From Candidatus Latescibacterota bacterium (GTDB lineage: Bacteria; Latescibacterota; UBA2968; GCA-2709665), in contig CBDCOX010000002.1 of the NCBI GenBank assembly GCA_965219995.1, positions 4,576,001 to 4,640,000 of the forward strand: DNA of 64,000 nucleotides, read 5' to 3'. Positions 1 through 64,000 of this stretch are shown in pieces. The notes under the pieces were generated by a model that saw nothing but the letters and a program-made list of their open reading frames with translations, ran no database searches and had not been told where the DNA came from. Numbering within the stretch: the stretch's first letter is position 1; each line of letters opens with the position of its first letter. The position numbers and the translations under genes are program-made.

Positions 1-508
1 GAAGGGCCTGGTCTGGGCAATGGGTCTTGCCCTGGCCGTGGGCCTGATCACCGCGAGTACGATGACGCTCAAGCTCGGTTATGCCCACGGCGGTCTCAAC
101 CTGGACCGTCACTTTCTGGATTATGCTCGCCTGCCGTTCGATGCCTTCGTGGGCCGACGCATGCTGGAACCGAGTCCGGTCTTCACCAGAGGGTTCCTGT
201 ATCTCGGAGTGGGGGCCGCCATTGCGGCGCTTCTGGCAGCGATGCGGGCCCGTTTCGTGTGGTGGCCGCTGCATCCGGTCGCGCTTCCCGTCAGCACGAT
301 AGCGTATACGGACTATTTCTTTATCAATGTCTTTCTGGCCTGGGGGATCAAGAGCCTGGTGTTGAGGTTCGGAGGCGCCAGGCTCTACCGGTCGACCCGC
401 CCGCTTTTCATGGGGATTATCCTCGGAGAGGCCGTGTGCACGGGTGTCTGGATCGCTGTCGATTCCATCACCGGAACGGTCTCGAATATGTTTTTCCCAT
501 ATGCGTAA
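1..508 (+). CDS. C-terminal part of a DUF6785/DUF6784-type polytopic membrane protein (5' end outside the window)
   Basis: Hydrophobic segments and the motif 'RARFVWWPLHPVALP...FLAWGIKSLVLRFGGARLYR..RPLFMGIILGE'; the frame is open from the window edge. Confidence 0.65.
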   Translation, partial: KGLVWAMGLALAVGLITASTMTLKLGYAHGGLNLDRHFLDYARLPFDAFVGRRMLEPSPVFTRGFLYLGVGAAIAALLAAMRARFVWWPLHPVALPVSTIAYTDYFFINVFLAWGIKSLVLRFGGARLYRSTRPLFMGIILGEAVCTGVWIAVDSITGTVSNMFFPYA

Positions 509-511
509 GGC

Positions 512-645
512 CGAGACCGGTGAGACGTAAGAGGGTAGACGGTAGATGAAATCCTTGCCCGGTTGGTTCTTCCTCTATGCCTCCGGCAAGAGATGATACC
601 GAGCAGGCACTCACATCATCTCCCGTCTTACGTCTCACGTCTCCC
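512..645. repeat. Inverted heptamer-like repeat element
   Basis: gtgagacgtaagagggtagacggtagatga (~520-549) is roughly complementary to tcatctcccgtcttacgtctcacgtctc (~616-643). Confidence 0.45.
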
Positions 646-699
646 CGCCCTTAGCTTATCGCTGTCTTTCGACGACCGGATCACGGAACGGAGGGAAAA

Positions 700-1467
700 A
701 TGAACTCAGTTGAAACCGCAGAACGCAGCGGCGGCACACACGCTGTCGAACTGAATCAGACCTGGGACATGGGCCGCCTGGTTGACCTGACCTGCGATTA
801 CTTCAACGGCATGCCGGTCGATATGACCGGAACGCTGCCCTCGTTCCAAATGCGTGAACTGGACGAGGAGATGGAGGCCCTTTGCAGAGGCCGCGAGTAC
901 CGCAGTTACACCCAGGAAGTCCGGATGTGCGTGCAGGCCGGCAACTATCTGGAAACGGGAGCGCACCTCTATCCCGATATGGAGTCGGTGGCCGACGTCG
1001 GCCTGGAACGGCTGTTTGTATCCGCCGTGGTCCTGCATATCCCAAGAGGGAGGGACGAAAAGGTAACCGCCGCCGACCTGGAGGGCGCACTGGCGGCGCT
1101 TGGCGAGACGGTCCAACCGGGGGATGGGATCCTGGTCGCCACGGGATACAACCGATTTGGCAGCAACGATGTTCGCTGCGACCTGACGCCGCACTTCAGC
1201 TACGACGCGATTGACTGGGCGGTGAGTCGAGAGCCTTCGATCCTGGCTTCGGATATGGCCAGTTGGCACGACGGGGAGGAAGAGCCCAGTTTCTGGCCCA
1301 TGCTGATGAGGTCCGGTGTGCTGGTGATCGGGTCGCTGATAAACGTGGCGGAGATAACCGCTTCCCGCATCCGGTTGATCGCCCTGCCGATGAAAATCAG
1401 AGGCGCGTGCGCGGCGCCCTGCAGGCTGATCGCCGTCCTTCCATCGCACAGGGCGGAAACCGACTGA
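700..1467 (+). CDS. Cyclase / kynurenine formamidase-fold protein with a degenerate metal motif
   Basis: 'LVDLT', 'QPGDGILVATG' and 'LIALPMKIRGACAAPCRLIAV' match the cyclase family. The HxGTHxD motif is replaced by QAGNYLE. RBS GAGGG upstream. Confidence 0.75.
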   Translation: MNSVETAERSGGTHAVELNQTWDMGRLVDLTCDYFNGMPVDMTGTLPSFQMRELDEEMEALCRGREYRSYTQEVRMCVQAGNYLETGAHLYPDMESVADVGLERLFVSAVVLHIPRGRDEKVTAADLEGALAALGETVQPGDGILVATGYNRFGSNDVRCDLTPHFSYDAIDWAVSREPSILASDMASWHDGEEEPSFWPMLMRSGVLVIGSLINVAEITASRIRLIALPMKIRGACAAPCRLIAVLPSHRAETD

Positions 1468-1528
1468 TTCGCCGGAAAGCACGTAAGCGCGGGTTGGCTA
1501 AAAAACGTCTACAATCGAGGGGCACGCC

Positions 1529-2659
1529 ATGAAAATTGAAAGAATCACCGCCCACCGGCTTCGCGAATGCGAAATCAGCATGGAGAAGTGGACGCATTTC
1601 ACGAAGTGGAAGGCGAGCGAGGACTGGATCGAGGACGAAGACTTCGGCAGGAAGTGGATATCTCCCACGTGCGTCTGTTACAATCCCACCGACGGCCTCG
1701 TGTACGTGGGGCTGACAGCGCTGGACAGGGATATCTTCTACACGTTCGACCCGCGTACCCACACCTGGGAATCCCTGAACTATCCTGGCGAACGGGACCG
1801 GTACGGCAGCAAGATCCACCAGGGCCTCGAGGTGGACGACCAGGGCCGCGTGTACGCGGGGGTCGCCACGCTGGGCGACGCAGATATCTGGCCGAAAGCC
1901 AAGGGCGGTCCGATCTTTCGGTATGACCCCCGGACCAGCGAGTATGAATTTCTGTGTATCCCGATCGAGCACGACTACGTTCAGGGGTTCGTGATGGACC
2001 GCGGCCGCGGCATCATCTACGGAGATACGTTTCCCGGAAGGAAGATGTTCCGGTACGATATCGGAAGCGGCAGCGCACGGGTGCTGACCATGCTGGGCGA
2101 CGTTTCCACCGAGCATCTGGCGCTGGACGCGGACGGAGGCGCCTGGCATACGTACGAACTGATGCAGTGGGCCGGGAGGTATCCGCTTCTGCGCTACGAT
2201 CCGGACCGCGACGAGATCGAATTCACGAACGTGGATCTGCCGGATGTATCGCCCGGAATCAAGGGTTCGAATCAAATGGACACGGCGCTGCTGACGGAGG
2301 ACGGGACGCTGTACATCGGCACATCCGCCGGGGCGCTGGTGCAACTGGACCACCGGGGTCCCGAAGTGAACGTGACGTATCTCGGAAAGCCATACGTCGC
2401 GCCGCGTATGAAGGGATTGGTCGAGGGTCCGGACGGGCTGATCTACGGCGTCAGCGGCGGAGACTACGACACGCACTTCTTCACGTACGACCGCAAGACG
2501 GGGTTGTTCGACGATCTGGGGCCGATCCGGGATACGCGGGACGGGACGCGGTGCTGGCTGGCGCATCATATGTGCATGGTGGACGCGAAGACGTTCATCG
2601 TGGCCGAATCCGACAACCACTTCCGCGCGAGTTTTCTCTTCAAGGTGGAGTTGGAGTAG
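1529..2659 (+). CDS. Hypothetical beta-propeller protein
   Basis: Repeated blade-like motifs (DGLVYVG, QGRVYAG, DGTLYIGT, DGLIYG; FRYDP). RBS GAGGGG. Confidence 0.65.
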   Translation: MKIERITAHRLRECEISMEKWTHFTKWKASEDWIEDEDFGRKWISPTCVCYNPTDGLVYVGLTALDRDIFYTFDPRTHTWESLNYPGERDRYGSKIHQGLEVDDQGRVYAGVATLGDADIWPKAKGGPIFRYDPRTSEYEFLCIPIEHDYVQGFVMDRGRGIIYGDTFPGRKMFRYDIGSGSARVLTMLGDVSTEHLALDADGGAWHTYELMQWAGRYPLLRYDPDRDEIEFTNVDLPDVSPGIKGSNQMDTALLTEDGTLYIGTSAGALVQLDHRGPEVNVTYLGKPYVAPRMKGLVEGPDGLIYGVSGGDYDTHFFTYDRKTGLFDDLGPIRDTRDGTRCWLAHHMCMVDAKTFIVAESDNHFRASFLFKVELE

Positions 2660-2678
2660 GTTCGGAAAGAGGAACCGG

Positions 2679-3239
2679 ATGGTCCTGATTGCGATCGGTG
2701 GATTTCCGGGCGCCGGAAAGACGACGATTTGCCGCAGACTCTCAAATGAATTCAATCTGCCCTGCTTGAGTTCTGATACAATCGGTCGCGCAATAACAGA
2801 GTCGAAGGGTATCGGAGACAGCGGAATCGACGCTTTCCGGGTTGCCTACGACGTCCTCTTTCGCCTATGCGAGGAGTTCGTCCAGTCCTCTGCCAGCGTG
2901 ATTCTCGACCTGACCCTGGGATGGGATTTCCATTGGCGGCGACTTGACGAGATTTTCCGCCGGCATCCCCGTACTTTGTTTCTTCCCGTCATCCTTCGCT
3001 GTCCGCACGAACAGTGTATCGAACGAATCCGGATGAGATACGAGGCGATGCCGCACGCATACGAGGAACCGGAATACTACACCGGCCAGCAAAGGGTACG
3101 GGATATCTGGGATTATCTGGAGGCCATCGATCGACCTGAGGTCCGCTTCGTGGATGCCCGCGGAGAAGAGGAGCAGGTATATCGCGAAGTAAAACAATAT
3201 GTTATGGATCGGATTCAGAAACGGAGCGGAATGCGTTGA
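2679..3239 (+). CDS. AAA_33-type P-loop kinase/ATPase
   Basis: Walker A GFPGAGKTT, 'LSSD', 'SVILD' and an RxxxR lid. Confidence 0.8.
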   Translation: MVLIAIGGFPGAGKTTICRRLSNEFNLPCLSSDTIGRAITESKGIGDSGIDAFRVAYDVLFRLCEEFVQSSASVILDLTLGWDFHWRRLDEIFRRHPRTLFLPVILRCPHEQCIERIRMRYEAMPHAYEEPEYYTGQQRVRDIWDYLEAIDRPEVRFVDARGEEEQVYREVKQYVMDRIQKRSGMR

Positions 3240-3430
3240 GTGGTATCCAATGATCGAAAACGCCTCTTGGGGACGCAGAATGCATCGGATGTAAAGGCTT
3301 GAAGTAGATACTTTGCGTGCATGCCGCCGTTCTGATTCGGACGTCTCAAGCGGAGCGCAATCAAAAGCGGGAATCCCGTGGCTCCCGGAAGGGCTGCGGG
3401 ATCTCATTGTTATACATAAACGGGCTGAAA

Positions 3431-3594
3431 GGGTGGGGCAGACATTCCTGTCTGCCGACGTGTGCTGAACCTGTCATCCTGAGAAAGCCGCCGGGGAAAC
3501 GAGGCCTCCGCGCATACGGGTCGGTGAAAGCTTACGCTGCACGTCAAGCCGGGAAGACGGGAGATTCTTCGCTGCGCTCAGAATGACATGTTTT
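3431..3594 (+). repeat. ~165-bp composite repeat, copy 1: REP-like GTGGGGCAGACATTCCTGTCTGCC plus a TGTCATCCTGAG...CTCAGAATGACA element
   Basis: Near-identical direct copy at 4040-4204. Internal palindrome GGCAGACA-TTCC-TGTCTGCC and imperfect terminal inverted repeat GTCATCCTGAG/CTCAGAATGAC. Confidence 0.9.
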
Positions 3595-3636
3595 TACAAT
3601 AGCCATAAGCGGAGAGTTTCGGTCATGCCTTCGCCA

Positions 3637-3715
3637 AACCTGTCATCCTGAGGAAGCCGTCCTGGCTGCCAGCGATTCATCGGCAGGCAGGCTGACGAAG
3701 GATCTACTGCGGCAT
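3637..3715 (+). repeat. Repeat with an inverted paralog at ~62927-63005
   Basis: aacctgtcatcctgaggaagccg...ggctgacgaaggatctactgc matches the reverse complement of the 62.9-kb sequence. Confidence 0.8.
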
Positions 3716-3818
3716 CGCTTGATGACCTGACGACTGGCATTCAAACGACGAAATAAGCGGCACGTTTGCGCCCACACAGTCAGCCGAGGTGGCGCGTGTG
3801 TCGATGGGGTCCCGATAT

Positions 3819-3894
3819 ACGGGCATTTCGACATTTCGACAAGCTTACTTCGGCAGGCTCAGCACAAGCAATGCAGGCATGCTCAATGACCACG
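3819..3894 (+). repeat. Nested TTCGACAAGCTCA-family palindromic repeats
   Basis: Unit CATTTCGACAAGCTCAATGACCACG (intact at 20426-20450 on the minus strand) is interrupted here by two related units. Confidence 0.7.
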
Positions 3895-3962
3895 TTTTGG
3901 TAGGAGTTTCTCAGCGTCGTTTAGAATGTCATGTTGGCCGTTCATTTCCGTCGCGGGAAGCC

Positions 3963-3987
3963 GGGCGCCCACAAGGGACGCCCCTAC
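3963..3987 (-). repeat. GTAG-type REP-like palindrome GTAGGGGCGTCCCTTGTGGGCGCCC
   Basis: Second copy at 32673-32697 (+). GTAG tetramer followed by an imperfect GC-rich hairpin. Confidence 0.8.
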
Positions 3988-4039
3988 ACGGGGCAGGGGG
4001 AGTCACGTCCAGGTGGAGACGATGAGGAAGCCGTTGTGA

Positions 4040-4204
4040 GGGTGGGGCAGACATTCCTGTCTGCCGACGTGTGCTGAACCTGTCATCCTGAGGAAGCCGC
4101 CAGGGAAACCAGCCCCCCGCGCATACGGGTCGGTGAAAACTTCCGCTGTACGTCAAGCCGGGAAGACGGGAGATTCTTCGCTCCGCTCAGAATGACATGT
4201 TTTG
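4040..4204 (+). repeat. ~165-bp composite repeat, copy 2
   Basis: Direct repeat of 3431-3594. Confidence 0.9.
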
Positions 4205-4217
4205 CAATGACCAATGG

Positions 4218-4257
4218 CAAAACAGAATCCCGCCGCCCGCAGAGGGCCGACGGGATT
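4218..4257 (-). terminator. Putative intrinsic terminator downstream of hicA
   Basis: Minus strand AATCCCGTCGGCCC-TCTGC-GGGCGGCGGGATT followed by CTGTTTT. Confidence 0.55.
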
Positions 4258-4284
4258 TAACCTTCCGGCTCAGGTAATCGAGAT

Positions 4285-4554
4285 TCACTTGATGATTTTG
4301 AGTCGCTTCAGGTCGTCTTCCGACCAACCTATGCTATCCAGAATACCCTTCAGGATTTTTGGACCGAAAGTTTCCTTTGGATGATAATGAATAACCACCC
4401 GCTTGCCGTTATGATAAAATGGCCTGGTGGCGCTTCTGCTTCGTTCCTCTTCCCACCCATCCGCCCTCATCGCGCGCATGAGTTTCTCGACCGAAATTGC
4501 CCTTATCTGGCTCCAGACATGCTTGACATAGACGGCCATGTCAATCCTGTCCAT
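4285..4554 (-). CDS. hicA: HicA-family toxin (start may be the ATG at 4539)
   Basis: Small basic protein with 'KLMRAMRADGW...RVVIHYHPKETFGPKILKGILDSIGWS', a HicA-type pattern. Confidence 0.75.
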   Translation of the reverse strand: MDRIDMAVYVKHVWSQIRAISVEKLMRAMRADGWEEERSRSATRPFYHNGKRVVIHYHPKETFGPKILKGILDSIGWSEDDLKRLKIIK

Positions 4555-4832
4555 TCGTTGGGCCGAGAGTTCGAAGGCTCTCCAATGCTGGCGAAGCCCA
4601 TATCCAGGTCTTCGACCTTTTCAATGATCAAGTCCGGCCCAACAGGCAGGGACTCTCCGTGTCTCTTCAGCGAATCCAAATAGGCCCTGATTCCCTCTCT
4701 TGTTCGCCGCAGGGCTTCCTTTCTGGTTGGCCCGTCTATATGTAGGCCCGGAAGGGCCGGTGCGTGGACGTAGAATTGATCCTCGTCCGGTTCTACGATG
4801 ACCCGGACGCGAATCTTATAGCGGGCGTGCAT
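4503..4832 (-). CDS. hicB: HicB-family antitoxin (short, no obvious C-terminal DNA-binding domain)
   Basis: 'VIVEPDEDQFYVHAPALPGLHIDGPTRKEALRRTREGIRAYLDSL...GESLP' is the HicB partial RNase H fold motif. Confidence 0.85.
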   Translation of the reverse strand: MHARYKIRVRVIVEPDEDQFYVHAPALPGLHIDGPTRKEALRRTREGIRAYLDSLKRHGESLPVGPDLIIEKVEDLDMGFASIGEPSNSRPNEWTGLTWPSMSSMSGAR

Positions 4833-5173
4833 ATTTCACCGTCCTTTGGGCTTTTCATTTCATTCGGGTTCGCGGGAAGTACCTTCTTGCAGGTGTTCGA
4901 TCTTGCGAGACGGAATTCTAATCTTCCATTTCCTTGTGTAGAGAAGTGGCGTGCGATTCAGGTCGGCGGACCGTGTCTTAGACAAATATACCAAATGAAG
5001 GAGCGTGATGTCAATTCTCAGTTTCCCGCGATCCGTGAATCGCACTTGTACCCTTTATTCCACTGTCCCCGAAGCGGGACGTTTTCGTTTGCCGGGAGAA
5101 AGGTTAACGGTTATTTTTATTATGACTTATTCAGTGCATCGTCTTCAATCGTCGCGATCGGAGACCGTTTGAC

Positions 5174-5959
5174 GTGACGACCCTCGAGGCAATTCTACTC
5201 GGAGTGGTGCAGGGGCTGTCGGAATTCCTGCCGGTGAGCAGTTCGGGACATCTCGTCCTGGGACGAGCCCTGCTGGGCGTACAGTCGGGAGACCTGGTGT
5301 TCGAGGTGATCGTCCACTTCGGCACATTGCTCGCCGTGTTTGCGGTTCTCGGCGGTCGGATCCGGGGGCTGGCATCCGGCTGCATCCGGCGGGAAGCGGC
5401 GTCCCTGCGAATGCTGCAGCTGTTGCTGGTCGGCACGGTTCCCGCGGGGGTAGCAGGGTTCTTTTTCGAGGACTATGTCGCACTTGCGTTCGGCAGCCCT
5501 GCCGCGGCGGCTGGATGCCTTGTCGCAACGGGCATCGTGTTGTGGAGCACGCGATTCGTCACGGGAAGACGGAGTGAAATCGGATTTGCCGACGCGCTGC
5601 TGATCGGGCTTGCGCAGGCGCTGGCGATACTGCCCGGGATTTCGCGCTCCGGTCTGACAATCAGCGCGGGCATATGGCGTGGCGTTGACGGCAGGGAGGC
5701 GGCGACTTTTTCGTTTCTGCTGTCGATTCCGGTGATCCTTGGCGCAACCGCGTTGAAGGCCGGCGACCTGATTGCTCATCCGCCGGACTGGAACGTCGTT
5801 GGGCCGCTGGTGGCGGGTCTGGCTGCGGCTTTCGCTTCCGGTGTGTTTGCGATCCGGTGGTTGTTTGCCGTGCTGAGGGGCAGCCGCCTGGACCGGTTTT
5901 CGTATTATTGCTGGGCGATCGGTTTCGTAGCGCTGGCGGTCTTCCGGCTGCATTCGTGA
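5174..5959 (+). CDS. uppP: Undecaprenyl-diphosphate phosphatase
   Basis: 'LGVVQGLSEFLPVSSSGHL', 'PGISRSG' and 'FSFLLSIP' BacA motifs. Confidence 0.95.
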   Translation: MTTLEAILLGVVQGLSEFLPVSSSGHLVLGRALLGVQSGDLVFEVIVHFGTLLAVFAVLGGRIRGLASGCIRREAASLRMLQLLLVGTVPAGVAGFFFEDYVALAFGSPAAAAGCLVATGIVLWSTRFVTGRRSEIGFADALLIGLAQALAILPGISRSGLTISAGIWRGVDGREAATFSFLLSIPVILGATALKAGDLIAHPPDWNVVGPLVAGLAAAFASGVFAIRWLFAVLRGSRLDRFSYYCWAIGFVALAVFRLHS

Positions 5960-5970
5960 AGGGACTCCTA

Positions 5971-6366
5971 ATGCGCATTGCAATTTGTCTCACTGCCCTG
6001 GCCGTGATACTGGGGTGTGGAAGGAATTCAAAAGCCCTGGACGCCGAAGAGCTGTCGAATTTGCTCTCCATAACGAATCTGTCCGCGCGGCCGGTGCTCA
6101 ATCAGGACGATCCGCCCCTGATTATCGCGGTGCGTATCGACGCGGACGTGGTCCACGTTGGAGACGTTCCGATCGAAGCGCCCTTTGTCCTGACCTGGCG
6201 TCTGGTGGACGATCAGAACGACACCGTGGGGGAGGCTTCGAAACGACTGGAAGGAAATATGGCGCCCGGCGCCGTCCGGCCCGTCACGCTGACGATTGAA
6301 TTTGAGGCCCGAGAGACTGTCGCCGGGCTGCGGAACGTGGCGACGTTCGATCCGGTTTCATCGTAA
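5971..6366 (+). CDS. Putative lipoprotein
   Basis: ATG at 5971 after AAGGGA; N-terminus MRIAICLTALAVILG-C is a lipobox. Confidence 0.65.
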   Translation: MRIAICLTALAVILGCGRNSKALDAEELSNLLSITNLSARPVLNQDDPPLIIAVRIDADVVHVGDVPIEAPFVLTWRLVDDQNDTVGEASKRLEGNMAPGAVRPVTLTIEFEARETVAGLRNVATFDPVSS

Positions 6367-6439
6367 CCCAGAATTGCCTTGATTGCCTGCCTGGAATGTC
6401 GTATTTTCCGGTCCGAACTTTTGTTCGGGGACTTCCAAT

Positions 6440-6464
6440 CCGGCATCGCTGCCGGGCTTTTTTT
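6440..6464 (+). terminator. Putative intrinsic terminator
   Basis: CCGGCA-TCGC-TGCCGG followed by GC and a T7 run. Confidence 0.5.
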
Positions 6465-6481
6465 CGCCCGGAAAGGAGCAA

Positions 6482-7225
6482 ATGGAACTCTATATAATCC
6501 GGCATGGTCAGTCGGCGAACAATGCGATGGCCGAAGGAGGTCGGCGGGTTAGCGATCCGCCGCTGACCGATATCGGCGAGGCCCAGGCCGACCGGCTCGC
6601 ACGGTACCTGGCCGCGTCCGGAGACGGCGTTCAGGAAGTCCACGCCGCCGGCATGCAGCAGAATTGCGCGGGGTTCGAGTTCGACCGGATTTTCTCGAGT
6701 CCAATGTTGCGCGCGATGCAGACAGCGGCGCCGGTCGGGCGTGCGCTGGGAGTCCGGCCCGAAATCTGGATCGACATTCATGAAGAGGGCGGGGTCTGGC
6801 TGGACGAGGGCGATGGACGGGGCGAGGTGGGGTATCCTGGACTCACCCGCAGTGAAGTCGCCGCGCGGTTCCCGGAATTTGCAGTTCCCGAAGCGATCAC
6901 GGAAGAAGGCTGGTGGAACCGTCCGCCGGAGATCAAGGCGGAGTGGCGCGCGCGGGCGAGGAGGGTGGCTTCGGTACTGCACGAACGATTCGCGGGCGCC
7001 GGAAGCCAGATCGCGCTGGTGTGCCACGGGGGTTTCGCCAACGACCTGCTCCATGCCGTGTTCGCCGGAATGCCGGACGGCGTCTATTTCGAAAACCCGA
7101 ATACGGCCGTCAGCCGGCTGGATTTCAATGGCAGGGGATGGGTGCAGGTCCGGTATCTGAGCCGCGTCGCCCACCTCCCATCGGAACTGATCACCCCAAT
7201 CGTCGGACGAGGGCGCGCAACCTGA
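6482..7225 (+). CDS. Histidine phosphatase (phosphoglycerate mutase) family protein
   Basis: 'LYIIRHGQS', 'SSPMLRAMQTA' and 'LVCHGG'; RBS AAGGAG. Confidence 0.9.
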   Translation: MELYIIRHGQSANNAMAEGGRRVSDPPLTDIGEAQADRLARYLAASGDGVQEVHAAGMQQNCAGFEFDRIFSSPMLRAMQTAAPVGRALGVRPEIWIDIHEEGGVWLDEGDGRGEVGYPGLTRSEVAARFPEFAVPEAITEEGWWNRPPEIKAEWRARARRVASVLHERFAGAGSQIALVCHGGFANDLLHAVFAGMPDGVYFENPNTAVSRLDFNGRGWVQVRYLSRVAHLPSELITPIVGRGRAT

Positions 7226-7311
7226 ACGTTAAATTCAGGTTGACCACGAGAATCAATCGAAGACTCCCGCGGTAAGCCACCCATCTTCCTTTTCCATCGA
7301 GGTGTCTCAAT

Positions 7312-8319
7312 ATGGCAAGACCCGAAGTGATTCTATCCGGTTTTGCGGATGAAGGCCCCGTGAGCAAGCGGGCCGAAGAGCAGTTGACGATGATGTCCGC
7401 CCTCGGGCTCTCCTATTACACGATCCGGTTTATCGATCTTGGCAACGGTGTGAAGAACGTCATGGAGCTGTCAGACGAGGAAGTGCATCGGCTCCAGGAT
7501 CTCCACAACGCGTATGGCATAGGGGTCTCGAGCGTCGGCTCTCCGCTGGGCAAGGTCAAGCTGGTGGACGAGGAAGACGGTACACAGAACCGGTACGTCC
7601 CGTTCCAAACCTATCTGCAGAATGACGTGCAACGGGCGATCGATCTGGCGCACGCCTTCAATACCAGACTGCTCCGGGGGTTCAGCTATTACCATCCCCA
7701 CGGGGAGGATCCCTGGCCGTACCTGGATCGGGCGGCGGACCAGCTGGGTCAGATTGTTGAAAGATGCGCGTCTGCAGGCGTGGTCTACGGCATGGAGGTG
7801 GAGGCGGACCTGATCGGCGGTGACGGGGACACGTTGATCGCACTGTTCGAGAAAGTCAACAGTCCCTACGTGTGCATCATTCCGGACGTGGGGAACATGG
7901 AATCCAGCGGTCACAGCCCGGACAGCGCGTACGAGCACTACGTCAAGATGAAGCCGGGTGTGGGCTGGATCCATATCAAGGGGTTCAACAACCCCTCGGA
8001 CCAGGCCATGCTTGATGCCGCCGGGGAGCGGGGACTGACCCGGTTCATCCCCGTGGACCGGGGCGATTCCGGCCACGAGCAGGTATTGCGCGACTTCCGG
8101 TCCCTGGTGCCGGAAATCCAGGAGCGCCTGTCGCCTCTGGGCGTACCGGGGGTTTTCGTGGACCTGGAGCCGCACGTCAAGGGCGGCGGCCAGTTTGGCG
8201 GCGTCAGCGGGGTGGACGGGTTCGGCGTGGCCTTCCGCAGCCTCTGCCGCCTCCTGGATTACCTGGAGTACGACTATCGTCTGACGGGCTACGAGGATAT
8301 CTCCAATCCCGCGTCGTAG
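7312..8319 (+). CDS. Sugar-phosphate isomerase/epimerase (xylose isomerase-like TIM barrel)
   Basis: 'LSGFADE', 'GSPLGKV', 'MEVE', 'DVGN', 'IHIK' and 'LEPH' metal-binding pattern. Confidence 0.8.
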   Translation: MARPEVILSGFADEGPVSKRAEEQLTMMSALGLSYYTIRFIDLGNGVKNVMELSDEEVHRLQDLHNAYGIGVSSVGSPLGKVKLVDEEDGTQNRYVPFQTYLQNDVQRAIDLAHAFNTRLLRGFSYYHPHGEDPWPYLDRAADQLGQIVERCASAGVVYGMEVEADLIGGDGDTLIALFEKVNSPYVCIIPDVGNMESSGHSPDSAYEHYVKMKPGVGWIHIKGFNNPSDQAMLDAAGERGLTRFIPVDRGDSGHEQVLRDFRSLVPEIQERLSPLGVPGVFVDLEPHVKGGGQFGGVSGVDGFGVAFRSLCRLLDYLEYDYRLTGYEDISNPAS

Positions 8320-8396
8320 ACGTCAACGCGGCCGAATACCACCAGGGGTGCAGTTGACGCGCCCCTGTTCTTTTTGATTTCCAGGCCGAGGTCTCA

Positions 8397-10682
8397 GTGG
8401 CTGTTTCCGCCCATCCACCGGAATCCAACAAGGTTACCTTCGCCCGGAGTCTGGGCTGTTTCGACGCATCGATGATCGGAATCGGCGCGATGATCGGCGC
8501 GGGGATCTTCGTGCTGACCGGAATCGCCGCGGGCGAGGCGGGACCGGCGTCGATCCTGGCGTTTGCCCTCAACGGCCTGGTGACGTTGATGACGGCGTTC
8601 TGCTATGCCGAACTCGCCTCGGCGATTCCCGAGGCCGGCGGCGGATATTCCTTCGTCAAGAAAGCGTTTCCCGGGCCGGTGGGATTCCTGTCCGGATGGA
8701 TGCTCTGGTTCGCCTATACGGTGGCGTGCAGTCTCTACGCGTTGGGATTCGCCGGCTACTTCTGGGAGTTTTTTCACAAGTACATGCCGGACGTCAGCCA
8801 CGCCATTCAGGCGACCGCGGGCGTACAGCCTTCCGTTGCACTTGTGACGGTAATCGTCAGCAGCGTCTTCGTCTGGTTGAACGTCCGCGGCACGGAGGTA
8901 ACGGGCAAGGCGGAGAATGTGATTACCATCTCCAAGATTCTCGTGCTTCTGGTATTTGTCTGGTACGGACTGGCGCACATTTTCGCGGCCCCCGAACAGG
9001 CTGCGAAGAGTTTCTCCCCCTTCTTCCCGAAGGGACTGGGGGGCGTACTGGTGGCCATGGGACTTACGTTTATCGCCTTTGAAGGCTACGATCTGATCGC
9101 GACGGTTGCCGAAGAGATCAAACAGCCCGAAACCAATATCCCAAAGGCCACGTTCATTTCCCTGGGCGTGACCGTTGTGGTATATCTGCTGATCGTTTTT
9201 GTCTCACTGGGCGCGGTTCAACCGGAGGCGACGACGTCGTGGGAGTTTCTGGGCCAGTACCAGGAAACGGCGATTGTGAAAGCGGCGGACAGCTTCATGC
9301 CTGCGTTTGGCGTGGCAACCATCGTATTCGGCGGGCTTCTGTCCACCATGTCCGCACTGAACGCGACCGTGCTGGCCTCCAGCCGCGTGGCGTTCTCCAT
9401 GGGCAGGGACCGCTGGCTGCCGCCGGGCATGGCCAGTATTCATGCGGACAGGCGGACGCCGCACATTGCGATTCTGGTTACGGGCGCGATTCTGACGGGC
9501 ATCGCGCTGCTTCTGCCCATCCACGTTGTGGGGTCCGCGGCCAGCCTCATGTTTCTGCTCACGTTTACGCTCGTAAATCTGTCGCTGCTCGTGCTTCGAC
9601 GCCGGGCGCCGGAAATCACGCGCAGGTACAAAGTACCCCTCTTTCCCTGGCTGCCTCTGGTTGGGGCGGCTTCGAATATGCTTCTGGCGATTTACCAGTT
9701 TCGTTTCGATCCCATGGCCTGGTACGTTGCGCTGGGATGGATTGTGGTGGGGTTCTTCGCGTATACCGTCCATTTCCGGAAGGAGTCGGGTGAGGCCGAG
9801 CCTCACGTGCTGGATGCGCTGCCCCTGGAGACCGCCCGCGCGCCTTACAGGGTTTTGGTACCCGTGGCCAATCCGAATACCATCGAGTCGCTGCTGGATA
9901 TTTCCATTCCCATTGCAAAAGCGAAGAACGGCGATCTGATCGTCAGCACGACCGTGGAGGTGCCGATCCAGCTGCCCATCCAGGAAGGCATGAAATATAT
10001 CAACCACCGGATGCCACTGTTGCGCGCGGCTCAGGCCTATACGCAGAAGCAGGACCTGCGCATCGTGTCGGACATCAGGGTGGCGCACCGGGTGGACGAA
10101 GGGATTCTCTCGGCCGTATCGGATGAGCACGCGGATCTGCTGGTGGTCGGATGGAAGGGGTTTACCACCACGCGCGAGCGGATATTCGGCGAGGTGCTCG
10201 ACAGGGTGGTGAACCGGGCCACGGCCGACGTGGTGGTTGTCAAGCTGCAGGATCAGGCCAGGTTCGATCGCATTTTGCTGCCCACGGCGGGCGGGCCGCA
10301 CACACGGTTCGCCGTTGAGCTGCTCGAACCGATCGTCGCGGCCTACGGTTCTCGTGTCACGGCCTGTTACGTCATCCCCGAAGGTGCGGACGCGGAGCGG
10401 GAAGAGGAGGCCATGGGATGGATGCGGCAGACGCTGCGGGACGCGAATCTGGGTGAGGTGGAGTGCCGCGCGATCCGGTCGCGGTCCGTACCGGCGGGCA
10501 TCGTGAGGGCGGGAGCGGATTTCGATCTGGTCGTGATGGGCGCGGCCAATACGGGTTTATTCCAGCAACTCCTGTTCGGTGAAGTGCCGGACCGGGTGGG
10601 ACGATACGCCAAGACTTCCGTAATGCTGGTCAGAAAGCGCGAAGGACGCGGGAAGGCCTGGCTGAGGCGATTGATGAGTTGA
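8397..10682 (+). CDS. APC amino-acid permease with C-terminal universal-stress (USP) domains
   Basis: 'GAMIGAGIF', 'YAELASAIPEAGGGY' and 'AFEGYDLIATVAEE'; C-terminal 'RVLVPVANP' and 'RILLPTAGGPH' USP repeats. Confidence 0.9.
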   Translation: MAVSAHPPESNKVTFARSLGCFDASMIGIGAMIGAGIFVLTGIAAGEAGPASILAFALNGLVTLMTAFCYAELASAIPEAGGGYSFVKKAFPGPVGFLSGWMLWFAYTVACSLYALGFAGYFWEFFHKYMPDVSHAIQATAGVQPSVALVTVIVSSVFVWLNVRGTEVTGKAENVITISKILVLLVFVWYGLAHIFAAPEQAAKSFSPFFPKGLGGVLVAMGLTFIAFEGYDLIATVAEEIKQPETNIPKATFISLGVTVVVYLLIVFVSLGAVQPEATTSWEFLGQYQETAIVKAADSFMPAFGVATIVFGGLLSTMSALNATVLASSRVAFSMGRDRWLPPGMASIHADRRTPHIAILVTGAILTGIALLLPIHVVGSAASLMFLLTFTLVNLSLLVLRRRAPEITRRYKVPLFPWLPLVGAASNMLLAIYQFRFDPMAWYVALGWIVVGFFAYTVHFRKESGEAEPHVLDALPLETARAPYRVLVPVANPNTIESLLDISIPIAKAKNGDLIVSTTVEVPIQLPIQEGMKYINHRMPLLRAAQAYTQKQDLRIVSDIRVAHRVDEGILSAVSDEHADLLVVGWKGFTTTRERIFGEVLDRVVNRATADVVVVKLQDQARFDRILLPTAGGPHTRFAVELLEPIVAAYGSRVTACYVIPEGADAEREEEAMGWMRQTLRDANLGEVECRAIRSRSVPAGIVRAGADFDLVVMGAANTGLFQQLLFGEVPDRVGRYAKTSVMLVRKREGRGKAWLRRLMS

Positions 10683-10693
10683 GGGGAGTAACC

Positions 10694-11989
10694 ATGTTGA
10701 ACGGAGGCGCAGTCACCCTGGACATTACGCCGCCGCTGGGGACGTTGATTCCGGGCCTGTTCCACGAACGCAGGGCGGAGGCGGTTCACGATCCGCTGCA
10801 CGTGCGCAGTTTCGTGCTGGAACAGAACGGCGCCGGAATTGCCATTGTCGTCTGCGATCTGGTCGGCGTCGCCCGGGCATACCTGGACCGGGCGAAGGCG
10901 CGGATCGCCGAAACCGCCGGGCTGACGCCCGAGCGGGTGCTGATCTGCTGTACACATACCCACTCCGGCGCCCAGACGGGCGATGACGCGTATACGGAAT
11001 TCCTGCTGGAGCGGATTGCCGATTCCGTACGCTTGGCGTGGCGCGCGCGCGAGGCGGTGTCGGTGGGCTGGGGACGCGCGGAAGAGGGCCGGCCGGTATT
11101 CAACCGGCGTTTTCACATGGCCGACGGAACGGTGCGGACCAACCCCGGGCTCCGCAATCCGGACGTGCTGAAGCCCGCCGGGCCGGTGGACCCCGAGGTG
11201 GGTGTACTCTGCATTCAGAAGCCGGATGGAAAGCCCGTGGGACTGTTGTGCAACTATGCGCTGCATTACGTGGGCGGTGGAGACCACGAGCGGGAGATTT
11301 CCGCGGATTATTTCGGGTATTTTTCGGGTCTCATCCAGCGGATGCGTGGACAACGGTTTACCGCGGCGTTATCCAACGGCGCTTCCGGCGACATCAACAA
11401 CCACGACGTCATCGGAGGAAGCCGGTGTGCGAACGACCGGCACCAGCATTCGGAGCGCGTCGCCGCACTGGTGGCTGCCCACGCCTTCTGGGCGTGGAAT
11501 GAAATGGACTTCGCCGGCGACCTGACGCTCGGCGCTGAAATGGTCGAGGTCGTCCTGCAGCGGAAAGCCGGACCTTCGCCGGCGGATATCGCCCGTGCCC
11601 GTGAAATCGACGAAAAGGGCGGGGGCACCATGGCGGAGCGGGCATACGCACGGCGGATTCTGCGCCGGATGGCGGACGTGCCCGAGGAGACGCGAACCTG
11701 GGTGCAGGCGTTGCGGATCGGAGACCTCGCCCTCGTGGCCGTGCCGGGTGAATTGCTGGTAAGGCTCGGGCTGGAAATCAAGAAACGGTCCCCGTTCGGG
11801 CAGACGATGGTGCTGGAACTGGCGAACGACAGCGTGGGATATCTGCCCGATGAGCAGGCCTTTCGGGAAGGCGGGTACGAACCCGAAGCGGCCCTGTTTG
11901 CGTCGGGTTCTGGCGAAAAGATCGTGGATGCGGCCGTTGATCTGCTGGACCGATTGCATCGCGCGCATGCACCGGACCGGGAACTATAA
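10694..11989 (+). CDS. Neutral/alkaline ceramidase-like hydrolase
   Basis: 'DITPP', 'HDPL', 'THTHSG', 'NRR', 'ISADY', 'GASGDIN' and 'VPGE...GLEIKKRSPF...GYLP' motifs. Confidence 0.75.
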   Translation: MLNGGAVTLDITPPLGTLIPGLFHERRAEAVHDPLHVRSFVLEQNGAGIAIVVCDLVGVARAYLDRAKARIAETAGLTPERVLICCTHTHSGAQTGDDAYTEFLLERIADSVRLAWRAREAVSVGWGRAEEGRPVFNRRFHMADGTVRTNPGLRNPDVLKPAGPVDPEVGVLCIQKPDGKPVGLLCNYALHYVGGGDHEREISADYFGYFSGLIQRMRGQRFTAALSNGASGDINNHDVIGGSRCANDRHQHSERVAALVAAHAFWAWNEMDFAGDLTLGAEMVEVVLQRKAGPSPADIARAREIDEKGGGTMAERAYARRILRRMADVPEETRTWVQALRIGDLALVAVPGELLVRLGLEIKKRSPFGQTMVLELANDSVGYLPDEQAFREGGYEPEAALFASGSGEKIVDAAVDLLDRLHRAHAPDREL

Positions 11990-12029
11990 AGAAACGGCCC
12001 TGCCGGGACAGAACACGAAAGGAGGAGAT

Positions 12030-13073
12030 ATGTCGGACACGGTACGCATTGGAGTGATCGGCGCCGGCGGCATTTTCCGGAGCCGTCACTTCCCGGGGCT
12101 GGCGAAGATCGGAAACGCGGAAGTGGTTGCCATCTGCAACCGGAGCGAGGAGAGCGCGGGGGCGATCGCGCGCGAGTTCGGCCTTTCGCCGAGATTGATG
12201 GCCGATCCGTACGCGTTGATCGGAAGCGAGGACGTGGACGCCGTGATGATCGGCACCTGGCCGTACAGGCACTGCGAATACGTGCTGGCGTCCCTGGACG
12301 CCGGAAAGCACGTCTTCGTACAGGCGCGGATGGCGATGAACCTGCGGGAGGCAAAGGCCATGTACGCCAGGGCGCTGGAAACCGGCCTTGTCACGCAGAT
12401 CTGTCCCTCACCGATGGCGATGAAAGGCGACTGGTTCATCCAGCGGCTGATCCGCGAGGGGTACCTGGGCGACGTCTACCATGTCTATACCCGATCGTTC
12501 AGCGGCGACAATTGCGATCCCGAACAACCTCTGCACTGGCGGCAGATCGACCGGTATTCCGGATTGAACGCGCTGAACATGGGCATCCTGGTGGAAATCG
12601 TGCAGCGCTGGGCAGGCCGGATGAAGACGATATCGGCGCACGCGGAGACGTTCATCAAGGTGCGCCCGCTGGCCGGCGGCCAGGGGACGGGACCGGTGGA
12701 GCGCCCCGATACCGTGCATATCATGGGACAGATGGAAAACGGCGCGCAGGCCGCGTTTCTGTTTTCCTCCGTGGCGCGGTTCGGCGTGGATCCGCAGGTG
12801 GAACTGTACGGCAGCGACGGGACCCTGATCTACAAACTTGACAACGACACCATTCTGGGCGGGCGGGCCGGAGAAAGCGGTCTTTCGGAGATTCCCATAC
12901 CGGATGACGAAGTCCGCGAGTGGACCGTGGAGCAGGATTTCGTGAACGCGATCCAGGGCGGCTCTCCCGGGGATACCACCTTCGAGGCGGGCGTAAACTA
13001 TATGGCGTTTACTGAAGCGGTGTTCAGATCCGCGGAACGGGGCGGCGTGGTGCATCTGCCCCTGGTGGATTGA
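12030..13073 (+). CDS. Gfo/Idh/MocA oxidoreductase
   Basis: 'RIGVIGAGGI' and 'AGKHVFVQARMA'; RBS AGGAGG. Confidence 0.9.
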   Translation: MSDTVRIGVIGAGGIFRSRHFPGLAKIGNAEVVAICNRSEESAGAIAREFGLSPRLMADPYALIGSEDVDAVMIGTWPYRHCEYVLASLDAGKHVFVQARMAMNLREAKAMYARALETGLVTQICPSPMAMKGDWFIQRLIREGYLGDVYHVYTRSFSGDNCDPEQPLHWRQIDRYSGLNALNMGILVEIVQRWAGRMKTISAHAETFIKVRPLAGGQGTGPVERPDTVHIMGQMENGAQAAFLFSSVARFGVDPQVELYGSDGTLIYKLDNDTILGGRAGESGLSEIPIPDDEVREWTVEQDFVNAIQGGSPGDTTFEAGVNYMAFTEAVFRSAERGGVVHLPLVD

Positions 13074-13099
13074 ACGCACATTCCGAAAGGGTCGGTTTC

Positions 13100-14116
13100 G
13101 TGGCAGGGGAATATCGAATCGCGGTGGCGGGCACGGGGTATATCGGCCTGGAACATATCAAGGCGATTGCCGCGCATCCTGGGGCGAAATTGCGCGCGAT
13201 CTGCGGATCGGAGCGCAGCGCGGGTCAGTTGAAGGATATGAAGGCCGAGTACGGCGCCGACGTGGTGACAACGGACTACGGGGAGATTGTTTCGGACGAT
13301 GCGGTCGACGTGGTCTATCTCTGCACGCCCAACCGGCTGCACGCCGATGAGGCCGTTGCCGCGCTGGAGGCCGGCAAGCACGTGTTCTGCGAAAAGCCCA
13401 TGGCGACCACGCTGCAGGATTGCCGGCGCATGGTTGACGCGGTAGAAAGTTCTGGCCGGCGGCTGATGGTGGGCCACGGCGCGCGTTTCAGGCAGCTGCA
13501 CCGCGCCGTCAAGGACCTGTTCGATTCGGGCAAGCTGGGCGAGGCCTGTTTCTGCGAGTCGGACTACGTCCATTCGCTGGGGCCGTTTCTTCAGGGTCCG
13601 GGTCACCAGTGGTGGCGCCACCCGGAAGAAGGTCAGTTCGCGGTGATAGGCGGGGCGTGCCATCCGCTGGACCTGATGCGATGGATCGTGGGGGAACTGG
13701 AAGAGGTGTCGGCCTATGGCGTCACGAAGGTCCTGCACGACGTGGACTGGCACGATACGGTGATCGCCACATTGAAGTTCAGGAACGGTGCGGTCGGCAA
13801 GTGCCTGGTGTCCGTGGGTGCGCCACGTCCGTATTCGATGACGTTCAATCTGTATGGCACCGAGGGTACGGTGGAAGAGAACCGGCTCTATCTGAGAGAA
13901 TTCGGAGAGATCGAGGCGTTCGCGGAGATCCCGTTTCCGGTGCTGGGCGAAGTGCACGCCTGTCCCGAGGAACTGTCGCATTTTCTGCGCTGCCTGGATA
14001 CGGGCGAGGCGCCGATGATCGACGTGCGGGACGGCGCGCGGACGATGGCGGCGTGTTTCGCGGTGGCGAAATCGATGGAAACCGGCCGGCCCGCGAGGGT
14101 GGTGACGGAATTCTGA
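13100..14116 (+). CDS. Gfo/Idh/MocA oxidoreductase (start could be 13070)
   Basis: 'IAVAGTGYIG', 'AGKHVFCEKPMA' and 'CHPLDL'. Confidence 0.9.
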   Translation: MAGEYRIAVAGTGYIGLEHIKAIAAHPGAKLRAICGSERSAGQLKDMKAEYGADVVTTDYGEIVSDDAVDVVYLCTPNRLHADEAVAALEAGKHVFCEKPMATTLQDCRRMVDAVESSGRRLMVGHGARFRQLHRAVKDLFDSGKLGEACFCESDYVHSLGPFLQGPGHQWWRHPEEGQFAVIGGACHPLDLMRWIVGELEEVSAYGVTKVLHDVDWHDTVIATLKFRNGAVGKCLVSVGAPRPYSMTFNLYGTEGTVEENRLYLREFGEIEAFAEIPFPVLGEVHACPEELSHFLRCLDTGEAPMIDVRDGARTMAACFAVAKSMETGRPARVVTEF

Positions 14117-14140
14117 GAGGATGGCGGAGGGGTCTGCAGA

Positions 14141-14989
14141 ATGGGTGACGTACGGCTGGTGGCTTTCGACCTGGACGGTACGCTGCTCGACGACCGGGGG
14201 CGGATGTCAGATGCGTCGGTCGAGGCGCTGCGGCGGCTGGCACGGGCCGGCATCGCGCTTGCGTCGATCAGCGGCCGGAACGTGGGAAAGAGCCTGGCGC
14301 CGTTTTCGCACGACCTGAGAGCGGCGCTGCATGTGGGCAGCTACAATGGCGCGATGGTGATGGGAACGGGCGCGGACGGCGAGCGGCCGCTGCTGCACGA
14401 ACAGCGACTGCCGCGGGACGGCCTTCCCGATCTGCTGGAATTTATCGACGACAGCCGGGTGAACTTCATCTATTGCCGGTGCGAGGCGGATGGCGGCGGT
14501 CTCAACGAGGCCTATCTGACGGACGAGGAAACCGTGTGCATCCGCAATCTGGTGCGGATGACCGGAGTAAATATCGTGCTTGAAGCGGATCTGCTGGCCA
14601 GGGCGCGCGACTTCGTTCCGCCGCCAAAGATGATCCTGCTGCCGGGTCCCGCCCGAAGGGAAGCTCTGTTCGAGCGGATGCGGGCGGCGTTCGGACGCCG
14701 GTTCTACCTCGCCCGCACGGGTGACGACCGGATTGAAGTCATGCACACGGAGGTGAACAAGGCGGTGGCTTTGCGGAAGCTCTGCGAGGCCTGCGATGTC
14801 TCACCTTCGCAGGCCATGGCGATTGGCGACGGGGACAATGATCTGCCGATGCTGAGGGAGGCGGGCATTGGCGTGCTGATGGGAAACGCGGACGGACTGA
14901 CCCGGAAATCAGCGGATTCCGCGGGCGTGCGGATGGCCGAGTCGCTTGCGGAAAACGGGTTTTCAAAAGCCGTCGCGAGGTACGTGTAG
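14141..14989 (+). CDS. Cof-type HAD hydrolase (subfamily IIB)
   Basis: 'FDLDGTLL', 'SGR', 'NKAVAL' and 'IGDGDNDLPML'. Confidence 0.9.
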   Translation: MGDVRLVAFDLDGTLLDDRGRMSDASVEALRRLARAGIALASISGRNVGKSLAPFSHDLRAALHVGSYNGAMVMGTGADGERPLLHEQRLPRDGLPDLLEFIDDSRVNFIYCRCEADGGGLNEAYLTDEETVCIRNLVRMTGVNIVLEADLLARARDFVPPPKMILLPGPARREALFERMRAAFGRRFYLARTGDDRIEVMHTEVNKAVALRKLCEACDVSPSQAMAIGDGDNDLPMLREAGIGVLMGNADGLTRKSADSAGVRMAESLAENGFSKAVARYV

Positions 14990-15008
14990 GGGACCACACA
15001 ACCGCGTT

Positions 15009-15776
15009 CTATTCAAGGCGGCTTCCCGATTCCTCCGCGATCTGCGCGTGAAGGTCCGCGCTGCTGGACAGTATGTGTTCCTCCATGGCCTGCTGCGCGG
15101 CGTCGGCGTCGCCTTTCCGGAGGGCGCGCAGGACTCTCCCGTGCTCGTCCAGGGACATCCGGGCCCGCTCCTCCACCGTGTGGGTTGCGGGATCTGCAAG
15201 GCTGGCCTTGATCCACTGCTGAAGGTAGTTGCGTATCATGACGAGGAGGTTGCGGAGGATCGAATTCTGGGTAGCCCGGGCAATGGCCAGGTGGAACTGA
15301 ACGTCGAATTCCAGGAATTCACCGGGTTGATCGAGAGATGCTTCGATTCCCCGGATTGTCCGGTCGAGTTCCCGGAGATCGGCCTCCGTGGCGCGCGACG
15401 CGGCGAGGAAGGCGTTCCGCGTCTCCAGCATCAGCCGGGTTTCGACGAGATCCTTGACTTCCTTCGGATCCAGCAGCAGTCCCCAACTCAGGGATTTCTC
15501 CAGGTAACGGCCGGTGTCGTCGCTAACGAACGTGCCTTCTCCGACACGGCTTTCCAGGATGCCCATCACGGAGAGCGAGCGGAGCGCTTCCCTGAGAGAG
15601 GTGCGACCGACCTCGAACTGTTTGCACAGGCTTCGTTCGGGCGGCAGCCGATCGCCCGGTTTCAGCACGTCCCGGGAGATGAGGTCGATGATCTGGGAGA
15701 CGATTTCGTCGCTCAGGGACGTCCGTTTGACGGGTGTCATCTGCTCGATGGCCGGGGGAGGGCGTTTCAGGTTCAC
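15009..15776 (-). CDS. FadR/GntR-family transcriptional regulator
   Basis: 'LKPGDRLPPERSLCKQFEVGRTSLREAL...GEGTFV' plus FCD domain 'FDVQFHLAIARATQN'. GTG start at 15776 after AAAGGG; the 15980 start overlaps the divergent gene. Confidence 0.9.
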   Translation of the reverse strand: MNLKRPPPAIEQMTPVKRTSLSDEIVSQIIDLISRDVLKPGDRLPPERSLCKQFEVGRTSLREALRSLSVMGILESRVGEGTFVSDDTGRYLEKSLSWGLLLDPKEVKDLVETRLMLETRNAFLAASRATEADLRELDRTIRGIEASLDQPGEFLEFDVQFHLAIARATQNSILRNLLVMIRNYLQQWIKASLADPATHTVEERARMSLDEHGRVLRALRKGDADAAQQAMEEHILSSSADLHAQIAEESGSRLE

Positions 15777-15825
15777 GCGAGATTTCCCTTTACAAAGCTG
15801 TGATTTTGGGTTAATCTTATATTTC

Positions 15826-15842
15826 AAATTGGTCTGACCATC
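15826..15842. promoter_or_regulatory. FadR-subfamily operator
   Basis: AATTGGTCTGACCATC contains the palindrome TGGTC-T-GACCA (15830-15840) and lies between the divergent regulator and the operon. It resembles the PdhR/LldR-type AATTGGT-N3-ACCAATT. Confidence 0.75.
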
Positions 15843-15909
15843 ATCACATCGGTAAAAGAACAGACCGGGTACCACGCTGTCAAGAGAAAACTTGCCGGAG
15901 GATGGCGCG

Positions 15910-16539
15910 ATGGGCCGAACCGTCGATATTGGAACGCGCATCGAACTGGTGCCGATGGATCCGCACTTCCATGAGATCACAATTGGTCTTTACCTGCAGG
16001 AGCACAACGGTGCTCCCGTGTATCGTGTGCACACGTACAGCGGAAAATCGGGCGCCGAGCAACGAATCGCGTTCGTCTCCAACGCAATGGCGGTGTTGGG
16101 CGGAATGCGACAGACAACGGACGGCCTTCTGCGATTTCCGTGCGGCGATGCGCACCTGCTGGCTTGCCGGCGTGTCTTTCTGGAAGCATGCAAGCTGGCC
16201 TCCGGCGGCGAACTCAAAGCCCGGCCCCTGACAATCCTCGACAGGAAGTCGGGATTGAACATAACGGTGTCGAGCGTGGGTGAAGGCGTGTACCGGATTG
16301 GCGCCGAAGGTGAGAGCAAGGACGGCGCGCGGAGGGTTGCGGCGATTGCGGGCGGGCTGGCCAAGCTCGGAGAAATGCAGTCTCGAGGCCCGGACACGGT
16401 CGCTTTCGCGTGCGGGCACGCGCATAACGCCGTGGTGGGGCTTCTTCTGGTTCGTGCACCGAACGTTCGGGCAGCGGTCCGAGAACAGGAAATGGCAGGC
16501 GCACGGGGCGTTCTGGCCGCGCCCAGCGAGCAACGTTAG
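15910..16539 (+). CDS. Hypothetical protein with an internal duplicated FxCGxAH motif
   Basis: RBS GGAGG; first gene of the methyltransferase operon; motifs 'RFPCGDAH' and 'AFACGHAH'. Confidence 0.75.
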   Translation: MGRTVDIGTRIELVPMDPHFHEITIGLYLQEHNGAPVYRVHTYSGKSGAEQRIAFVSNAMAVLGGMRQTTDGLLRFPCGDAHLLACRRVFLEACKLASGGELKARPLTILDRKSGLNITVSSVGEGVYRIGAEGESKDGARRVAAIAGGLAKLGEMQSRGPDTVAFACGHAHNAVVGLLLVRAPNVRAAVREQEMAGARGVLAAPSEQR

Positions 16540-16574
16540 TCGAAAAACAGGATTCCAGCCGGGAGAATTGAAAT

Positions 16575-17621
16575 ATGGCGACTCAAACAGTGGGCCCGAT
16601 GACCGGCCGTGAGCGGGTTCTGGCGGCGCTGAACCGGGAGCCGGTGGACCGGACGCCGGTATGCAATCCCACGTCCGTGGCGACGGTGGAGCTGATGGAT
16701 CTCGTGGACGCGCCGTTTCCTCACGCGAACAGGAACCCGGAACTGATGGCCCGGCTGGCCGCGACCGGGCACACCGAGTTGGGGTTCGATACGATCATGC
16801 CCGTGTTCACGATCATCCAGGAGTCGTCCGCGCTGGGTTGCAAGATCCAGTGGGAACAGAAGGACAACTGGCCCACGGTGAGGATGCGCGAGCCCATCTG
16901 GGAAGACGTGGACGATATCCGGATTCCGCCCGACCTTCTCACGCACCAGGATACGAAGTGCGTGCTGGATGCGATCCGGATTCTGAAGAAGGAATACGGG
17001 GACGACGTGGCGATTATCGGGAAGACGATGGGCCCGTGGTCGCTGGGATATCACTGCTTCGGGGTGGAGCCCTTTCTGCTCATGTCGCTGGACGACCCGG
17101 ACAAGACGAAGGCGTGCCTGGACAGGATGAAGGAAGCGACGGTGGACTTCGGGGTGGCGCAGATCGAGGCGGGCGCGGACGCGCTCACGCTGCCGGATCA
17201 CGCGACGGGCGACCTGGTGAGCGGGGAGTACTACAAGCGGTATCTGCGCGACCTGCACATCGAATTCGTGGAGCGGATCCCGATTCCGCTGATTCTGCAC
17301 ATCTGCGGACGGACCGTGGATCGGATGGAATATATCGCGCAGACGGGGATGCACGCGTTCCATTACGACTCCAAGAACGAGCCGGAAGAATCCATGGCGG
17401 CGGTCAAGGAGCGGATCTCGCTGGTGGGCAACGTCAACAATCCTGAGACGCTGTTTTCCAAAGGGCCCGAGGCGGTCCGCCAGGAGGTCGTCAACAACCT
17501 GGACGCCGGCGTGCATCTCGTGGGTCCCGAGTGCGCGATCCCGCTGCAGACGTCAATCGAGAACCTGAAGGAGATCCCCGGGGCGGTCCGGGACTGGCAC
17601 CGGGAGCACGCGGCAGGATAA
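16575..17621 (+). CDS. MtaA/CmuA-family (UroD-fold) Zn-dependent corrinoid methyltransferase
   Basis: 'MTGRERVLAAL..EPVDRTPV', 'QIEAGAD', Zn motif 'LHICG' and C-terminal 'GPEC'. Confidence 0.88.
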   Translation: MATQTVGPMTGRERVLAALNREPVDRTPVCNPTSVATVELMDLVDAPFPHANRNPELMARLAATGHTELGFDTIMPVFTIIQESSALGCKIQWEQKDNWPTVRMREPIWEDVDDIRIPPDLLTHQDTKCVLDAIRILKKEYGDDVAIIGKTMGPWSLGYHCFGVEPFLLMSLDDPDKTKACLDRMKEATVDFGVAQIEAGADALTLPDHATGDLVSGEYYKRYLRDLHIEFVERIPIPLILHICGRTVDRMEYIAQTGMHAFHYDSKNEPEESMAAVKERISLVGNVNNPETLFSKGPEAVRQEVVNNLDAGVHLVGPECAIPLQTSIENLKEIPGAVRDWHREHAAG

Positions 17622-17637
17622 GGGGGGCAGGAGCGCG

Positions 17638-18408
17638 ATGGCGGAACTCACTGATATCGGTAACGAATTCATCCGTGACGAAATCGAGGAGTTTCTCGAG
17701 CGGGAGGACGAGCGGGAGCGGGCGATCGCCACGTTTGCCGGCGTCACCCCCGATATGCAGGCGATTGCCGCGGCCCTGATCGACGGCGACCATCACGAGG
17801 TGGACGCGCTCACCAAAGAAGCACTGGATGCGGGTACCGGGGCGCTGGAGGTGATGGACGACGGGCTGATCGCGGGAATGGGCATCGTGGGGATCAAATT
17901 CCGGGAGAACTTCATCTTCGTGCCTGAAGTGCTGGCCTGCGCCCGGGCGATGAAGGCCGGGATGGCCTATATCGAGCCCATTCTGTCCGCATCGGGCGTC
18001 GAGCCGATCGGCACGGTCATTATGGGTACGGTAAAGGGCGACCTGCACGATATCGGAAAGAACCTCTGCATCATGATGCTTCGCGGCGCGGGGTTTGTGG
18101 TCCACGATCTGGGGGTGGACACGTCGGAAGACGAATTCCTGGATGCCGTGGAGGAGCACGGCGCGCCGCTGCTGGGGATGTCGGCGCTGCTGACGACGAC
18201 CATGCCCAATATGGGCAAAACGATCGAGGCGTTCATAGACGCGGATTTGCGCGAAGACGTCAAGATCATGGTGGGGGGCGCGCCCGTCACGCAGGAGTTC
18301 GCCGACGATATGGGCGCCGACGGGTACGGCAAAGACGCGATGGCGTGCGTGTCCCTGGCCAAGGACCTGCTCGACGAGACGAAGTCCGAGACCAACCTGA
18401 ATGCGTGA
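17638..18408 (+). CDS. Cobalamin-binding corrinoid protein (cap domain plus B12-binding domain)
   Basis: 'FVPEVL..ARAMK', 'GTVKGDLHDIGKNL', 'MSALLTTTM' and 'VGGAPV'. Confidence 0.95.
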   Translation: MAELTDIGNEFIRDEIEEFLEREDERERAIATFAGVTPDMQAIAAALIDGDHHEVDALTKEALDAGTGALEVMDDGLIAGMGIVGIKFRENFIFVPEVLACARAMKAGMAYIEPILSASGVEPIGTVIMGTVKGDLHDIGKNLCIMMLRGAGFVVHDLGVDTSEDEFLDAVEEHGAPLLGMSALLTTTMPNMGKTIEAFIDADLREDVKIMVGGAPVTQEFADDMGADGYGKDAMACVSLAKDLLDETKSETNLNA

Positions 18409-18692
18409 GCCCTACCGTGCGGAAAATCGACAAAGAGGAATATCAGAAGCGGCTGGACAGGATTACCGAACTGTTCGCAGGCATGATCGCCCACGCGGAT
18501 GAGCTTTCAACCGTACGGTGCCCGTATAAGAACCGTTTCGATGAGTGTACGGCGAAGTTCGGCTGCAGAAACCAGCGGAAGCCCCGCCCGGGCGGGACGC
18601 TGCTGATGTGCGGCGGAGACGACAAGCTCGACTATCGCGGCGCATGGGAGACGGAAGCGAAACCGGGTGCGTACTTCGGCAGCGAGGAGTAG
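18405..18692 (+). CDS. Small Cys-rich hypothetical protein
   Basis: GTG overlaps the upstream stop (GTGA) and the gene ends just before the next start. Contains 'RCPYKNRFDECTAKFGCRNQ...MCGGD'. Confidence 0.65.
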   Translation: MSPTVRKIDKEEYQKRLDRITELFAGMIAHADELSTVRCPYKNRFDECTAKFGCRNQRKPRPGGTLLMCGGDDKLDYRGAWETEAKPGAYFGSEE

Positions 18693-18693
18693 C

Positions 18694-20328
18694 GTGCTGG
18701 AAGGCCCGATGGGTACGATATCTCACGACGGGAAACGGAAGGAGCTTGCAGCCGGCAGGACCATCTTCGACTATGCGGATGAACTGGCGGTCCAGGTGCC
18801 CACCTCGTGCGGCCGCACCGGGCACTGTCACGAGTGCGTGGTTGAAATCAGGCGCGGCATGGACGCGCTGCGGCCCAGGAACGAGGTGGAGTCGTTCCTG
18901 CGGGAGCACTACCGCCTTGCGTGCCAGGCGGTGGTTGAAGACGACCGGGCCGATATCGAATTCTCGCCGTTGAGACGCAAGCCCAAGATTCTGGCAAGTA
19001 CGCTGGAAAAGTCGGTCGATCCGGACCCCCTGGTCACGCGCCGGGGGGACGTTGTCTATTACGACGACGTTGCCGTCGACAGGTATCGGGGCGGCCTTTA
19101 CGGCATCGCGATCGATCTGGGCACGACAACGGTGGTGATGGATCTCGTGGACCTGGAAACGGGGAGGAGCGTCCACGTCAGTTCATTCGAAAACCCGCAG
19201 CGTTTCGGCGGCAGCGACGTGATGCACCGCATCTCCTATGACGGGGAGTTTCAGGGCGAACTGCAGAAGGCGGTGGTCAATGCGATCAACCACGAAATCG
19301 TCGAACTCGGAAAACGCTTCGGCTTTGCCCGCCAGGAGATTTACGAGGTCGTTGTAGCGGGCAACTCCTCGATGCGGGATATCTTCTTCAGGCTGGACGT
19401 GCAAAGCATCGGCCAGCGACCGTACAAATCCGGTGTGGAGCGCGCCTATCTCAACGGCGAGCGGGAGACGACCTCCCTGCTGAAGGGTTCCCGGCGCCTC
19501 GGCGTGCGCGCCAATCCGAGGGCGATGGTCTACGGGATGCCGCTGATCGCCAGCCACGTGGGGGCGGACACCGCGGCCGACCTCGTTGCAATCGACCTGG
19601 CGTCTCAGGATGGTGTGGTGATGCTCGTGGACGTGGGGACCAACACCGAGGTTGTCGTGGGAAGTTCCGGCCGGCTGCTCACAGCCTCCTGTCCCGCCGG
19701 GCCCGCGTTCGAGGGCGGACTGGTCCGGTACGGGATGCCCGGACACGAAGGCGCCATTGAGTCGATCCGGCTGACGGACGACGGCTTCGAGTACCTGACA
19801 ATCGGACGCGTCGAACCGGAGGGAATTTGCGGGTCGGGGCTGATCGATCTGCTCGCGGAACTCCGGCGGCACGACCGAATGGCGCCCAAGGGCATGTTTG
19901 CCGGCAGGTCGTACGAGGTGCCGGTCGTTCCCGAGTACGGGATCACATTGTCCCGTGAAGACGCCAGCAACCTGGCCCAGGCCAAAGCCGCGAATTTCTG
20001 CGGGCAGTTCATCCTGATGCGACACCTCGGGATTGGACCGGAAGACGTAGACACGCTCTACCTGGCCGGCGGATTCGCGAATTACGTGAACGTAAGGAAC
20101 GCGATCGAGATCGGATTTCTGGCGCCGATCGCCGAAGACCGGGTCGTGAAGATCGGGAATGCCGCGGTCCAGGGCGCGCGCGAGGTGCTGCTTTCGCGCG
20201 AAAAACGGGCGTCCGTGGAAGCGCTGGTGAAGAAGATCGAACACGTCGAGCTCGAGACGACGCCGGACTTCTTCGAGGTGTTCGTGGAGGGCTGCCAGTT
20301 CAAGCCGATGCCGACTAGGCTAAATTAA
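18694..20328 (+). CDS. RamA/RACo-type ATP-dependent reductive activator of corrinoid proteins (ASKHA, DUF4445) with an N-terminal 2Fe-2S domain
   Basis: 'SCGRTGHCHEC...RLACQ', 'IDLGTTT', 'DVGTNTE', 'CPAGPAFEG', 'GICGSG' and 'LAGGF'. Confidence 0.92.
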   Translation: MLEGPMGTISHDGKRKELAAGRTIFDYADELAVQVPTSCGRTGHCHECVVEIRRGMDALRPRNEVESFLREHYRLACQAVVEDDRADIEFSPLRRKPKILASTLEKSVDPDPLVTRRGDVVYYDDVAVDRYRGGLYGIAIDLGTTTVVMDLVDLETGRSVHVSSFENPQRFGGSDVMHRISYDGEFQGELQKAVVNAINHEIVELGKRFGFARQEIYEVVVAGNSSMRDIFFRLDVQSIGQRPYKSGVERAYLNGERETTSLLKGSRRLGVRANPRAMVYGMPLIASHVGADTAADLVAIDLASQDGVVMLVDVGTNTEVVVGSSGRLLTASCPAGPAFEGGLVRYGMPGHEGAIESIRLTDDGFEYLTIGRVEPEGICGSGLIDLLAELRRHDRMAPKGMFAGRSYEVPVVPEYGITLSREDASNLAQAKAANFCGQFILMRHLGIGPEDVDTLYLAGGFANYVNVRNAIEIGFLAPIAEDRVVKIGNAAVQGAREVLLSREKRASVEALVKKIEHVELETTPDFFEVFVEGCQFKPMPTRLN

Positions 20329-20409
20329 AGCGGCGGTATGCTGGGTTGCCTTTGGGGAGAATCTCACGAAAGTCCGAACATTTCGCCCTGTCTGGGAGCG
20401 TCGATGTTC

Positions 20410-20577
20410 GTTGAGCATGTCGATACGTGGTCATTGAGCTTGTCGAAATGCCCGTGTTTCGTCACCCCTTAGAATGGCTCCAGGCGCACCAACGGGTGCC
20501 CTTTGCAGGTTTTCGCCGACCCTTCGACCCTTCGACAAGCTCAGGGCAACGCATGCTCAGGGAGCGGCTCAGGGCAC
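20410..20577. repeat. Cluster of TTCGACAAGCTCA-family palindromic repeats, partly nested
   Basis: ttgagcatgtcga, ttgagcttgtcgaaatg, and ccttcgac-ccttcgacaagctcagggcaacgc-atgctcagggagcg-gctcagggc. Confidence 0.75.
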
Positions 20578-20715
20578 AGTCGGTTCTTGTGCTTTTTTCA
20601 GACGTTGTACTTAGCTTGTTGACCGGCTGTTGGCCGGTCGACGCGCCGGCCGAATTCAGCGACGCCATATCCGCGACGGAAGACTAAAGTCACAACTAAA
20701 ATCGAGCACATTCGC

Positions 20716-22317
20716 ATGGCGATACATTCTGGAAAATCCGATCCGGACCGAGGGGACGGGGAGAAGCATACCCTGCGGCATCTGCTCGAGGAAACGGACG
20801 AATTTGTCGTCTGCGTGGAACTGGTCAATTCCCGCGGGGTGATCACCGAACGCCGCGGGCGGCAGGTTCTGGATCTCGCGCGGGCGCTTGCCGACCATCC
20901 GGGCGTGCACGCGCTGAGCATCACCGACAATCCGGGCGGAAACGCCACGAACAGTCCGGACACGATGGGGATCGACCTGCTGGGCCGGGGGCAGGAGGTG
21001 ATCATCCACATTTCGTGCAAGGACTGGAACCGGAACGCGTTGCTGAGCAGGGCCTGGGAACTGGCGAGCGGAGGATTCGAAAACGTGCTGGCGCTGTCGG
21101 GCGACTATCCCGCGGACGGATACCGCGGGCAGGCGGACGGCGTGTTCGATACCGATTCGGTGGGTCTGTTGAGGATGTTCTCGGAAATGAATTCGGGGAT
21201 GCGCCTCGGAGGCGGCAGGCGCGATCAGGTATTGCAACCCACACAATTCTTCCCGGGCGCGGTGGTCAACAACCACAAGAAATATGAGCGCGAGGTGATG
21301 CCGCAATATTTCAAACTTGCGAAAAAGATCCGGAACGGCGCCGGATTCATCATCAACCAGATCGGTTACGACGCCCGCAAACAGGACGAGTTGCTGAAGT
21401 ACATGGCCCTTCACGGTCTCCCCACGCCCGTGCTCGCCAACGTCTACGTGCTCAGCCCCGCGGCAGCCAGGTTTTTTCACGCGGACAACATCCCCGGCGT
21501 GATCGTAACCGACGAACTGCTTGCGCTCACGCAGAGGCATGCCCGTTCGCGAGACCGGGGCAGGGCCTTCTTTCTGGAATTCGCCGCCAGGCAGTGCGCC
21601 ATTGCCAGAGGACTGGGATATCGCGGCGTCTATCTTGGGGGACACCTGAAGTTCGAGGACTATGCGCGTATCCTTGAGATTCTTGGCGAATACGGAGACG
21701 AGGACTGGAAGGACTTTGTGGATGGGATTCTCTTCCGTCAGCCCGGGGAGTTCTTCTTCTTCGAACCCGATACGGAAACGAGGCTCAGTTCGAACGAGGT
21801 CAACCGCAAATACCGGCATTCGAAGCAACCCGACGTCCTGCGGGCCGCCAGGAGCCGGGTGTCCGCGGGCTACCGCTTGAATCGATTCGTCCATGAAAAT
21901 GTCTTCGAAAAGGAAAAGCCGGCCTTTCGTATCGGAAGAAAATTATTCGAGGCCATGGACCGCGCCGGAAGCGGCGTCCGGAGGGCCGCGCATGGCGCGG
22001 AGCAGGCGGTGAAGATCCTGGGCTTCGACTGCCGGGACTGCGGCGACTGTTCGCTGCCGGATATCGCGTTTCTCTGTCCCGAGTCGCAGTGCGTCAAGAA
22101 CCAGCGGAACGGACCGTGCGGCGGAACCCGCCGGGGCCGGTGCGAAGTGGGAGAAAAGGAATGCATCTGGTCGCTGGCCTACGAACGGCTCAAGGCATAC
22201 GGAGAGGAAGAGAAGATGCTGGACGGGCCAGTGGTCTTCAAGGACGGCGCCCTGAAAGGCACCAGCGCCTGGGCCAATGTATTTCTGGAGCGGGACCACC
22301 GCGCACGTACCAGATGA
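20716..22317 (+). CDS. metF: Methylenetetrahydrofolate reductase with a fused C-terminal Cys-rich MetV-like domain
   Basis: 'ITDNP', 'HISCKDWNR', 'LALSGD' and 'KIRNGAGFIINQIGYD'; C-terminal 'CRDCGDC...CP..QCVKNQRNGPCGG...CEV..KECIW'. Confidence 0.88.
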   Translation: MAIHSGKSDPDRGDGEKHTLRHLLEETDEFVVCVELVNSRGVITERRGRQVLDLARALADHPGVHALSITDNPGGNATNSPDTMGIDLLGRGQEVIIHISCKDWNRNALLSRAWELASGGFENVLALSGDYPADGYRGQADGVFDTDSVGLLRMFSEMNSGMRLGGGRRDQVLQPTQFFPGAVVNNHKKYEREVMPQYFKLAKKIRNGAGFIINQIGYDARKQDELLKYMALHGLPTPVLANVYVLSPAAARFFHADNIPGVIVTDELLALTQRHARSRDRGRAFFLEFAARQCAIARGLGYRGVYLGGHLKFEDYARILEILGEYGDEDWKDFVDGILFRQPGEFFFFEPDTETRLSSNEVNRKYRHSKQPDVLRAARSRVSAGYRLNRFVHENVFEKEKPAFRIGRKLFEAMDRAGSGVRRAAHGAEQAVKILGFDCRDCGDCSLPDIAFLCPESQCVKNQRNGPCGGTRRGRCEVGEKECIWSLAYERLKAYGEEEKMLDGPVVFKDGALKGTSAWANVFLERDHRARTR

Positions 22318-22327
22318 GGGGAACACT

Positions 22328-23374
22328 ATGCAACTGGATGGCAGGGCCGGCGAATTTGTCGTCATCGGCGAAAACATCCATACCACACGCGTTGTCCTGA
22401 GGAGAGGACGGCTCGTGGTGAAGAAACCCGGTGGAGGGGAGGCGGTCCGATTCTTCGACACACGGAAGCGACGCCGCTTTCTTGCCATTCCCCAGGATAT
22501 CCGGCAGACGCAGGACTACGAGGAGGGTCGGGTCAAACACGTCAAGATTGCCGTGCAGGCGGCGATGTCCGGTCAGTCGCCGCAGGCCGATGACGGGCTG
22601 GCCTATCTGCACCGGATGGTCCAGCGCCAGGTGGACGCGGGAGCGGACTATCTGGATCTGAACGTGGACGAAGTCTCGCTGCGTCTGAAGGAGCAGAAGA
22701 AAGCCATGCGGTGGCTGGTGGGCGTCGTACAGAAGATAAGCCCGATTCCGATATCGGTGGACTCCTCCAACGTGGAAACGATCGGGGACGGGCTCAATGC
22801 CTGCGACGGCCGGGCCGGACGGCCGCTGCTGAATTCGGCCTCGCTGGAGCGACTGGAGGCGCTGGACCTGGCCGTGAGGTACAACGCCCGGGTTGTCGTG
22901 ACCGCCGCAGGCGAAAGCGGGATGCCGCAGGACGCTGCGGACCGCGTCGCGAATGCGTCCCGCATGGTCGACGCGGCGCTGTCCAGGGGGATCGCGATCG
23001 AGGATGTTTTCGTGGATGCCCTGGTCTTTCCCATCTCCGTGGACGGGGGATTCGGCAACCACTGCTTCGAGGCCATCCGGACGCTGCGCGCGAATTTCGG
23101 CCCGGGGATTCACGTGACGGGCGGGTTCAGCAACGTCTCTTTCGGGCTGCCGTGCCGGCGCCTCATCAACGACGTGTTCACGATCCTCGCGGTCGAGGCC
23201 GGGGCGGACAGCGGGATCGTCGACCCGGCCATCAGCAGCCCGGAGCGCGTTTTCTCCATGGACCGGGAGACGGAACCCTACCGGCTTGCGGAAGACATGC
23301 TCCTGGGGCGGGATCGCATGTGCAAGAACTACCTGCGCGCGTATCGAAAGGGTACGCTGGACGCTTACCGTTAA
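22328..23374 (+). CDS. Pterin-binding methyltransferase (AcsE or MetH folate-domain-like)
   Basis: 'VIGENI', 'QVDAGADYLDLN', 'ISVDSS', 'LLNS', 'VDALVFPI' and 'GFSNVSFGLP'. Confidence 0.88.
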   Translation: MQLDGRAGEFVVIGENIHTTRVVLRRGRLVVKKPGGGEAVRFFDTRKRRRFLAIPQDIRQTQDYEEGRVKHVKIAVQAAMSGQSPQADDGLAYLHRMVQRQVDAGADYLDLNVDEVSLRLKEQKKAMRWLVGVVQKISPIPISVDSSNVETIGDGLNACDGRAGRPLLNSASLERLEALDLAVRYNARVVVTAAGESGMPQDAADRVANASRMVDAALSRGIAIEDVFVDALVFPISVDGGFGNHCFEAIRTLRANFGPGIHVTGGFSNVSFGLPCRRLINDVFTILAVEAGADSGIVDPAISSPERVFSMDRETEPYRLAEDMLLGRDRMCKNYLRAYRKGTLDAYR

Positions 23375-23399
23375 CGAATCGGGGAGGATCCGGGAGGAG

Positions 23400-24461
23400 A
23401 TGAAGACATTTCTGGACAGGCTGGAAGATTCCAGCCCTATGGTTTACGACGGAGGATTCGGTTCGGAACTGTTCAAAGGGCGTATCGAACTGACGAACAG
23501 CGCGCTCGCAAACGAACTGCATCCGGACGCGGTGGTCGATATCCACTCCGCCTATATCGCAGCGGGAACCGACGTCATCGGGACCAACACTTTCGTGGCG
23601 TCGCCACTGCATCTGGAGATGGCGGGCAAAGCGGGGAACGAGGCCGGCAAGATCGCCGGGCTGGCCGTGGAACACGCGAGAACGGCAATCGAACAGTGCG
23701 GCCGGGGGGTCCATGTTGCGGGCTCCGTCGGTCCGTCGCCGGGCGCTATCGAGTCGGACGCGGGCGATACGGTATTCGGTATTGCGGACAGGAAGGCGAG
23801 GGCGGCGCACGAGCAGGTCATCCATGCGCTGGCGGAGGCGGGGGTAGACCTGATCTGTATCGAGACCATGTTCTCCGCCAAAGAAGCCGCCATTGCGGCG
23901 GACATTGCCAGGAAGACCGGATTGCCCGTCGCAATCAATCTGACGTGCAAATACACGAAAGACCGGAAGACGGGCGAGGTGGTCTACCGGACGGACTGGG
24001 GGCATTCAGCGGATGACCTGCTGGATTTTCTGGGCTCCGGAGAGTTTTCAGGCGGAGAAAACCTGCTGGAGCACGTGCAAATCATCGGGATGAACTGCGG
24101 TGCGGAGACGCGCCGGGTGGAGCATACCGGGATGCCATACGCAATCAACGGGATGCGGCAGTTCACGGATGCAATGTCCGCGCGGGGCGTCAACGGGATC
24201 AGGTTGATGGCCTATCCCAACGCGGGGCTCCCGCAGCTGGAGAGAAAGACAGGACGGACGACGTATTCGCAGACCGAGGAGGAAATGGCGCATTGTGTTC
24301 CGGAATTGATCGGCGCGGGTGCCTTCATCGTCGGAGGGTGTTGCGGGACGGGGCCGTCGCATATCCGCGCTATACACGGGATGTTGAACGGCGGGGCCGC
24401 CAATGACGGAAAAGCCTGGCGTTCGGCTGGCGCCCGAGAACTGACAAATGGGCGGGACTGA
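23400..24461 (+). CDS. Homocysteine S-methyltransferase domain protein (stand-alone MetH N-terminal module)
   Basis: 'YDGGFGSEL', 'TNTF', 'AGSVGP', 'IETM', 'GMNC', 'YPNAGLP' and 'GGCCGT'; RBS GGAGGAG. Confidence 0.9.
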   Translation: MKTFLDRLEDSSPMVYDGGFGSELFKGRIELTNSALANELHPDAVVDIHSAYIAAGTDVIGTNTFVASPLHLEMAGKAGNEAGKIAGLAVEHARTAIEQCGRGVHVAGSVGPSPGAIESDAGDTVFGIADRKARAAHEQVIHALAEAGVDLICIETMFSAKEAAIAADIARKTGLPVAINLTCKYTKDRKTGEVVYRTDWGHSADDLLDFLGSGEFSGGENLLEHVQIIGMNCGAETRRVEHTGMPYAINGMRQFTDAMSARGVNGIRLMAYPNAGLPQLERKTGRTTYSQTEEEMAHCVPELIGAGAFIVGGCCGTGPSHIRAIHGMLNGGAANDGKAWRSAGARELTNGRD

Positions 24462-24482
24462 CAGAGCGCGAAAGGGTGACAC

Positions 24483-24749
24483 GTGGCCGAGTACCAGGTG
24501 CTCTACTGGAAGGAAATCCCCGCCCAGGTGCGGGTTTTCGACGGGAAGCGGCGCGTCGCGCGGCAGATGCCCCCGGAGTTTCAGGAGGCGATCGACCGGC
24601 GGGCGATGCAGGAAGGGCTGGCCGGAACCGACGCGTACCTGGCGCATTGGCAATGGAGTGAACGTCGCGAGCGCCGAGGCGACCCGCAGGAAATCCTGGA
24701 GGCGGTTATGGAAGAACTCGAACGGACGTACGGCGAACGGGCAGGATAA
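24483..24749 (+). CDS. 'Virulence factor' (Virulence_fact-like) small protein
   Basis: 'YWKEIPAQV...FQEAIDRRAM..G...TDAYLAHW' signature. Confidence 0.8.
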   Translation: MAEYQVLYWKEIPAQVRVFDGKRRVARQMPPEFQEAIDRRAMQEGLAGTDAYLAHWQWSERRERRGDPQEILEAVMEELERTYGERAG

Positions 24750-24786
24750 ACCGCAGCGCGCCCGACAGGTTTCTGGAGGCAAGGAG

Positions 24787-24815
24787 AGAGCCGGAGTTTC
24801 CGGCTCTTTTTGTTT
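24787..24815 (+). terminator. Intrinsic terminator ending the methyltransferase operon
   Basis: AGAGCCGGA-GTT-TCCGGCTCT followed by TTTTGTTT. Confidence 0.8.
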
Positions 24816-24835
24816 AACGGCGAACGTCGTACTCG

Positions 24836-26419
24836 CTACAACACGCCTGCCCCCTGAACGGGAGACGCGACCGTGAGCCTTTCCCGGACCCTGCGTGGCT
24901 CATAGTACCTGCCGCGCATGGCATCGATGATGTCCTGCACGCCGTCAGATCCGACCAGGACCATCATGCTTCCGCCCAGGCCGGCGCCGGATATCTGCGC
25001 GCCCACCGCGCCCGCATCCAGGGCAATGTCGACCATTTCATCGATCTCCGGGATGCTGCAATTGTAGTCGCCCGGTTGCATGTGGAGGTCTTTTGCCGGG
25101 TCGAATCGCGGCGCGTTCATGTCGATGCGGTCGCCGTCGTGCGAGACGTTCATCAACTCGCCGTAGAGGTCCACCCGGTTCCGGTTCAGGACGTCCTTGA
25201 GATCTCTGCTTCGCGCGGATTCGGCGATACCGTAGGCAATGACCATCCGGATATGGTATCCGCCGGCCGGTTCCTCGTGGGTGGCGAACTGCTGCTCGAG
25301 AAACGTCTCTTCGCCCGGCAACCGGCGCAGGAGCTCCCGGCGGTCGATCCGTTCCGGCAGAGACGCTATCAGCGCGTAGATTTCCGGTTGGGCGAGGCAT
25401 TCAACCACGTCGCCCAGGTGGAATTTCTTCTCGACGTCCAGATCCTTTCTGTCCGCCACGACCCTTCGGATCGATTCGGGATGGCGCGCTTCCAGGCCGT
25501 TTCGAAGAAAGACCTCTCCGATCTCGTACGTTGCGGTCTTTTCGTTGAATTTCTGGCCGGCCGATCCGGTCTTGTTGGCCTGGATTCCCGAGTCGAAGAT
25601 GATGATCTGATAGCCGTCCGGAAACGGCAGATAGGCGTCGATCAACAATTCCGGCAGGGTTTTCATATGGGTAATTCTACCCAGCCGGCCGCACTTGATC
25701 GCGGCGTGGTCGCCGAAACCGCCGCGTGTTCCGACGTACCATTCCGAGGTGCCCGCGTATCTCACGAACTGCCCGTCGTCCAGGACGATATCGTTGACGT
25801 GCGTCATGATCTCCGTCGTCGCGACGACAACCGCGGACGAAGAACTCAGGCCGCCCATGTCCGGCAGGCTGCTGCCCATGACTCCGTCGAATCCGCGCAG
25901 TTTCCTGCCGGGATAGCGGGTGTGCAGGTATGCCGGCGGCGCCTGCAGTTTGGTAATCCAGTCCTCGTTGACACCGGCGGCCTTGCGTTCGTCGGTCTTT
26001 TCCTGCGTCCACTCCAGCCACTCGGCATCGGTACGGATCGGCGAGTCCGGGCAGATTTCCGGCAGATGAAAACGACGGGTCCCGTAAGCCGGATCCAGAT
26101 TGTGCACCTCGACCTGATCGTCGTCTCTTCCGGAGTAACAGATGAGAATCTCTTTGTCAAGGGAAATGGGGTTGATGAAGGCGCCCCGGTGGTCGGCGTG
26201 CATCCCAACCGTGTTCAACCGGCCCGGCGCCCTGACGAAACCGACGTCTCTCTCACCGAAGATCTCCCTGAATCGCATCGCGGTCGCCAGGAGGGCGCCG
26301 AGACGTTCTTCGACAAGCTCCTCGCTGTCGCCGTAGACGGACCGAAGGCGGGAGATCAGATCATCGTTCCGGCCCCGAATCGCACGGACCCACTCAGGCG
26401 TGTTCTTCTGTCCGATCAT
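24836..26419 (-). CDS. GHMP-family anomeric sugar kinase (galactokinase/GalNAc-kinase-like)
   Basis: 'RAPGRLNTVGMHADH', 'P.MGGLSSSSA' and 'GAQISGAGLGGS'. Confidence 0.85.
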   Translation of the reverse strand: MIGQKNTPEWVRAIRGRNDDLISRLRSVYGDSEELVEERLGALLATAMRFREIFGERDVGFVRAPGRLNTVGMHADHRGAFINPISLDKEILICYSGRDDDQVEVHNLDPAYGTRRFHLPEICPDSPIRTDAEWLEWTQEKTDERKAAGVNEDWITKLQAPPAYLHTRYPGRKLRGFDGVMGSSLPDMGGLSSSSAVVVATTEIMTHVNDIVLDDGQFVRYAGTSEWYVGTRGGFGDHAAIKCGRLGRITHMKTLPELLIDAYLPFPDGYQIIIFDSGIQANKTGSAGQKFNEKTATYEIGEVFLRNGLEARHPESIRRVVADRKDLDVEKKFHLGDVVECLAQPEIYALIASLPERIDRRELLRRLPGEETFLEQQFATHEEPAGGYHIRMVIAYGIAESARSRDLKDVLNRNRVDLYGELMNVSHDGDRIDMNAPRFDPAKDLHMQPGDYNCSIPEIDEMVDIALDAGAVGAQISGAGLGGSMMVLVGSDGVQDIIDAMRGRYYEPRRVRERLTVASPVQGAGVL

Positions 26420-26604
26420 TCATCCGTCCTTCCGGAATCGGGCGCCTGCAACCGGGTCTGTTTGCGCCGGTGTCCTGGACGCCATCTGACGCGCCATGGG
26501 CTGAGAAGCTGTGAAAAGAGAAAACGACAACGCTTCCAAACCACTCGAGAGGCGTTGCCGTTCTGTTCCGCAAAGATGCCGCCGAACCTCGCCGGGAAAG
26601 CGAA

Positions 26605-27576
26605 TTACAGCTTGTCCGGATCGAAGATGCCTTTCTGCGTGTCCACGACCCGCTCGGACCGGGTCTTGAACATCGTGCCGGCCGGATAATATCCTGCTTT
26701 GACGTAAGCAAGGCCGTAGGAGATGCACATGGGCCCCAGCAATGTGCCGGGATCCGTGAGAGACTCGCAAGCCAGTTGCGTCCTGTCGCCGAGAACGACG
26801 CCCATCTTGGACCCGCCCAGGTCGTACCATTTGTCGTTGATGACGACCTTCAGATTGACGCGTTTGTCGCGTTCCCGAACGCCCTGGATGATGCCCAGGT
26901 TCGCGGCCGTGGCCTGGTTGCCGAAGTGGGTGGCGTACCCGCAGAGACTGTCGCCGAGATACGAGGGATGGGGGAAATTCGCCTCGTCGAGCATGAGGAC
27001 GTTCTTGATTTCGCCCCGAATGGCGTTGTCGCCCTGTTTCTTGTGACCGCCCAGGATGATATTGCCCCGGAGATAGGCGCCCTGTCGGATTTCGTTATTC
27101 GGTCCGATGATCGTGGGTCCCTTGACGCCCGCAGTGGGCTCGATAACGGCGCCCTCCCCGACGTAGACGTCGCCGCCGTCCAGGTAGATGACCGCGCCGA
27201 CCACCTTTGCTCCTCTTGCAACGTATAGCGTGTGGCCCTCGCCGTCGAGGGATCCGTGCACGAAGAGCGGTTCGCAGACGGCGCCGGGCTCGACCAGCAC
27301 CGTGTAGTTTCCGATTCCGGACAGGCCGGTCCGTTCTTCCACGCCCCGGGCGGAACCGATTTTCTCCGCCAGCCATTCCGTGGCGTATTTTTCGATTCCG
27401 TCTTTGCCGATGAGGTCGACGACGGACCTGGCGCCGTCGACCAGCGCCCGGTGCTCGAACGGGTATCTGTCGAGATCGAAGAAGTTGGACGGTCTCAACT
27501 CGCCGGGGACCTCGTCCGCCGCCAGTTCGGTTACAATGACCGGATCGTCCTTCGTGCCGGTTCCATTCATGGCCAT
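26605..27576 (-). CDS. Left-handed beta-helix (GlmU acetyltransferase-like) protein
   Basis: Hexapeptide repeats 'VYVGEGAVIEPTAGVKGPTIIGPNNEIRQGAYLRG', 'EIKN', 'HPSYLGDS' and 'KMGVVLGD'. No nucleotidyltransferase domain visible. Confidence 0.8.
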   Translation of the reverse strand: MAMNGTGTKDDPVIVTELAADEVPGELRPSNFFDLDRYPFEHRALVDGARSVVDLIGKDGIEKYATEWLAEKIGSARGVEERTGLSGIGNYTVLVEPGAVCEPLFVHGSLDGEGHTLYVARGAKVVGAVIYLDGGDVYVGEGAVIEPTAGVKGPTIIGPNNEIRQGAYLRGNIILGGHKKQGDNAIRGEIKNVLMLDEANFPHPSYLGDSLCGYATHFGNQATAANLGIIQGVRERDKRVNLKVVINDKWYDLGGSKMGVVLGDRTQLACESLTDPGTLLGPMCISYGLAYVKAGYYPAGTMFKTRSERVVDTQKGIFDPDKL

Positions 27577-27579
27577 CAC

Positions 27580-28527
27580 TTATTCCTTTCTGCTCTCCGC
27601 GATTTTCTCAAGGGTCTGGTCGTGCAGGGCCTGCGTCCGGCTGACCAGCACGTCGAAGACGGTCTCGTAATCTTCGGTGGGCTTCGGAACGTCGTTTCCG
27701 TCGAAATCGGAGACGACCAGGCCGGCTTCCTCCGCGATCGCAATCCCGGAAAAGACGTCGACGTACGGCTGCTGCCTTGCGAAATAGACGTCGATCTGCC
27801 CGGCCGCCGCCTCCGCAAAGGCGTACGGTCCGCCGTTGGGGTGAAGCATCTTGAAGGCATCGACAACGGTCCGGTATTCATCGATGAGCGGCATGAGGAA
27901 TTTGGCCGGTTTCAGGAGGTACGACTCCACACAGGCGTCGCCAATGTCGGACGCCGGTTCCCCGTGCCGTTCCCTGCGGTAGCTCTCATTCAGCCTCTCC
28001 ACGCCGGTCAGCGCGTTTCCGTCCAGCCTGGCCATAAAGGCGCCGCTGCCGTTGGCGAACGCCAGGTCCCGGTTGAAGACGTCGCCGGTAACGGAGACGA
28101 GGTGATCGAAGTTGGCATTGAACAGCGCAAGGGAACTGTATTGCATGAACGGCAGCCCCCGCTTGTACAGCCAGCTGCCGTCGAACGGATCGGAGACGCC
28201 GTAAATTCTGTCGCCTTCCTTGCCGCCTGTCAGGTCCACCATGCCGGCTTCCTCGGAGAGCAGCACGACAGGATGCGGACTTTCTTTGAGCCGTCCGATA
28301 TAGGCCCCTTCGGCGGCTTCGTCCACACCGAAGATCTCCGCGTCCCAGTCCTTGTAGTCGCCTTCCCGGGTCCGGATGACCCTGGCGCCGCTGGCCTCGC
28401 CCTGCAAATCGTGCAGGATGTCCAGGGTTTCCGCCACGATGGCCAGGCCGAGCGCCGAAAGGTCGTCTACATTATCGGTTCTACTGAAGTTGCCGATTCT
28501 GCTTTCGAAAACCTGATCTTCACCCAT
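27580..28527 (-). CDS. Inositol monophosphatase / FBPase-superfamily phosphatase
   Basis: 'LSEEAG', 'DPFDGS', 'AAGQID' and 'IAEEAGLVVSDFDG'. Confidence 0.85.
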   Translation of the reverse strand: MGEDQVFESRIGNFSRTDNVDDLSALGLAIVAETLDILHDLQGEASGARVIRTREGDYKDWDAEIFGVDEAAEGAYIGRLKESPHPVVLLSEEAGMVDLTGGKEGDRIYGVSDPFDGSWLYKRGLPFMQYSSLALFNANFDHLVSVTGDVFNRDLAFANGSGAFMARLDGNALTGVERLNESYRRERHGEPASDIGDACVESYLLKPAKFLMPLIDEYRTVVDAFKMLHPNGGPYAFAEAAAGQIDVYFARQQPYVDVFSGIAIAEEAGLVVSDFDGNDVPKPTEDYETVFDVLVSRTQALHDQTLEKIAESRKE

Positions 28528-29107
28528 TCGGGATTCCTTCCGCCAGAAGTGAGGTAACTTTCTGTTTTTAAGGGACTAACGTACGAAAATAGCATTGAAC
28601 TCGACAAACATTGAGTATACCACATTCACCGAGTGATGTCAAGACAAAACATATTGCGAATTCGCCGGCCGGGTGTTATCGTTAGTCGACAAATCCACCC
28701 GCACACCTCGGACATAGCTATCAGTGTTCGCCGGTCCGAAAAAAACGATAAGCACAGGGCGAAATCCAAAGTCAAAATCCCCTTTTCCCCAAATTCCCTG
28801 CCTCCGGCGGGTTCCTTTTGAAGCGACCAAAAGGAACCAAAAGTCGCCGCTGGGCGCGGGGCCTGCTATATGCATAGCGCGAATACCCTCACAGGATGCA
28901 CGTAATTCTCTGCCCTGACACCGTCGGAGGAACATCGAACCGTGTCTCTGGACGGATCAGCGCGCTCTGCTCTGGTGGCCCTCCGGTAAGGGAATTCCTT
29001 TGTAGACCGATTGGCGCCTGTATGATGAGGACATCTGTCGACTTGAAGCAGAGACCGAATCGGTCGACGTCTGCGCCGTGAGTTGCAGGACTGGAACGGG
29101 CGCAGAC

Positions 29108-29213
29108 CTCTCCCCCCGGCCCCCTCTCCTAAAGGAAAGGGGGAGCAAAACCAGGCGTACATCAAGGGATTACAGTTCCCCCCTTCCCCCCGGGAAGGGG
29201 GACAGGGGGTAGG
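29108..29213. repeat. Inverted pair of C/G-run palindromic repeats (REP-like)
   Basis: ctctccccccggcccctctcctaaaggaaagggggag and ttcccccttccccccgggaagggggacagggggtagg in opposite orientation. Confidence 0.6.
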
Positions 29214-29252
29214 TCGGCCGGGCCCAAGGATAATACATGTAAAGGAGAAACA

Positions 29253-30416
29253 ATGGTTCTTCGCGGGAAGATAGTCGGAACGGAAAAACCCGTATCGGTA
29301 ACGATTGAAGCCGGTCGAATCGAAAGCATCGAAGCCAACGGCGCGGCGGAGCTCGGAGGCGACGAGGTCTGGATTTCACCGGGTTTCTTCGACGTACAGG
29401 TCAACGGCGCCGGCGGGATCAACTTCAGTTCGGGCGACCTGACGGTCGAGAGGGTTCTGCAGGCCTGTGAGTGGCCGTACCGGGCGGGTACCGCGTTGTT
29501 CTGTCCGACGGTGACGACTTCCCCCGTCGAGCAGGCGATTACAGCGCTGAGGACGCTGGCGCGGACCTGCGAGCAATCGGATGCCGCGAATGCGTCGTTT
29601 GTGGGCTTTCACGTGGAGGGACCGTACATCGCCTCCGAAGACGGTCCGCGGGGGGCGCATCCCCTGGAGCATACGCGGGACCCGGACTGGGACGAGTTCC
29701 GCCGCTACCAGGAGGCGGCGGAGGGGCAGATCCGGATACTGACTCTGGCGCCCGAGCGTGACGGATCCCTGGCCTTCATCGAGAAAGCCGCGGAGTCCGG
29801 CGTCATTGTCGCCCTGGGACATACCGGCGCGAGCCGGGCCCGGATCCGCGAGGCGGTGGCGGCGGGGGCGCGAATGTCTACGCACCTGGGCAACGGGGCG
29901 CACGCGGAGATCCCCCGCCACGACAACTATATCTGGGAGCAGCTTGCCGCCGACGAACTCTGGGCGGGGATCATCCCGGACGGGCACCATCTCCCGCCGC
30001 CCGTGCTGAAGAGCTTCTACAGGACCAAACAGAAAGAGCGCATCTGCCTGGTCAGCGACGTGTCGTCCATCGCGGGTCTGCCGCCGGGCGTCTACGGACG
30101 GAGCTACGGGACCGACGAGGTCGAGATTCACGAGAACGGGAAGATCTCCCTGGCGGGCACGCCGTACCTGGCGGGGGCGTCCCTGTTTCTGGACTGCGGG
30201 ATCCCGAACACGGTCGCCTTTACGGATGCCTCGCTGGCCGATGCGGTGGATATGGCCAGTGTAAACCCGGCGCGGCTGCTGGGCGTGGACGACCGGGCGG
30301 GTCGCGTGACGCCCGGGATGGAGGCCAGCCTCACGCTGTTCCGCCGGACAGAAGGACAGCGCGCGCTCTCCATCGAGGCGACCGTCGTCCGGGGCGAGGT
30401 CGTCTTCAAAGCGTAG
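29253..30416 (+). CDS. nagA: N-acetylglucosamine-6-phosphate deacetylase family
   Basis: 'PGFFDVQVNG', 'GFHVEGPYI', 'GAH', 'TLAPE', 'LGHT', 'THLGN' and 'DGHH'. Confidence 0.85.
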   Translation: MVLRGKIVGTEKPVSVTIEAGRIESIEANGAAELGGDEVWISPGFFDVQVNGAGGINFSSGDLTVERVLQACEWPYRAGTALFCPTVTTSPVEQAITALRTLARTCEQSDAANASFVGFHVEGPYIASEDGPRGAHPLEHTRDPDWDEFRRYQEAAEGQIRILTLAPERDGSLAFIEKAAESGVIVALGHTGASRARIREAVAAGARMSTHLGNGAHAEIPRHDNYIWEQLAADELWAGIIPDGHHLPPPVLKSFYRTKQKERICLVSDVSSIAGLPPGVYGRSYGTDEVEIHENGKISLAGTPYLAGASLFLDCGIPNTVAFTDASLADAVDMASVNPARLLGVDDRAGRVTPGMEASLTLFRRTEGQRALSIEATVVRGEVVFKA

Positions 30417-30462
30417 TCGTCCGGCGCTGAGTGTATTTGTTGTGGATTAAGAGGTCCGGGCT

Positions 30463-32622
30463 ATGGAACGGCTCCAGGGCATTGTGGATCGGATCACGTT
30501 TCAGAGCGAAGAGAGCGGCTACACGGTGGCCAGGTTCCAACCGGAAGGCGCGCGGGAACCGGTCACCGTTGTGGGGACGACGCTTTCGCTGGTTGCCGGG
30601 GAGTGCGTGGCCCTGAAAGGGGAGTGGACGGACCACGCCCGGTACGGCCGCCAGTTCAGGATCGATTCCTACGAGAAGGTAGTTCCATCCACCGTACACG
30701 GGATGCGCAAGTATCTGGGTTCGGGGCTGATCAAGGGTATCGGACCGGTGATGGCCGGGCGAATCGTGGACCATTTCGGGAAAAAGACGCTGGAGGTAAT
30801 CGAGAAGGCCTCGAAACGGCTCGTGGAGGTGGAGGGGCTGGGCCGGAAGCGTGCGACGATGATCGAGGATGCGTGGAAGGAGCAGCGCGAGATCCACAAC
30901 GTGATGCTGTTTCTGCAGTCGCACGACGTGGGTACGGGGCATGCGGTGAAGATCTGGAAGCAATACGGGCAGGACGCCGTTTCACTGATTCAGGAGAATC
31001 CGTACCGGTTGTCTCGCGACGTCTGGGGCATCGGTTTCGCATCCGCCGACCGGATCGCTCAGAAGATGGGGGTGGAATCCCAATCGGAACAACGGGTCCT
31101 TGCGGGTATCCGATATGTACTGGACACCGCGGCGCAATCCGACGGGCACGTCTATCTGCCGGTGACGGAGTTGATGGACCGGTGCGCGGAGACGCTGGAG
31201 GTGTCGCACGAACTGATCGCGCCGTGTATCGACCTGCTTCACCGGGAGCAAGAGGTGGTCGTCGAGGACGACCGGATCTACATTCCCTCACTCTACTTTG
31301 CCGAAAAAGGCGTGGCGACGCGGGTGCATCAGTTCTCCAGCATCGAACGGATTGAAACCGGCGATATCAAACGTGAGATCGCGGCGATCGAGCAACGTGA
31401 CGGGATCCGGTTCGCCTCTCTGCAGAAGGTTGCGCTGGAGAAGGCCCTTTCCCACAGCCTGCTGGTGCTGACCGGCGGTCCGGGGACGGGCAAGACCACG
31501 ACGATCAGGGGTCTGATCGCCCTCTTCGAGGCCAGAGACAAGGACGTACTGCTGGCCGCGCCAACCGGACGGGCGGCCAAACGGATGTCGGAAGCCACGG
31601 GGAAGGACGCAAGAACCATCCACAGGCTGCTCAAGTTCAGCCCCGGCGAGCTGAAGTTCGATATGAACTTCGAGAACCCTCTGAAGTGCGATGCGATCAT
31701 CGTGGACGAAGTCTCAATGGTCGACGTCGCATTGATGAACAGCCTGCTGCAGGCGGTACCGCTCAGCGCGACCGTGGTCCTGGTGGGCGACGTGGACCAG
31801 TTGCCGTCGGTGGGGCCGGGGAATGTCCTGAAGGATATCATCGGCTCCGGGCAGGCGGCTGTCGTTGCGCTGAACGAGATTTTCCGGCAGGCGCGTGAGA
31901 GCCGGATTGTCATCAACGCGCACCGGATCCTGGCCGGCGAAATACCGGAGGTGGACAACAGCCGGGACTCGGATTTCTTTTTCTCGCAGGTGGACGACCC
32001 GGAGGAGGTCGTGGAGACGGTCTGCGGGCTCTGCCGGGACCGGCTGCCGCACGCCTACGGGGTGGACGCGATAGACGACATCCAGGTGATGGCGCCGATG
32101 TATCGAGGCGAGACCGGCGCAACGAACCTGAACCGGGTGCTCCAGGAGCGCCTCAATCCCAACGGGCAGGAACTGCAGCGCGGCGGCGTCCGGTTCCGGG
32201 TGGGAGACAAGGTGATGCAGGTGCGGAACAACTACGACAGGGACGTGTTCAACGGGGATATGGGGCGGGTTGCGGGGATCGATCCGACGAACCAGGCCCT
32301 CGCCGTAAGGTACCCGGAACGGACCGTGGGTTACGACTTCACGGAACTGGACGAGATCGTGCCTGCTTACGCCACCAGCGTGCACAAGAGCCAGGGGTCG
32401 GAATATCCCGTGGTCGTGCTGCCGCTGACCACCCAGCACTATATGATGCTTCAGCGGAACCTGCTCTACACGGCCGTCACCAGGGCGCGGGACCTGGTTG
32501 TCATCGTCGGCACGCGGAAAGCCCTGGCCATCGCCATCAAAAACAATCAGGTGGCCGACCGGTATACATCGCTGCCCCAACGCATCCGATCGGGGCAGGG
32601 CGAGTCACAAAACGGCCAATGA
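30463..32622 (+). CDS. recD2: ATP-dependent RecD2-like DNA helicase
   Basis: N-terminal HhH 'YLGSGLIKGIG', 'TGGPGTGKTT', 'VDEVSM', 'GDVDQLPSVG' and 'SVHKSQGSEY'. Confidence 0.95.
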   Translation: MERLQGIVDRITFQSEESGYTVARFQPEGAREPVTVVGTTLSLVAGECVALKGEWTDHARYGRQFRIDSYEKVVPSTVHGMRKYLGSGLIKGIGPVMAGRIVDHFGKKTLEVIEKASKRLVEVEGLGRKRATMIEDAWKEQREIHNVMLFLQSHDVGTGHAVKIWKQYGQDAVSLIQENPYRLSRDVWGIGFASADRIAQKMGVESQSEQRVLAGIRYVLDTAAQSDGHVYLPVTELMDRCAETLEVSHELIAPCIDLLHREQEVVVEDDRIYIPSLYFAEKGVATRVHQFSSIERIETGDIKREIAAIEQRDGIRFASLQKVALEKALSHSLLVLTGGPGTGKTTTIRGLIALFEARDKDVLLAAPTGRAAKRMSEATGKDARTIHRLLKFSPGELKFDMNFENPLKCDAIIVDEVSMVDVALMNSLLQAVPLSATVVLVGDVDQLPSVGPGNVLKDIIGSGQAAVVALNEIFRQARESRIVINAHRILAGEIPEVDNSRDSDFFFSQVDDPEEVVETVCGLCRDRLPHAYGVDAIDDIQVMAPMYRGETGATNLNRVLQERLNPNGQELQRGGVRFRVGDKVMQVRNNYDRDVFNGDMGRVAGIDPTNQALAVRYPERTVGYDFTELDEIVPAYATSVHKSQGSEYPVVVLPLTTQHYMMLQRNLLYTAVTRARDLVVIVGTRKALAIAIKNNQVADRYTSLPQRIRSGQGESQNGQ

Positions 32623-32672
32623 ACCGTCCGCTCTCGAGTGAGCACCTTGCTGTGTCACACCCCCTGGCCTTT

Positions 32673-32697
32673 GCAGGGGCGTCCCTTGTGGGCGCCC
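32673..32697 (+). repeat. REP-like palindrome, copy of 3963-3987
   Basis: GCAGGGGCGTCCCTTGTGGGCGCCC. Confidence 0.75.
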
Positions 32698-32823
32698 GGC
32701 CTCTGGCGGATTCCTCAAACTCACGCTCGAAGCCTTCCCGGTATATCGAGACTTCCCCGACTTCCCGGCATAGCCCCCCGGACCGGCCCCGACTCTTTCG
32801 GTCTCATCTCACGGCGCGACCGC

Positions 32824-35214
32824 CTATTCCGCCTTTCCAATGCGATAGCCAACGCGCGGCTGGTTGAATATGAAAGTTGGGGCTCGCGCGGAGTCCCCCA
32901 GTTTGCGTCGGATGTTTTTAACGGCGGCGTGCAGCGGCCGTTTGTCGTCTGTATTCGACCTGCCCCAGACCTGTTTCAACAGATCCTCGTGCAGAACAGT
33001 CTGGCCGGCATAAACGGAGAGTTCCTGCAGTAGCCGATACTCAATTCTGGTCAGGATCAAGGACTCACCGGCCATTGTCACCCGGCGGCGGGCGTAGTCA
33101 ATCTTGAGATCCCCCATCATGAATGGTCTGGATGGAACGGCCGTCTCCGGCGGGAACCGTTTGCGAAGGATCGCCCGGATTCTGGCCACGAGTTCCGTAG
33201 GTGAAAAGGGTTTGACCACGTAATCTGACGCGCCGCTGTCGAAGGCTCGGGCAATCGCATCTTCGTGTCCGTAGGCCGATAGAAAGATGACTGGTACTTC
33301 AGCCTTTTCGACGATGTTCTGCATCAATTCTACGCCGTCGCTTCCCGGAAGCACGAGGTCCAGCAATACCAGTTCGGGACTGTGTTCTTCCACAAGTTTC
33401 AGTGCCTCGTTCGGGTTGCCGGTAACGACTGGAACGAAACCGGCGCTTACCAGGGCCTTCCGCACGCTACGCAGCGTCTGCGGGTCATCGTCCACGACGA
33501 GGATCTTCGTTCGGTTCTTGAATACCGCTCTTGTGAAGGCGATGGGGGCGGCCTTTCCGCCTCCTGTGCCATCTCCTCCATCATAGGCAACCGGGATCGT
33601 GAACTTGAACCGGGTTCCCGTACCCGGTCCGTCGCTTTCGGCCCAGATCCTGCCGCCGTGGGCTTCCACGATGCCTCTGCAAATTGAGAGGCCCCATCCG
33701 GCCCCTGTTTCGTATTCGAGACCGGCATCCCGCTCGCGGGGGAAGGACTTGCGAAACAGGTGCGGAATGTGCTCGGCGGGCACGCCACGACCGTGATCGG
33801 CTACGACAAACTCGACGTGTCCGCTCTCTTTTTCGGCAGAAACCCGAATTGGTGAATTCTCCGGCGAATTCTGTGCGGCGTTCGTGAGTAAGTTGACCAG
33901 TACCTGTACGACGCGCCCCGGGTCGGCCATAACAGGGGGGAGGCCGGGCGCTGACTCGATGTGGATGCTGTCTCTGTCCCAACCACTTGAGAAGGTGTTG
34001 CGAGCCTGCTCCAGCAACCCGGTCACCGTGGCGGAAACCGGAGTTACAATCAGGGTTCCGGTCTCGATGCGAGCCACGTCCACCAGATCGTTAATCAGTA
34101 CCCCCATATTGTCGGCCTGCTCTTCAATGATGCGCAAGAACTGGGCCACCTCGGCCGGACGAAACGGGAAGGGTTCGCTCAAGGCCGTTGCCGTCGAACC
34201 CTTGATTGCAGCCAGCGGCGCCCGCAGTTCGTGGGTTACCATTGCCAGGAACTCTGCGCGCAGCCGATCCAGTTCTTCCATATGCGTCATGTCCTGCAGA
34301 GTCACGACATAGGACGCTATGCCACCGCCAACCGACTTGATCGGGGTGGCGTTCATCAGGGCGGTCAAACCGCGGCCCTCCGGTGCCAGGATGACGACCT
34401 CCTCGGCTCGTACCGTCTCGCCTCTGCTCAGAGCTTCAACGACAGAGAGTTTTTGTAACGTGATTTCGCTCCCATCCGCCCGCCTGAGAGTCAGGATCTT
34501 CAGTGCCTTCCGCGGGGACCGCGTCTCGACGCCCAGGTATTTGACAAGTCTGCACATCTCCCGGTTGAACGAGACCAACTTTCCCGTCGTGGCGTTCCAG
34601 ACCACAACGCCCACCGGCGACGTGTCGATCAGGGCTTCGAGGTCGGCCCTGGCGCGCTGTTCCTCCTGGTGACGCCTGGCGTTCGCAATCACCAGCGCCG
34701 CCTGGGAGGCGAACATGCCCAGCGTCTCTTCGTCTTCCGGCGTGAACGCCTTGCTTCCTTCCTTCTCGGCCAGAAACAACGTCCCCACCCGCTCTCCCCC
34801 GTGGTGGATCGGCGCCACCAGAAACGTCAATTTCGGACTCACCGGCATTGGAGGACGAAATTCAGGCAGGCCCAGGCGCTCTATGTGGACGTGCAAGTCT
34901 CGTAACCGTAAAGGTTCGTCCAGGAAGGCGAAATATTCGAAGAGCGCCTCGTTCTCCGGAAGGCGCCAGATCCGCCGCGTCTGATTGGGCGTCATGCCGG
35001 AGGACATGCAGTTCTGTACCCGCCTCCCATCATCCAACAACGTCAACATACCGTACTTCGCGTCTGTCAACGATCGGGCGCCGTCCAGGACGCCCTGCAG
35101 TACCGCCTTGATGTCAAGGCTTTCGTTGATGCGCGTGAATGCGTTGCCCATGCGGCAGAGGCGCTCCTGCAAATGTCTGTTCTCTGCCTGAAGCCTCTCT
35201 GTCTTTCGCATCAT
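32824..35214 (-). CDS. Cytoplasmic hybrid GAF-PAS-histidine kinase-receiver-OmpR-type winged-helix regulator
   Basis: GAF ('FTPEDEETL..FASQAALVI'), PAS, HisKA 'HELRAPL', HATPase 'NLLTNA..DHGRG..GAGWGLSIC', REC 'VDDD..LLDLVLP..KPF' and wHTH 'LTRIEYRLL..VWG..IRRKLGD..VGYRI'. ATG at 35214 after GGAGAGG; no transmembrane helix seen. Confidence 0.88.
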   Translation of the reverse strand: MMRKTERLQAENRHLQERLCRMGNAFTRINESLDIKAVLQGVLDGARSLTDAKYGMLTLLDDGRRVQNCMSSGMTPNQTRRIWRLPENEALFEYFAFLDEPLRLRDLHVHIERLGLPEFRPPMPVSPKLTFLVAPIHHGGERVGTLFLAEKEGSKAFTPEDEETLGMFASQAALVIANARRHQEEQRARADLEALIDTSPVGVVVWNATTGKLVSFNREMCRLVKYLGVETRSPRKALKILTLRRADGSEITLQKLSVVEALSRGETVRAEEVVILAPEGRGLTALMNATPIKSVGGGIASYVVTLQDMTHMEELDRLRAEFLAMVTHELRAPLAAIKGSTATALSEPFPFRPAEVAQFLRIIEEQADNMGVLINDLVDVARIETGTLIVTPVSATVTGLLEQARNTFSSGWDRDSIHIESAPGLPPVMADPGRVVQVLVNLLTNAAQNSPENSPIRVSAEKESGHVEFVVADHGRGVPAEHIPHLFRKSFPRERDAGLEYETGAGWGLSICRGIVEAHGGRIWAESDGPGTGTRFKFTIPVAYDGGDGTGGGKAAPIAFTRAVFKNRTKILVVDDDPQTLRSVRKALVSAGFVPVVTGNPNEALKLVEEHSPELVLLDLVLPGSDGVELMQNIVEKAEVPVIFLSAYGHEDAIARAFDSGASDYVVKPFSPTELVARIRAILRKRFPPETAVPSRPFMMGDLKIDYARRRVTMAGESLILTRIEYRLLQELSVYAGQTVLHEDLLKQVWGRSNTDDKRPLHAAVKNIRRKLGDSARAPTFIFNQPRVGYRIGKAE

Positions 35215-35332
35215 CCTCTCCTGTAGCACCGACCCCTTCATCCCCGTTGACTGTGTGAACGACATCGCAGGGCCGTTACGGACGTCAACCGTTGTCGTAC
35301 AGCGGCGTCTGGGAATGACCACAAAGAGATGA

Positions 35333-35420
35333 TTTTCAGAATAAAATCATCGAATGCGAACATGAATTCAGTGTAAATTCATTATTTTTACTTATATTAG
35401 AGAGAAAATTTATTATACAT
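35333..35420 (+). promoter_or_regulatory. Phased TCA-box array (copy 0), upstream of the divergent hybrid regulator
   Basis: TCA at 35336, 35347, 35368 and 35379 (spacing 11/21/11), followed by an AT-rich promoter-like tract. Confidence 0.6.
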
Positions 35421-35527
35421 AATAATTCTTAAACATACAAGTGTCAAATGCACTTGCGCGGCGGCGACCATCGACACAGCAAGTCGGGGCGACGCCGGAC
35501 CCTCCTTCCCACTATCGACCCCGCTCT

Positions 35528-35851
35528 GCGAATTCCTGTTCCCTGTCTCACGCATCCAAATCGGTAACGTCAACCTCTCCTCTCGCGCCAGCCCTCGCGT
35601 CCCTTACGACGGTGTGAAACACGAACTGAAAGCGGCAGGTAGATCGATCCGTGTTGGCCGGTCCTGTCCCGGTTGGCTCCGGATTGGGTCGTTATCAGCG
35701 AAATATCATCGAAGACGAGGGGAAATTCATTAATAAATCATAAGTATAACTTAATATAGAAATGCTTTTTTATTATATTTATTGCTCCGATGCCGATCCT
35801 CGTGGAACAGGGTCGGCTGCCGCGACGCAGATGAAGTGTCCTGGAGGACCG
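35528..35851 (+). promoter_or_regulatory. Duplicated promoter/leader module, copy 1 (diverged)
   Basis: Homologous to 46911-47416 and 52123-52563. TCA at 35695/35706/35727/35738; TTAATA(35751)-N17-TATATT(35774). Confidence 0.75.
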
Positions 35852-35878
35852 GACGTGCCGGTGAGGAGGTAGTCTGCA

Positions 35879-38800
35879 ATGCTGTTTGGATTTCGAGCAA
35901 GGCCGGTTGTTTCGAACAACCCGACACGTAGCGAGTCGCCGCGAATCCCGCACGAGACGGCCATGGCAGCCATCGTATTCCTGGCGTCTTTTCTTGCGGC
36001 TTCCCAGGTGCGGGCGCAGTCGCAGGCCATTACGCTGTCTGAGACATCCCTGAGCGTTGACGAATCGAACAGTGCGACGTACACCGTAAAGCTGGCCACG
36101 CAGCCCACCGGTGACGTGACCGTTACCATCACCGGAACGTCGGGGACCGACCTCGATCTGGACAAGACCAGCCTGACGTTCACGACGTCGACATGGAGCA
36201 CCGTACAGACCGTGAGGGTAACCGCCGATGGGGATACTGACGCGACGGACGATTTCGTGACGCTGGCCCATACGGCGTCCGGAGCGGACTACGCTTCCGT
36301 AACGAAAGAACTGCCCGTTACGGTGGAGGACATTACCAACGTCACCCTGACGGTAACCGGGCTCGATTTGCTTTCGATGTCAGAATACACCGACGACACC
36401 AGGACCATATCGGCGCGCCTGAGCAGGTCGCTCAGCGACGACGTCACGTTGACGGTTACCGCGTCTCCAGATGATGCAACCACGACTTCCGGCGACTATA
36501 CTCTCAGCCCGGATCCGGCGGAAATCACGATTTCGGCGGGAGACTCCCTTACGAGCGATGAGGTGGTTTTCACGGCCGTCGACGACTTCAATGACCGGCA
36601 TAAGAATGTTCAATTGACGCTGACGGTGGACAACGCGCGGGTGACGGTGTCCGGCGGGACGACGAGGGATATCTTCATCCGGAGCGACGACCTCGCTTCG
36701 ATCAGTCTGGAACTGGCGCCGGATCCGATATTCGAGAACGGCAGAGCAAGCAGAGTGACGGCGACGATGGCTTATTCCGACCGGGTTAAAGAGCAGGTGA
36801 CGCTGACGATTTCGGCCGAGGCGGCCTCGTCGACCGTAGCCGGGGACTTCACGCTCACGGGAGGGCCGCTGACGTTCGCGCCCGGCGCACATACCAGTCA
36901 GGGCACGGTAATGATCGCGGCCAACGACGATGCGGACATGGATGATGAGACGGTTACGGTTACGGGCAAAGTCACCGGAGGGCGGAGCGTGATAGAGCCC
37001 GAGCCACTTACCTTGAATATTGTCGATGACGACGAAACCGGCCTCGTGACGATGTCATTGCGGCTGACGCCGGAACGGATCCGGGAGTCCGGCGGGTTCA
37101 ATGTCAGTACGGTCACCGCGGAGGTAAGCCGGCCGTTGACGCAGCCGGCGACCGTAACGGTTTCCGCGTCACCGAATCCGGAGAACGCGGAAACGACCGC
37201 CGATGACTATGCGCTAAGTACGAACCTTGAACTCCTGATTGCCGCGGGGGAAACCGAGAGTAAGGGCAGGGTGACCCTTACGGCGGTGGACAATTCACTG
37301 TACGAGGGTACGCATAAGAGTGTATTGGTTACGGGAACGGTGACAGGCAACGCGGGGGTGGCGGCTCCCCCACAACGTGAATTGACGATTTTGGAGGACG
37401 ATGTCAAGGCGACCGTGCAATTGATAGCGACGCCGCAAACAATCGATGAAGACGGAGGCGTCAGCACGATCACGGCGGTGTCGCATTTGCCGATGCCTGA
37501 AACCGTGACTTTCGACGTGAGGGTGTCTGGTTCCGCGGTAACGCTAAGCGACAATGTAACTCTCACGTTGGCCCAGGGAGAGACGAACAGTACGGGGACC
37601 GTAACGGTAACGGCGGGAGATATTTCCGGTACAAATCATACGAGTGTGTCCATCAGTCGACAGAACCTCAGTTCGTCCTCGTTTACCGTAAAGACAACTC
37701 GTATACTCGTCATCGACGACGATTATACGGGCTCTCAGTTGTGGATGAGGTTGTCGCCCGGCGACATGGTTGAGGGCCAGAACCAGGTCAGCACGGTGTC
37801 CGCGTACCTTACCCAGGCGTTGTCGGAGAACGTGACCGTAACGGTCGCTATCGACGAAGACTACACATCGGCGTTTCCCGATGAATACACGTTGAGCACA
37901 AATCGGACGTTAACGATATCGGCCGGGGATACGACAAGCACCGGAACGGTGACGCTTACGTCCGTGGACAACGATTACTATAGCGCCAGGCATGGCTACA
38001 GAGTCGGGTACACGTACGAGGTAACCGGTCCCGCTGGTTTGCAAACCAGGAAATTACAGGATAGCTGGAGTATCCGCGAGGATGAGTCTCCGACCGTAGT
38101 GACGCTGGTCTTGACCCCGGATGCAATTGACGAGAACGGCGGGGAATCTACTGTAACCGCCGAACTCAACTCCGCGGTGCGAAGTAACCTCACATTGACC
38201 GTGCTGGCGGATGGGTCCGGGGACGTCACCCAGAACGGAACGACGCTTACGATTGCCGAGGGATCAAAAACGAGCACCGGAACGGTAACCCTGACGGCCG
38301 TGGACAACGCCATGGACGCGCTGGATAAATTCGTCCGGGTCCGGGGTTCGCTGACCGTTGCCGAGGATCTGCCGTTTTCGATCGTGTTTCCCTACGGCCG
38401 GCAGTTGACGATCACGGACGATGATGAGGCAGACCTGGTCCTGTCCACCGCGTCGCTGACGGTTACGGAGGGCGCGGACCCCGGAGGGACCTACACGGTG
38501 AAGCTGGCCACCGAGCCCACCTCCGACGTGTCGGTGAGCATCGGCCTTCCGTCCGGTACGGATGTCTCGGTCAATCCATCCAGCCTGACGTTCACCCCGA
38601 CGACGTGGAACACGGAGCGGACCGTGACGGTATCCGCGGCTCACGACGACGACGCGAGCAATGACAGCGCGACGCTGACACACATGGCCACCGGCGGCGG
38701 CTACGGGTCCGTCAGCAAGGACGTCTCGGTTACGGTGAACGAGGACGACGAGCCGGCCCTCGTGTTGTCCGGGACGTCGCTGACGGTGGCGGAGGGGGCG

Positions 38801-41800
38801 GATCCAGGCGAAACCTACACGGTGAAACTCGACACGAAGCCGACCGCGAGCGTGACGGTGACGATCGGGGGTACGGCAGATACCGACCTCACGCCGGACA
38901 AGACGAGCCTGACGTTCAGCACCACCAACTGGAACGTGGAGCAGACTGTGACGGTATCCGCCGCCGAGGACGACGACGCGGTCGACGACAGCGCGACGCT
39001 GACGCACACGGCGTCCGGGGGCGACTATGGGTCGGTGAGCAAGGACCTTCCCGTGACCGTGACGGACGACGACGAGGCGGAAATCGTGCTGTCGCCCACC
39101 TCGCTGGGCGTGGTCGAAAACCAGGACGCGGCGTACGAGGTGAAGCTGGCCACGAAACCAACCGCAACGGTTACGGTGAGCATTACCGGTCACACGGGGA
39201 CGGACCTGACGCCGGACAAGACGAGCCTGACGTTCAGCACCACCAACTGGAACACGGAGCAGACCGTGACCGTGTCCGCGGGTGACGATTCCGACGCCGC
39301 AGCGGACGAAGAGACCCTGACCCACACGGCCGAGGGAGGCGATTACGGGTCCGTGAGCAAGGACCTTGCGGTCACGGTAACCGACGACGACCAGGCCGGT
39401 ATCGCGATTTCACAGCCGTCGCTGGACGTTGACGAGGGCGACATTTACGCTTATACGGTTAAACTGGCCACGCAGCCCACCGCCCCGGTGACGGTGTCCA
39501 TAGGCGGTCACTCCGATACGGACCTGATTCTGGACAGGACGAGCCTGACGTTCAGTACCACGACCTGGAACACGGAGCAGACCGTGGAGGTGACGGCGGC
39601 TCACGACGACGACGCGAGCAACGACAGCGCGACCCTGACACACACGGCGTCCGGGGGCGACTATGGGTCGGTGAGCAAGGACCTTCCCGTGACTGTGACG
39701 GACGACGACGAGGTTGATATCGTGCTGTTTCCGGAGTCGCTGGACGTGCTGGAGGACGGCAGCAGTACCTATACGGTCAGGCTGGCGACGGAGCCTACCG
39801 CCGGCGTGACGGTGACCATCGGCGGTCATACGGGCACGGACCTGACGCTGGATACGACGGAGTTGACGTTCACCCCGACCGGCTGGAACGCGGCGCAGAC
39901 GGTGAGGGTGTCCGCGGGAGACGACGACGATGGCGGCAGTGAGTCCGCGACGTTGACGCATACGGCCACGGGCGGCGACTACGCGTTTGTGACGCGTGAC
40001 CTGCCGGTTACGATTACGGATGACGACGCCGCGGGCCTGGTTTTGTCGCCGTCGTCGTTGAACGTGGAAGAGGGCACCGACGTCAGCTATACGGTCAGGC
40101 TGGCGACGGAGCCAACCGACGCAGTGACGGTGACCATCGGCGGTACCTCGGGTACGGATCTGATACTGGACAGGACGAGTCTGACGTTCAGCACGTCTGC
40201 GTGGAGCACGGAGCAGACCGTGCAGGTGACCGTGGCGGCGGACGAGGACGGGCGCAATGACCTGGCGACGCTGACGCACACGGCGTCCGGGGGCGACTAT
40301 GGCTCCGTGAGCAGGGACCTTCGCGTCCTGGTGTCGGACGGCGACGACGAGGCCCTGGTGCTCTCGCGCGGTTCGCTGACTGTTGAGGAAGGCACGATGG
40401 CTACCTATACGGTCAAGCTGGCGACCATGCCTCTCGGCAACGTCGAAGTGAACGTCGCTGTAACCGGAGAGACCGACGTCTCGGTGAACCCGACGCGTCT
40501 GACGTTCACGCCGTCCGACTGGGCCACCTGGCAGACGGTGCGGGTGTCCGCGGCGCATGATGACGACGCACTCGATGACCAGGAGACGGCAACCCACTCG
40601 GCCTCCGGCGCCGGTTACGGCTCCGTGAGCAAGGCCCTGACCGTGGTGGTGGCCGACGATGACGAACCGGACCTTGTGTTTTTGCCGACGTCGTTGACAG
40701 TCGGCGAGGGCACGGACGCCACCTATAGGGTAAATCTGGCCACGGAGCCGTCCTCGGACGTGACGGTGACCATCGGCGGTGGCCGGGAGGCTGACCTCAC
40801 ACTGGAAACGAACAGCCTCACTTTTGCCAGGTGGAACTGGTATGCCGCCCAAACCGTAAAGGTGTCCGCCGGACACGATGACGACACTGTAAACGACCGG
40901 GGAACGCTGACTCACTCCGCCGCCGGGGGTGACTACGGGTCGGTGCGCAAGCGTCTTCCCGTCGTCGTAACGGACGACGATGCCGGCGGTGGTGGAGGCG
41001 GGGGCAGAGGCGGCGCCCCCGCGGCGATCGTGATATCGCCGTCGTCACTGACGGTGGATGAGGGCGCACACGCCGCCTATTCCGTGGCGTTGGCCGCACA
41101 GCCCACGTCGGACGTGACGGTGACCATCGGCGGAGCGGGGGGCACGGACCTGTCGCTCGACAGGACGGATCTGACGTTTTCCACAACGGCCTGGAATACC
41201 CCGCAGTCGGTAAGGGTGTCTGCCGCGCACGACGACGACGCGGTGAACGACACCGTGACGCTGACGCACAACGGCTCCGGCGGGGGTTACGGTTCGGTAA
41301 GCAGGGATCTTGGCGTGACCGTCAGAGACGACGACGAGGAGATCCAACAGACGGTGGAGGTGACGGTGTATTTCGATCGGGAAACCCACACCGCCGTGGA
41401 GGGCGGCAGTCCCGCGCGCGTGACGGTGCGCGTCATGCTGAACGTGGATCCCGATCGGGTTCTGACGGTCCCGCTGGCGGTAACTTTGAACGGCGGCGCC
41501 ACCGGCGACGACTACGAGGGTGTGCCGGAGGAGGTCACCTTCGGTCGCGGCGAGATGGAGAAGGCATTCCACGTCACCGCTATCGACGACGACGTGGACG
41601 ATGACGACGAGAGCCTGACCATCGGCTTCGGCGCGTTACCCGACGGTGCGCTGGCGGGCAGACCGGTCAGCACGCTGGTGCATCTGCAGGACAACGACGA
41701 CCCCGTGACGACGGTCTCGTTCGACAGATCGACGTACGAGGCGGCGGAGGGCGGGAGTCCGGCGCGCGTGACGGTTCGGGTCATGCTGAACCGGGACCCT

Positions 41801-44509
41801 GAACGCGAGCTGACGGTGCCGTTGTCGGTGACGCCGAATGGCGGCGCCACAACGGAAGACTATGAGGGAGTACCTGAGTACGTCACATTTGGTACCGGCG
41901 AGATGGAGAAGGCATTCGAAGTCACCGCTGTCGACGACGACGTGGACGATGACGACGAGAGCCTGACCATCGGTTTCGGCGCGTTACCCGAGCGGGTTCG
42001 CGCGGGGGACCCAGCCAGCGCATTGGTAAATCTCCTGGACAACGACGACCCCGTGACGGCCGTTTCGTTTGGCAAATCCACTTATGAGACGGAGGAAGGC
42101 GGTAGTCCTGCGCGCGTGGCGGTGCTGTTGAGCGTGGACCCGGAACGGGAGGTGACCATACCGATCACCGCGACGCCGGGCAACGGCGCCGCGCGGGTGG
42201 ACTACAATGGCCTGCCGCCAGGAGTGACCTTCAATCCGGGCGAGACTGAGATGTCCTTTGAATTGACCGCCGCCGATGACGATTACGACGACGACGACGA
42301 GGACCTCACCCTGGGGTTCGGCGCGCTTCCCCCCAGGGTTGAAGCCGGTCTGCACACGACCGCCCTCGTCACGATCATTGATAACGATGAACGCGGCGTG
42401 ACCGTCTCTGCGGCGGACCTTGCCGTTCCCGAGGGTGGCGCGGGAACCTATTCGCTGGTGCTTCACAGCGCGCCCACGGCGCCCGTAACCGTCGCGGTTA
42501 CAGGAATGGCCGGCACGGACGTGTCCGTAGAACAGCCGCGGCTGACGTTCTCCCCGGATGGTTGGGATACGCCGCAGGAAGTCGTCGTACGTGCCCTGGA
42601 CGACGCCGATGCCGTGGTTGACGTGGTGACGCTGCAACACACGATCAGCGGCGGTGACTATGACGGGGAGGTCGTGCCGGGTGTTTCCGTCACCGTCATC
42701 GAAGACGACGTGCCGGCGGCATCGGTTGGAGACCGGCAGGGCGCCGAACACGCCGGCGAGCTGGTGTTCACGGTAGCACTGGACATCCCCAGCAGCAAGG
42801 ACGTCACCGTGAGATACGCGACCGCCAGCGGCACGGCTTTGTCCAGCGCCGACTTCACGGCGACCCAGGGCATATTGCGCTTTGCCGCCTTGGAAACCCG
42901 GCAGGCCATCCGGGTGCCGATTACGGACGACAACGTGGAAGAAGACACTGAGACGTTTACGGTGATGCTGGCCGAACCTGAGAACGCAACCCTGAATGCC
43001 GGCCGGAAGGCGGCGACGGGAACGATCGAGGACAACGACGCCGCGATACGGGCGCTTGAGATATTTCTGTCGAGCGTAGGTCGGATGGTCGCTTCCGACG
43101 CGATCGAAGTCATCTCCCGCCGGTTCGATCAGCGCGCCGGCATGCGGCCCCGGTTCACCGTGCACGGGACGCCGCTGGCCCCTCGCGCGCACAACGGCGC
43201 GGACGCCCAGCGCCGCGGCGCCCGGCCCGAGCGGATCGTGCCGACGACCCACGGCGTCCCGGTCTGGATACCAGCCGAAGCGCTGGCGTCGCAGCAATAC
43301 GGTCTGAGTCTGCGTGTACCTCACCTGCGCCCGATAACGGTGTGGGACGTGCTTTCTCGCAGTGACTTCGAGCTGCCCATGAAGAATTCGAAGAATGCCG
43401 GCGGGTGGACGCTCTGGGGACGCGGCGCCCTGGGCGGTTTCTCCGGGGTGCCCACCGCCATTCGGCGCATGGAAGCCGACGCGTTCAGCAGTTACGTCGG
43501 CATCGATTACAACGTGCGTGCGAAGGCGCTGCTGGGGCTGGCGCTGACCCACAGCCTGGGTGATTTGAGCTACAGCGCCGCCAATTCCGCGCGGACGATC
43601 GTGCCGATCGACTTCGGGATCACCACCGTTCTTCCGTATCTCCATCTGCGACTCCATCCCAGGTTCGGGACGTGGGGTCTTTCGGGCATCGGCCGCGGTA
43701 CCGTGGAGATGTCGGACGCGCACGGCGCTTACGATACCGAGGTGACGCTGCTGATGGGCGCCGGCGGCGCGAGACAGAACCTGGTGTCACGGGGTCACTT
43801 CGAGTTTGCGTTGAAAGGGGATGCGTTTTACGTGCAGACGGAGTCGGATCCGAGCGCCCGGCTGCCGAGCGTGAAGGAGGAGGCGAAACGCGTGCGCGTT
43901 CTGATCGAGGGAAGCCGCACCTACAACGTGGGACGGGCGTCACGGATGAGTCAGAGCCTTGAAATCGGGGGTCGATGGGACAGGGGGCGCCTGGAGGACG
44001 GCAGGGGCGTGGACGTGGGCGGCGGCATCGACTATGGGCACACGCAGCGCGGCGTCAGCCTGGCGGCACGGGGCAGGTATCTGCTGGTACACGAGCAGGA
44101 AGGGTACGAGGAATGGGGGGCCAGCCTGATCCTGCGCATCAATCCGGGAAGCGGAAGGCGGGGACTCGTGATGGATGTCTCGCCGGTATGGGGGATGCCC
44201 ACGAACACGACCGGTGAGCTCTGGCCCGACGCATACGAACTGGCGTTCAGTGGCGCGGGGGACCCCGGCGCGAGGCCGGATCGAATTGAAGTCGACGTCG
44301 GATACCAGTTCCTGACGTACGCCGGCGAGGGGCTGATTACGCCATACGCGGGATGGTCCGCCGGAAGCCGCGGCAGTCAACGCTATCGCATCGGCGGCAG
44401 AATGAGAGTGGGCCGGGATCTCAGCGTGAACGTACAGGGAAGACGCGACACGCGGCAAACTGGCGACGCGACGCATGGCGTCAGAATCCTTGGGCACGTC
44501 TACTGGTAG
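35879..44509 (+). CDS. Giant Calx-beta/Ig-repeat adhesin with a C-terminal autotransporter-like beta-barrel (2876 aa)
   Basis: RBS GAGGAGG; signal-like 'AAIVFLASFLAASQVRAQ'; ~11 copies of a ~105-aa 'EG..ATYTVKLAT.PT..VTVTI...SLTF....W...QTV.V....DDD' unit, other acidic Calx-beta-like repeats, and a C-terminal amphipathic beta region ending in W. Confidence 0.85.
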   Translation: MLFGFRARPVVSNNPTRSESPRIPHETAMAAIVFLASFLAASQVRAQSQAITLSETSLSVDESNSATYTVKLATQPTGDVTVTITGTSGTDLDLDKTSLTFTTSTWSTVQTVRVTADGDTDATDDFVTLAHTASGADYASVTKELPVTVEDITNVTLTVTGLDLLSMSEYTDDTRTISARLSRSLSDDVTLTVTASPDDATTTSGDYTLSPDPAEITISAGDSLTSDEVVFTAVDDFNDRHKNVQLTLTVDNARVTVSGGTTRDIFIRSDDLASISLELAPDPIFENGRASRVTATMAYSDRVKEQVTLTISAEAASSTVAGDFTLTGGPLTFAPGAHTSQGTVMIAANDDADMDDETVTVTGKVTGGRSVIEPEPLTLNIVDDDETGLVTMSLRLTPERIRESGGFNVSTVTAEVSRPLTQPATVTVSASPNPENAETTADDYALSTNLELLIAAGETESKGRVTLTAVDNSLYEGTHKSVLVTGTVTGNAGVAAPPQRELTILEDDVKATVQLIATPQTIDEDGGVSTITAVSHLPMPETVTFDVRVSGSAVTLSDNVTLTLAQGETNSTGTVTVTAGDISGTNHTSVSISRQNLSSSSFTVKTTRILVIDDDYTGSQLWMRLSPGDMVEGQNQVSTVSAYLTQALSENVTVTVAIDEDYTSAFPDEYTLSTNRTLTISAGDTTSTGTVTLTSVDNDYYSARHGYRVGYTYEVTGPAGLQTRKLQDSWSIREDESPTVVTLVLTPDAIDENGGESTVTAELNSAVRSNLTLTVLADGSGDVTQNGTTLTIAEGSKTSTGTVTLTAVDNAMDALDKFVRVRGSLTVAEDLPFSIVFPYGRQLTITDDDEADLVLSTASLTVTEGADPGGTYTVKLATEPTSDVSVSIGLPSGTDVSVNPSSLTFTPTTWNTERTVTVSAAHDDDASNDSATLTHMATGGGYGSVSKDVSVTVNEDDEPALVLSGTSLTVAEGADPGETYTVKLDTKPTASVTVTIGGTADTDLTPDKTSLTFSTTNWNVEQTVTVSAAEDDDAVDDSATLTHTASGGDYGSVSKDLPVTVTDDDEAEIVLSPTSLGVVENQDAAYEVKLATKPTATVTVSITGHTGTDLTPDKTSLTFSTTNWNTEQTVTVSAGDDSDAAADEETLTHTAEGGDYGSVSKDLAVTVTDDDQAGIAISQPSLDVDEGDIYAYTVKLATQPTAPVTVSIGGHSDTDLILDRTSLTFSTTTWNTEQTVEVTAAHDDDASNDSATLTHTASGGDYGSVSKDLPVTVTDDDEVDIVLFPESLDVLEDGSSTYTVRLATEPTAGVTVTIGGHTGTDLTLDTTELTFTPTGWNAAQTVRVSAGDDDDGGSESATLTHTATGGDYAFVTRDLPVTITDDDAAGLVLSPSSLNVEEGTDVSYTVRLATEPTDAVTVTIGGTSGTDLILDRTSLTFSTSAWSTEQTVQVTVAADEDGRNDLATLTHTASGGDYGSVSRDLRVLVSDGDDEALVLSRGSLTVEEGTMATYTVKLATMPLGNVEVNVAVTGETDVSVNPTRLTFTPSDWATWQTVRVSAAHDDDALDDQETATHSASGAGYGSVSKALTVVVADDDEPDLVFLPTSLTVGEGTDATYRVNLATEPSSDVTVTIGGGREADLTLETNSLTFARWNWYAAQTVKVSAGHDDDTVNDRGTLTHSAAGGDYGSVRKRLPVVVTDDDAGGGGGGGRGGAPAAIVISPSSLTVDEGAHAAYSVALAAQPTSDVTVTIGGAGGTDLSLDRTDLTFSTTAWNTPQSVRVSAAHDDDAVNDTVTLTHNGSGGGYGSVSRDLGVTVRDDDEEIQQTVEVTVYFDRETHTAVEGGSPARVTVRVMLNVDPDRVLTVPLAVTLNGGATGDDYEGVPEEVTFGRGEMEKAFHVTAIDDDVDDDDESLTIGFGALPDGALAGRPVSTLVHLQDNDDPVTTVSFDRSTYEAAEGGSPARVTVRVMLNRDPERELTVPLSVTPNGGATTEDYEGVPEYVTFGTGEMEKAFEVTAVDDDVDDDDESLTIGFGALPERVRAGDPASALVNLLDNDDPVTAVSFGKSTYETEEGGSPARVAVLLSVDPEREVTIPITATPGNGAARVDYNGLPPGVTFNPGETEMSFELTAADDDYDDDDEDLTLGFGALPPRVEAGLHTTALVTIIDNDERGVTVSAADLAVPEGGAGTYSLVLHSAPTAPVTVAVTGMAGTDVSVEQPRLTFSPDGWDTPQEVVVRALDDADAVVDVVTLQHTISGGDYDGEVVPGVSVTVIEDDVPAASVGDRQGAEHAGELVFTVALDIPSSKDVTVRYATASGTALSSADFTATQGILRFAALETRQAIRVPITDDNVEEDTETFTVMLAEPENATLNAGRKAATGTIEDNDAAIRALEIFLSSVGRMVASDAIEVISRRFDQRAGMRPRFTVHGTPLAPRAHNGADAQRRGARPERIVPTTHGVPVWIPAEALASQQYGLSLRVPHLRPITVWDVLSRSDFELPMKNSKNAGGWTLWGRGALGGFSGVPTAIRRMEADAFSSYVGIDYNVRAKALLGLALTHSLGDLSYSAANSARTIVPIDFGITTVLPYLHLRLHPRFGTWGLSGIGRGTVEMSDAHGAYDTEVTLLMGAGGARQNLVSRGHFEFALKGDAFYVQTESDPSARLPSVKEEAKRVRVLIEGSRTYNVGRASRMSQSLEIGGRWDRGRLEDGRGVDVGGGIDYGHTQRGVSLAARGRYLLVHEQEGYEEWGASLILRINPGSGRRGLVMDVSPVWGMPTNTTGELWPDAYELAFSGAGDPGARPDRIEVDVGYQFLTYAGEGLITPYAGWSAGSRGSQRYRIGGRMRVGRDLSVNVQGRRDTRQTGDATHGVRILGHVYW

Positions 44510-44827
44510 ATCCCTCGTGAACAGCACAGAGTGGGTTCGGCCATTCCTGAAGATCGGCCGGGCTGGCGACGGAAAGGGGGGCAGTGCGAACGTCGTTATA
44601 GGGATTTCGATCACAGGCAATTCCTAATAACCACTACGTATACTCGATTCTGGATCGCTGTTCCCCGCCGTGCAATGCAACCGTTGGGGAGGATCGGATG
44701 GACCCCGGGAAAGAGATGGTGTCTCGTTTGAATGATCGGTCCTGATCGATGGACCGTTGTCATATAAAAGAGGTCAGTTAACCCTGATTGCCATTTCGAC
44801 ATTGTCACTTTGGAAAGGAGAACCGTG

Positions 44828-46687
44828 ATGGCGCGAGGTTTTCAACTGTTCGCTCCGACATGCATGATTCCGGTTGCCGGTCTTCTGGTACTAATCGCCG
44901 TCTTGTCCAATGCGCACCCCGCCTCGGCGCAGGCATCGGTAGATTGTGTACCCCCTCCCGGCGTAGCGCCACCTGAGGAACCGAGTGTTACGGCGCAACA
45001 GGTGGAAGACGGCAGCGCCAGCCTTCAGGAATTTGTGCTGGCCACGAGGGAAGTATTCGTTCGTCAGCTCCAGGCGGCTGAGAATCTGGGACAAGTGTTG
45101 TACTACGGATGTCTCTTCCGGCAAGAGGGGAGCTATTGGAATTCCGGTTCCACGTATCTCGTGTATCTGAGGTCCGATGGCAACTTGTTGATTCACACGC
45201 AGAACATGGCATTGTCGAGCAGGCGACTCAACCCCCAAATTTATGCGGAAATCCTTTCTGCGCTGGGCGTCTCCTCAGCCGTTCTGGCCAACATGGCTTC
45301 TCCCGATTCTGCAATTGCCGCCCAGGCTTTTGCCGCCGTCGTAGGCGTATTGTCGCAAGAACCGGATGGCGCATTCGATGCGAGCACCCCTATACCAGGC
45401 CTGCGACCTGGCATACCAGGCGCTTCCGGCTATGCCGCCGTATTTTTGTCGGACTTTTATAGAGGTCCGATTGTGCTGATGGCGGGATTCGAACTCGATG
45501 AAACTCATGTGATTGAAGAGGAGATCGATTACGGCACCCCGACCATTACCGCCAGGGACGTGGTGGACCGAGAAACCTTGAAAGCCTTTGTCACGGAAGC
45601 AGGTGAGTATTGTCTCGAACTTCGGAAAACCGGCAATTTCCCCGGTGGGATTGCCAGGACCGCCTTGCGGGATCCGAACGGACCCTGGAGACACGGTAAC
45701 GTGTACCTCTACGTCCTGGATCTTACGAGCAACATAGTCCTATTGCACGCCGCGTTTCCGAACCGATTCGAGCTTCGGCCTCTGGTAGGGATTGCCCGGG
45801 ACGGCGTTACCGGAGAGCTCATACTACCGCAGGTCATCGAAGCGGCGAAAAATGACCCGGAAGGCGGCTTCGTGGAGTATTTCTACGACGATCCCGCTGA
45901 CGATACCGACAGAGCCGATGTCCCCAAGGTGGGATACGCACGTGAGTTCAAAACGAAAACCGAGGTAGGCGGAAACGTAATCCCGTTCGATTTCATCGTC
46001 GGATCGGGTTTTTACGGGAGCGCACCGGATGTTGTCGCGACGGGCCACCGTACGGTCGTGGGGGCCAAGGTCCTGGGAGACGCCGTGGAGGGGTTGGACG
46101 TCGAGTTTTCCCGGGCCATCGCCGGGCGCCCGTCCAGCTACGACTGGAGCGCCGTCACCAATGCCAATGGCGTTTTTACCCTGACCATTTCCAGCGCGGA
46201 CGGGGTGAGCGGCTACTACCGGGCCCGCGCCCGCAACGCCGTGGGCGACGTCGTGGGCCGGTGGCACAGCATTCCCCTCAACCGCAATCAACGCCAGATC
46301 CTGGAATTGACGCTGGGCGGCGGGATGAGGGTCGTACGGGTCGAACCGTTGGCCGCGGGCAAGCTGGCGATCGCGGCCGAGCCGGTGGCTTCACCCGAGA
46401 CTGAAGTCGTACTCAGCGGTCTGGCGCCCAATTCGCCCAATCCGTTCAACAGCGCCACGGTGATCACATACCACCTGGCCGGCCCCGGCCCGGTGAAGCT
46501 GGTGATCTACAACGTGCTGGGTCAGCCGGTACGCACCCTGGTGGATGCGTCCCAGGCCGGCGGCGCCTACCAGGTCCGGTGGGATGCGCGCGACGAGGGT
46601 GGCGTCCTGCTGTCGACTGGGGTCTACATCGCACGCCTGAGCTATCCCGGCGGGGTGCAGACGCAACGGTTGCTCTACCTCAAGTAG
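44828..46687 (+). CDS. Secreted protein with two Cache-like domains and a C-terminal FlgD-Ig/'T9SS-like' domain
   Basis: Signal peptide ending HPASA-Q; 'GPWRHGNVYLYVLD...GGFVEY...KVGYA...IVGSGFY' Cache-like; 'NSPNPFN...IYNVLGQPVRTLV...WDARD' tail. RBS AAGGAG. Confidence 0.75.
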   Translation: MARGFQLFAPTCMIPVAGLLVLIAVLSNAHPASAQASVDCVPPPGVAPPEEPSVTAQQVEDGSASLQEFVLATREVFVRQLQAAENLGQVLYYGCLFRQEGSYWNSGSTYLVYLRSDGNLLIHTQNMALSSRRLNPQIYAEILSALGVSSAVLANMASPDSAIAAQAFAAVVGVLSQEPDGAFDASTPIPGLRPGIPGASGYAAVFLSDFYRGPIVLMAGFELDETHVIEEEIDYGTPTITARDVVDRETLKAFVTEAGEYCLELRKTGNFPGGIARTALRDPNGPWRHGNVYLYVLDLTSNIVLLHAAFPNRFELRPLVGIARDGVTGELILPQVIEAAKNDPEGGFVEYFYDDPADDTDRADVPKVGYAREFKTKTEVGGNVIPFDFIVGSGFYGSAPDVVATGHRTVVGAKVLGDAVEGLDVEFSRAIAGRPSSYDWSAVTNANGVFTLTISSADGVSGYYRARARNAVGDVVGRWHSIPLNRNQRQILELTLGGGMRVVRVEPLAAGKLAIAAEPVASPETEVVLSGLAPNSPNPFNSATVITYHLAGPGPVKLVIYNVLGQPVRTLVDASQAGGAYQVRWDARDEGGVLLSTGVYIARLSYPGGVQTQRLLYLK

Positions 46688-46865
46688 CGTGATCCGGTTG
46701 CGCAGGGTATTCTCTCCTGAGAACCCGTCCGGAGACACCCGATCTGCCTTGGCCACGAGGCTCGCGGGGTCTTCGGACGGGTTCTCTCTAGCGGATTTCC
46801 TTGACATGAAGAGACTTTGACCGATTCGATCGCGGGCAGGTCAGACCATGGAAGCCGATGTCAAG

Positions 46866-46889
46866 GTGTGTCGGACATTCCTGTCTGCC
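46866..46889 (+). repeat. Degenerate GGCAGACATTCCTGTCTGCC REP-like copy
   Basis: gtcggacattcctgtctgcc. Confidence 0.6.
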
Positions 46890-46910
46890 CGTCTTAATGC
46901 CGCGTCTTTC

Positions 46911-47416
46911 GTTGATGTCCTGAACCCCGCCTGCCCCTGCGGGAACGGTGCTCGCCGAAATCCTGTTTCCCTCCTGACGCTTTTTAATTTGTAGCGTCAT
47001 TCCCTTCTCCTGCGCCGGCCTTCGCGTCCCACTTGACGGTTTGAAACAAGAAGCAGATGCGGCAGGAATATCAACCCGTGTTGGCCGGTTCTCTCCCAGG
47101 TTGGCCCCGAATGGGGTCATTTTCAGCGAAATATCATCGAACACGAGTGAAAATTCATTGATATATCATAAGTTTAGCTTAACTCAAAAACACTTTTCCA
47201 TTATATTTATAACTAAGGCAGGCGATCGCCTGGTCCACTCGCGGCATCGTCCAGCGTTTCTGCAAGTCAGGACGAAGCCGGGCTTCGCCTGCGAAATTCG
47301 GGTTGGCATTGTTCAGAGACGGTAATACACGATGGCATCTTCGGGAGCCGATCCTCCTGGATCAGGGTCGGCTGCCGCGACGCAAGTGGAGTCATTTAGA
47401 GGACCGGACGCTCCGG
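46911..47416 (+). promoter_or_regulatory. Duplicated promoter/leader module, copy 2 (longest)
   Basis: Highly similar to 52123-52563; its 3' part 47347-47416 matches 35792-35851. TCA at 47123/47134/47155/47166; TTAACT(47179)-N17-TATATT(47202). Confidence 0.85.
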
Positions 47417-47487
47417 ATACTCGCTGTCTGCCGGTCACGTCGTCTCGGAGCAACACAGTCCTGCTGCACTCTTGTCCGGGAGGATGA

Positions 47488-50400
47488 ATGAAAGCAGCGA
47501 TCCGTTGTCTTATCGCAATGCTGATGGTCGTTTGCGTCGAGACAGATCCTGCGTTGGAAGGCCGTATCCCATTGGGGTCCGGCGCTTCCGCGACGGAAGT
47601 GAATGATGACCTCGACGCCCTTCTCGATGGTGTGGCTGAGGTCGCCATGCCGCCGGGTGGGCCCGGCGCCATGTGCGTGTACGGTCCCGAGGCCTTTCCG
47701 GTGATCGTCGGCGCCGCAAGTTCGTCCGTGAACGGAGCGCGCGCACCGGTTGTCGCTGCCGGCTACTGGGAGGGTGGCCGGATGGTCGCTGTCGGTTCTT
47801 TGGGCCTCTTGTTTTTGCAATCCACACTTGAGACGGCCCATAACGGCCGCCTGATGGAGAACGCGCTGCATTGGGCCGCCGGGAAGACACGTCCGGATCG
47901 TCCACGCATCGGCGTGGTAGGAAACCGTGATCTGCGGCTGTGGCTGAAGCAGGCCGGGTACGATGTCGTCGAGACAGCACTCACCATCGCGTCTCTTCGG
48001 ACGGTCGACGTCGTGGCCATGACCATGTGGGACGAGACCGAGCAGGAGGTCTCAGCGCTCCTGGCGTTCGTACGCGCCGGCGGCGGTCTTGTGGCGCAGT
48101 CCTCTGGATGGTTTTGGGCTGATCGGCACCCGGACCTGGATCTGGCCGGCGACTTTGCCGGCAACCGGCTGCTAGCGCGCGTCGGAATTCAATGGACCGG
48201 GTTAACCGCCAATCCCACGTCGACGTTGGGCTTCACCGTCGATGGACCTCCCGATGAACTGACACACGCCGCCCGGGCGCTCGACGCGGTCGAGGCGAAC
48301 GGGTTGACCCAACCGGAATTGGCACAAGCCACGTACACATTGACAAGCACCTTGTACTCCTTACCTCCTGACGATACGCTGTTTGCGCCGCGCCTTCACG
48401 TGTTGATCGAGCCCGATGAGTACCGGTGGCCCTCGGCCGAACGCCCGGTGGAGGAGGCCGATTTACTTGACCGCCTGGCTGCCACGCTCTTCGTAACTGA
48501 GAATCTCCGTACGCCGGCCGAGTCCGTGCGCGCGCATCCCGCGGCCGCGGATTTCCCCGGATCCGTCCCGGCGGATGCTCCGCGCCTCAGTCGCACCGTC
48601 ACCATTGACGCGACCAAACCCGCCGGGCACACCACGAGCCCCTGGTCGGAGCCGCACAAGCACCGCTGGCACTCCACCGGCCTCTACGCCGCGCCCGGCG
48701 AGTTGATTACGGTGACCGTACCGTCCGCGGTCGCCGCGGCCGGCCTCCATGTGCGTGTGGGCGCCCACAGCGACGCCAACTGGAACCGTACCGAGTGGAC
48801 GCGCATGCCCGAAATCGGTCGCCGCTTCCCTATCTCCTCGACCACGACCCTCGCGGCCAATGCATTCGGCGGCCTCATCTACGTCGAGGTCCCGGTCAAC
48901 GCCGACCTCGGGAGAATCACCGTCATGATCGAGGGCGCCGTGGCGGCGCCTATCTTCGTGCTGGGCGAGACGGATCCCGCCGAATGGCGCAGCGAGATCC
49001 GCCATGCGCCCGCGCCGTGGGGCGAAATCGCAGGGCGGAATATGATCGTCACCATCCCTGCTTCCGAGGTGCGCGACCTCGACGACCCAGCCGCCGTGGC
49101 GGAGACCTGGGACCGCATTCTCGACCTGAACGCTGAGTTGGCTGCATGGCCCTCGCCGGCGCGCGTGAGACCGGAGCGATTCGTCATTGACCGGCAGACC
49201 TCGCATGGCTACATGCATTCCGGCTATCCCATCGTGGCTCAACTGGACCAGCCGGTCAACCTGGTCAGCGTGGAGCACCTGCGCTCGGAGGGCCAATGGG
49301 GCCCCTTTCACGAGGTGGGCCACAACCACCAGAGCCGCGACTGGACGTTCGACGGCACGGTTGAGGTGGCGGTCAACCTGTTCACGCTGTACGTCTATGA
49401 GTACCTGTGCGGGATTCCGGTGGCCAGGAGCTATCGCGAATGGGCCGACCCCCGCTCACAGGCGATGATCGCGAATTACGACTTCGATAACCCGGACTTC
49501 GAGCTGTGGAAGCGCGAGCCGACTCTGGCCCTGTACATGTACGTGCAGCTGCAGCAGGCGTTCGGCTGGGAAGCCTACCGTCAGGTTTTCGCCACGTACC
49601 GAGCCCTGTCCGACGCCGAGCGCCCGAAGAACGACGACGAGAAGCGCGACCAGTGGCTGGTGCGCTTTTCGCGCCAGGTGCGTCGCAACCTCGGCCCGTT
49701 CTTCGAGGCGTGGGGCGTGCCGACGTCGGCGGCCGCGCGGGCGTCGATCGGCGAACTGCCGGTATGGCTGCCGTCGGAGTTTTCCACGCTGACGATCGTC
49801 TCCGGGAACGGCCAGCATGGCGCGCCGGGGGACGCGCTGGCCAGGCCCCTGGTGGTGGAAGTGATAGATCCGTATGGAAAGGTGCTGCCTGGCGCTTCCG
49901 TGACCTTCAAGGTCACCGCCGGCGACGGGAAGCTCAGCGGCCGGTTCTCGACGGAACACGTCACGAGCGATGCCCTCGGCCGGGCGGAGCTACCCTTTAC
50001 GCTCGGTCCCGATCCGGGTCCGAACACTGTGGTCGTGTCCATCGGCGAGCGTGAATTGGCGACGTTTACGGCACAAGGCGTTGGTCCCATGGTGGGTGGA
50101 CTGAAGGGAGACTACCGGACCTGGCATCTGCCCGACGGGGCGACCCTGCGACTCGGCAAGGGAGCAATGGGTCAAGGTGACCGGGCAGTGGCGCTTTCCG
50201 CGGACGGCCGATTTCTGGCCGTCGCCAGCGACATCGGCGTGTGGCTGTACGAAGCGGCCACTTCTGGCATCCTGGCGCTGCTGCCGACGGAGCGTCCCGT
50301 CATTTCCGTTACGTTCTCGATCGACGGACTCCTGGCGGCGGGGATGGAGAATTCAGGGATCATCCAGCTCTGGGGGGTGGAAACGGGCGCGTCAAGAGGA

Positions 50401-52122
50401 ACCCTCATGCACCCCTCTTACGTCACTGCGGTTGTGTTTTCGCCAGATGGAGAACGATTGGCTTCCGGGTCATGGGACCAGGTCATCAAGCTCTGGGACG
50501 TCGAGTCGATGCGCGAGGTTGGATCCTGGGAAGTGGAGGGGCAGGGGAACTCAGTTTCGTTTATTTCGTTGGATTTTTCGCCGGACGGGTCGAGGTTGGC
50601 GGCTGGTCTTCGGGACGGCACGGTCAGGCTGTGGGACGTGGCGACCCGGACGGAGGTGGCCATGATGGACGGGCACGCGGATCGCGTCAGTTCGGTGTCG
50701 TTCTCGCCCGGCGGCGCCTTGCTTGCTTCTGCCGGGGGGTGGAGTGATCGTTCGGTCCGGCTATGGGACGTGGCCACACAGACAGAGGTCGCCGTATTGA
50801 AAGGGCATACCCGTGACGTGCGATCGGTGGCGTTTTCTTTGCCCGATGGGGCTACCCTTGCATCAGCCGGGGGATGGGACGCAACCGTGCGACTGTGGGA
50901 CGTGGCGACCGGTACGGAGGTAGCGACTCTGGACGAGCACAAGGGTGCGGTTGTTTCGGTGACGTTCTCGCGAGGAGGGGGCACGCTCGCCTCGGGGTCC
51001 GCTGACGGCACGGTCTTGCTGCGGGACGTGGCCTCGGGCAACGTCGCCAGACTTTCCGGTCATACATCCATGTCCTCAATGGCGTTGTCGCCGGATGGCG
51101 CAACGCTGGCATTGGGACATAAGGACGGCGCGGTCGGGCTGTGGAACGCGGAAACGAAAACACGGATTGTTACATTGAAGGGTCATTCGCATGACGTCCT
51201 CGCCCTGTCGTTTAGCGCGGACGGGAAGACCCTGGCGTCCGCATCGGGGGACCGTACAATCAAGATATGGGACGCGAGAACAGGCGCAATGATTACCGCT
51301 CTGGAAGGCCATACAGAGGGCGTGACTTCTGCGGCGTTTTCTACGGACGGGAAGGTCCTGGCTTCCGGGACGACAAATGGAGACGTGTGGCTGTGGGACG
51401 CGGCGACGTGGAGGCGAAGCTCGCGGCTTGAAGGGCATAGGGACCGGGTCGCTTCCCTGTCGTTTTCTCCGGACGGCCAACTCCTGGCGTCCGGGTCGTG
51501 GGACCGCACCTTCAAAATATGGAACGTAAACACACGGGTACCGGTCCTGACCCGGCACGGTCACACAGGTTCAGTCCATGCGGTGACGTTCTCGCCGGAT
51601 GGAAAGACCCTGGCTTCCGGGGCGGGAGACGGAGATGGTACAGTGCGCCTTTGGGACCTGCGGACCGGAACCAATTCCGCCACCTTCAAGAACCCCTATG
51701 GCGTTTATTCGTTGGCGTTCTTTCCGGACGGCGAATTGCTCGCTTCGGGTATCTGGTTTTCCGTTACGGTGTGGAACGTGGAAACACAGGAACAGATTGG
51801 CGTACTCGAAGGGCCCAATCGCCAAATTCACTCCCTGGCGATTTCGCGCGACGGCAGCACTCTGGCCACAGGCGCATCGGATGGTACGATTCTCTTATGG
51901 GACGTAACGCAGTATCTCCCGCCCAAAAACCCCGATCCGGACTTCGACGGCGACGGGACCGTCGGTTTTTCCGACTTCGTGCAGTTTGCGGCAAAGTTCG
52001 GGCTGAGTCAGGGCGATGAGGGGTACGATGGGCGGTACGATCTGGACGGGAACGGCGCGATCGGTTTCAGCGATTTTGTGGCTTTTGCCGGCGCGTTCGG
52101 TCAGAGAGCGACCGGATCGTGA
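47488..52122 (+). CDS. Secreted M60-like metallopeptidase fused to an Ig-like domain, WD40 repeats and a dockerin-like EF-hand tail
   Basis: 'STGLYAAPGE', 'APWGEI', 'GYMHSGYPI' and 'HEVGHNHQ..WTF.GTVEVAVN'; about 13-15 'GH...V.SVAFSPDG..LASGS.D.TV.LWD' repeats; 'DFDGDGTVGFSDF...DLDGNGAIGFSDF'. Confidence 0.88.
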   Translation: MKAAIRCLIAMLMVVCVETDPALEGRIPLGSGASATEVNDDLDALLDGVAEVAMPPGGPGAMCVYGPEAFPVIVGAASSSVNGARAPVVAAGYWEGGRMVAVGSLGLLFLQSTLETAHNGRLMENALHWAAGKTRPDRPRIGVVGNRDLRLWLKQAGYDVVETALTIASLRTVDVVAMTMWDETEQEVSALLAFVRAGGGLVAQSSGWFWADRHPDLDLAGDFAGNRLLARVGIQWTGLTANPTSTLGFTVDGPPDELTHAARALDAVEANGLTQPELAQATYTLTSTLYSLPPDDTLFAPRLHVLIEPDEYRWPSAERPVEEADLLDRLAATLFVTENLRTPAESVRAHPAAADFPGSVPADAPRLSRTVTIDATKPAGHTTSPWSEPHKHRWHSTGLYAAPGELITVTVPSAVAAAGLHVRVGAHSDANWNRTEWTRMPEIGRRFPISSTTTLAANAFGGLIYVEVPVNADLGRITVMIEGAVAAPIFVLGETDPAEWRSEIRHAPAPWGEIAGRNMIVTIPASEVRDLDDPAAVAETWDRILDLNAELAAWPSPARVRPERFVIDRQTSHGYMHSGYPIVAQLDQPVNLVSVEHLRSEGQWGPFHEVGHNHQSRDWTFDGTVEVAVNLFTLYVYEYLCGIPVARSYREWADPRSQAMIANYDFDNPDFELWKREPTLALYMYVQLQQAFGWEAYRQVFATYRALSDAERPKNDDEKRDQWLVRFSRQVRRNLGPFFEAWGVPTSAAARASIGELPVWLPSEFSTLTIVSGNGQHGAPGDALARPLVVEVIDPYGKVLPGASVTFKVTAGDGKLSGRFSTEHVTSDALGRAELPFTLGPDPGPNTVVVSIGERELATFTAQGVGPMVGGLKGDYRTWHLPDGATLRLGKGAMGQGDRAVALSADGRFLAVASDIGVWLYEAATSGILALLPTERPVISVTFSIDGLLAAGMENSGIIQLWGVETGASRGTLMHPSYVTAVVFSPDGERLASGSWDQVIKLWDVESMREVGSWEVEGQGNSVSFISLDFSPDGSRLAAGLRDGTVRLWDVATRTEVAMMDGHADRVSSVSFSPGGALLASAGGWSDRSVRLWDVATQTEVAVLKGHTRDVRSVAFSLPDGATLASAGGWDATVRLWDVATGTEVATLDEHKGAVVSVTFSRGGGTLASGSADGTVLLRDVASGNVARLSGHTSMSSMALSPDGATLALGHKDGAVGLWNAETKTRIVTLKGHSHDVLALSFSADGKTLASASGDRTIKIWDARTGAMITALEGHTEGVTSAAFSTDGKVLASGTTNGDVWLWDAATWRRSSRLEGHRDRVASLSFSPDGQLLASGSWDRTFKIWNVNTRVPVLTRHGHTGSVHAVTFSPDGKTLASGAGDGDGTVRLWDLRTGTNSATFKNPYGVYSLAFFPDGELLASGIWFSVTVWNVETQEQIGVLEGPNRQIHSLAISRDGSTLATGASDGTILLWDVTQYLPPKNPDPDFDGDGTVGFSDFVQFAAKFGLSQGDEGYDGRYDLDGNGAIGFSDFVAFAGAFGQRATGS

Positions 52123-52563
52123 GTTGATGTCCTGAACCCCCCGCCCTTGCGGGAACGGCGCTCGCCGAATTCCTGTTTCCCTCCTGACGCTTCTCATCGG
52201 CAGCGTCATCCCCTCCTCTTGCGCCAGCCCTCGCGTCCCACGTGACGGTTTGAAACAAGAAGCAGATGCGGCAGGAATGTCAACCCGTGTTGGCCGGTTC
52301 TCTCCCAGATTGGCCCCGAATGGGGTCATTTTCAGCGAAATATCATCGAAGACGAGTGAAAATTCATAGATATATCATAAGTTTTGCTTAACTCAAAAAC
52401 ACTTTTCCATTATATTTATAACTAAGGCAGGCGATCGCCCGATCCACTCGCGGCATCGTCCAGCGACTCTGCAAGCCAGGGCGAAGCCGGGCTTCGCCTG
52501 AGAAATTCGGTTTGTCATTGTTCAGAGACGGTAATACACGATGGCATCTTCGGGAGTCGACCC
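52123..52563 (+). promoter_or_regulatory. Duplicated promoter/leader module, copy 3
   Basis: Begins directly after the upstream stop codon. TCA at 52332/52343/52364/52375; TTAACT(52388)-N17-TATATT(52411). Confidence 0.85.
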
Positions 52564-52611
52564 ACATAAGGCTTTCCGGCCCCGCCGGCAACAAACGAAA
52601 GGCGACAGGGA

Positions 52612-55392
52612 ATGAGAACAAGACCCGTCCGATTGCACGTACGTGTCGTTTTGGCCGCCATTGTGATCTGGCTGAACAGCCTCTATAACCCCCAAAAGAG
52701 TCTCGCCGGCCACGAGGCTACCATGACCGGGATGAGCGTGGTCTCCGAACCCGCACCGGCGCCGTTTGTGGAGCGCAACCCCGATGACCCCGACGGCGAC
52801 ATCTACCACGTAGGGCAAACCATCAGGATCTCGGCCACTTTCAGCCAGAGATTGAGGGTGAGCGGCCAGGTCACCATGGACGTCACCATCGGGGACTCTG
52901 TGAGGACCGCGACGTACCATCGCGGTTCCGGAACAAACATTCTGGTGTTCAAGTACGAGGTGATCCCGACCGACGCGGACACCGACGGGATCAGCGTGCC
53001 CGCCGCCGATTGGGGCGGCAGCGGCTCGGTCCGGACCACGCACTCCAACTTGGATGCTGAATTCACGCCCCTGGGGCTCGGCACTCAGTCGGATCACAAG
53101 GTGGACGGGAGTCTGGGGCCCTGGGTCACAGGTGTGGTAATAGCCTCCACGCCTGCCTCCGGCAGCACCTACCGGTACGGGGAGAACGTCTGGGTCGACG
53201 TGAAGTTCAGCGGTCCGGTCCGGGTCGAGAGCGACAATCGACCATACCTTGCTTACAACTACCAGGATGCGGACGGGGAAACGAGGCAGAAGAGAGCCGG
53301 GTACAAAAGTGGAAGCGGAACCAATACGCTGCGATTGTCATTTCCGGTGGAATCCAACTTCAAAGACGACGACGGGCCCAGCATCCTGTCCGCCTACGTT
53401 GATGCCGCGGGCTCATCGGAACGCAGGGTCTGGGCACTGGACCACGACGTGAGGGCGCCCTGGCGAATGAAAGGGATCGAAGCGGGGACCGACCACAAGA
53501 TGAACGGGGAGCCGTACGTAAAGAGCGTTGCCATCACCTCCACTCCGGAACAGGGGAAGACCTATCGGCGCGCCGAGGTCATCCGGATCACGGCCACCTT
53601 CGACCAGAAGGTCACGGTGGAGGGGACCCTGAATAAAGGCTTGAGGTTCACCTATGGAGACAATGAGTACACCAACCGGCGCGCCGGATACGCCTCGGGC
53701 TCCGGCACCCGGGCCCTGGTCTTCGAATACACTGTCAGGAGGCAGGACAAAGACCCTGACGGTCTGAGCATCCTCCACAGCAACAACAACGGCTGGGGCG
53801 GCGGTGGGAAGATCTGGTCGGCCCTCGCAACGGGACAGGCCTCGGGCACGCAGGTGCAGGCCGACCGCAGCCACGGCGAGACAGTAGACGCGACAAACCA
53901 CAAGGTGAACGGGGAACTGGACCCCATACGCCCCGCCATCTCGTCGATCGAGATCGTAACCGATCCCGACACCCTCGGCACGTACACCGCCGGCGAGTGG
54001 ATCGGCGTCAGGGCGACCTTCCACAAGAACGTGGTCGTCACCGGCACGCCGCAGCTCGAGCTGAGCATGGGGGCAGAGACGAAGAACGCCCTGTTCGGGC
54101 AGGGCTCGTTCGAGGGGAGTGTCCGCCCCGGGAACAGGAACCCGGGCCCGAATGTGTTCTTCGGCTACCGGGTACAGGAGGGTGATATCGATACGTCCGG
54201 CATCGCCATCGGAAAGAACAAGCTCAGCCTCAACGGCGGCGCCATCAACAACGCGGCCGATTCCAGCAATACCGCGGACCTTGACCACGATGCCCTGGCC
54301 GCCGATGCCGGCCAGAAGGTTGATGCGGTCGCCCCGGCCGTCTCGTCCATCGCCATCAGTTCGGATGCGGGGGAGGATGCCTACTACGCCGTCGGCGACA
54401 GCATCGAGGTGACGGTGACCTTCACGGAGGAGATCACGGTCACCGGGGCGCCTCGATTGGGGCTGGCCGTCGGCAGCAACGCCAGGTCGGCCGTCTACCG
54501 CGCCGCCGAAGGCCCGGCGTCGGTTCTCACCTACGTCGTGCAGGAGGGGGACAGCGACGGGAACGGAATCTCCATCGAGGCGGACACGCTCAGCCTCAAC
54601 GGCGGCGCCATCGGGGACCTGATCGGCAACGCGGCCAGCCTGGACCACGACGCAGTAGCCGCCGACGCGGACCACAAGGTCGACGGGGTGTACCCGACCC
54701 TGACGGACGCAGTCAGCTTCACCCAGGGCACGTATATCAATCTGAACTTCAGTGAGAGAATCACCGTTCCGTCGATTCTGCGCACGATCAGCAGCTTCGT
54801 GAATGTCGAGCTCGACCGGTTCTACATCGCCGTCCTCTCGGTCAAGATGGGGGACGAACTCGTGAAGCCACGTTCCGCTACCCTCACGGGCTCCCGACTG
54901 CGTCTGAACCTCGCGGCGCCGCTGATCGCGGGCCAGCGGACGTGGGTATCCTACGACAACATCTTTGCCCGCGATGCGGCGGGGCTCTTCATCGACCGGG
55001 CCGGCAACCCCCTGGCCAACTTCAGCAACACCTGGGTAATAAATCAGTCGGATGTTGCAGACGGGGAATCGGACGTGGGAGAATTGGAGTTGAGCCTGAC
55101 CGAGCTCACGGTCACCGAAGGGGAATCCGCATCCTACACGGTGGCCCTGGAATCCCGGCCTTCCGCAGACGTGACCGTTGCGACGTCGAGCTCGTCCACG
55201 AAGCTTTCGGTCAGCCCGGCAAGCCTCACCTTCACCGCGCAAAATTGGGACACGGCGCAGACGGTGACGCTTACCGCCGGCCACGATGACGACGAGCTCA
55301 ACTACTGGGTGAGCGTGACCAGCACGGGCAGCGGAGGAGGCTACGAAGGCTCGGAGAAGTGGGTGCTTGTGGTCATCGAGGACGACGACTGA
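52612..55392 (+). CDS. Secreted repeat-rich surface protein (five Ig-like repeats, a SwmB-like domain and one Calx-beta-like unit)
   Basis: N-terminal signal-like stretch; repeats 'Y..G..I...ATF...V.V.G...GSGT..L.F.Y....D.D.DG...HKVDG'; the last domain is the same unit as in the giant adhesin. Confidence 0.75.
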   Translation: MRTRPVRLHVRVVLAAIVIWLNSLYNPQKSLAGHEATMTGMSVVSEPAPAPFVERNPDDPDGDIYHVGQTIRISATFSQRLRVSGQVTMDVTIGDSVRTATYHRGSGTNILVFKYEVIPTDADTDGISVPAADWGGSGSVRTTHSNLDAEFTPLGLGTQSDHKVDGSLGPWVTGVVIASTPASGSTYRYGENVWVDVKFSGPVRVESDNRPYLAYNYQDADGETRQKRAGYKSGSGTNTLRLSFPVESNFKDDDGPSILSAYVDAAGSSERRVWALDHDVRAPWRMKGIEAGTDHKMNGEPYVKSVAITSTPEQGKTYRRAEVIRITATFDQKVTVEGTLNKGLRFTYGDNEYTNRRAGYASGSGTRALVFEYTVRRQDKDPDGLSILHSNNNGWGGGGKIWSALATGQASGTQVQADRSHGETVDATNHKVNGELDPIRPAISSIEIVTDPDTLGTYTAGEWIGVRATFHKNVVVTGTPQLELSMGAETKNALFGQGSFEGSVRPGNRNPGPNVFFGYRVQEGDIDTSGIAIGKNKLSLNGGAINNAADSSNTADLDHDALAADAGQKVDAVAPAVSSIAISSDAGEDAYYAVGDSIEVTVTFTEEITVTGAPRLGLAVGSNARSAVYRAAEGPASVLTYVVQEGDSDGNGISIEADTLSLNGGAIGDLIGNAASLDHDAVAADADHKVDGVYPTLTDAVSFTQGTYINLNFSERITVPSILRTISSFVNVELDRFYIAVLSVKMGDELVKPRSATLTGSRLRLNLAAPLIAGQRTWVSYDNIFARDAAGLFIDRAGNPLANFSNTWVINQSDVADGESDVGELELSLTELTVTEGESASYTVALESRPSADVTVATSSSSTKLSVSPASLTFTAQNWDTAQTVTLTAGHDDDELNYWVSVTSTGSGGGYEGSEKWVLVVIEDDD

Positions 55393-55459
55393 GAGGATTG
55401 TTCAGAAGCAGTGTACACAGACGTATCACCTGAGCGACTCGATGGATTGAGGCTGTAAG

Positions 55460-56707
55460 ATGAAACGACTGTCTTGTGTTCTTGCCGTGATGTTTTCCCT
55501 TTTCCCGCGAGCCGCCGCCGGCGCGCAGCCGCCGCTGGATACGTGGGAACTGGTGGAAAACAGTCTGACGTTCAACATCGGGGCGATCATCGTCCAGGGT
55601 GAAGGGGAGGATCCCGTTCCCTCGTCACCCTACGTCACCCTGGAGCTGTATCGGGGCAACGCCTACAGGTTGTCCATCGGCGCCCGCGCGGCGGTCGGGT
55701 ACGCGTTTCCGCGTTTCCTGCCGGAACCGCCGGGGCACGCGGCGCCTTCCACACGGGCTACGGGTGGGCATGGATATTATACGGTGCATTCCGATACGCT
55801 GCGTTTCACTACCCATTTCGTGAGTCTGATTGCTGACGGCGTGGACCTGGGAGACGTCGTAAGGCAGTCCGACGATGCGAGGATTCAGAGAGAGTACACG
55901 CTGGCGCTTTCCCTGGTAAATGCGGCCTTCCTGGAACTCTTCAACGACCTGTACGCGTACCGGTCCGGCGACAGGCTGGTCTTCGTGCTGCCCGGCGACA
56001 GCGACTTCGCCGTCGCGGCGGAAGGTTCCGGGGACCGGATCGTGTGGGCGCTTCGGCGGGTGGGAGGTCCCCCGTCCACGTCGCGTACGGCGGTAAGGGC
56101 CACGGTGATCGGGGGTGCGGCGGAAGCGCTGACGCTGGAGTTCGCGCGTTCGATTTCGGGGCGTGCCGTGTACTATGCCTGGCGCACGACCACCGACCGT
56201 GACGGCAGGGCGGACCTCGATATCGTCACGCTGGACCGGGTGGGCGTCACCGGCTACTACAGCGCCCGCGCCCGCAACGGGGAGGGCGAGGTCGTGGGGC
56301 GGTGGAACAGCATTCCCCTGAATGAAAACCGTCGCCAGGTCCTGGAATTGACGCTGCGCGGCAGCGCGCGGGTGGTGTCGAGTCTCGCGATACACGCGGC
56401 AAAGACGGCCGTGCTTCCGGTAGAGCAGGCTGTCGCGGGGCTGGCCCCCAACTTTCCCAACCCATTCAACAGCAGCACGCTGATCGCGTACCGGCTTGCC
56501 GCCCCGGGCGTGGTTCGGCTGGAGATCTTCAATTCGCTGGGGCAGCGCGTGCGGACGCTGGTGGACGACACCCGGGCTGCCGGGCGCTACGTTGTGCAGT
56601 GGAATGCCCGTGATGGACGGGGCGAAGAGGTGGCCGCCGGCGTCTATGTGATGCGCCTGTTGCATCCCGGCGGCGTGGACGCCCGGCGCATGCTGTATCT
56701 GAAATAG
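55460..56707 (+). CDS. Secreted protein with a C-terminal FlgD-Ig/'T9SS-like' domain
   Basis: Signal peptide; 'NFPNPFNSST...FNSLGQRVRTLV...WNARD'; C-terminal ~200 aa paralogous to the 44828 protein. Confidence 0.8.
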   Translation: MKRLSCVLAVMFSLFPRAAAGAQPPLDTWELVENSLTFNIGAIIVQGEGEDPVPSSPYVTLELYRGNAYRLSIGARAAVGYAFPRFLPEPPGHAAPSTRATGGHGYYTVHSDTLRFTTHFVSLIADGVDLGDVVRQSDDARIQREYTLALSLVNAAFLELFNDLYAYRSGDRLVFVLPGDSDFAVAAEGSGDRIVWALRRVGGPPSTSRTAVRATVIGGAAEALTLEFARSISGRAVYYAWRTTTDRDGRADLDIVTLDRVGVTGYYSARARNGEGEVVGRWNSIPLNENRRQVLELTLRGSARVVSSLAIHAAKTAVLPVEQAVAGLAPNFPNPFNSSTLIAYRLAAPGVVRLEIFNSLGQRVRTLVDDTRAAGRYVVQWNARDGRGEEVAAGVYVMRLLHPGGVDARRMLYLK

Positions 56708-56783
56708 CGTGCCTGAACTACATAACTTTGCACACGGAATACGCGCGGTTGCATCACCTGACCCCTACAAGGAGGCATTCTAA

Positions 56784-57542
56784 ATGAAACTTGCATTGTC
56801 ATTGGTTATCGCCTGGTTCATCGGTTCGGCATTCCCGGTTGCGGCGGAACAGGCGCCGTTCGAGGGCCAGGTCGTGAATCCGAAGTCGCTTCCGGTCCAT
56901 GGGGCCCGGATCGAGCTCTACCGGCTCGACGATCCCACTGCGAGGGTAACGACACTGACCGACGAAAGCGGCGCCTTCTCGCTGCCCTTGAGAGACATCG
57001 CACCGCCGCGGGAGAACGAACTCATGCAGAATCATCCCAATCCGTTCAATCCCTCTACGCTCATTCCCTTCGAAATCTCGGAGGGGGGCCACGTTCGTCT
57101 GGACGTCTTCAACATTCTCGGGCAGCGCGTGGTCACCCTGATCGACGAGGAGCGTCCCGCCGGATTTCACAGGGTGCAGTGGGACGGCGCCGATGCCGTC
57201 GGTCGGGGCGTGGCGGCGGGCGTATACATCTACCGGCTCAGCACCGGCAACTGGCACGATGCGCGGAAACTGATGCTGCTCGACGGCGCGTCGCGACGTC
57301 CTGGCGGCGGGGCGGAGCGTCTCCCGCAAGAAGCAGGGGGGAATACGTACGGCGTGAAGATTTCCGGCGAGGAGATTCTGCCGGAGAGCTTTACCTGGCG
57401 TCCGGGATCGGGGCCCCTGTTTGCGGAAGTGAAGAGCCTTGAAGACGTCCTTCCGCCCGAGATCAAGAACGCCGATACCGCGACCAATCCCTTCTCGGGA
57501 ACCAGCCTCGCCTCCATCATCCAGGTCGTTTCCGGGCGTTGA
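56784..57542 (+). CDS. Secreted protein with an internal FlgD-Ig/PNPFN domain, possibly truncated
   Basis: RBS AAGGAGG; signal peptide; 'GQV..P.HGARI...TLTDESGAFSL' followed by 'QNHPNPFNPST...WDGAD'. Confidence 0.7.
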   Translation: MKLALSLVIAWFIGSAFPVAAEQAPFEGQVVNPKSLPVHGARIELYRLDDPTARVTTLTDESGAFSLPLRDIAPPRENELMQNHPNPFNPSTLIPFEISEGGHVRLDVFNILGQRVVTLIDEERPAGFHRVQWDGADAVGRGVAAGVYIYRLSTGNWHDARKLMLLDGASRRPGGGAERLPQEAGGNTYGVKISGEEILPESFTWRPGSGPLFAEVKSLEDVLPPEIKNADTATNPFSGTSLASIIQVVSGR

Positions 57543-57589
57543 TATGTGCTGAATCGGCCATCAAGCAGGCCCGAACCCGGGTCTTAAGC

Positions 57590-57710
57590 ACGGCGCCGCA
57601 CCCACCTCCACAACCACCTTCTCCACCGTTGCCGTAGACCCCTGCCCCCACGGTGACCTGGACTGCGCCGATGAACGATGCCGGACCGGCCGTCACCGGC
57701 TTCCGATCTC
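57590..57710 (+). pseudogene. Remnants of a Pro-rich linker and an FN3 domain start
   Basis: Translates as TAPHPPPQPPSPPLP* and VTWTAPMNDAGPAVTGFR, an FN3-like N-terminus, without an intact gene. Confidence 0.5.
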
Positions 57711-57821
57711 CCTCAATGATCATCTGTCAGCACTCCGTTGCGTTCCGGTCAGGGACCGACGCAACCTTCTTGCGCAGGTCTGCAGAACGATCTCGCCGAG
57801 AATTCTTATCGTCTGACCATA

Positions 57822-57907
57822 AAATCACGATAAAGTCACTATAACGTGGTGCTGAAGTCACTAAAAAGACATATTAATATTGTATATTGTCATGATAATG
57901 ATACAAT
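57822..57907 (+). promoter_or_regulatory. 11-bp-phased direct repeats plus a sigma70-like promoter
   Basis: AAATCAC 57822, AAGTCAC 57833, AAGTCAC 57855, AAGACAT 57866; TTGTAT(57880)-N16-TACAAT(57902). Confidence 0.5.
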
Positions 57908-57925
57908 AAATGCGGCTCATGGTAA

Positions 57926-58084
57926 ATGCGATTCAACCAGAAACTCGGGCTGAGGTCGGCGGACGCGGACTTCGACCCGCGTATGGACCTGGACAGCGAC
58001 GGCGCCATCGGGTTTTCGGACTTCCTCATGTTCTGGTTCTGGTTGCCGATTCTCTTTCTCACGAATCTGCATTGTTATCAATGA
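57926..58084 (+). pseudogene. Orphan half of a dockerin-like/EF-hand tail (52-aa ORF)
   Basis: Translates MRFNQKLGLRSADADFDPRMDLDSDGAIGFSDFLMF..., which matches the second half of the tail of the 47488 protein. Confidence 0.6.
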
Positions 58085-58100
58085 TGCACGCGGAGTTTTC

Positions 58101-58721
58101 ATGACTCGCAGCATCAAATCGTTCGGCCGCCTGCCTGGTGTTGCAGGCCTGGTTTTCCTGGCGATGTTCATTACTACCTCGTCGCTTCCGACTCAGTCCA
58201 GCCGCTTTTCGCTCTCTCTGGATCTGGATGAAGCCGCTGGCGACCAGGCCGTCTCCTCGCTCGATGTGCTGCCAGATCAGCCAGTCTCCATACAGATCTT
58301 CGGCAGGGAGATCAAGGGCGCCACCGGCATGTCCGCGCGCTTGCGTTTCGATGCCGCCCAGGTCGCATACGTGGGATTCGACCCGGGCGACGCACTGCCG
58401 AATGCGTACGTCGTCGAGCAGCGGGATACCACGTCCATCGCCATCGACGTTTCTTCCCTGAGCGGATCGGTAACGGAGAACGCAGGCCTTGTAGGCACCG
58501 TGCGTCTTCGCACCACCGCGGCCTTCTCGGACACGGAGGTCTGGCTGGTGCAGGCTGAGCTTAGGCGGGACGGCCGTTCCGAAGCGGGATCCGGGGCGGT
58601 GTGGGTTCTTCTGGATGCGCCTTCTCCTCCGTCACCGGACTTCAATGGAAGCGGTGTCGTAGATTTCGCCGATGGACGAGGACGGCAAGCCACCCGTAAG
58701 TGGGTACGAGGTGGGGCATAA
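58101..58721 (+). pseudogene. Secreted cohesin-like protein truncated inside its dockerin-like motif (5' half of a broken gene)
   Basis: Signal-like N-terminus, a cohesin-like beta domain ('SARLRFDAAQVAYVGF...LVGTVRL') and 'PSPDFNGSGVVDFAD', after which the frame loses similarity. Confidence 0.6.
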
Positions 58722-60501
58722 GGAGGAAGAAGCCGGGATATGGCCCGATGGGCTGCTGGTGGCAGGCCGCGCGGATACCAGCGTTACCATTACGGGTCTG
58801 ACCAACGATCAGAGGTATCACGTGCGCGTGCGAACGGTGAACGACGAGGGGGGCAGTCCGTGGTCGGCGCCGGTCGGCGGGGTGCCCGCGATGGGCCCCG
58901 GACCGCGCGGCGAGTTGCGCGACCAGACGGCGCTCATCGGCCGCGACTTGGAAATAAGCCTCGCCAGCCTGTTCACTCGGCCCGCGCGGGGGACGTGGAC
59001 CTATGACGCGACGTCGTCCAACGAGGGGGTGGCCACGGTCACAGTGTCGGATACACTGGCGGTCGTACGCGGCGTTGCTGCAGGACGCACGACCATCACC
59101 GCCACGGCAGCCAACGCGTATGGGAACAGCGCCAAGACTACCTTCGACGTCGTGGTCACGACACCCCCTGACCCGCCGCCAACTCCCCCGCCTCCGCCTC
59201 CTCCGCCACGACAACCGCCACCTCCCCCCCGGCCGCCACCTACGGCCATTGTCGTTGTCTGCGGCCGTACCGCACAGGTCCGTGATGCGATCGTGGCGGC
59301 GGCTGGAGTAACCGATTGCGCAGCGGTCACAGCCGTTCAACTGTCGGCAATATCAGAACTTCGTCTGAGTGACAAGAACATCTCAACATTGACGGCGAGC
59401 GATTTTTCCAACCTGACATCCGTGAAGAAACTCCATCTGGTCGATAATAACCTCGAGACCCTGGCTACGGATCTTTTCGACGAACTGACAGCGTTGGAAG
59501 AACTCTATCTGGGACGCAACCGGCTCACGACGTTACCAGAGAATCTCTTTGCCAATGTGTCAACGTTAAGGAAAATCAGTCTGCGTGAGAACATCATCAG
59601 CACGCTGCCGGCGAACCTCTTTTCCAATCCGTCACCGCTGAAAGAGCTCTATCTGACGCACAACGACCTTACGAGTGTGAATGGGGCGACATTTTCCGGC
59701 CTGGCCGCGCTGGAGAAACTCGCGCTAAATCAGAACAACCTCCATACGGGATCTTTCCCGGCGGGCTTTTTCGCGGGCCTGCCTGCGCTGAAATCACTCT
59801 GGCTGAGCGGCAATCGCTTTCCCGGCCTTACAGCGGACTTCTTCTCGAGCCTGACCGGGCTGGAGGAGCTTTATCTGCCAGGTGTCGGCCTTACCACGCT
59901 GCCGGCGAATCTCCTCTCGAATCTGGTCTCGCTCGAAGTTCTCAGCCTGTCACACAATGAATTGTCCAGCGTGAGTGCAACAGCTTTCTCCGGGCTGACA
60001 TCACTTGAAGAACTTTGGGTTGACTTCTCCGAACTTGAGTCAGACGATCTTCCGTCAGGAGTTTTTTCAAGCCTGTCATCGCTGCGATTTCTGTCACTCA
60101 GGGGTAACGGGCTGCAGAGCCTGCCGGCGGGGGTGTTTTCAGGGCTGACCGCTCTGACAAGACTTGACCTTACCGACAATCCGACTGACCCCTTGCCCAT
60201 TGCGATATCACTGGAACGGGTGGCCACCGGTCAATTCAAGGCCATGGCGCACACAGGTGCGCCATTTGATATGACGCTTCCACTCCAGGTGGTCAACGGT
60301 ACGATCAGCGGCGGTGCAACCAGCATTTTTATTCCCCGTGGTGGACCGGAAAGCGACGTACTCACCGTGAACCGCACCACTGGAACGACCGCTGCCGTGA
60401 CAGTCGACATCGCCTCGTTGCCGTCGCCGCCGTCGAACTACACGGGTCTGACACTGGTCAAGTCCGCCGATTTGCCGCTGCAGGTTATCGCGGCGGAATG
60501 A
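58672..60501 (+). CDS. FN3(partial)-Ig-Pro-rich-LRR protein (3' half of the broken gene; lacks its own signal peptide)
   Basis: Starts mid-FN3 ('PPVSGYEV...TITGLTNDQRYHVRVRTVN'); 'ATSSNEGVATV' Ig-like; PPPP linker; about 11-12 24-aa LRRs 'L..L.L..N.L..LP...F..L'. Confidence 0.7.
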   Translation: MDEDGKPPVSGYEVGHKEEEAGIWPDGLLVAGRADTSVTITGLTNDQRYHVRVRTVNDEGGSPWSAPVGGVPAMGPGPRGELRDQTALIGRDLEISLASLFTRPARGTWTYDATSSNEGVATVTVSDTLAVVRGVAAGRTTITATAANAYGNSAKTTFDVVVTTPPDPPPTPPPPPPPPRQPPPPPRPPPTAIVVVCGRTAQVRDAIVAAAGVTDCAAVTAVQLSAISELRLSDKNISTLTASDFSNLTSVKKLHLVDNNLETLATDLFDELTALEELYLGRNRLTTLPENLFANVSTLRKISLRENIISTLPANLFSNPSPLKELYLTHNDLTSVNGATFSGLAALEKLALNQNNLHTGSFPAGFFAGLPALKSLWLSGNRFPGLTADFFSSLTGLEELYLPGVGLTTLPANLLSNLVSLEVLSLSHNELSSVSATAFSGLTSLEELWVDFSELESDDLPSGVFSSLSSLRFLSLRGNGLQSLPAGVFSGLTALTRLDLTDNPTDPLPIAISLERVATGQFKAMAHTGAPFDMTLPLQVVNGTISGGATSIFIPRGGPESDVLTVNRTTGTTAAVTVDIASLPSPPSNYTGLTLVKSADLPLQVIAAE

Positions 60502-60571
60502 AGGCTTGCCATGCCGCGAATTGCCAGTTCGCGGTACCTCTTCGCCCTCCACGCGAAGGACCGGTCTGAAG

Positions 60572-60700
60572 GTGGGGCGGACATTCCTGTCTGCCCGCGT
60601 CGATGCCGGCGAAGTCTCCGCGCACATGTGTTTGCCGCACTAAAACGTCAGTGACAATCGTGAAGACGGGAGAATCTTCGCTGCGCTCAGAATGACATGC
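60572..60700 (+). repeat. Composite REP-like element related to 3431-3594
   Basis: GTGGGGCGGACATTCCTGTCTGCC at 60572 and gaagacgggagaatcttcgctgcgctcagaatgacatg at ~60663-60699. Confidence 0.75.
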
Positions 60701-60715
60701 TGGGCGATGACCATT

Positions 60716-60868
60716 GACCGGGCCGTCTCCTCGCTCGACCTCCTGCCAGATCAGCCACTCACCATACAGGTCTTCGGTACGGATATCCAGAATGCGGAGG
60801 GTATTTCCGTCCGTTTGCGTTTCGACGAATCCCGGGTCGCGTACGAGGGATTCGATCCGGGCGACGCA
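60716..60868 (+). pseudogene. Isolated duplicate fragment of the cohesin-like domain
   Basis: 'DRAVSSLDLLPDQPLTIQVFGTDIQNAEGISVRLRFDESRVAYEGFDPGDA' versus 'DQAVSSLDVLPDQPVSIQIFGREIKGATGMSARLRFDAAQVAYVGFDPGDA' at ~58242-58394. Confidence 0.75.
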
Positions 60869-60920
60869 ATAGAGACAGGCTCACCAACCTGACGATACTC
60901 ATCCCCTCGTGCCCTTCCGG

Positions 60921-62648
60921 TCACAGGTCGACCCTGACCTTCCCTTCGAACGCGGGGACGGATTCCCACCGCTGAACCACGTCGCGTCCGTCGTCTTCGA
61001 ACACGGCGAGTTCCATGTCCACGTCCGCCTTGCCGTCGAGATCGAGGGTAACCGCCCCGCCGTCGGGCGAGGTCGCGGCCGCGATCCAGGACTCGTCCCG
61101 CGCGCGGGTATACTCGGCAGCCTCGTCGTGGCTCACGCCCCGGACGTCGAACCGGTCCGTCCGCTGCGATACCATTGACAGCCACCGGTCAATTTCGTCC
61201 AGGGTGAGCACGCCGAACTTCTGCTCGTGAGTCGTAATCTCCGAAAAGAACCCGCTGTCCAGCGCAAGTCGGACCGAACCGGCCGCCCGGTCCGCCGCCT
61301 TGTCCATGTCGTTGGTCGGATTGTCGCCGGCCCAGGTCGTACAGCCCGTCAGCACGTCAGGCTCTACGAGGTGGCGAGGGAGCATGGCGCCGATGTTGTA
61401 CATCTCCGGGTCTTCGGGGATATAGTCGTAGAACAGGCTGTTGAGACCGTACGGCCACCAGTTGGGAAACAGCCGCTCCCACTTCACCTGTCCCAGGTGA
61501 TAGGTCGAATAGACGAACGTCCGCCCCCGCGACTTCAGATACGGCAGGACGCGAACGCCCACTTCGCCCCAGTGGAACGCAGCCCGCCGCGGCGGCCTCA
61601 AGCCGCGTTCGTCGTACCATTGGTCCACGCGCTCGAAGATCCCCTTCAACTCCCTGTCGCTGTACTCTCCGATGCCGAAATCGAACGGAATCAGCTTGTA
61701 ATAATCGAAGGCATGCGCATCCCATTCCACCTGACCGGCCATGAAGCGTTCGCGCATATACGGCACCACCTCATCCGGCACGAGGTCCAGGAAGCAGGAG
61801 ACCATCGGCCGGTAACCGTGCCGGTTCATCACCCCTGTATAGCGAAAGTCGTGGCGACCCCGGCCGTCGTCCACCCGTATGGTCACGTACGGCGGCATCA
61901 TCTGCGCGACAAACGGTTTGCGCGCCGCCCAGACGATCGCGCGCCAGAAGAAGGCGTCCAGCCCCATCGCGTGGCCCAGAAAATCTCCGTGCCAGATGCG
62001 GGTAGAACAGGCGAACTGGACCGCGCGGCCGTTGCCGCAGACCCCGGCCAGCACCGCGGGAAACTGATCGGGTTCGTAGGCCGTGGCGGGGACGTTGTGG
62101 CGCGAGAAAATGAGCTGGTCCTTGCCCATGGCAGCCTGCGCCAGTTCCACGACGTGCCGCCCGACGCGCCTGATCTGCGCGATGGTCACGGGCCGTTTCA
62201 GCCGGACCATACTGCCGCCCTGTTGCGTCCAGTTGATGAAATGGTCGTCGTCCCCGATGCGGAGCAGGTCGGAGGCCATCGGGATCCGGTCGACTTCAAT
62301 TCCGAAGAGACGCAGCAGGGGCGGCTTGTAGAGCCTCAGTTCGCCGTCGAAATTGACCAGGCCCAGACCGTCTTCCTCCACGGCCGAAGCGAGCCGTTCC
62401 GTATCCGCCAACGAGAGGGCATCGCCCAGGCGGGCCTGGGCGATAACCGCAGCGGCGCAGTTCTCGAGCAGGTCGGGCGCCAGCGGCCCCTCCGCGAGGT
62501 CGTGGATCCTGAACGGGAATCCGAAGTGCTGAAGCGCCACCAGCACGGTCTGGTCCACGATGCTCGTGTCCGTAAAGCTGCCCCGGCTGTCCACCAGCAC
62601 CAGCAAGGCCCTGTTTCCCGTGCTCTCACGCCGGGGGCGCTGCACCAT
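60921..62648 (-). CDS. Hypothetical protein, possibly with a polysaccharide-deacetylase-like C-terminal half (start 62648-62690)
   Basis: Long ORF with high-GC coding pattern; 'VTIRVDD...WDAHAF...ITTHEQ' is reminiscent of NodB-like folds. Confidence 0.6.
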   Translation of the reverse strand: MVQRPRRESTGNRALLVLVDSRGSFTDTSIVDQTVLVALQHFGFPFRIHDLAEGPLAPDLLENCAAAVIAQARLGDALSLADTERLASAVEEDGLGLVNFDGELRLYKPPLLRLFGIEVDRIPMASDLLRIGDDDHFINWTQQGGSMVRLKRPVTIAQIRRVGRHVVELAQAAMGKDQLIFSRHNVPATAYEPDQFPAVLAGVCGNGRAVQFACSTRIWHGDFLGHAMGLDAFFWRAIVWAARKPFVAQMMPPYVTIRVDDGRGRHDFRYTGVMNRHGYRPMVSCFLDLVPDEVVPYMRERFMAGQVEWDAHAFDYYKLIPFDFGIGEYSDRELKGIFERVDQWYDERGLRPPRRAAFHWGEVGVRVLPYLKSRGRTFVYSTYHLGQVKWERLFPNWWPYGLNSLFYDYIPEDPEMYNIGAMLPRHLVEPDVLTGCTTWAGDNPTNDMDKAADRAAGSVRLALDSGFFSEITTHEQKFGVLTLDEIDRWLSMVSQRTDRFDVRGVSHDEAAEYTRARDESWIAAATSPDGGAVTLDLDGKADVDMELAVFEDDGRDVVQRWESVPAFEGKVRVDL

Positions 62649-62725
62649 CTGTCGCGGTGAGAATCCCATCAGACGTCCTCTGGATGACAACTACCATCCT
62701 GTCTACGATTACGTGCCGCCTCTAT

Positions 62726-62885
62726 CAGTCCGTTGAAAAAGTCGCTCTGCAGGCGAGGCCGAGTCATTGTGGCCGAAGACAAGGCGTTCGACCGACGCGA
62801 ATCCCTGGATTCGGGGAGGGAGCGCAACGCAGTAACCCGGCCACAAGGGCCGGACGCAGCCCGGATGGACTTTTTCAACGGGCTG
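62726..62885. mobile_element. 160-bp MITE
   Basis: TIRs CAGTCCGTTGAAAAAGTC / GACTTTTTCAACGGGCTG (17 of 18 complementary), flanked by the direct repeat CTAT (62722-62725 and 62886-62889). Confidence 0.8.
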
Positions 62886-62926
62886 CTATGGGCAATCTCA
62901 ATGCCTAGCGCTCGTGGACAATCCAG

Positions 62927-63040
62927 TGCTGCAGTAGATCCTTCGTCAGCCGGCCTGCCAATGATTCGCTGTCAGGCAGGTCGGCTTCCTCAGGATGACA
63001 GGTTCAGCGAAGGTCGGCAGACAGGAATGTCTGCCCCACC
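62927..63040 (-). repeat. Inverted composite REP-like element (paralog of 3433-3480 and 3637-3715)
   Basis: gtagatccttcgtcagcc...ttcctcaggatgacaggttcagc...ggcagacaggaatgtctgccccacc. Confidence 0.8.
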
Positions 63041-63298
63041 TTGAGAAACGACACCTGTGAGTCTGGACCCACGCGCGGTGGTCGTGTTTCAACGATGAAT
63101 CGTTGACGCAGATTGCCGGAATGCTATACGACATCCAATGTGGCTGTCGCACTGCCGGAATCTTGCCGAAGGGGAGAATCTCTTGGCGGGAAAGTGTGTA
63201 GGGAAACCTGACTGTGTTGGGATGGCGTCCGGCGAATTCACGACACCTGCACCTCGTTGTCAGCCGCAACCGTTGGTGATTGAGGAAAACGACCGCTG

Positions 63299-63499
63299 TC
63301 AGACCGTCTCGAACTGCAGCGTAGAAAGATTCAGAGTGGATGAGCGTTTCGAGAGATGGAGCATCTCCACGCCTACCACTTCGTTGGACGCGTTGTAGTC
63401 GAGTACAACTCCCGGTGAGACCTCCTCAGACTCGATTATGGGAGAATCGTCGAGGCGCAGATAGAGAGCATCGGCTTCCTTGTCTACGTTCAGTTTCAT
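63299..63499 (-). CDS. DUF2283-family putative antitoxin
   Basis: 'MKLNVDKEADALYLRL....IESEEVSPGVVLDY....VVGVEML'; ATG overlaps the upstream stop. Confidence 0.85.
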   Translation of the reverse strand: MKLNVDKEADALYLRLDDSPIIESEEVSPGVVLDYNASNEVVGVEMLHLSKRSSTLNLSTLQFETV

Positions 63500-63747
63500 A
63501 TTCTTCCTTTCATGCCACGATCGAAGAATACGCTCACCACTCGCCATGGAACAGCGTGAGTGTTAACGGCCACCCGCAGCACGCGGTCAGAGTGTTCGGG
63601 TATGGGGCGAAAGAACCGTTCCACCTCAGGGTCATCAGGATCCTGCGAGCGCATAGCGGGATCAGCCACAGCCCTTTCAATCCACTCCGGAGGAATCATC
63701 CGTTCGGCCATTACGTGACGGGCGTGCCGAGTGTATTCGAGAGTCAT
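63496..63747 (-). CDS. DUF4258-family putative RelE-like toxin
   Basis: 'EYTRHARHVMAERMI..EWIERAV..P...RVLRVAV...VVSVFFDR'. Confidence 0.8.
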   Translation of the reverse strand: MTLEYTRHARHVMAERMIPPEWIERAVADPAMRSQDPDDPEVERFFRPIPEHSDRVLRVAVNTHAVPWRVVSVFFDRGMKGRI

Positions 63748-63895
63748 GGATTATTCGGCATCCGCAACGGAATCATGAAACAGCGCCCGCGAGAAGTTGA
63801 TCCTCTGCCGTATTGTTATTCAGTTTAAAAATGCTCCTTATCGATGATTTTAGCAAGGGGAAAAGTGTGGAGCAGGGAGGATACCATGGGACGTG

Positions 63896-63919
63896 GGCAG
63901 ACAGGAATGTCCGCCCCGC
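63896..63919 (-). repeat. REP-like GGCAGACAGGAATGTCCGCCCC copy
   Basis: Same family as 3433-3456. Confidence 0.75.
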
Positions 63920-64000
63920 CTTTACTTCAGAACTCGACGGATTTCGGTTTCCGGGACGCGGCCCGGCCGGAGGATTTCGGGGATGCCGCGTGTGACGTCG

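Follow-up and report, generated by a model that had tools for sequence, protein, structure and literature searches.

An undescribed 209-residue protein invariably accompanies an MtaA/CmuA-family methyltransferase at a corrinoid, folate and methionine gene cluster of a Latescibacterota bacterium

The window, a stretch of 64,000 nucleotides from contig CBDCOX010000002.1 of a Candidatus Latescibacterota bacterium, carries a cluster of methyl-transfer genes between positions 15009 and 24749 (Table 1). Profile searches with Pfam and NCBIfam recovered the full gene list of the initial annotation, namely a UroD-fold methyltransferase, a corrinoid protein, a RACo activase, MetF-MetV, and the pterin-binding and homocysteine methyltransferases. 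Three conserved ORFs were missing from that list: a 209-residue protein, termed unk209, a 92-residue Cys-rich ORF and an 88-residue PF13769 protein. By spacing, the genes fall into two tight blocks, 15910-20328 with gaps of 8-35 nt and 20716-24749 with gaps of 10-25 nt. The 387-nt gap between them contains no convincing promoter or terminator, and no Rfam family at gathering score, the single match being at chance level (E=0.5). The operon genes are co-oriented as first described, except that the GntR/FCD regulator is divergent on the minus strand. The MetH activation domain and the MttB and MtaB families, previously noted as absent, gave zero matches in the 14 + 4 cluster ORFs scanned and likewise none in the 21 other large ORFs of the window.

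Table 1. Genes and intergenic region of the methyl-transfer locus (positions in the window)
Feature	Position	Strand	Evidence and remarks
GntR-family regulator with FCD ligand domain	15009..15740	-	PF00392 1e-19, PF07729 2e-25; divergent from operon
unk209, 209 aa	15910..16539	+	no described family; predicted partner subunit of MtaA-like enzyme
MtaA/CmuA-family UroD-fold Zn methyltransferase (MtaA-like enzyme)	16575..17621	+	PF01208 6e-67; TIGR01463 mtaA_cmuA
Stand-alone corrinoid (B12-binding) protein	17638..18408	+	PF02607, PF02310
Detached Cys-rich N-terminal domain of RACo, 92-aa ORF, 4 conserved Cys	18417..18692	+	
RACo/RamA-type ATP-dependent reductive corrinoid activase, [2Fe-2S] ferredoxin domain	18709..20328	+	PF00111, PF17651, PF14574
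Inter-block gap, 387 nt	20329..20715	.	separates gene blocks
Fused MetF-MetV methylene-THF reductase	20716..22317	+	PF02219 (residues 65-248), PF12225 (residues 422-501), one ORF
Stand-alone pterin-binding methyl-THF:corrinoid methyltransferase	22328..23374	+	PF00809 3e-24; start at Met18 of listed ORF 22277-23374
Stand-alone homocysteine S-methyltransferase domain protein	23400..24461	+	PF02574 7e-53; listed ORF 23286-24461
88-aa PF13769 ('Virulence_fact') protein, last in block	24483..24749	+	PF13769 1.5e-21

The main result of the analysis is unk209, a previously undescribed protein whose ATG is preceded at 7 nt by GGAGGA. It matched nothing in Pfam at E<=0.01 and nothing in NCBIfam, and only 282 of 1.84 billion library proteins matched it at E<=1e-3. 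AlphaFold2 gave a confident fold (pLDDT 88, pTM 0.84), for which Foldseek returned no match in the PDB at E<=1e-3. We examined the 80 best-matching loci out of at least 514 related stretches; in all 80, unk209 lies immediately 5' of the MtaA-like gene, with an identity of 48-95% and gaps that are often 0-50 nt. Given this invariant companion, the methyltransferase is probably a two-subunit enzyme. The C-terminal tail of unk209 is conserved and has no methylatable Cys. In locus L076, its four Cys/His residues are all missing while the remainder of the protein is retained, which suggests that they form a dispensable structural metal site.

The MtaA-like enzyme passes the TIGR01463 cut-off (252.8 against 235.4), but stays under the equivalog cut-offs of MtaA (241.7 against 400) and MtbA (204.6 against 600). 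Its closest solved relative is MtaA (PDB 4ay7, 1e-54), to whose H-x-C...C motif residues His242, Cys244 and Cys320 could be aligned. These three residues are invariant across 23 sequences, and such conserved Zn ligands fit thiol or thioether chemistry. Binding of unk209 to this enzyme is predicted by complex modeling, with ipSAE values of 0.89, 0.00 and 0.89 over three runs (median 0.89; agreement in at least 1% of contacts), compared to 0.00 for the best of three controls (partner pLDDT at least 77). Of 80 solved complexes, 58 attain the score mark used, as do two of 110 mismatched pairs. As unk209 has no fold match in the PDB, the score is unlikely to reflect a remembered structure. The one run at 0.00 counts against the complex. 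The modeled interface lies over the active-site face of the MtaA-like enzyme, including Cys320 and its neighbors, together with the conserved tail of unk209. Of the positions that are invariant in unk209, 33 in all, seven fall among its 27 predicted interface residues; as about four would be expected by chance, conservation adds little support to this interface.

The corrinoid protein follows the pair at a gap of 16 nt, and a further 8 nt separate it from the next gene, the first of the RACo set. Among NCBIfam models it comes closest to MtgC type 2 (193 bits, under the cut-off of 370), and its translation has a D-x-H-x-x-G stretch (GDLHDIG). At 38 of the 80 loci, the MtaA-like gene is followed by such a protein, at 74-98% identity. 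RACo, which shows the Fer2, Raco_middle and RACo_C_ter domains and scores 286 bits with an AcsV-type model (under the cut-off of 800), was also detected as initially annotated, but not as a one-piece gene, for its Cys-rich N-terminal piece is detached. This piece, which matches no Pfam family, is present in 35 of 80 loci, being an ORF of its own in the window and in L001-L010 and fused in frame with RACo in others (e.g. L011-L013, L027, L052, L055, L077, L078). We placed the start of RACo at Met15 of the listed ORF (18667-20328), where the alignment of its relatives begins.

In the second block, MetF and MetV, both found as announced, are domains of one fused protein rather than two genes; in 27 of 28 loci both domains fall within one tblastn HSP, and a contig end cuts the 28th. 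The pterin-binding methyltransferase scores 203.6 bits with the PRK07535 domain model, under its cut-off of 259, and the translation of the homocysteine methyltransferase has NCG and GGCCG stretches. The PF13769 gene is present in 23 of 63 loci, each time adjoining the gene of the pterin or the homocysteine methyltransferase.

In the listed ORF of the divergent regulator (15009-15980), the Pfam match begins only at residue 80; the gene therefore likely spans 15009-15740, and we set its start at the Met where the match begins. Among NCBIfam models, NanR, LldR and PdhR come nearest, every one below cut-off. We found the regulator 5' of the pair at 31 of the 80 loci; of the 63 loci that extend for 9 kb or more downstream, 27 have it. 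FCD-type regulators usually respond to carboxylates, and a carboxylated donor would fit such a regulator.

Gene content was counted in these 63 of the 80 loci. The corrinoid protein is present in 32, RACo in 31, the pterin methyltransferase in 27 and the homocysteine methyltransferase in 18; among the 32 corrinoid-positive loci the numbers are 31, 27 and 18, respectively, with MetF-MetV in 25. Conservation of the MtaA-like gene with the cluster, on which the initial annotation had staked its reading, is therefore partial, the corrinoid protein following in about half of the loci and the homocysteine methyltransferase in fewer. A complete window-like gene set was found in only 14 of 63 loci, and 34 loci carry the pair with no corrinoid or MetH-type gene nearby, where it might use another carrier or play another role. 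The parts of the split MetH vary among loci while the pair is constant. Where mobile elements break the cluster, the corrinoid protein and RACo still stand beside the pair, and in L061, L044 and L078 both are kept with it while the MetH-type genes are displaced or absent. The hosts are metagenome-assembled genomes labeled Latescibacterota, Poribacteria, Gemmatimonadota, Acidobacteriota, Lentisphaeria and others; in Poribacteria the pair forms several context-specific clades with additional gene contexts. Gene content, conservation of the pair and of its Zn ligands, and the predicted interaction are direct results of the analysis.

Altogether, our best explanation, which we put somewhat short of an even chance, is a single corrinoid hub that has a dedicated ATP-driven activase and three methyltransferases and would serve the demethylation of S-methyl compounds. 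We infer the substrate, the direction of flow and the sharing of one corrinoid protein by all parts. The core module would comprise unk209, the MtaA/CmuA-family Zn enzyme, the corrinoid protein and RACo, the last split in two here. The putative heterodimer of unk209 and the MtaA-like enzyme would exchange methyl groups between the cobalt bound by the corrinoid protein and a small S-methyl or thiol compound: a methylthio donor, for instance methylmercaptopropionate, methanethiol or dimethylsulfide, may methylate Co(I) to give CH3-Co(III), whose methyl group could then be oxidized or assimilated by way of THF or be handed to homocysteine. The second block would tie the same corrinoid protein to folate and methionine, with the pterin-binding methyltransferase as the link to THF, the fused MetF-MetV interconverting methyl-THF and methylene-THF, and the homocysteine methyltransferase yielding methionine. 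Precedents exist in the MtgBCDE hub of Ruegeria (PMC12478193), in a methionine synthase of three parts served by a RamA-like activase (PMC5764234) and in MtpA, an enzyme of the MtaA family that uses methylmercaptopropionate (bioRxiv 10.1101/548461). Among the 32 corrinoid-positive loci, the link to THF (27) is retained more widely than that to homocysteine (18), a pattern that a catabolic route would predict. No gene in the window or around related loci points to the methyl donor: in the flanks of selected loci (51, 49 and 51 ORFs), we found neither a transporter specific for a substrate nor a gene of sulfur metabolism, and no other neighbor recurred, so that any named donor is a guess, although we moderately favor demethylation of an S-methyl compound. 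The methylated sugar suggested earlier has as its sole basis neighboring sugar-type genes, which are conserved only in close relatives.

The same hub may instead run in reverse, with methyl-THF loading the corrinoid protein through MetF-MetV and the pterin methyltransferase, and two alternative Zn enzymes unloading it, the homocysteine methyltransferase to methionine and the pair to another thiol in a biosynthetic or detoxifying S-methylation. We consider this unlikely, yet the most serious of the alternatives. It is the native, thermodynamically easy direction for MtaA-type enzymes, and both the conserved Zn ligands and the adjacency of MetF-MetV to the pterin methyltransferase gene agree with it. 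The report on MtpA, an MtaA-family enzyme acting on methylmercaptopropionate, describes thioether methylation of cob(I)alamin as unfavorable and transfer from CH3-Co(III) to thiols as easy, MtpA itself working robustly from methylcobalamin to mercaptopropionate and barely in reverse (bioRxiv 10.1101/548461), which also counts against the demethylating direction. However, no acceptor pathway was found in any examined flank, and the divergent FCD regulator and the context-specific Poribacteria clades seem to resemble substrate-inducible catabolism. An ordinary split methionine synthase, assembled from pterin, B12 and homocysteine modules and served by RACo and MetF, neighboring a pair with a separate job, is improbable. 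The 34 corrinoid-less loci and the scarcity of the full set would suit it, and PMC5764234 establishes the precedent of a MetH in three parts with a RamA-like activase; against it stand the corrinoid protein and RACo directly 3' of the pair, their retention in L061, L044 and L078, and the recurrence of the arrangement in several phyla.

Two further readings concern the pair itself, and both appear very improbable. It could be a methylcorrinoid:homocysteine (core) methionine synthase, or a methyl supplier as proposed for MesX toward MesD, since Zn-activated thiols are common to MtaA and MetE-type core synthases, MesD requires an uncharacterized partner, MesX (PMC7857596), and the PF02574 gene is missing within the flank in 14 of 32 cluster loci. 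Yet the window already has a PF02574 homocysteine methyltransferase, the pair occurs in the extra Poribacteria contexts, and unk209 is unlike DUF1852 or any Pfam family. Alternatively, unk209 might have no part in catalysis and instead regulate, chaperone or inhibit the MtaA-like enzyme, or serve as its protein substrate. The predicted interface over the active-site face and the joint Cys/His loss in L076 would allow this, whereas a 1:1 adjacency at every locus with such short gaps is more typical of obligate subunits, and the conserved tail offers no Cys to methylate.

The locus can be compared to known systems. MtaA, MtbA, MtsA and MtpA, soluble methylcobamide:thiol methyltransferases of methanogens, share with the MtaA-like enzyme the UroD fold and the H-x-C...C Zn site, and likewise work with a small corrinoid protein and an activase of the RamA type. 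They differ in that the MtaA-like enzyme scores beneath the MtaA and MtbA equivalog levels and has an apparently obligate extra subunit, which to our knowledge is not described for the archaeal enzymes; nor are the host bacteria known for coenzyme M synthesis. The CmuAB chloromethane pathway of Methylobacterium likewise pairs a methyltransferase of the MtaA/CmuA family with a corrinoid carrier; a pterin-binding methyltransferase leads on to THF, and methyl-THF is oxidized by a MetF paralogue. CmuA is a fusion of methyltransferase and corrinoid domains, whereas the two are separate at this locus; a search directed at CmuA returned only matches of at most 27% identity, on plasmids.

The type 1 mlp clusters of anaerobic Firmicutes, proposed to act in methyl-sulfur or methyl-selenide metabolism, also place bacterial MtaA-like genes by a corrinoid protein and a RACE-type activase (Kountz and Balskus, PMC10418091). 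Their hosts are obligate anaerobes, and they have at least two Mlp paralogues (Mlp2, Mlp3) and no THF methyltransferase, whereas this locus has one MtaA-like gene, a THF methyltransferase and the partner unk209. MesD, which is MetE-like and cobalamin-independent (PMC7857596), resembles the MtaA-like enzyme as a Zn barrel methyltransferase of the same broad superfamily with an adjacent small protein, which it strictly needs; that protein, MesX (DUF1852), has no sequence similarity to unk209.

A close parallel is MtgBCDE of Ruegeria pomeroyi and Phaeobacter inhibens, a dual-function glycine betaine methyltransferase and split methionine synthase (PMC12478193, PMC5764234). Its corrinoid protein, bidirectional pterin-binding methyltransferase and homocysteine methyltransferase are likewise stand-alone proteins, accompanied by a RamA-like activase and by a MetF paralogue oxidizing methyl-THF, with one cobalamin hub for catabolism and methionine synthesis. 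As genetic proof of such a hub exists in Ruegeria (PMC12478193), the earlier proposal of methyl routing to THF or homocysteine, which the gene content fits, is plausible but already published. DUF1638 is a feature of that system and absent here, its genes are scattered in Ruegeria but clustered here, and MetF is here fused to MetV. Its donor enzyme is MtgB, of the MttB superfamily (pfam06253), in place of which this locus has the MtaA/CmuA-family enzyme and unk209. The novelty of the locus lies in a different, probably two-subunit methyltransferase on a known type of dual THF/homocysteine corrinoid hub.

Beside a divergent GntR/FCD regulator gene, ten closely spaced ORFs occupy positions 15910-24749 of the plus strand. 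They form two blocks separated by 387 nt, with intergenic gaps of 8-35 nt in the first block and 10-25 nt in the second. Every gene listed in the initial annotation was recovered with Pfam and NCBIfam, whereas the MetH activation domain and the MttB and MtaB families were found neither among the cluster ORFs nor among 21 other large ORFs of the window; its inventory was thus correct, apart from three genes that it left out. Two details of the layout had to be revised: the regulator had been taken as co-oriented with the operon, and MetF and MetV as two proteins, which are actually a single ORF, a genuine fusion retained intact in 27 of 28 loci.

Genes of the corrinoid methyl-transfer cluster and other features of the window, with the number of surveyed loci (63 with at least 9 kb downstream) that carry each accompanying gene
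Feature	Position	Strand	Family evidence	Loci (of 63)
GntR/FCD regulator	15009-15740	divergent from the ten plus-strand ORFs		27
unk209, 209 aa	15910-16539	plus	no match in Pfam or NCBIfam	
MtaA/CmuA-family UroD-fold methyltransferase	16575-17621	plus	Pfam, NCBIfam	
B12-binding corrinoid protein	17638-18408	plus	Pfam, NCBIfam	32
Cys-rich ORF, 92 aa	18417-18692	plus	no family	31
RACo/RamA-type activase with [2Fe-2S] ferredoxin domain	18709-20328	plus	Pfam, NCBIfam	31
MetF fused to MetV-type PF12225 domain, single ORF	20716-22317	plus	Pfam, NCBIfam	25
Pterin-binding methyltransferase	22328-23374	plus	Pfam, NCBIfam	27
PF02574 homocysteine S-methyltransferase	23400-24461	plus	Pfam, NCBIfam	18
PF13769 ("Virulence_fact") protein, 88 aa, last gene of the operon	24483-24749	plus	Pfam, NCBIfam	23
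Genes resembling sugar or inositol metabolism (cluster flanks)	7312-14989; 24836-28527			
Very large surface-type, eukaryote-like proteins	35879-44509; 47488-52122; 58672-60501; 44810-46687; 55460-57542			

In searches for a riboswitch or leader RNA, the entire window had zero Rfam matches at gathering score, and a permissive scan of 20250-20780 gave a single chance-level match (E = 0.5). Between 14900 and 25000, one promoter-like site (2.3 expected) and 16 terminator-like sites (8.4 expected) were detected, none of which is well placed. In related loci, the gene of the PF13769 protein always adjoins that of the pterin or the homocysteine methyltransferase. The family name appears uninformative, and the protein seems likelier to act in folate or corrinoid methyl transfer.

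The UroD-fold methyltransferase passes the cut-offs of the MtaA/CmuA subfamily TIGR01463 (252.8 versus 235.4 bits) and of PRK06252 (265.8 versus 244), and stays below those of the methanol-specific MtaA equivalog NF040654 (241.7 versus 400) and the MtbA equivalog NF041608 (204.6 versus 600). Its closest solved relative is MtaA (4ay7, E = 1e-54). Residues His242, Cys244 and Cys320, which do not vary among the 23 homologues compared, align to the H-x-C...C positions of 4ay7 (HIC and GC), which we take to be the zinc ligands of MtaA. Homologues are many and unusually alike (3831 matches, the best 120 at 84-95% identity). As proteins, these best 120 are all unnamed or generic MAG entries; the few matches with names belong to Latescibacteria, Gemmatimonadetes and Poribacteria MAGs. 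A tblastn search against plasmids returned 26 records, which were UroD-family only, at no more than 27% identity, with no CmuA among them.

The methionine synthase modules PF02574, PF00809, and PF02607 with PF02310 are all present according to Pfam, spread over three proteins that do not reach the cut-off of the MetH equivalog TIGR02082 (137.8, 110.2 and 91.5 versus 1010.85). The SAM-dependent activation domain PF02965 had no match among the ORFs scanned in the cluster and the rest of the window. The activase has the three-domain makeup of RACo, with ferredoxin, middle and ASKHA ATPase domains (PF00111, PF17651 and PF14574), and scores below the curated cut-offs of AcsV (286 versus 800) and RamA (126 versus 500). 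The preceding Cys-rich ORF was ruled out as an independent small protein: it corresponds to the N-terminal domain of RACo, bears the motif RCPYKNRxDxCTAxFGC...C, and is fused in frame to RACo in many surveyed loci (e.g., L011-L013, L027, L052, L055, L077 and L078). It is separate from RACo in L001-L010 as well as in the window, and the split is therefore a lineage trait rather than an error in this window.

One genome per species was scanned, which yielded at least 555 candidate stretches, at least 514 of them encoding MtaA-like relatives. The best 80 of these (L001-L080), with 83-96% identity in the MtaA-like protein and 10-kb flanks, were surveyed by tblastn with the window proteins. The MAGs behind them carry the labels of several phyla, and many bear isolate names suggestive of a sponge origin. 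In all 80 loci, the gene of unk209, the 209-residue protein, lies directly upstream of the MtaA-like gene on the same strand (48-95% identity); its ORF is full in 79 of them and interrupted by the contig end in L041. Of the 63 loci that extend 9 kb or more downstream, 14 contain the complete window-like gene set.

In 34 loci whose downstream flank spans at least 1.5 kb, the pair of unk209 and MtaA-like genes stands without any of the accompanying genes; one of these loci is from an uncultured bacterium, and the others are all labelled Poribacteria. With short loci included, 42 loci are devoid of the corrinoid protein, and all of them belong to two other conserved contexts. In 35 Poribacteria-type loci (L032, L035-L038, L042-L051, L053-L054, L056-L060, L062-L073 and L079-L080, at about 5000-11000 in each), a PQQ_2 β-propeller gene and a Beta-lactamase2 gene are located upstream of the pair, and dockerin-domain proteins are often encoded downstream. 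In the other seven loci, the pair has mraW on one side and an unknown-Rieske-cytochrome b group on the other. Both contexts form separate, well-supported clades in the maximum-likelihood tree of unk209 (100/99 and 99/95).

Some Poribacteria versions of the cluster harbor mobile or selfish elements (L013 and L017, 11200-11970; L011, L012 and L016, 13800-19000), including an HNH endonuclease, IS605 OrfB/TnpB-like genes, DDE transposases and an Eco57I-type methylase. They are located either between the MtaA-like and corrinoid protein genes or between the RACo and MetF-MetV genes. As to gene content, the inserts of the interrupted Poribacteria clusters comprise transposases, HNH, restriction-modification genes or PhyH, and no further methyltransferase. 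Flanks in other phyla, inspected for substrate hints, contain FeoAB, translation factors, peptidases, PhyH, mobile elements and restriction-modification genes, with nothing recurrent. In one Poribacteria locus (L011, 6485-8224), a formate-THF ligase gene adjoins that of the GntR regulator, a possible link to C1-folate metabolism. Moreover, the cluster occurs twice on one Acidobacteriota contig, about 60 kb apart and with identical unk209 proteins (L019 and L022), which reflects a recent duplication or else a repeat in the assembly.

In the window itself, the cluster is flanked by genes for a xylose-isomerase-like TIM barrel, two GFO/IDH/MocA oxidoreductases, a HAD hydrolase, a GalK-like GHMP kinase with long insertions (527 aa), a hexapeptide transferase and an inositol-monophosphatase-like protein. 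These flanks are syntenic only in the close relatives L001-L010, and are therefore probably unrelated to the methyl-transfer genes. The large proteins encoded elsewhere in the window include a 2876-aa Calx-beta/fn3 protein, a 1544-aa protein combining Peptidase_M60 and WD40, an LRR protein and several with C-terminal FlgD_ig-like domains. Large surface-type proteins of this sort fit a host-associated lifestyle, such as that of a sponge symbiont.

A profile search with no length filter, run against 1.84 billion representative proteins, retrieved only 282 matches to unk209 at E ≤ 1e-3; the best 150 of them are no longer than 359 residues, the majority being of about 210 residues or shorter fragments. 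Two homologues were considered as longer forms. In P0203 (345 aa), a seeming fusion, the start of URO-D follows a low-complexity stretch, which we read as a frameshifted call that continues into the neighboring MtaA-like gene rather than a genuine fusion; P0180 is without any domain. The AlphaFold2 model of unk209, predicted with confidence from 28 sequences (pLDDT 88, pTM 0.84), consists of two β-β-β-α repeats. Structural similarity search using Foldseek gave zero PDB matches at E ≤ 1e-3 (best E of 0.026, TM-scores of at most 0.21), and the ESM Atlas gave no usable match. Conserved segments comprise the N-terminal strand, HTYS, two F-P-C-G-x-x-H motifs, LLxRAPNVR and the C-terminal RGVLxAPSQQ tail. 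Both Cys/His pairs are replaced together in L076, which suggests that the four residues form a single, dispensable metal site.

The complex of unk209 with the MtaA-like enzyme was predicted with scores of 0.89, 0.00 and 0.89 (median 0.89), compared to 0.00 for the best of three controls, with a pLDDT of at least 77 for the partners and a contact agreement between runs of at least 1%. Of 80 solved complexes, 58 attain the score mark applied, as do 2 of 110 mismatched pairs; these rates are rough here as our own alignments were used. The predicted interface involves residues 38-47, 95-99, 289-298 and 320-332 of the enzyme, including the putative zinc ligand Cys320, and residues 1-26, 42-46 and 197-202 of unk209. 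Seven of the 33 invariant positions of unk209 are among its 27 predicted interface residues, versus about four by chance; conservation therefore lends little support to this interface. The modeling supports the binding of unk209 to the MtaA-like enzyme.

The best-supported interpretation of the locus is a corrinoid hub equipped with an activase of its own and with three methyltransferases, of which the MtaA-like one would form a heterodimer with unk209. As for the direction of methyl flow, we favor demethylation of a donor that feeds THF and methionine, because the link to THF is better conserved than that to homocysteine, a ligand-sensing regulator is encoded divergently, the pair has split into clades tied to genomic context, and the closest systems, MtgBCDE and CmuAB, are catabolic. 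Opposite flow through the same hub is nonetheless a strong rival, since it is favored thermodynamically and is the direction in which MtaA natively works.

For the favored demethylation, we propose an S-methyl compound as the substrate, based on the zinc-thiolate site and analogy rather than on any neighboring gene. A more specific reading, which we consider unlikely as a whole, is that the pair represents a novel kind of methylthio demethylase, which depends on a corrinoid, has two subunits and belongs to uncultured marine and sponge-associated bacteria. The pair would then be the kind of "DMS/methanethiol methyltransferase" that physiology has pointed to since 1993 (PMC6548844). The new-fold subunit would confer substrate specificity, and the Poribacteria clades of the pair would differ in donor specificity, with one corrinoid hub serving both C1 oxidation and methionine synthesis. 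If the substrate is indeed a methyl-sulfur compound, the pair would fill missing enzymology of marine organosulfur cycling and widen the known B12 demand of these bacteria. The obligate 209-residue partner, which has no family, annotation or solved fold, provides a two-gene handle on the activity of the pair.

We found no description of the pair in the literature on PF13769, on MtaA in Poribacteria or Latescibacteria, or on methylthiol methyltransferases in Gemmatimonadota or Acidobacteriota. The cobalamin-dependent "DMS/methanethiol methyltransferase" has been inferred on physiological grounds since 1993, and the enzyme itself is described as not yet found (PMC6548844). Among MtaA-family enzymes, MtpA is described as able to act on methylmercaptopropionate, the thioether-to-cobalt direction being unfavorable (10.1101/548461). 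MesD/MesX offers a precedent for a zinc barrel methyltransferase that requires an unknown small partner (PMC7857596). The type 1 mlp clusters of anaerobic Firmicutes are also MtaA-like; they contain several Mlp paralogues, with Mlp2 and Mlp3 as the minimum, and no THF methyltransferase (PMC10418091). The window differs from them in possessing one UroD-family gene together with a PF00809 gene.

Regarding the methionine synthase modules, genetic work in Phaeobacter showed that a RamA-like protein reactivates a MetH made of three parts (PMC5764234). The hub proposed in the initial annotation, joining an MtaA/CmuA-like enzyme to a split methionine synthase, has a demonstrated counterpart in Ruegeria, where one corrinoid protein and a pterin methyltransferase are common to glycine betaine demethylation and methionine synthesis, and methyl-THF is oxidized by a MetF paralogue (PMC12478193). 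However, the donor-specific enzyme of that MtgBCDE system is MtgB of the MttB superfamily (pfam06253), which was detected neither in the cluster and 21 other window ORFs nor in the ORFs scanned from related loci. In the window, the corrinoid, pterin and homocysteine methyltransferase domains lie side by side; they might share one corrinoid protein, with a pterin methyltransferase acting in both directions as in MtgBCDE. Corrinoid hubs that supply catabolism as well as methionine synthesis were demonstrated only recently, for glycine betaine in marine Alphaproteobacteria, and the present locus suggests that the same logic is reused with a different methyltransferase.

Follow-up and report, generated by a model that had tools for sequence, protein, structure and literature searches.

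The stretch of DNA analysed here, a window of 64,000 nucleotides from a Candidatus Latescibacterota bacterium, carries four arrays of TCA boxes with one and the same spacing. One array lies beside a divergently transcribed gene for a single-chain kinase-transcription factor, and the other three lie in copies of a non-coding cassette ahead of genes for secreted proteins. These sequences, the domain architecture of the regulator, the geometry of the boxes and the linkage of the regulator family to surface-protein genes are direct observations. A local regulon, with the adjacent regulator acting on the boxes, is plausible and partly supported. The explanation as a whole, an activator-dependent promoter module bound by the adjacent single-chain regulator, is put forward tentatively, as slightly short of an even chance.

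The arrays start at 35336, 35695, 47123 and 52332, all on the plus strand, and the spacing is 11/21/11 in all four. The exact pattern TCA-N8-TCA-N18-TCA-N8-TCA has these four matches and no others in the 64-kb window when both strands are searched. It has no match in 100 dinucleotide-preserving shuffles, which bears out an earlier note that had described four identically spaced arrays, and none in 1,438,004 bases from 80 fetched loci. Of the 64 trinucleotides, all tried at the 11/21/11 spacing, none matched except TCA and its complement TGA. The repeats are direct and paired, with a period of about 11 bp, and the starts of the box pairs are 32 bp apart, roughly three helical turns. The TCA cores are invariant across the four arrays (16/16), and the likeness of the half-sites runs past TCA to a consensus of about WWTCAK.

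Copies 1-3 of the array belong to a paralogous non-coding cassette of about 260-450 bp, which consists of a GC-rich block (D5), the boxes with a promoter, and a leader. All parts are on the plus strand. In copy 1, alignment of the D5 repeat family places the GC-rich block at 35523..35688; the boxes follow at 35695-35740 by pattern match, a predicted promoter, TTAATA-N17-TATATT, at 35751-35779 by consensus scan, and a leader at 35792..35861, which contains the hairpin GCCGATCC...GGGTCGGC and is 83% identical to 47347-47416. Copy 2 (46911..47416, leader included) has its D5 block at 46950-47115, boxes at 47123-47168, a promoter-like TTAACT-N17-TATATT at 47179-47207 and a palindrome, CAGGCGATCGCCTG, at 47219-47232. 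Copy 3 (52123..52563) has boxes at 52332-52377 and a promoter-like TTAACT-N17-TATATT at 52388-52416. The predicted -35 begins 13 bp past the TCA of box 4 in each cassette copy (3/3), and the weak -35 followed by N17-TATATT noted previously for three arrays was recovered by the scan; these calls are matches to an E. coli-type consensus, which may not be the promoter consensus of the host. Pairwise identity among the copies is 77-92% over 261-444 bp; the 92% holds for copies 2 and 3, over 444 bp, although the genes behind them are unrelated. Conservation reaches far past the boxes, into D5 and the leader. Because copies 1-3 are homologous over 261-444 bp, the spacing of their arrays is inherited rather than independent, and descent alone would explain its identity. 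The four sites of the earlier note amount to about two independent ones, the cassette family and copy 0.

The genes downstream encode predicted secreted proteins. Each of the seven products begins with a hydrophobic, signal-like N-terminal segment, and the T9SS sorting domain TIGR04183 scores above cut-off in three (44810-46687, 55460-56707 and 56784-57542, internal in the last) and was not found in the other four. The secreted nature of the array, as first proposed, is upheld by these features. Copy 1 precedes a giant Calx-beta repeat protein identified by domain scan (35879..44509, +; 2876 aa, signal-like N-terminus, C-terminus ...HVYW) and a secreted protein with a T9SS type A sorting domain (44810..46687, +; likely start ATG 44828; 35.7 bits against a cut-off of 23). 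Copy 2 precedes a protein of 1544 aa that combines Peptidase M60 with a WD40 propeller and ends in two dockerin-like repeats (47488..52122, +). Copy 3 precedes unit 3 (52612..57542, +), which encodes three secreted proteins: the first, of 926 aa, falls in no family found (52612-55392), and the second and third carry the T9SS sorting domains (55460-56707; 56784-57542).

Copy 0 (35336..35381, +) occupies the stretch from 125 to 170 bp ahead of the regulator's ATG, on the strand opposite to that gene. Of the four arrays, it alone adds independent support. Copy 0 is identical to copies 1-3 at 20 of 24 box positions and at 12-13 of 25 positions between boxes, a contrast in which the boxes were defined after the data had been seen. 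Its upstream flank matches at 12-13 of 36 positions, and BLAST finds no general homology for copy 0. The likeness does not extend past the module and is strongest in the boxes, in agreement with the earlier observation that the spacing is kept where the surroundings have diverged. Two overlapping promoter-like sites, both consensus matches only, stand face to face at 35387..35447: TTTACT-N18-TATTAT on the plus strand (35387-35416; 9/12 matches) and TTGACA-N17-TATTAT on the minus strand (35447-35419; 11/12), the latter facing the regulator. Since the copy 0 boxes are downstream of this best regulator-directed match, any autoregulation would more likely be negative. The layout appears ill suited to activation of the regulator gene, which weakens the autoregulation through copy 0 that the earlier note had envisaged.

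It is conceivable, if somewhat doubtful, that a cassette of roughly 260-450 bp with promoter and leader was copied or gene-converted before unrelated genes without any dedicated box-binding factor. The TCA phasing would then be a by-product of phased A-tracts, with curved, UP-element-like or nucleoid-protein-bound DNA boosting a sigma-70-type promoter. Such copying is consistent with the homology of D5, boxes, promoter and leader before unrelated genes. The boxes do coincide with phased A-tracts, each of boxes 2-4 is preceded by AAAT or AAA, and AT-rich islands are scarce in the window, five of the nine being at the array locus. Promoter reuse apart from genes is documented in prokaryotes: highly similar promoter regions before non-homologous genes within one genome are described as "mobile promoters" in PMC3575422, and the cassette copies likewise precede non-homologous genes. 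Unlike mobile promoters as described there, the reused segment bears a phased operator-like array, and an extra diverged copy adjoins the candidate regulator. Moreover, copy 0 has the module without the flanks, and its four TCA cores are kept, including their G:C pair amid AT-rich DNA, while the inter-box positions drift; curvature would not demand an unvarying C. The array also has a regulator of suitable DNA-binding class as its direct neighbour.

This regulator is encoded on the minus strand at 32824..35211 (795 aa). Pfam gives the order GAF-PAS-HisKA-HATPase_c-REC-Trans_reg_C, and all catalytic motifs are present, which confirms the single-chain GAF-PAS-HK-REC-wHTH architecture read earlier from the divergent gene. 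The start assigned at that time, GTG 35322, was replaced by ATG 35211 on the basis of homologues and a 100% match to P0122. PF00072 matches at 4.8e-27 and PF00486 at 9e-15, and PF00512 and PF02518 are also matched. The kinase is of the HisKA class, with the H-box His and the N, G1 and G2 boxes of HATPase_c (HELRAPL at residue 327, H327; NLLTNA at 440; DHGRGV at 472; GWGLS at 505). The output part belongs to the OmpR/PhoB family, with REC followed by Trans_reg_C, and has the acidic pocket D574-D576, the phospho-acceptor D618, K667 and the recognition helix of an OmpR/PhoB-type wHTH at residue 758. An alignment of 34 homologues shows no variation in the H-box, the N and G boxes, the acidic pocket, D618 or K667. 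The best solved relatives, MtrA, BaeR and KdpE, match the REC-wHTH part over its full length (E 1e-37 to 1e-31), as do PrrA and RpaA, and the DNA-binding domain is closest to those of VicR/WalR and RstA. With its highest 19-residue Kyte-Doolittle mean at 1.29, the protein has no predicted transmembrane segment. Within about 15 kb of the array, Pfam on the submitted ORFs found no other transcription-factor gene; the next, a GntR, is about 20 kb away.

A REC domain with a winged-helix output domain is common to the regulator and to PhoB, PhoP, WalR and KdpE. OmpR/PhoB operators are described as 11-nt direct repeat units, with the E. coli PHO core CTGTCAT (PMC4415409), and M. tuberculosis PhoP as reading 7-bp repeats with a 4-bp spacer (PMC4832192). 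By analogy, the boxes would fit such operators: they are 11-bp direct repeats of a WWTCAK half-site, their T-C-A-T core resembles CTGTCAT, and the proximal pair abuts a poor -35, here a predicted one. Two features set the arrays apart from the PHO box: an offset of 21 bp instead of 22 bp separates the two pairs, and the proximal box stops short of the -35, which it does not replace. The regulator also departs from PhoB-type proteins in carrying its own kinase and GAF/PAS sensors in one chain with the receiver and DNA-binding domains. The tor boxes, CTGTTCATAT, are likewise direct repeats with a TTCAT-containing core, four per promoter, before the torCAD target (PMC9239176). TorR, however, is a separate response regulator with the membrane kinase TorS, whereas kinase and regulator here form one soluble chain, and torCAD is a respiratory operon, whereas the candidate targets here are secreted proteins. 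The torR gene is divergently transcribed and negatively autoregulated through distal boxes. Bacteroides HTCS, as described in PMC11253607, also combine histidine kinase, receiver and DNA-binding domain in one polypeptide and control adjacent loci for extracytoplasmic functions. HTCS are transmembrane proteins that sense in the periplasm and bind DNA through an AraC/XylS-type domain, whereas the regulator has GAF-PAS sensors, lacks a predicted transmembrane segment and carries an OmpR/PhoB wHTH (Trans_reg_C, with no Pfam match to HTH_18).

In the preferred explanation, the AT-rich element would be an activator-dependent promoter module in which a weak -35 and a TATATT -10 are directly preceded by two tandem pairs of half-sites phased at 11 bp, and its most likely binder would be the adjacent soluble single-chain two-component protein. 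The GAF/PAS domains may sense a cytoplasmic signal, upon which H327 would autophosphorylate and pass the phosphate to D618 within the dimer. REC dimerisation would place the wHTH domains head to tail on the box pairs, and RNA polymerase would be recruited at the three cassette promoters. The Calx-beta protein, the M60-WD40 protease and the T9SS-cargo unit would be switched on together. At copy 0, the bound protein would cover about +31 to +76 relative to the best promoter of the regulator gene and would favour the opposing promoter, giving negative feedback.

The regulator belongs to a family of at least 74 clusters at 50% identity. No close orthologue was found among the matches listed in one genome scan. 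Linkage to surface-protein genes was surveyed at loci of full-length homologues from other phyla (45-54% identical; 29 of 67 ORFs scanned). Giants with Calx-beta, cadherin, PKD or PD40+SLH domains are encoded within 7 kb at three of the seven loci (L001, L002 and L006), and L005 carries HlyD+OEP. None of 43 control loci, drawn from taxa other than those of the family loci, showed this linkage: their 81 ORFs of at least 600 aa include none with such domains. A hand-calculated Fisher's exact test for 3/7 versus 0/43 gives about 0.002. Linkage of distant homologues to giant surface-protein genes across phyla is thus supported. The absence of the 4xTCA array upstream of eight distant homologues is only weakly informative because their recognition helices differ. 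L001 has three phased boxes of its own, TGTG[AT]GTA at 0/11/33, found nowhere but in the gap that separates its regulator from a divergent PD40+SLH gene. A broader proposal, unlikely to hold in full, is that an uncharacterised cross-phylum family of soluble GAF-PAS-HK-REC-wHTH proteins acts locally as the master switch for arrays of giant surface proteins, adhesins and eukaryote-like repeat proteins through lineage-specific 11-bp-phased operators (WWTCAK here, TGTG[AT]GTA in L001). The operator here would have spread on a reused cassette, and at the regulator's gene its position between two face-to-face promoters would form a feedback switch.

A variant array is present at 57822..57872 (+); the AT-rich island that holds it precedes 58101-58721 and the LRR gene 58672-60501. 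Three of the four boxes once claimed for it stand, AAATCAC at 57822 and AAGTCAC at 57833 and 57855 (AARTCAC at 0/11/33); the fourth, at 57866, is a degenerate AAGACAT. The consensus scan passed no plus-strand promoter at this array, and the cohesin ascribed to the unit behind it was not recovered, Pfam and NCBIfam giving no cohesin match for 58101-58721.

The same operator logic could serve a different OmpR/PhoB-type binder, either P0023 or a classical response regulator elsewhere, with the adjacency incidental or a matter of partial cross-talk. P0023, probably encoded in the same genome, is 60% identical to the regulator and has an identical recognition helix, RPLHAAVKNIRRKL; the binder therefore cannot be assigned to the adjacent regulator alone, as had been assumed. 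P0001 and P0015 match this helix with one conservative change. The resemblance of the half-site to the PhoB and TorR cores (PMC4415409, PMC9239176) is in keeping with another binder, and the AARTCAC array hints at more than one specificity. Nevertheless, the divergent layout, the distinct copy of the boxes upstream of the regulator and the linkage of its family to surface proteins in other phyla make this distinctly unlikely.

It is highly improbable that the repeat is a recombination or mobile-element end, an invertible segment or a structured RNA gene rather than primarily a promoter: intergenic repetition, the conserved leader hairpin and a long hairpin at 46704..46801 would suit such a role, but there are no notable flanking inverted repeats, Pfam on the submitted ORFs showed no recombinase or transposase domain, Rfam gave no family at gathering score, D5 has no conserved ORF (stops interrupt the frames of at least some copies) and gained no support for RNA structure from covariation analysis, and every copy is directed at downstream secreted-protein genes. 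The long hairpin (+, 36-nt arms) directly follows the stop of 44810..46687. An Rfam mir-616 match to it was rejected as reflecting hairpin shape only, and the hairpin is possibly the end of unit 1.

The array of four TCA cores spaced 11/21/11 is a real, non-random feature of this locus. As the earlier note had claimed, the pattern TCA-N8-TCA-N18-TCA-N8-TCA recurs in the 64-kb window, with exactly four matches, at 35336 (copy 0) and at 35695, 47123 and 52332 (copies 1–3), always on the plus strand. Dinucleotide-preserving shuffles of the window gave a match in 0 of 100 cases, and when the 11/21/11 frame was searched with all 64 trinucleotides, only TCA and its complement matched. The array has no match across 1.44 Mb from 80 unrelated or distantly related loci, and no additional copy of the boxes, or of the non-coding cassette that carries copies 1–3, was found elsewhere in the window or in those loci. 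A search for boxes in the gap at 44509-44810 found none, and a partial AAAATCATCGA near 63840 on the minus strand was considered as an extra copy and judged to be chance. The G+C content of the window is 61%, with only nine islands at or below 34% G+C per 50 bp; five of these nine are the four arrays and a variant array at 57798-57936. The variant array retains three AARTCAC boxes, at 57822, 57833 and 57855, whereas its claimed fourth box is merely AAGACAT, and no plus-strand promoter there passed the consensus scan.

A -35 element was said to begin 13 bp past the last TCA in copies 1–3, and this holds by consensus matching only, with promoter calls scored against an E. coli-type consensus. 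The promoter-like site of copy 1 is TTAATA-N17-TATATT (35751-35779), and copies 2 and 3 share TTAACT-N17-TATATT (47179-47207 and 52388-52416), all on the plus strand.

Copies 1–3 are paralogous copies of one cassette, not independent occurrences of a motif, and their identical box spacing is therefore inherited. Copies 2 and 3 are 92% identical across 444 bp (46911-47354 and 52123-52563), and copy 1 (35523-35782) is 77-78% identical to them across 261 bp. A hairpin-containing leader segment of 70 bp is also 83% identical between copy 1 (35792-35861) and copy 2 (47347-47416). Conservation among the three covers the entire cassette, beyond the boxes, in the order GC-rich block (D5, ~166-200 bp), box array, -35/-10 and leader. 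The genes downstream of the cassettes are mutually unrelated. This distribution is promoter reuse, a phenomenon described in PMC3575422, and the locus illustrates how copying of a whole regulatory module before unrelated genes could give rise to a local regulon.

Several features of the cassette merit separate mention. The leader hairpin in 35792-35861 and 47347-47416 has a 9-bp stem, GCCGATCCT...AGGGTCGGC, and the leader of cassette 2 has ~120 additional bases in common with cassette 3. D5 (35523-35688, 46950-47115 and 52159-52324) is 66-72% identical between copy 1 and copies 2/3 and contains a direct repeat with TTGGC, ~21 bp apart: GTGTTGGCCGG ... GGTTGGCYCCG. Coding was rejected for D5, in which no ORF is conserved and stop codons interrupt the frames of some copies at least. 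A structured RNA on either strand was also rejected, with an unfavourable covariation term and only 2 and 5 compensatory pairs among 58; D5 has no Rfam match. Rfam gave no family at gathering score, no tRNA genes were found, and an invertible or mobile element was set aside after a search for flanking inverted repeats found none that was convincing. The putative transcripts of copies 2 and 3 each contain, at about +5 to +18, a 14-bp palindrome (CAGGCGATCGCCTG at 47219-47232 and CGGGCGATCGCCTG at 52428-52441), which copy 1 lacks and which may act as a repressor site in its own right.

Among the four arrays, it is copy 0 that is informative. BLAST detected no homology between it and the cassette at E<=0.01, yet in ungapped register it retains all four TCA cores, consistent with the earlier proposal that the spacing persists despite divergence. 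With box limits that were set after the data had been seen, copy 0 and copies 1–3 are identical at 20 of the 24 positions of the four half-sites (consensus WWTCAK), compared with 12-13 of 25 between boxes and 12-13 of 36 in the 36 bp upstream. A stretch around box 2, ATCATCGAA..CGA, is likewise invariant. Subject to this post hoc definition of the boxes, such conservation is what an operator under constraint would be expected to show.

On the plus strand, copy 0 bears a promoter-like site of its own, TTTACT-N18-TATTAT (35387-35416; 9/12 consensus matches). The best site of the whole intergenic region, TTGACA-N17-TATTAT (35447-35419, minus strand; 11/12), is directed toward the adjacent regulator, a minus-strand single-chain kinase and transcription factor, and its -10 element overlaps that of the plus-strand site, the two facing each other. 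Counted along the putative transcript of the regulator, the boxes of copy 0 lie at about +31 to +76. Because the boxes fall inside this transcript, binding of copy 0 by the regulator would be predicted to result in negative autoregulation, by roadblock or promoter competition, and not in a simple positive loop.

OmpR/PhoB proteins bind head to tail to direct repeat units of 11 nt. The two box pairs start 32 bp apart, or approximately three helical turns, so that the two dimers would lie on one face of the helix, and the proximal pair ends just 5' of the -35. This geometry fits an OmpR/PhoB-type activator contacting RNA polymerase just upstream of the -35, making the array a candidate operator. 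The half-sites AATATCAT, AAATTCAT and TAAATCAT have a TCAT core in common with OmpR/PhoB operators. The respective sources give the E. coli PHO core as CTGTCAT (PMC4415409), four CTGTTCATAT boxes for TorR (PMC9239176), and 7-bp repeats with a 4-bp spacer for M. tuberculosis PhoP (PMC4832192).

It is fairly probable, judged from sequence, that some OmpR/PhoB-type protein binds the boxes. The arrays are best read as a reused activator-dependent promoter module. That its predicted operator serves the adjacent regulator, or the regulator together with a paralogue, is a more tentative reading, slightly on the doubtful side of even. Curved or UP-like DNA is a live alternative explanation of the boxes because they coincide with phased A-tracts; if the rival is true, the locus is a case of ordinary promoter reuse. 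Assignment of an OmpR/PhoB-type operator to the adjacent regulator is further weakened by conservation of the entire cassette among copies 1–3, by the E. coli-type consensus behind the promoter calls, and by the paralogue P0023, which is 60% identical, is probably encoded in the same genome and has a recognition helix identical to that of the regulator; P0023 could be the binder in place of, or with, the regulator. A protein search also revealed orthologues of the regulator at 60-98% identity. The proposed operator module is not a new category, as it combines an OmpR/PhoB operator, a hybrid two-component regulator and promoter reuse, all known kinds.

The leads of greatest interest are the widespread, uncharacterised family to which the regulator belongs and the linkage of that family to giant surface proteins across phyla. 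The regulator is a fused protein as described earlier: the ORF at 32824-35322 encodes GAF-PAS-HisKA-HATPase_c-REC-Trans_reg_C. Close homologues begin 37 codons inside this ORF, and translation from ATG 35211 gives 795 aa that match a database protein at 100% identity. The open frame reaches GTG 35322 (832 aa), and all close homologues and the database entry start at ATG 35211. This start lengthens the intergenic region from 556 bp to 667 bp. An alignment of 34 homologues shows no variation in the catalytic motifs, namely the H-box (H327), N and G boxes, acidic pocket (D574-576), D618 and K667, and prediction gave no transmembrane segment. Over its full length the REC-wHTH part aligns with MtrA, BaeR, KdpE, PrrA and RpaA (E 1e-37 to 1e-29), and the DNA-binding domain alone is closest to VicR/WalR and RstA; NCBIfam had no equivalog at cut-off.

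The single-chain family is large and widespread. Members of the best 120 90%-identity clusters are 55-98% identical to the regulator and have the same domains, the nearest named relative among them being a Gemmatimonadota protein (61% identity). For at least 74 of the best 150 50%-identity representatives, the best stretch covers the query from residue 35 or earlier to residue 790 or later. In the literature searched, which was that outside subscription titles, the only characterised proteins that join kinase and transcription factor in a single chain were the transmembrane AraC-type HTCS of Bacteroides (PMC11253607). Passages of the review PMC12471899 say nothing of an OmpR-type single-chain form. 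Unlike Bacteroides HTCS, which are transmembrane and AraC-type, the regulator has an OmpR/PhoB-type wHTH and no predicted transmembrane segment.

Distant homologue loci were taken from one genome scan with at least 599 candidate stretches, and the full-length homologues among the matches listed are 45-54% identical. Those in L001–L007 and L010, among the matches listed, are from Acidimicrobiia, Dehalococcoidia, Caldilineaceae and Proteobacteria. No TCA array lies upstream of these 8 distant homologues. This absence says little because the recognition helix in these homologues (xxVRTFVKxLRRKL and similar) is not the RPLHAAVKNIRRKL of the regulator.

The neighbourhood check scanned 29 of the 67 ORFs of seven loci, L003 being too short to judge. 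L001 encodes two PD40+SLH proteins, one of them divergent, and a 1918-aa subtilase-cadherin-fn3-SLH protein. L002 encodes cadherin-like/He_PIG/fn3 and PKD proteins of 1120 aa each and an RCC1-repeat protein. In L006, a pair of tandem paralogous regulators flanks a Calx-beta protein, beside a 12-repeat Calx-beta giant. HlyD and an outer-membrane efflux protein are encoded immediately upstream in L005, and L004, L007 and L010 lack comparable surface-protein neighbours among the ORFs scanned. Among 43 other loci of the same scan, none of 81 ORFs of at least 600 aa had such domains at E<=1e-12, and there was one DUF11 protein. Linkage to surface proteins is thus 3 of 7 family loci versus 0 of 43 controls (Fisher's test ~0.002), for sets that differ in taxa.

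Phased TGTG[AT]GTA boxes occur in L001 at 9864, 9875 and 9897 (0/11/33; 9864-9905); they are unique within 22 kb and confined to an AT-rich island between the regulator homologue and the divergent PD40+SLH gene. The upstream regions of L001 and L003 have their own phased repeats, although such short spaced repeats also arise by chance in GC-rich loci. Together, the neighbourhoods and the L001 boxes suggest, from a small sample, that regulators of this family are as a rule connected to the surface-protein genes next to them by phased repeats, with a repeat sequence that varies along with the recognition helix. The tandem regulators of L006 (Acidimicrobiia; 5344-7770 and 9851-12340) have a common upstream leader. 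The L010 homologue (Caldilineaceae; 9917-12400) stops after the receiver domain and lacks the wHTH, by natural truncation or frameshift.

The genes downstream of the arrays were proposed to form a secreted-protein array, and this description is correct: all seven products have hydrophobic, signal-like N-termini. All on the plus strand, they include a 2876-aa Calx-beta protein (35879-44509), a protein in which peptidase M60 is combined with WD40 propellers and with dockerin-like repeats (47488-52122), and three proteins whose T9SS type A sorting domains score above the cut-off of the family (44810-46687, 55460-56707 and 56784-57542). If the link to the regulator is true, the locus would supply both an operator and a sensor by which a little-studied lineage coordinates the expression of very large surface and secreted proteins (Calx-beta adhesin-like proteins, the M60-WD40 protease and T9SS cargo). 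It would also provide a first function for the widespread single-chain architecture of kinase and transcription factor.

A long imperfect hairpin (46704-46801; 36-nt arms, 75% complementary) lies directly past the stop of the second gene, 44810-46687, consistent with separate transcription units; an Rfam 'mir-616' match there is an artefact of hairpin shape. For the ORF after the variant array (58101-58721), previously described as cohesin, that description is not supported; the ORF encodes a signal-peptide protein with a dockerin-like end. It overlaps by 50 nt, in a different frame, an ORF at 58672-60501 with fn3 and LRR and without its own signal peptide, and the two may be one gene with a frameshift or assembly error. 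A dockerin-like coding remnant (...DLDSDGAIGFSDF...; 57985-58024) lies downstream of the variant array outside any long ORF and is 80% identical over 40 nt to the C-terminal repeats of the M60-WD40 protein (51939-51978). Finally, a cluster at 16575-24461, unrelated to the arrays, resembles a corrinoid-dependent methyl-transfer system, with a URO-D-like methyltransferase, a B12-binding protein, a RACo-type activase, an MTHFR-like protein and a homocysteine S-methyltransferase; a GntR/FCD regulator is encoded nearby (15009-15980).
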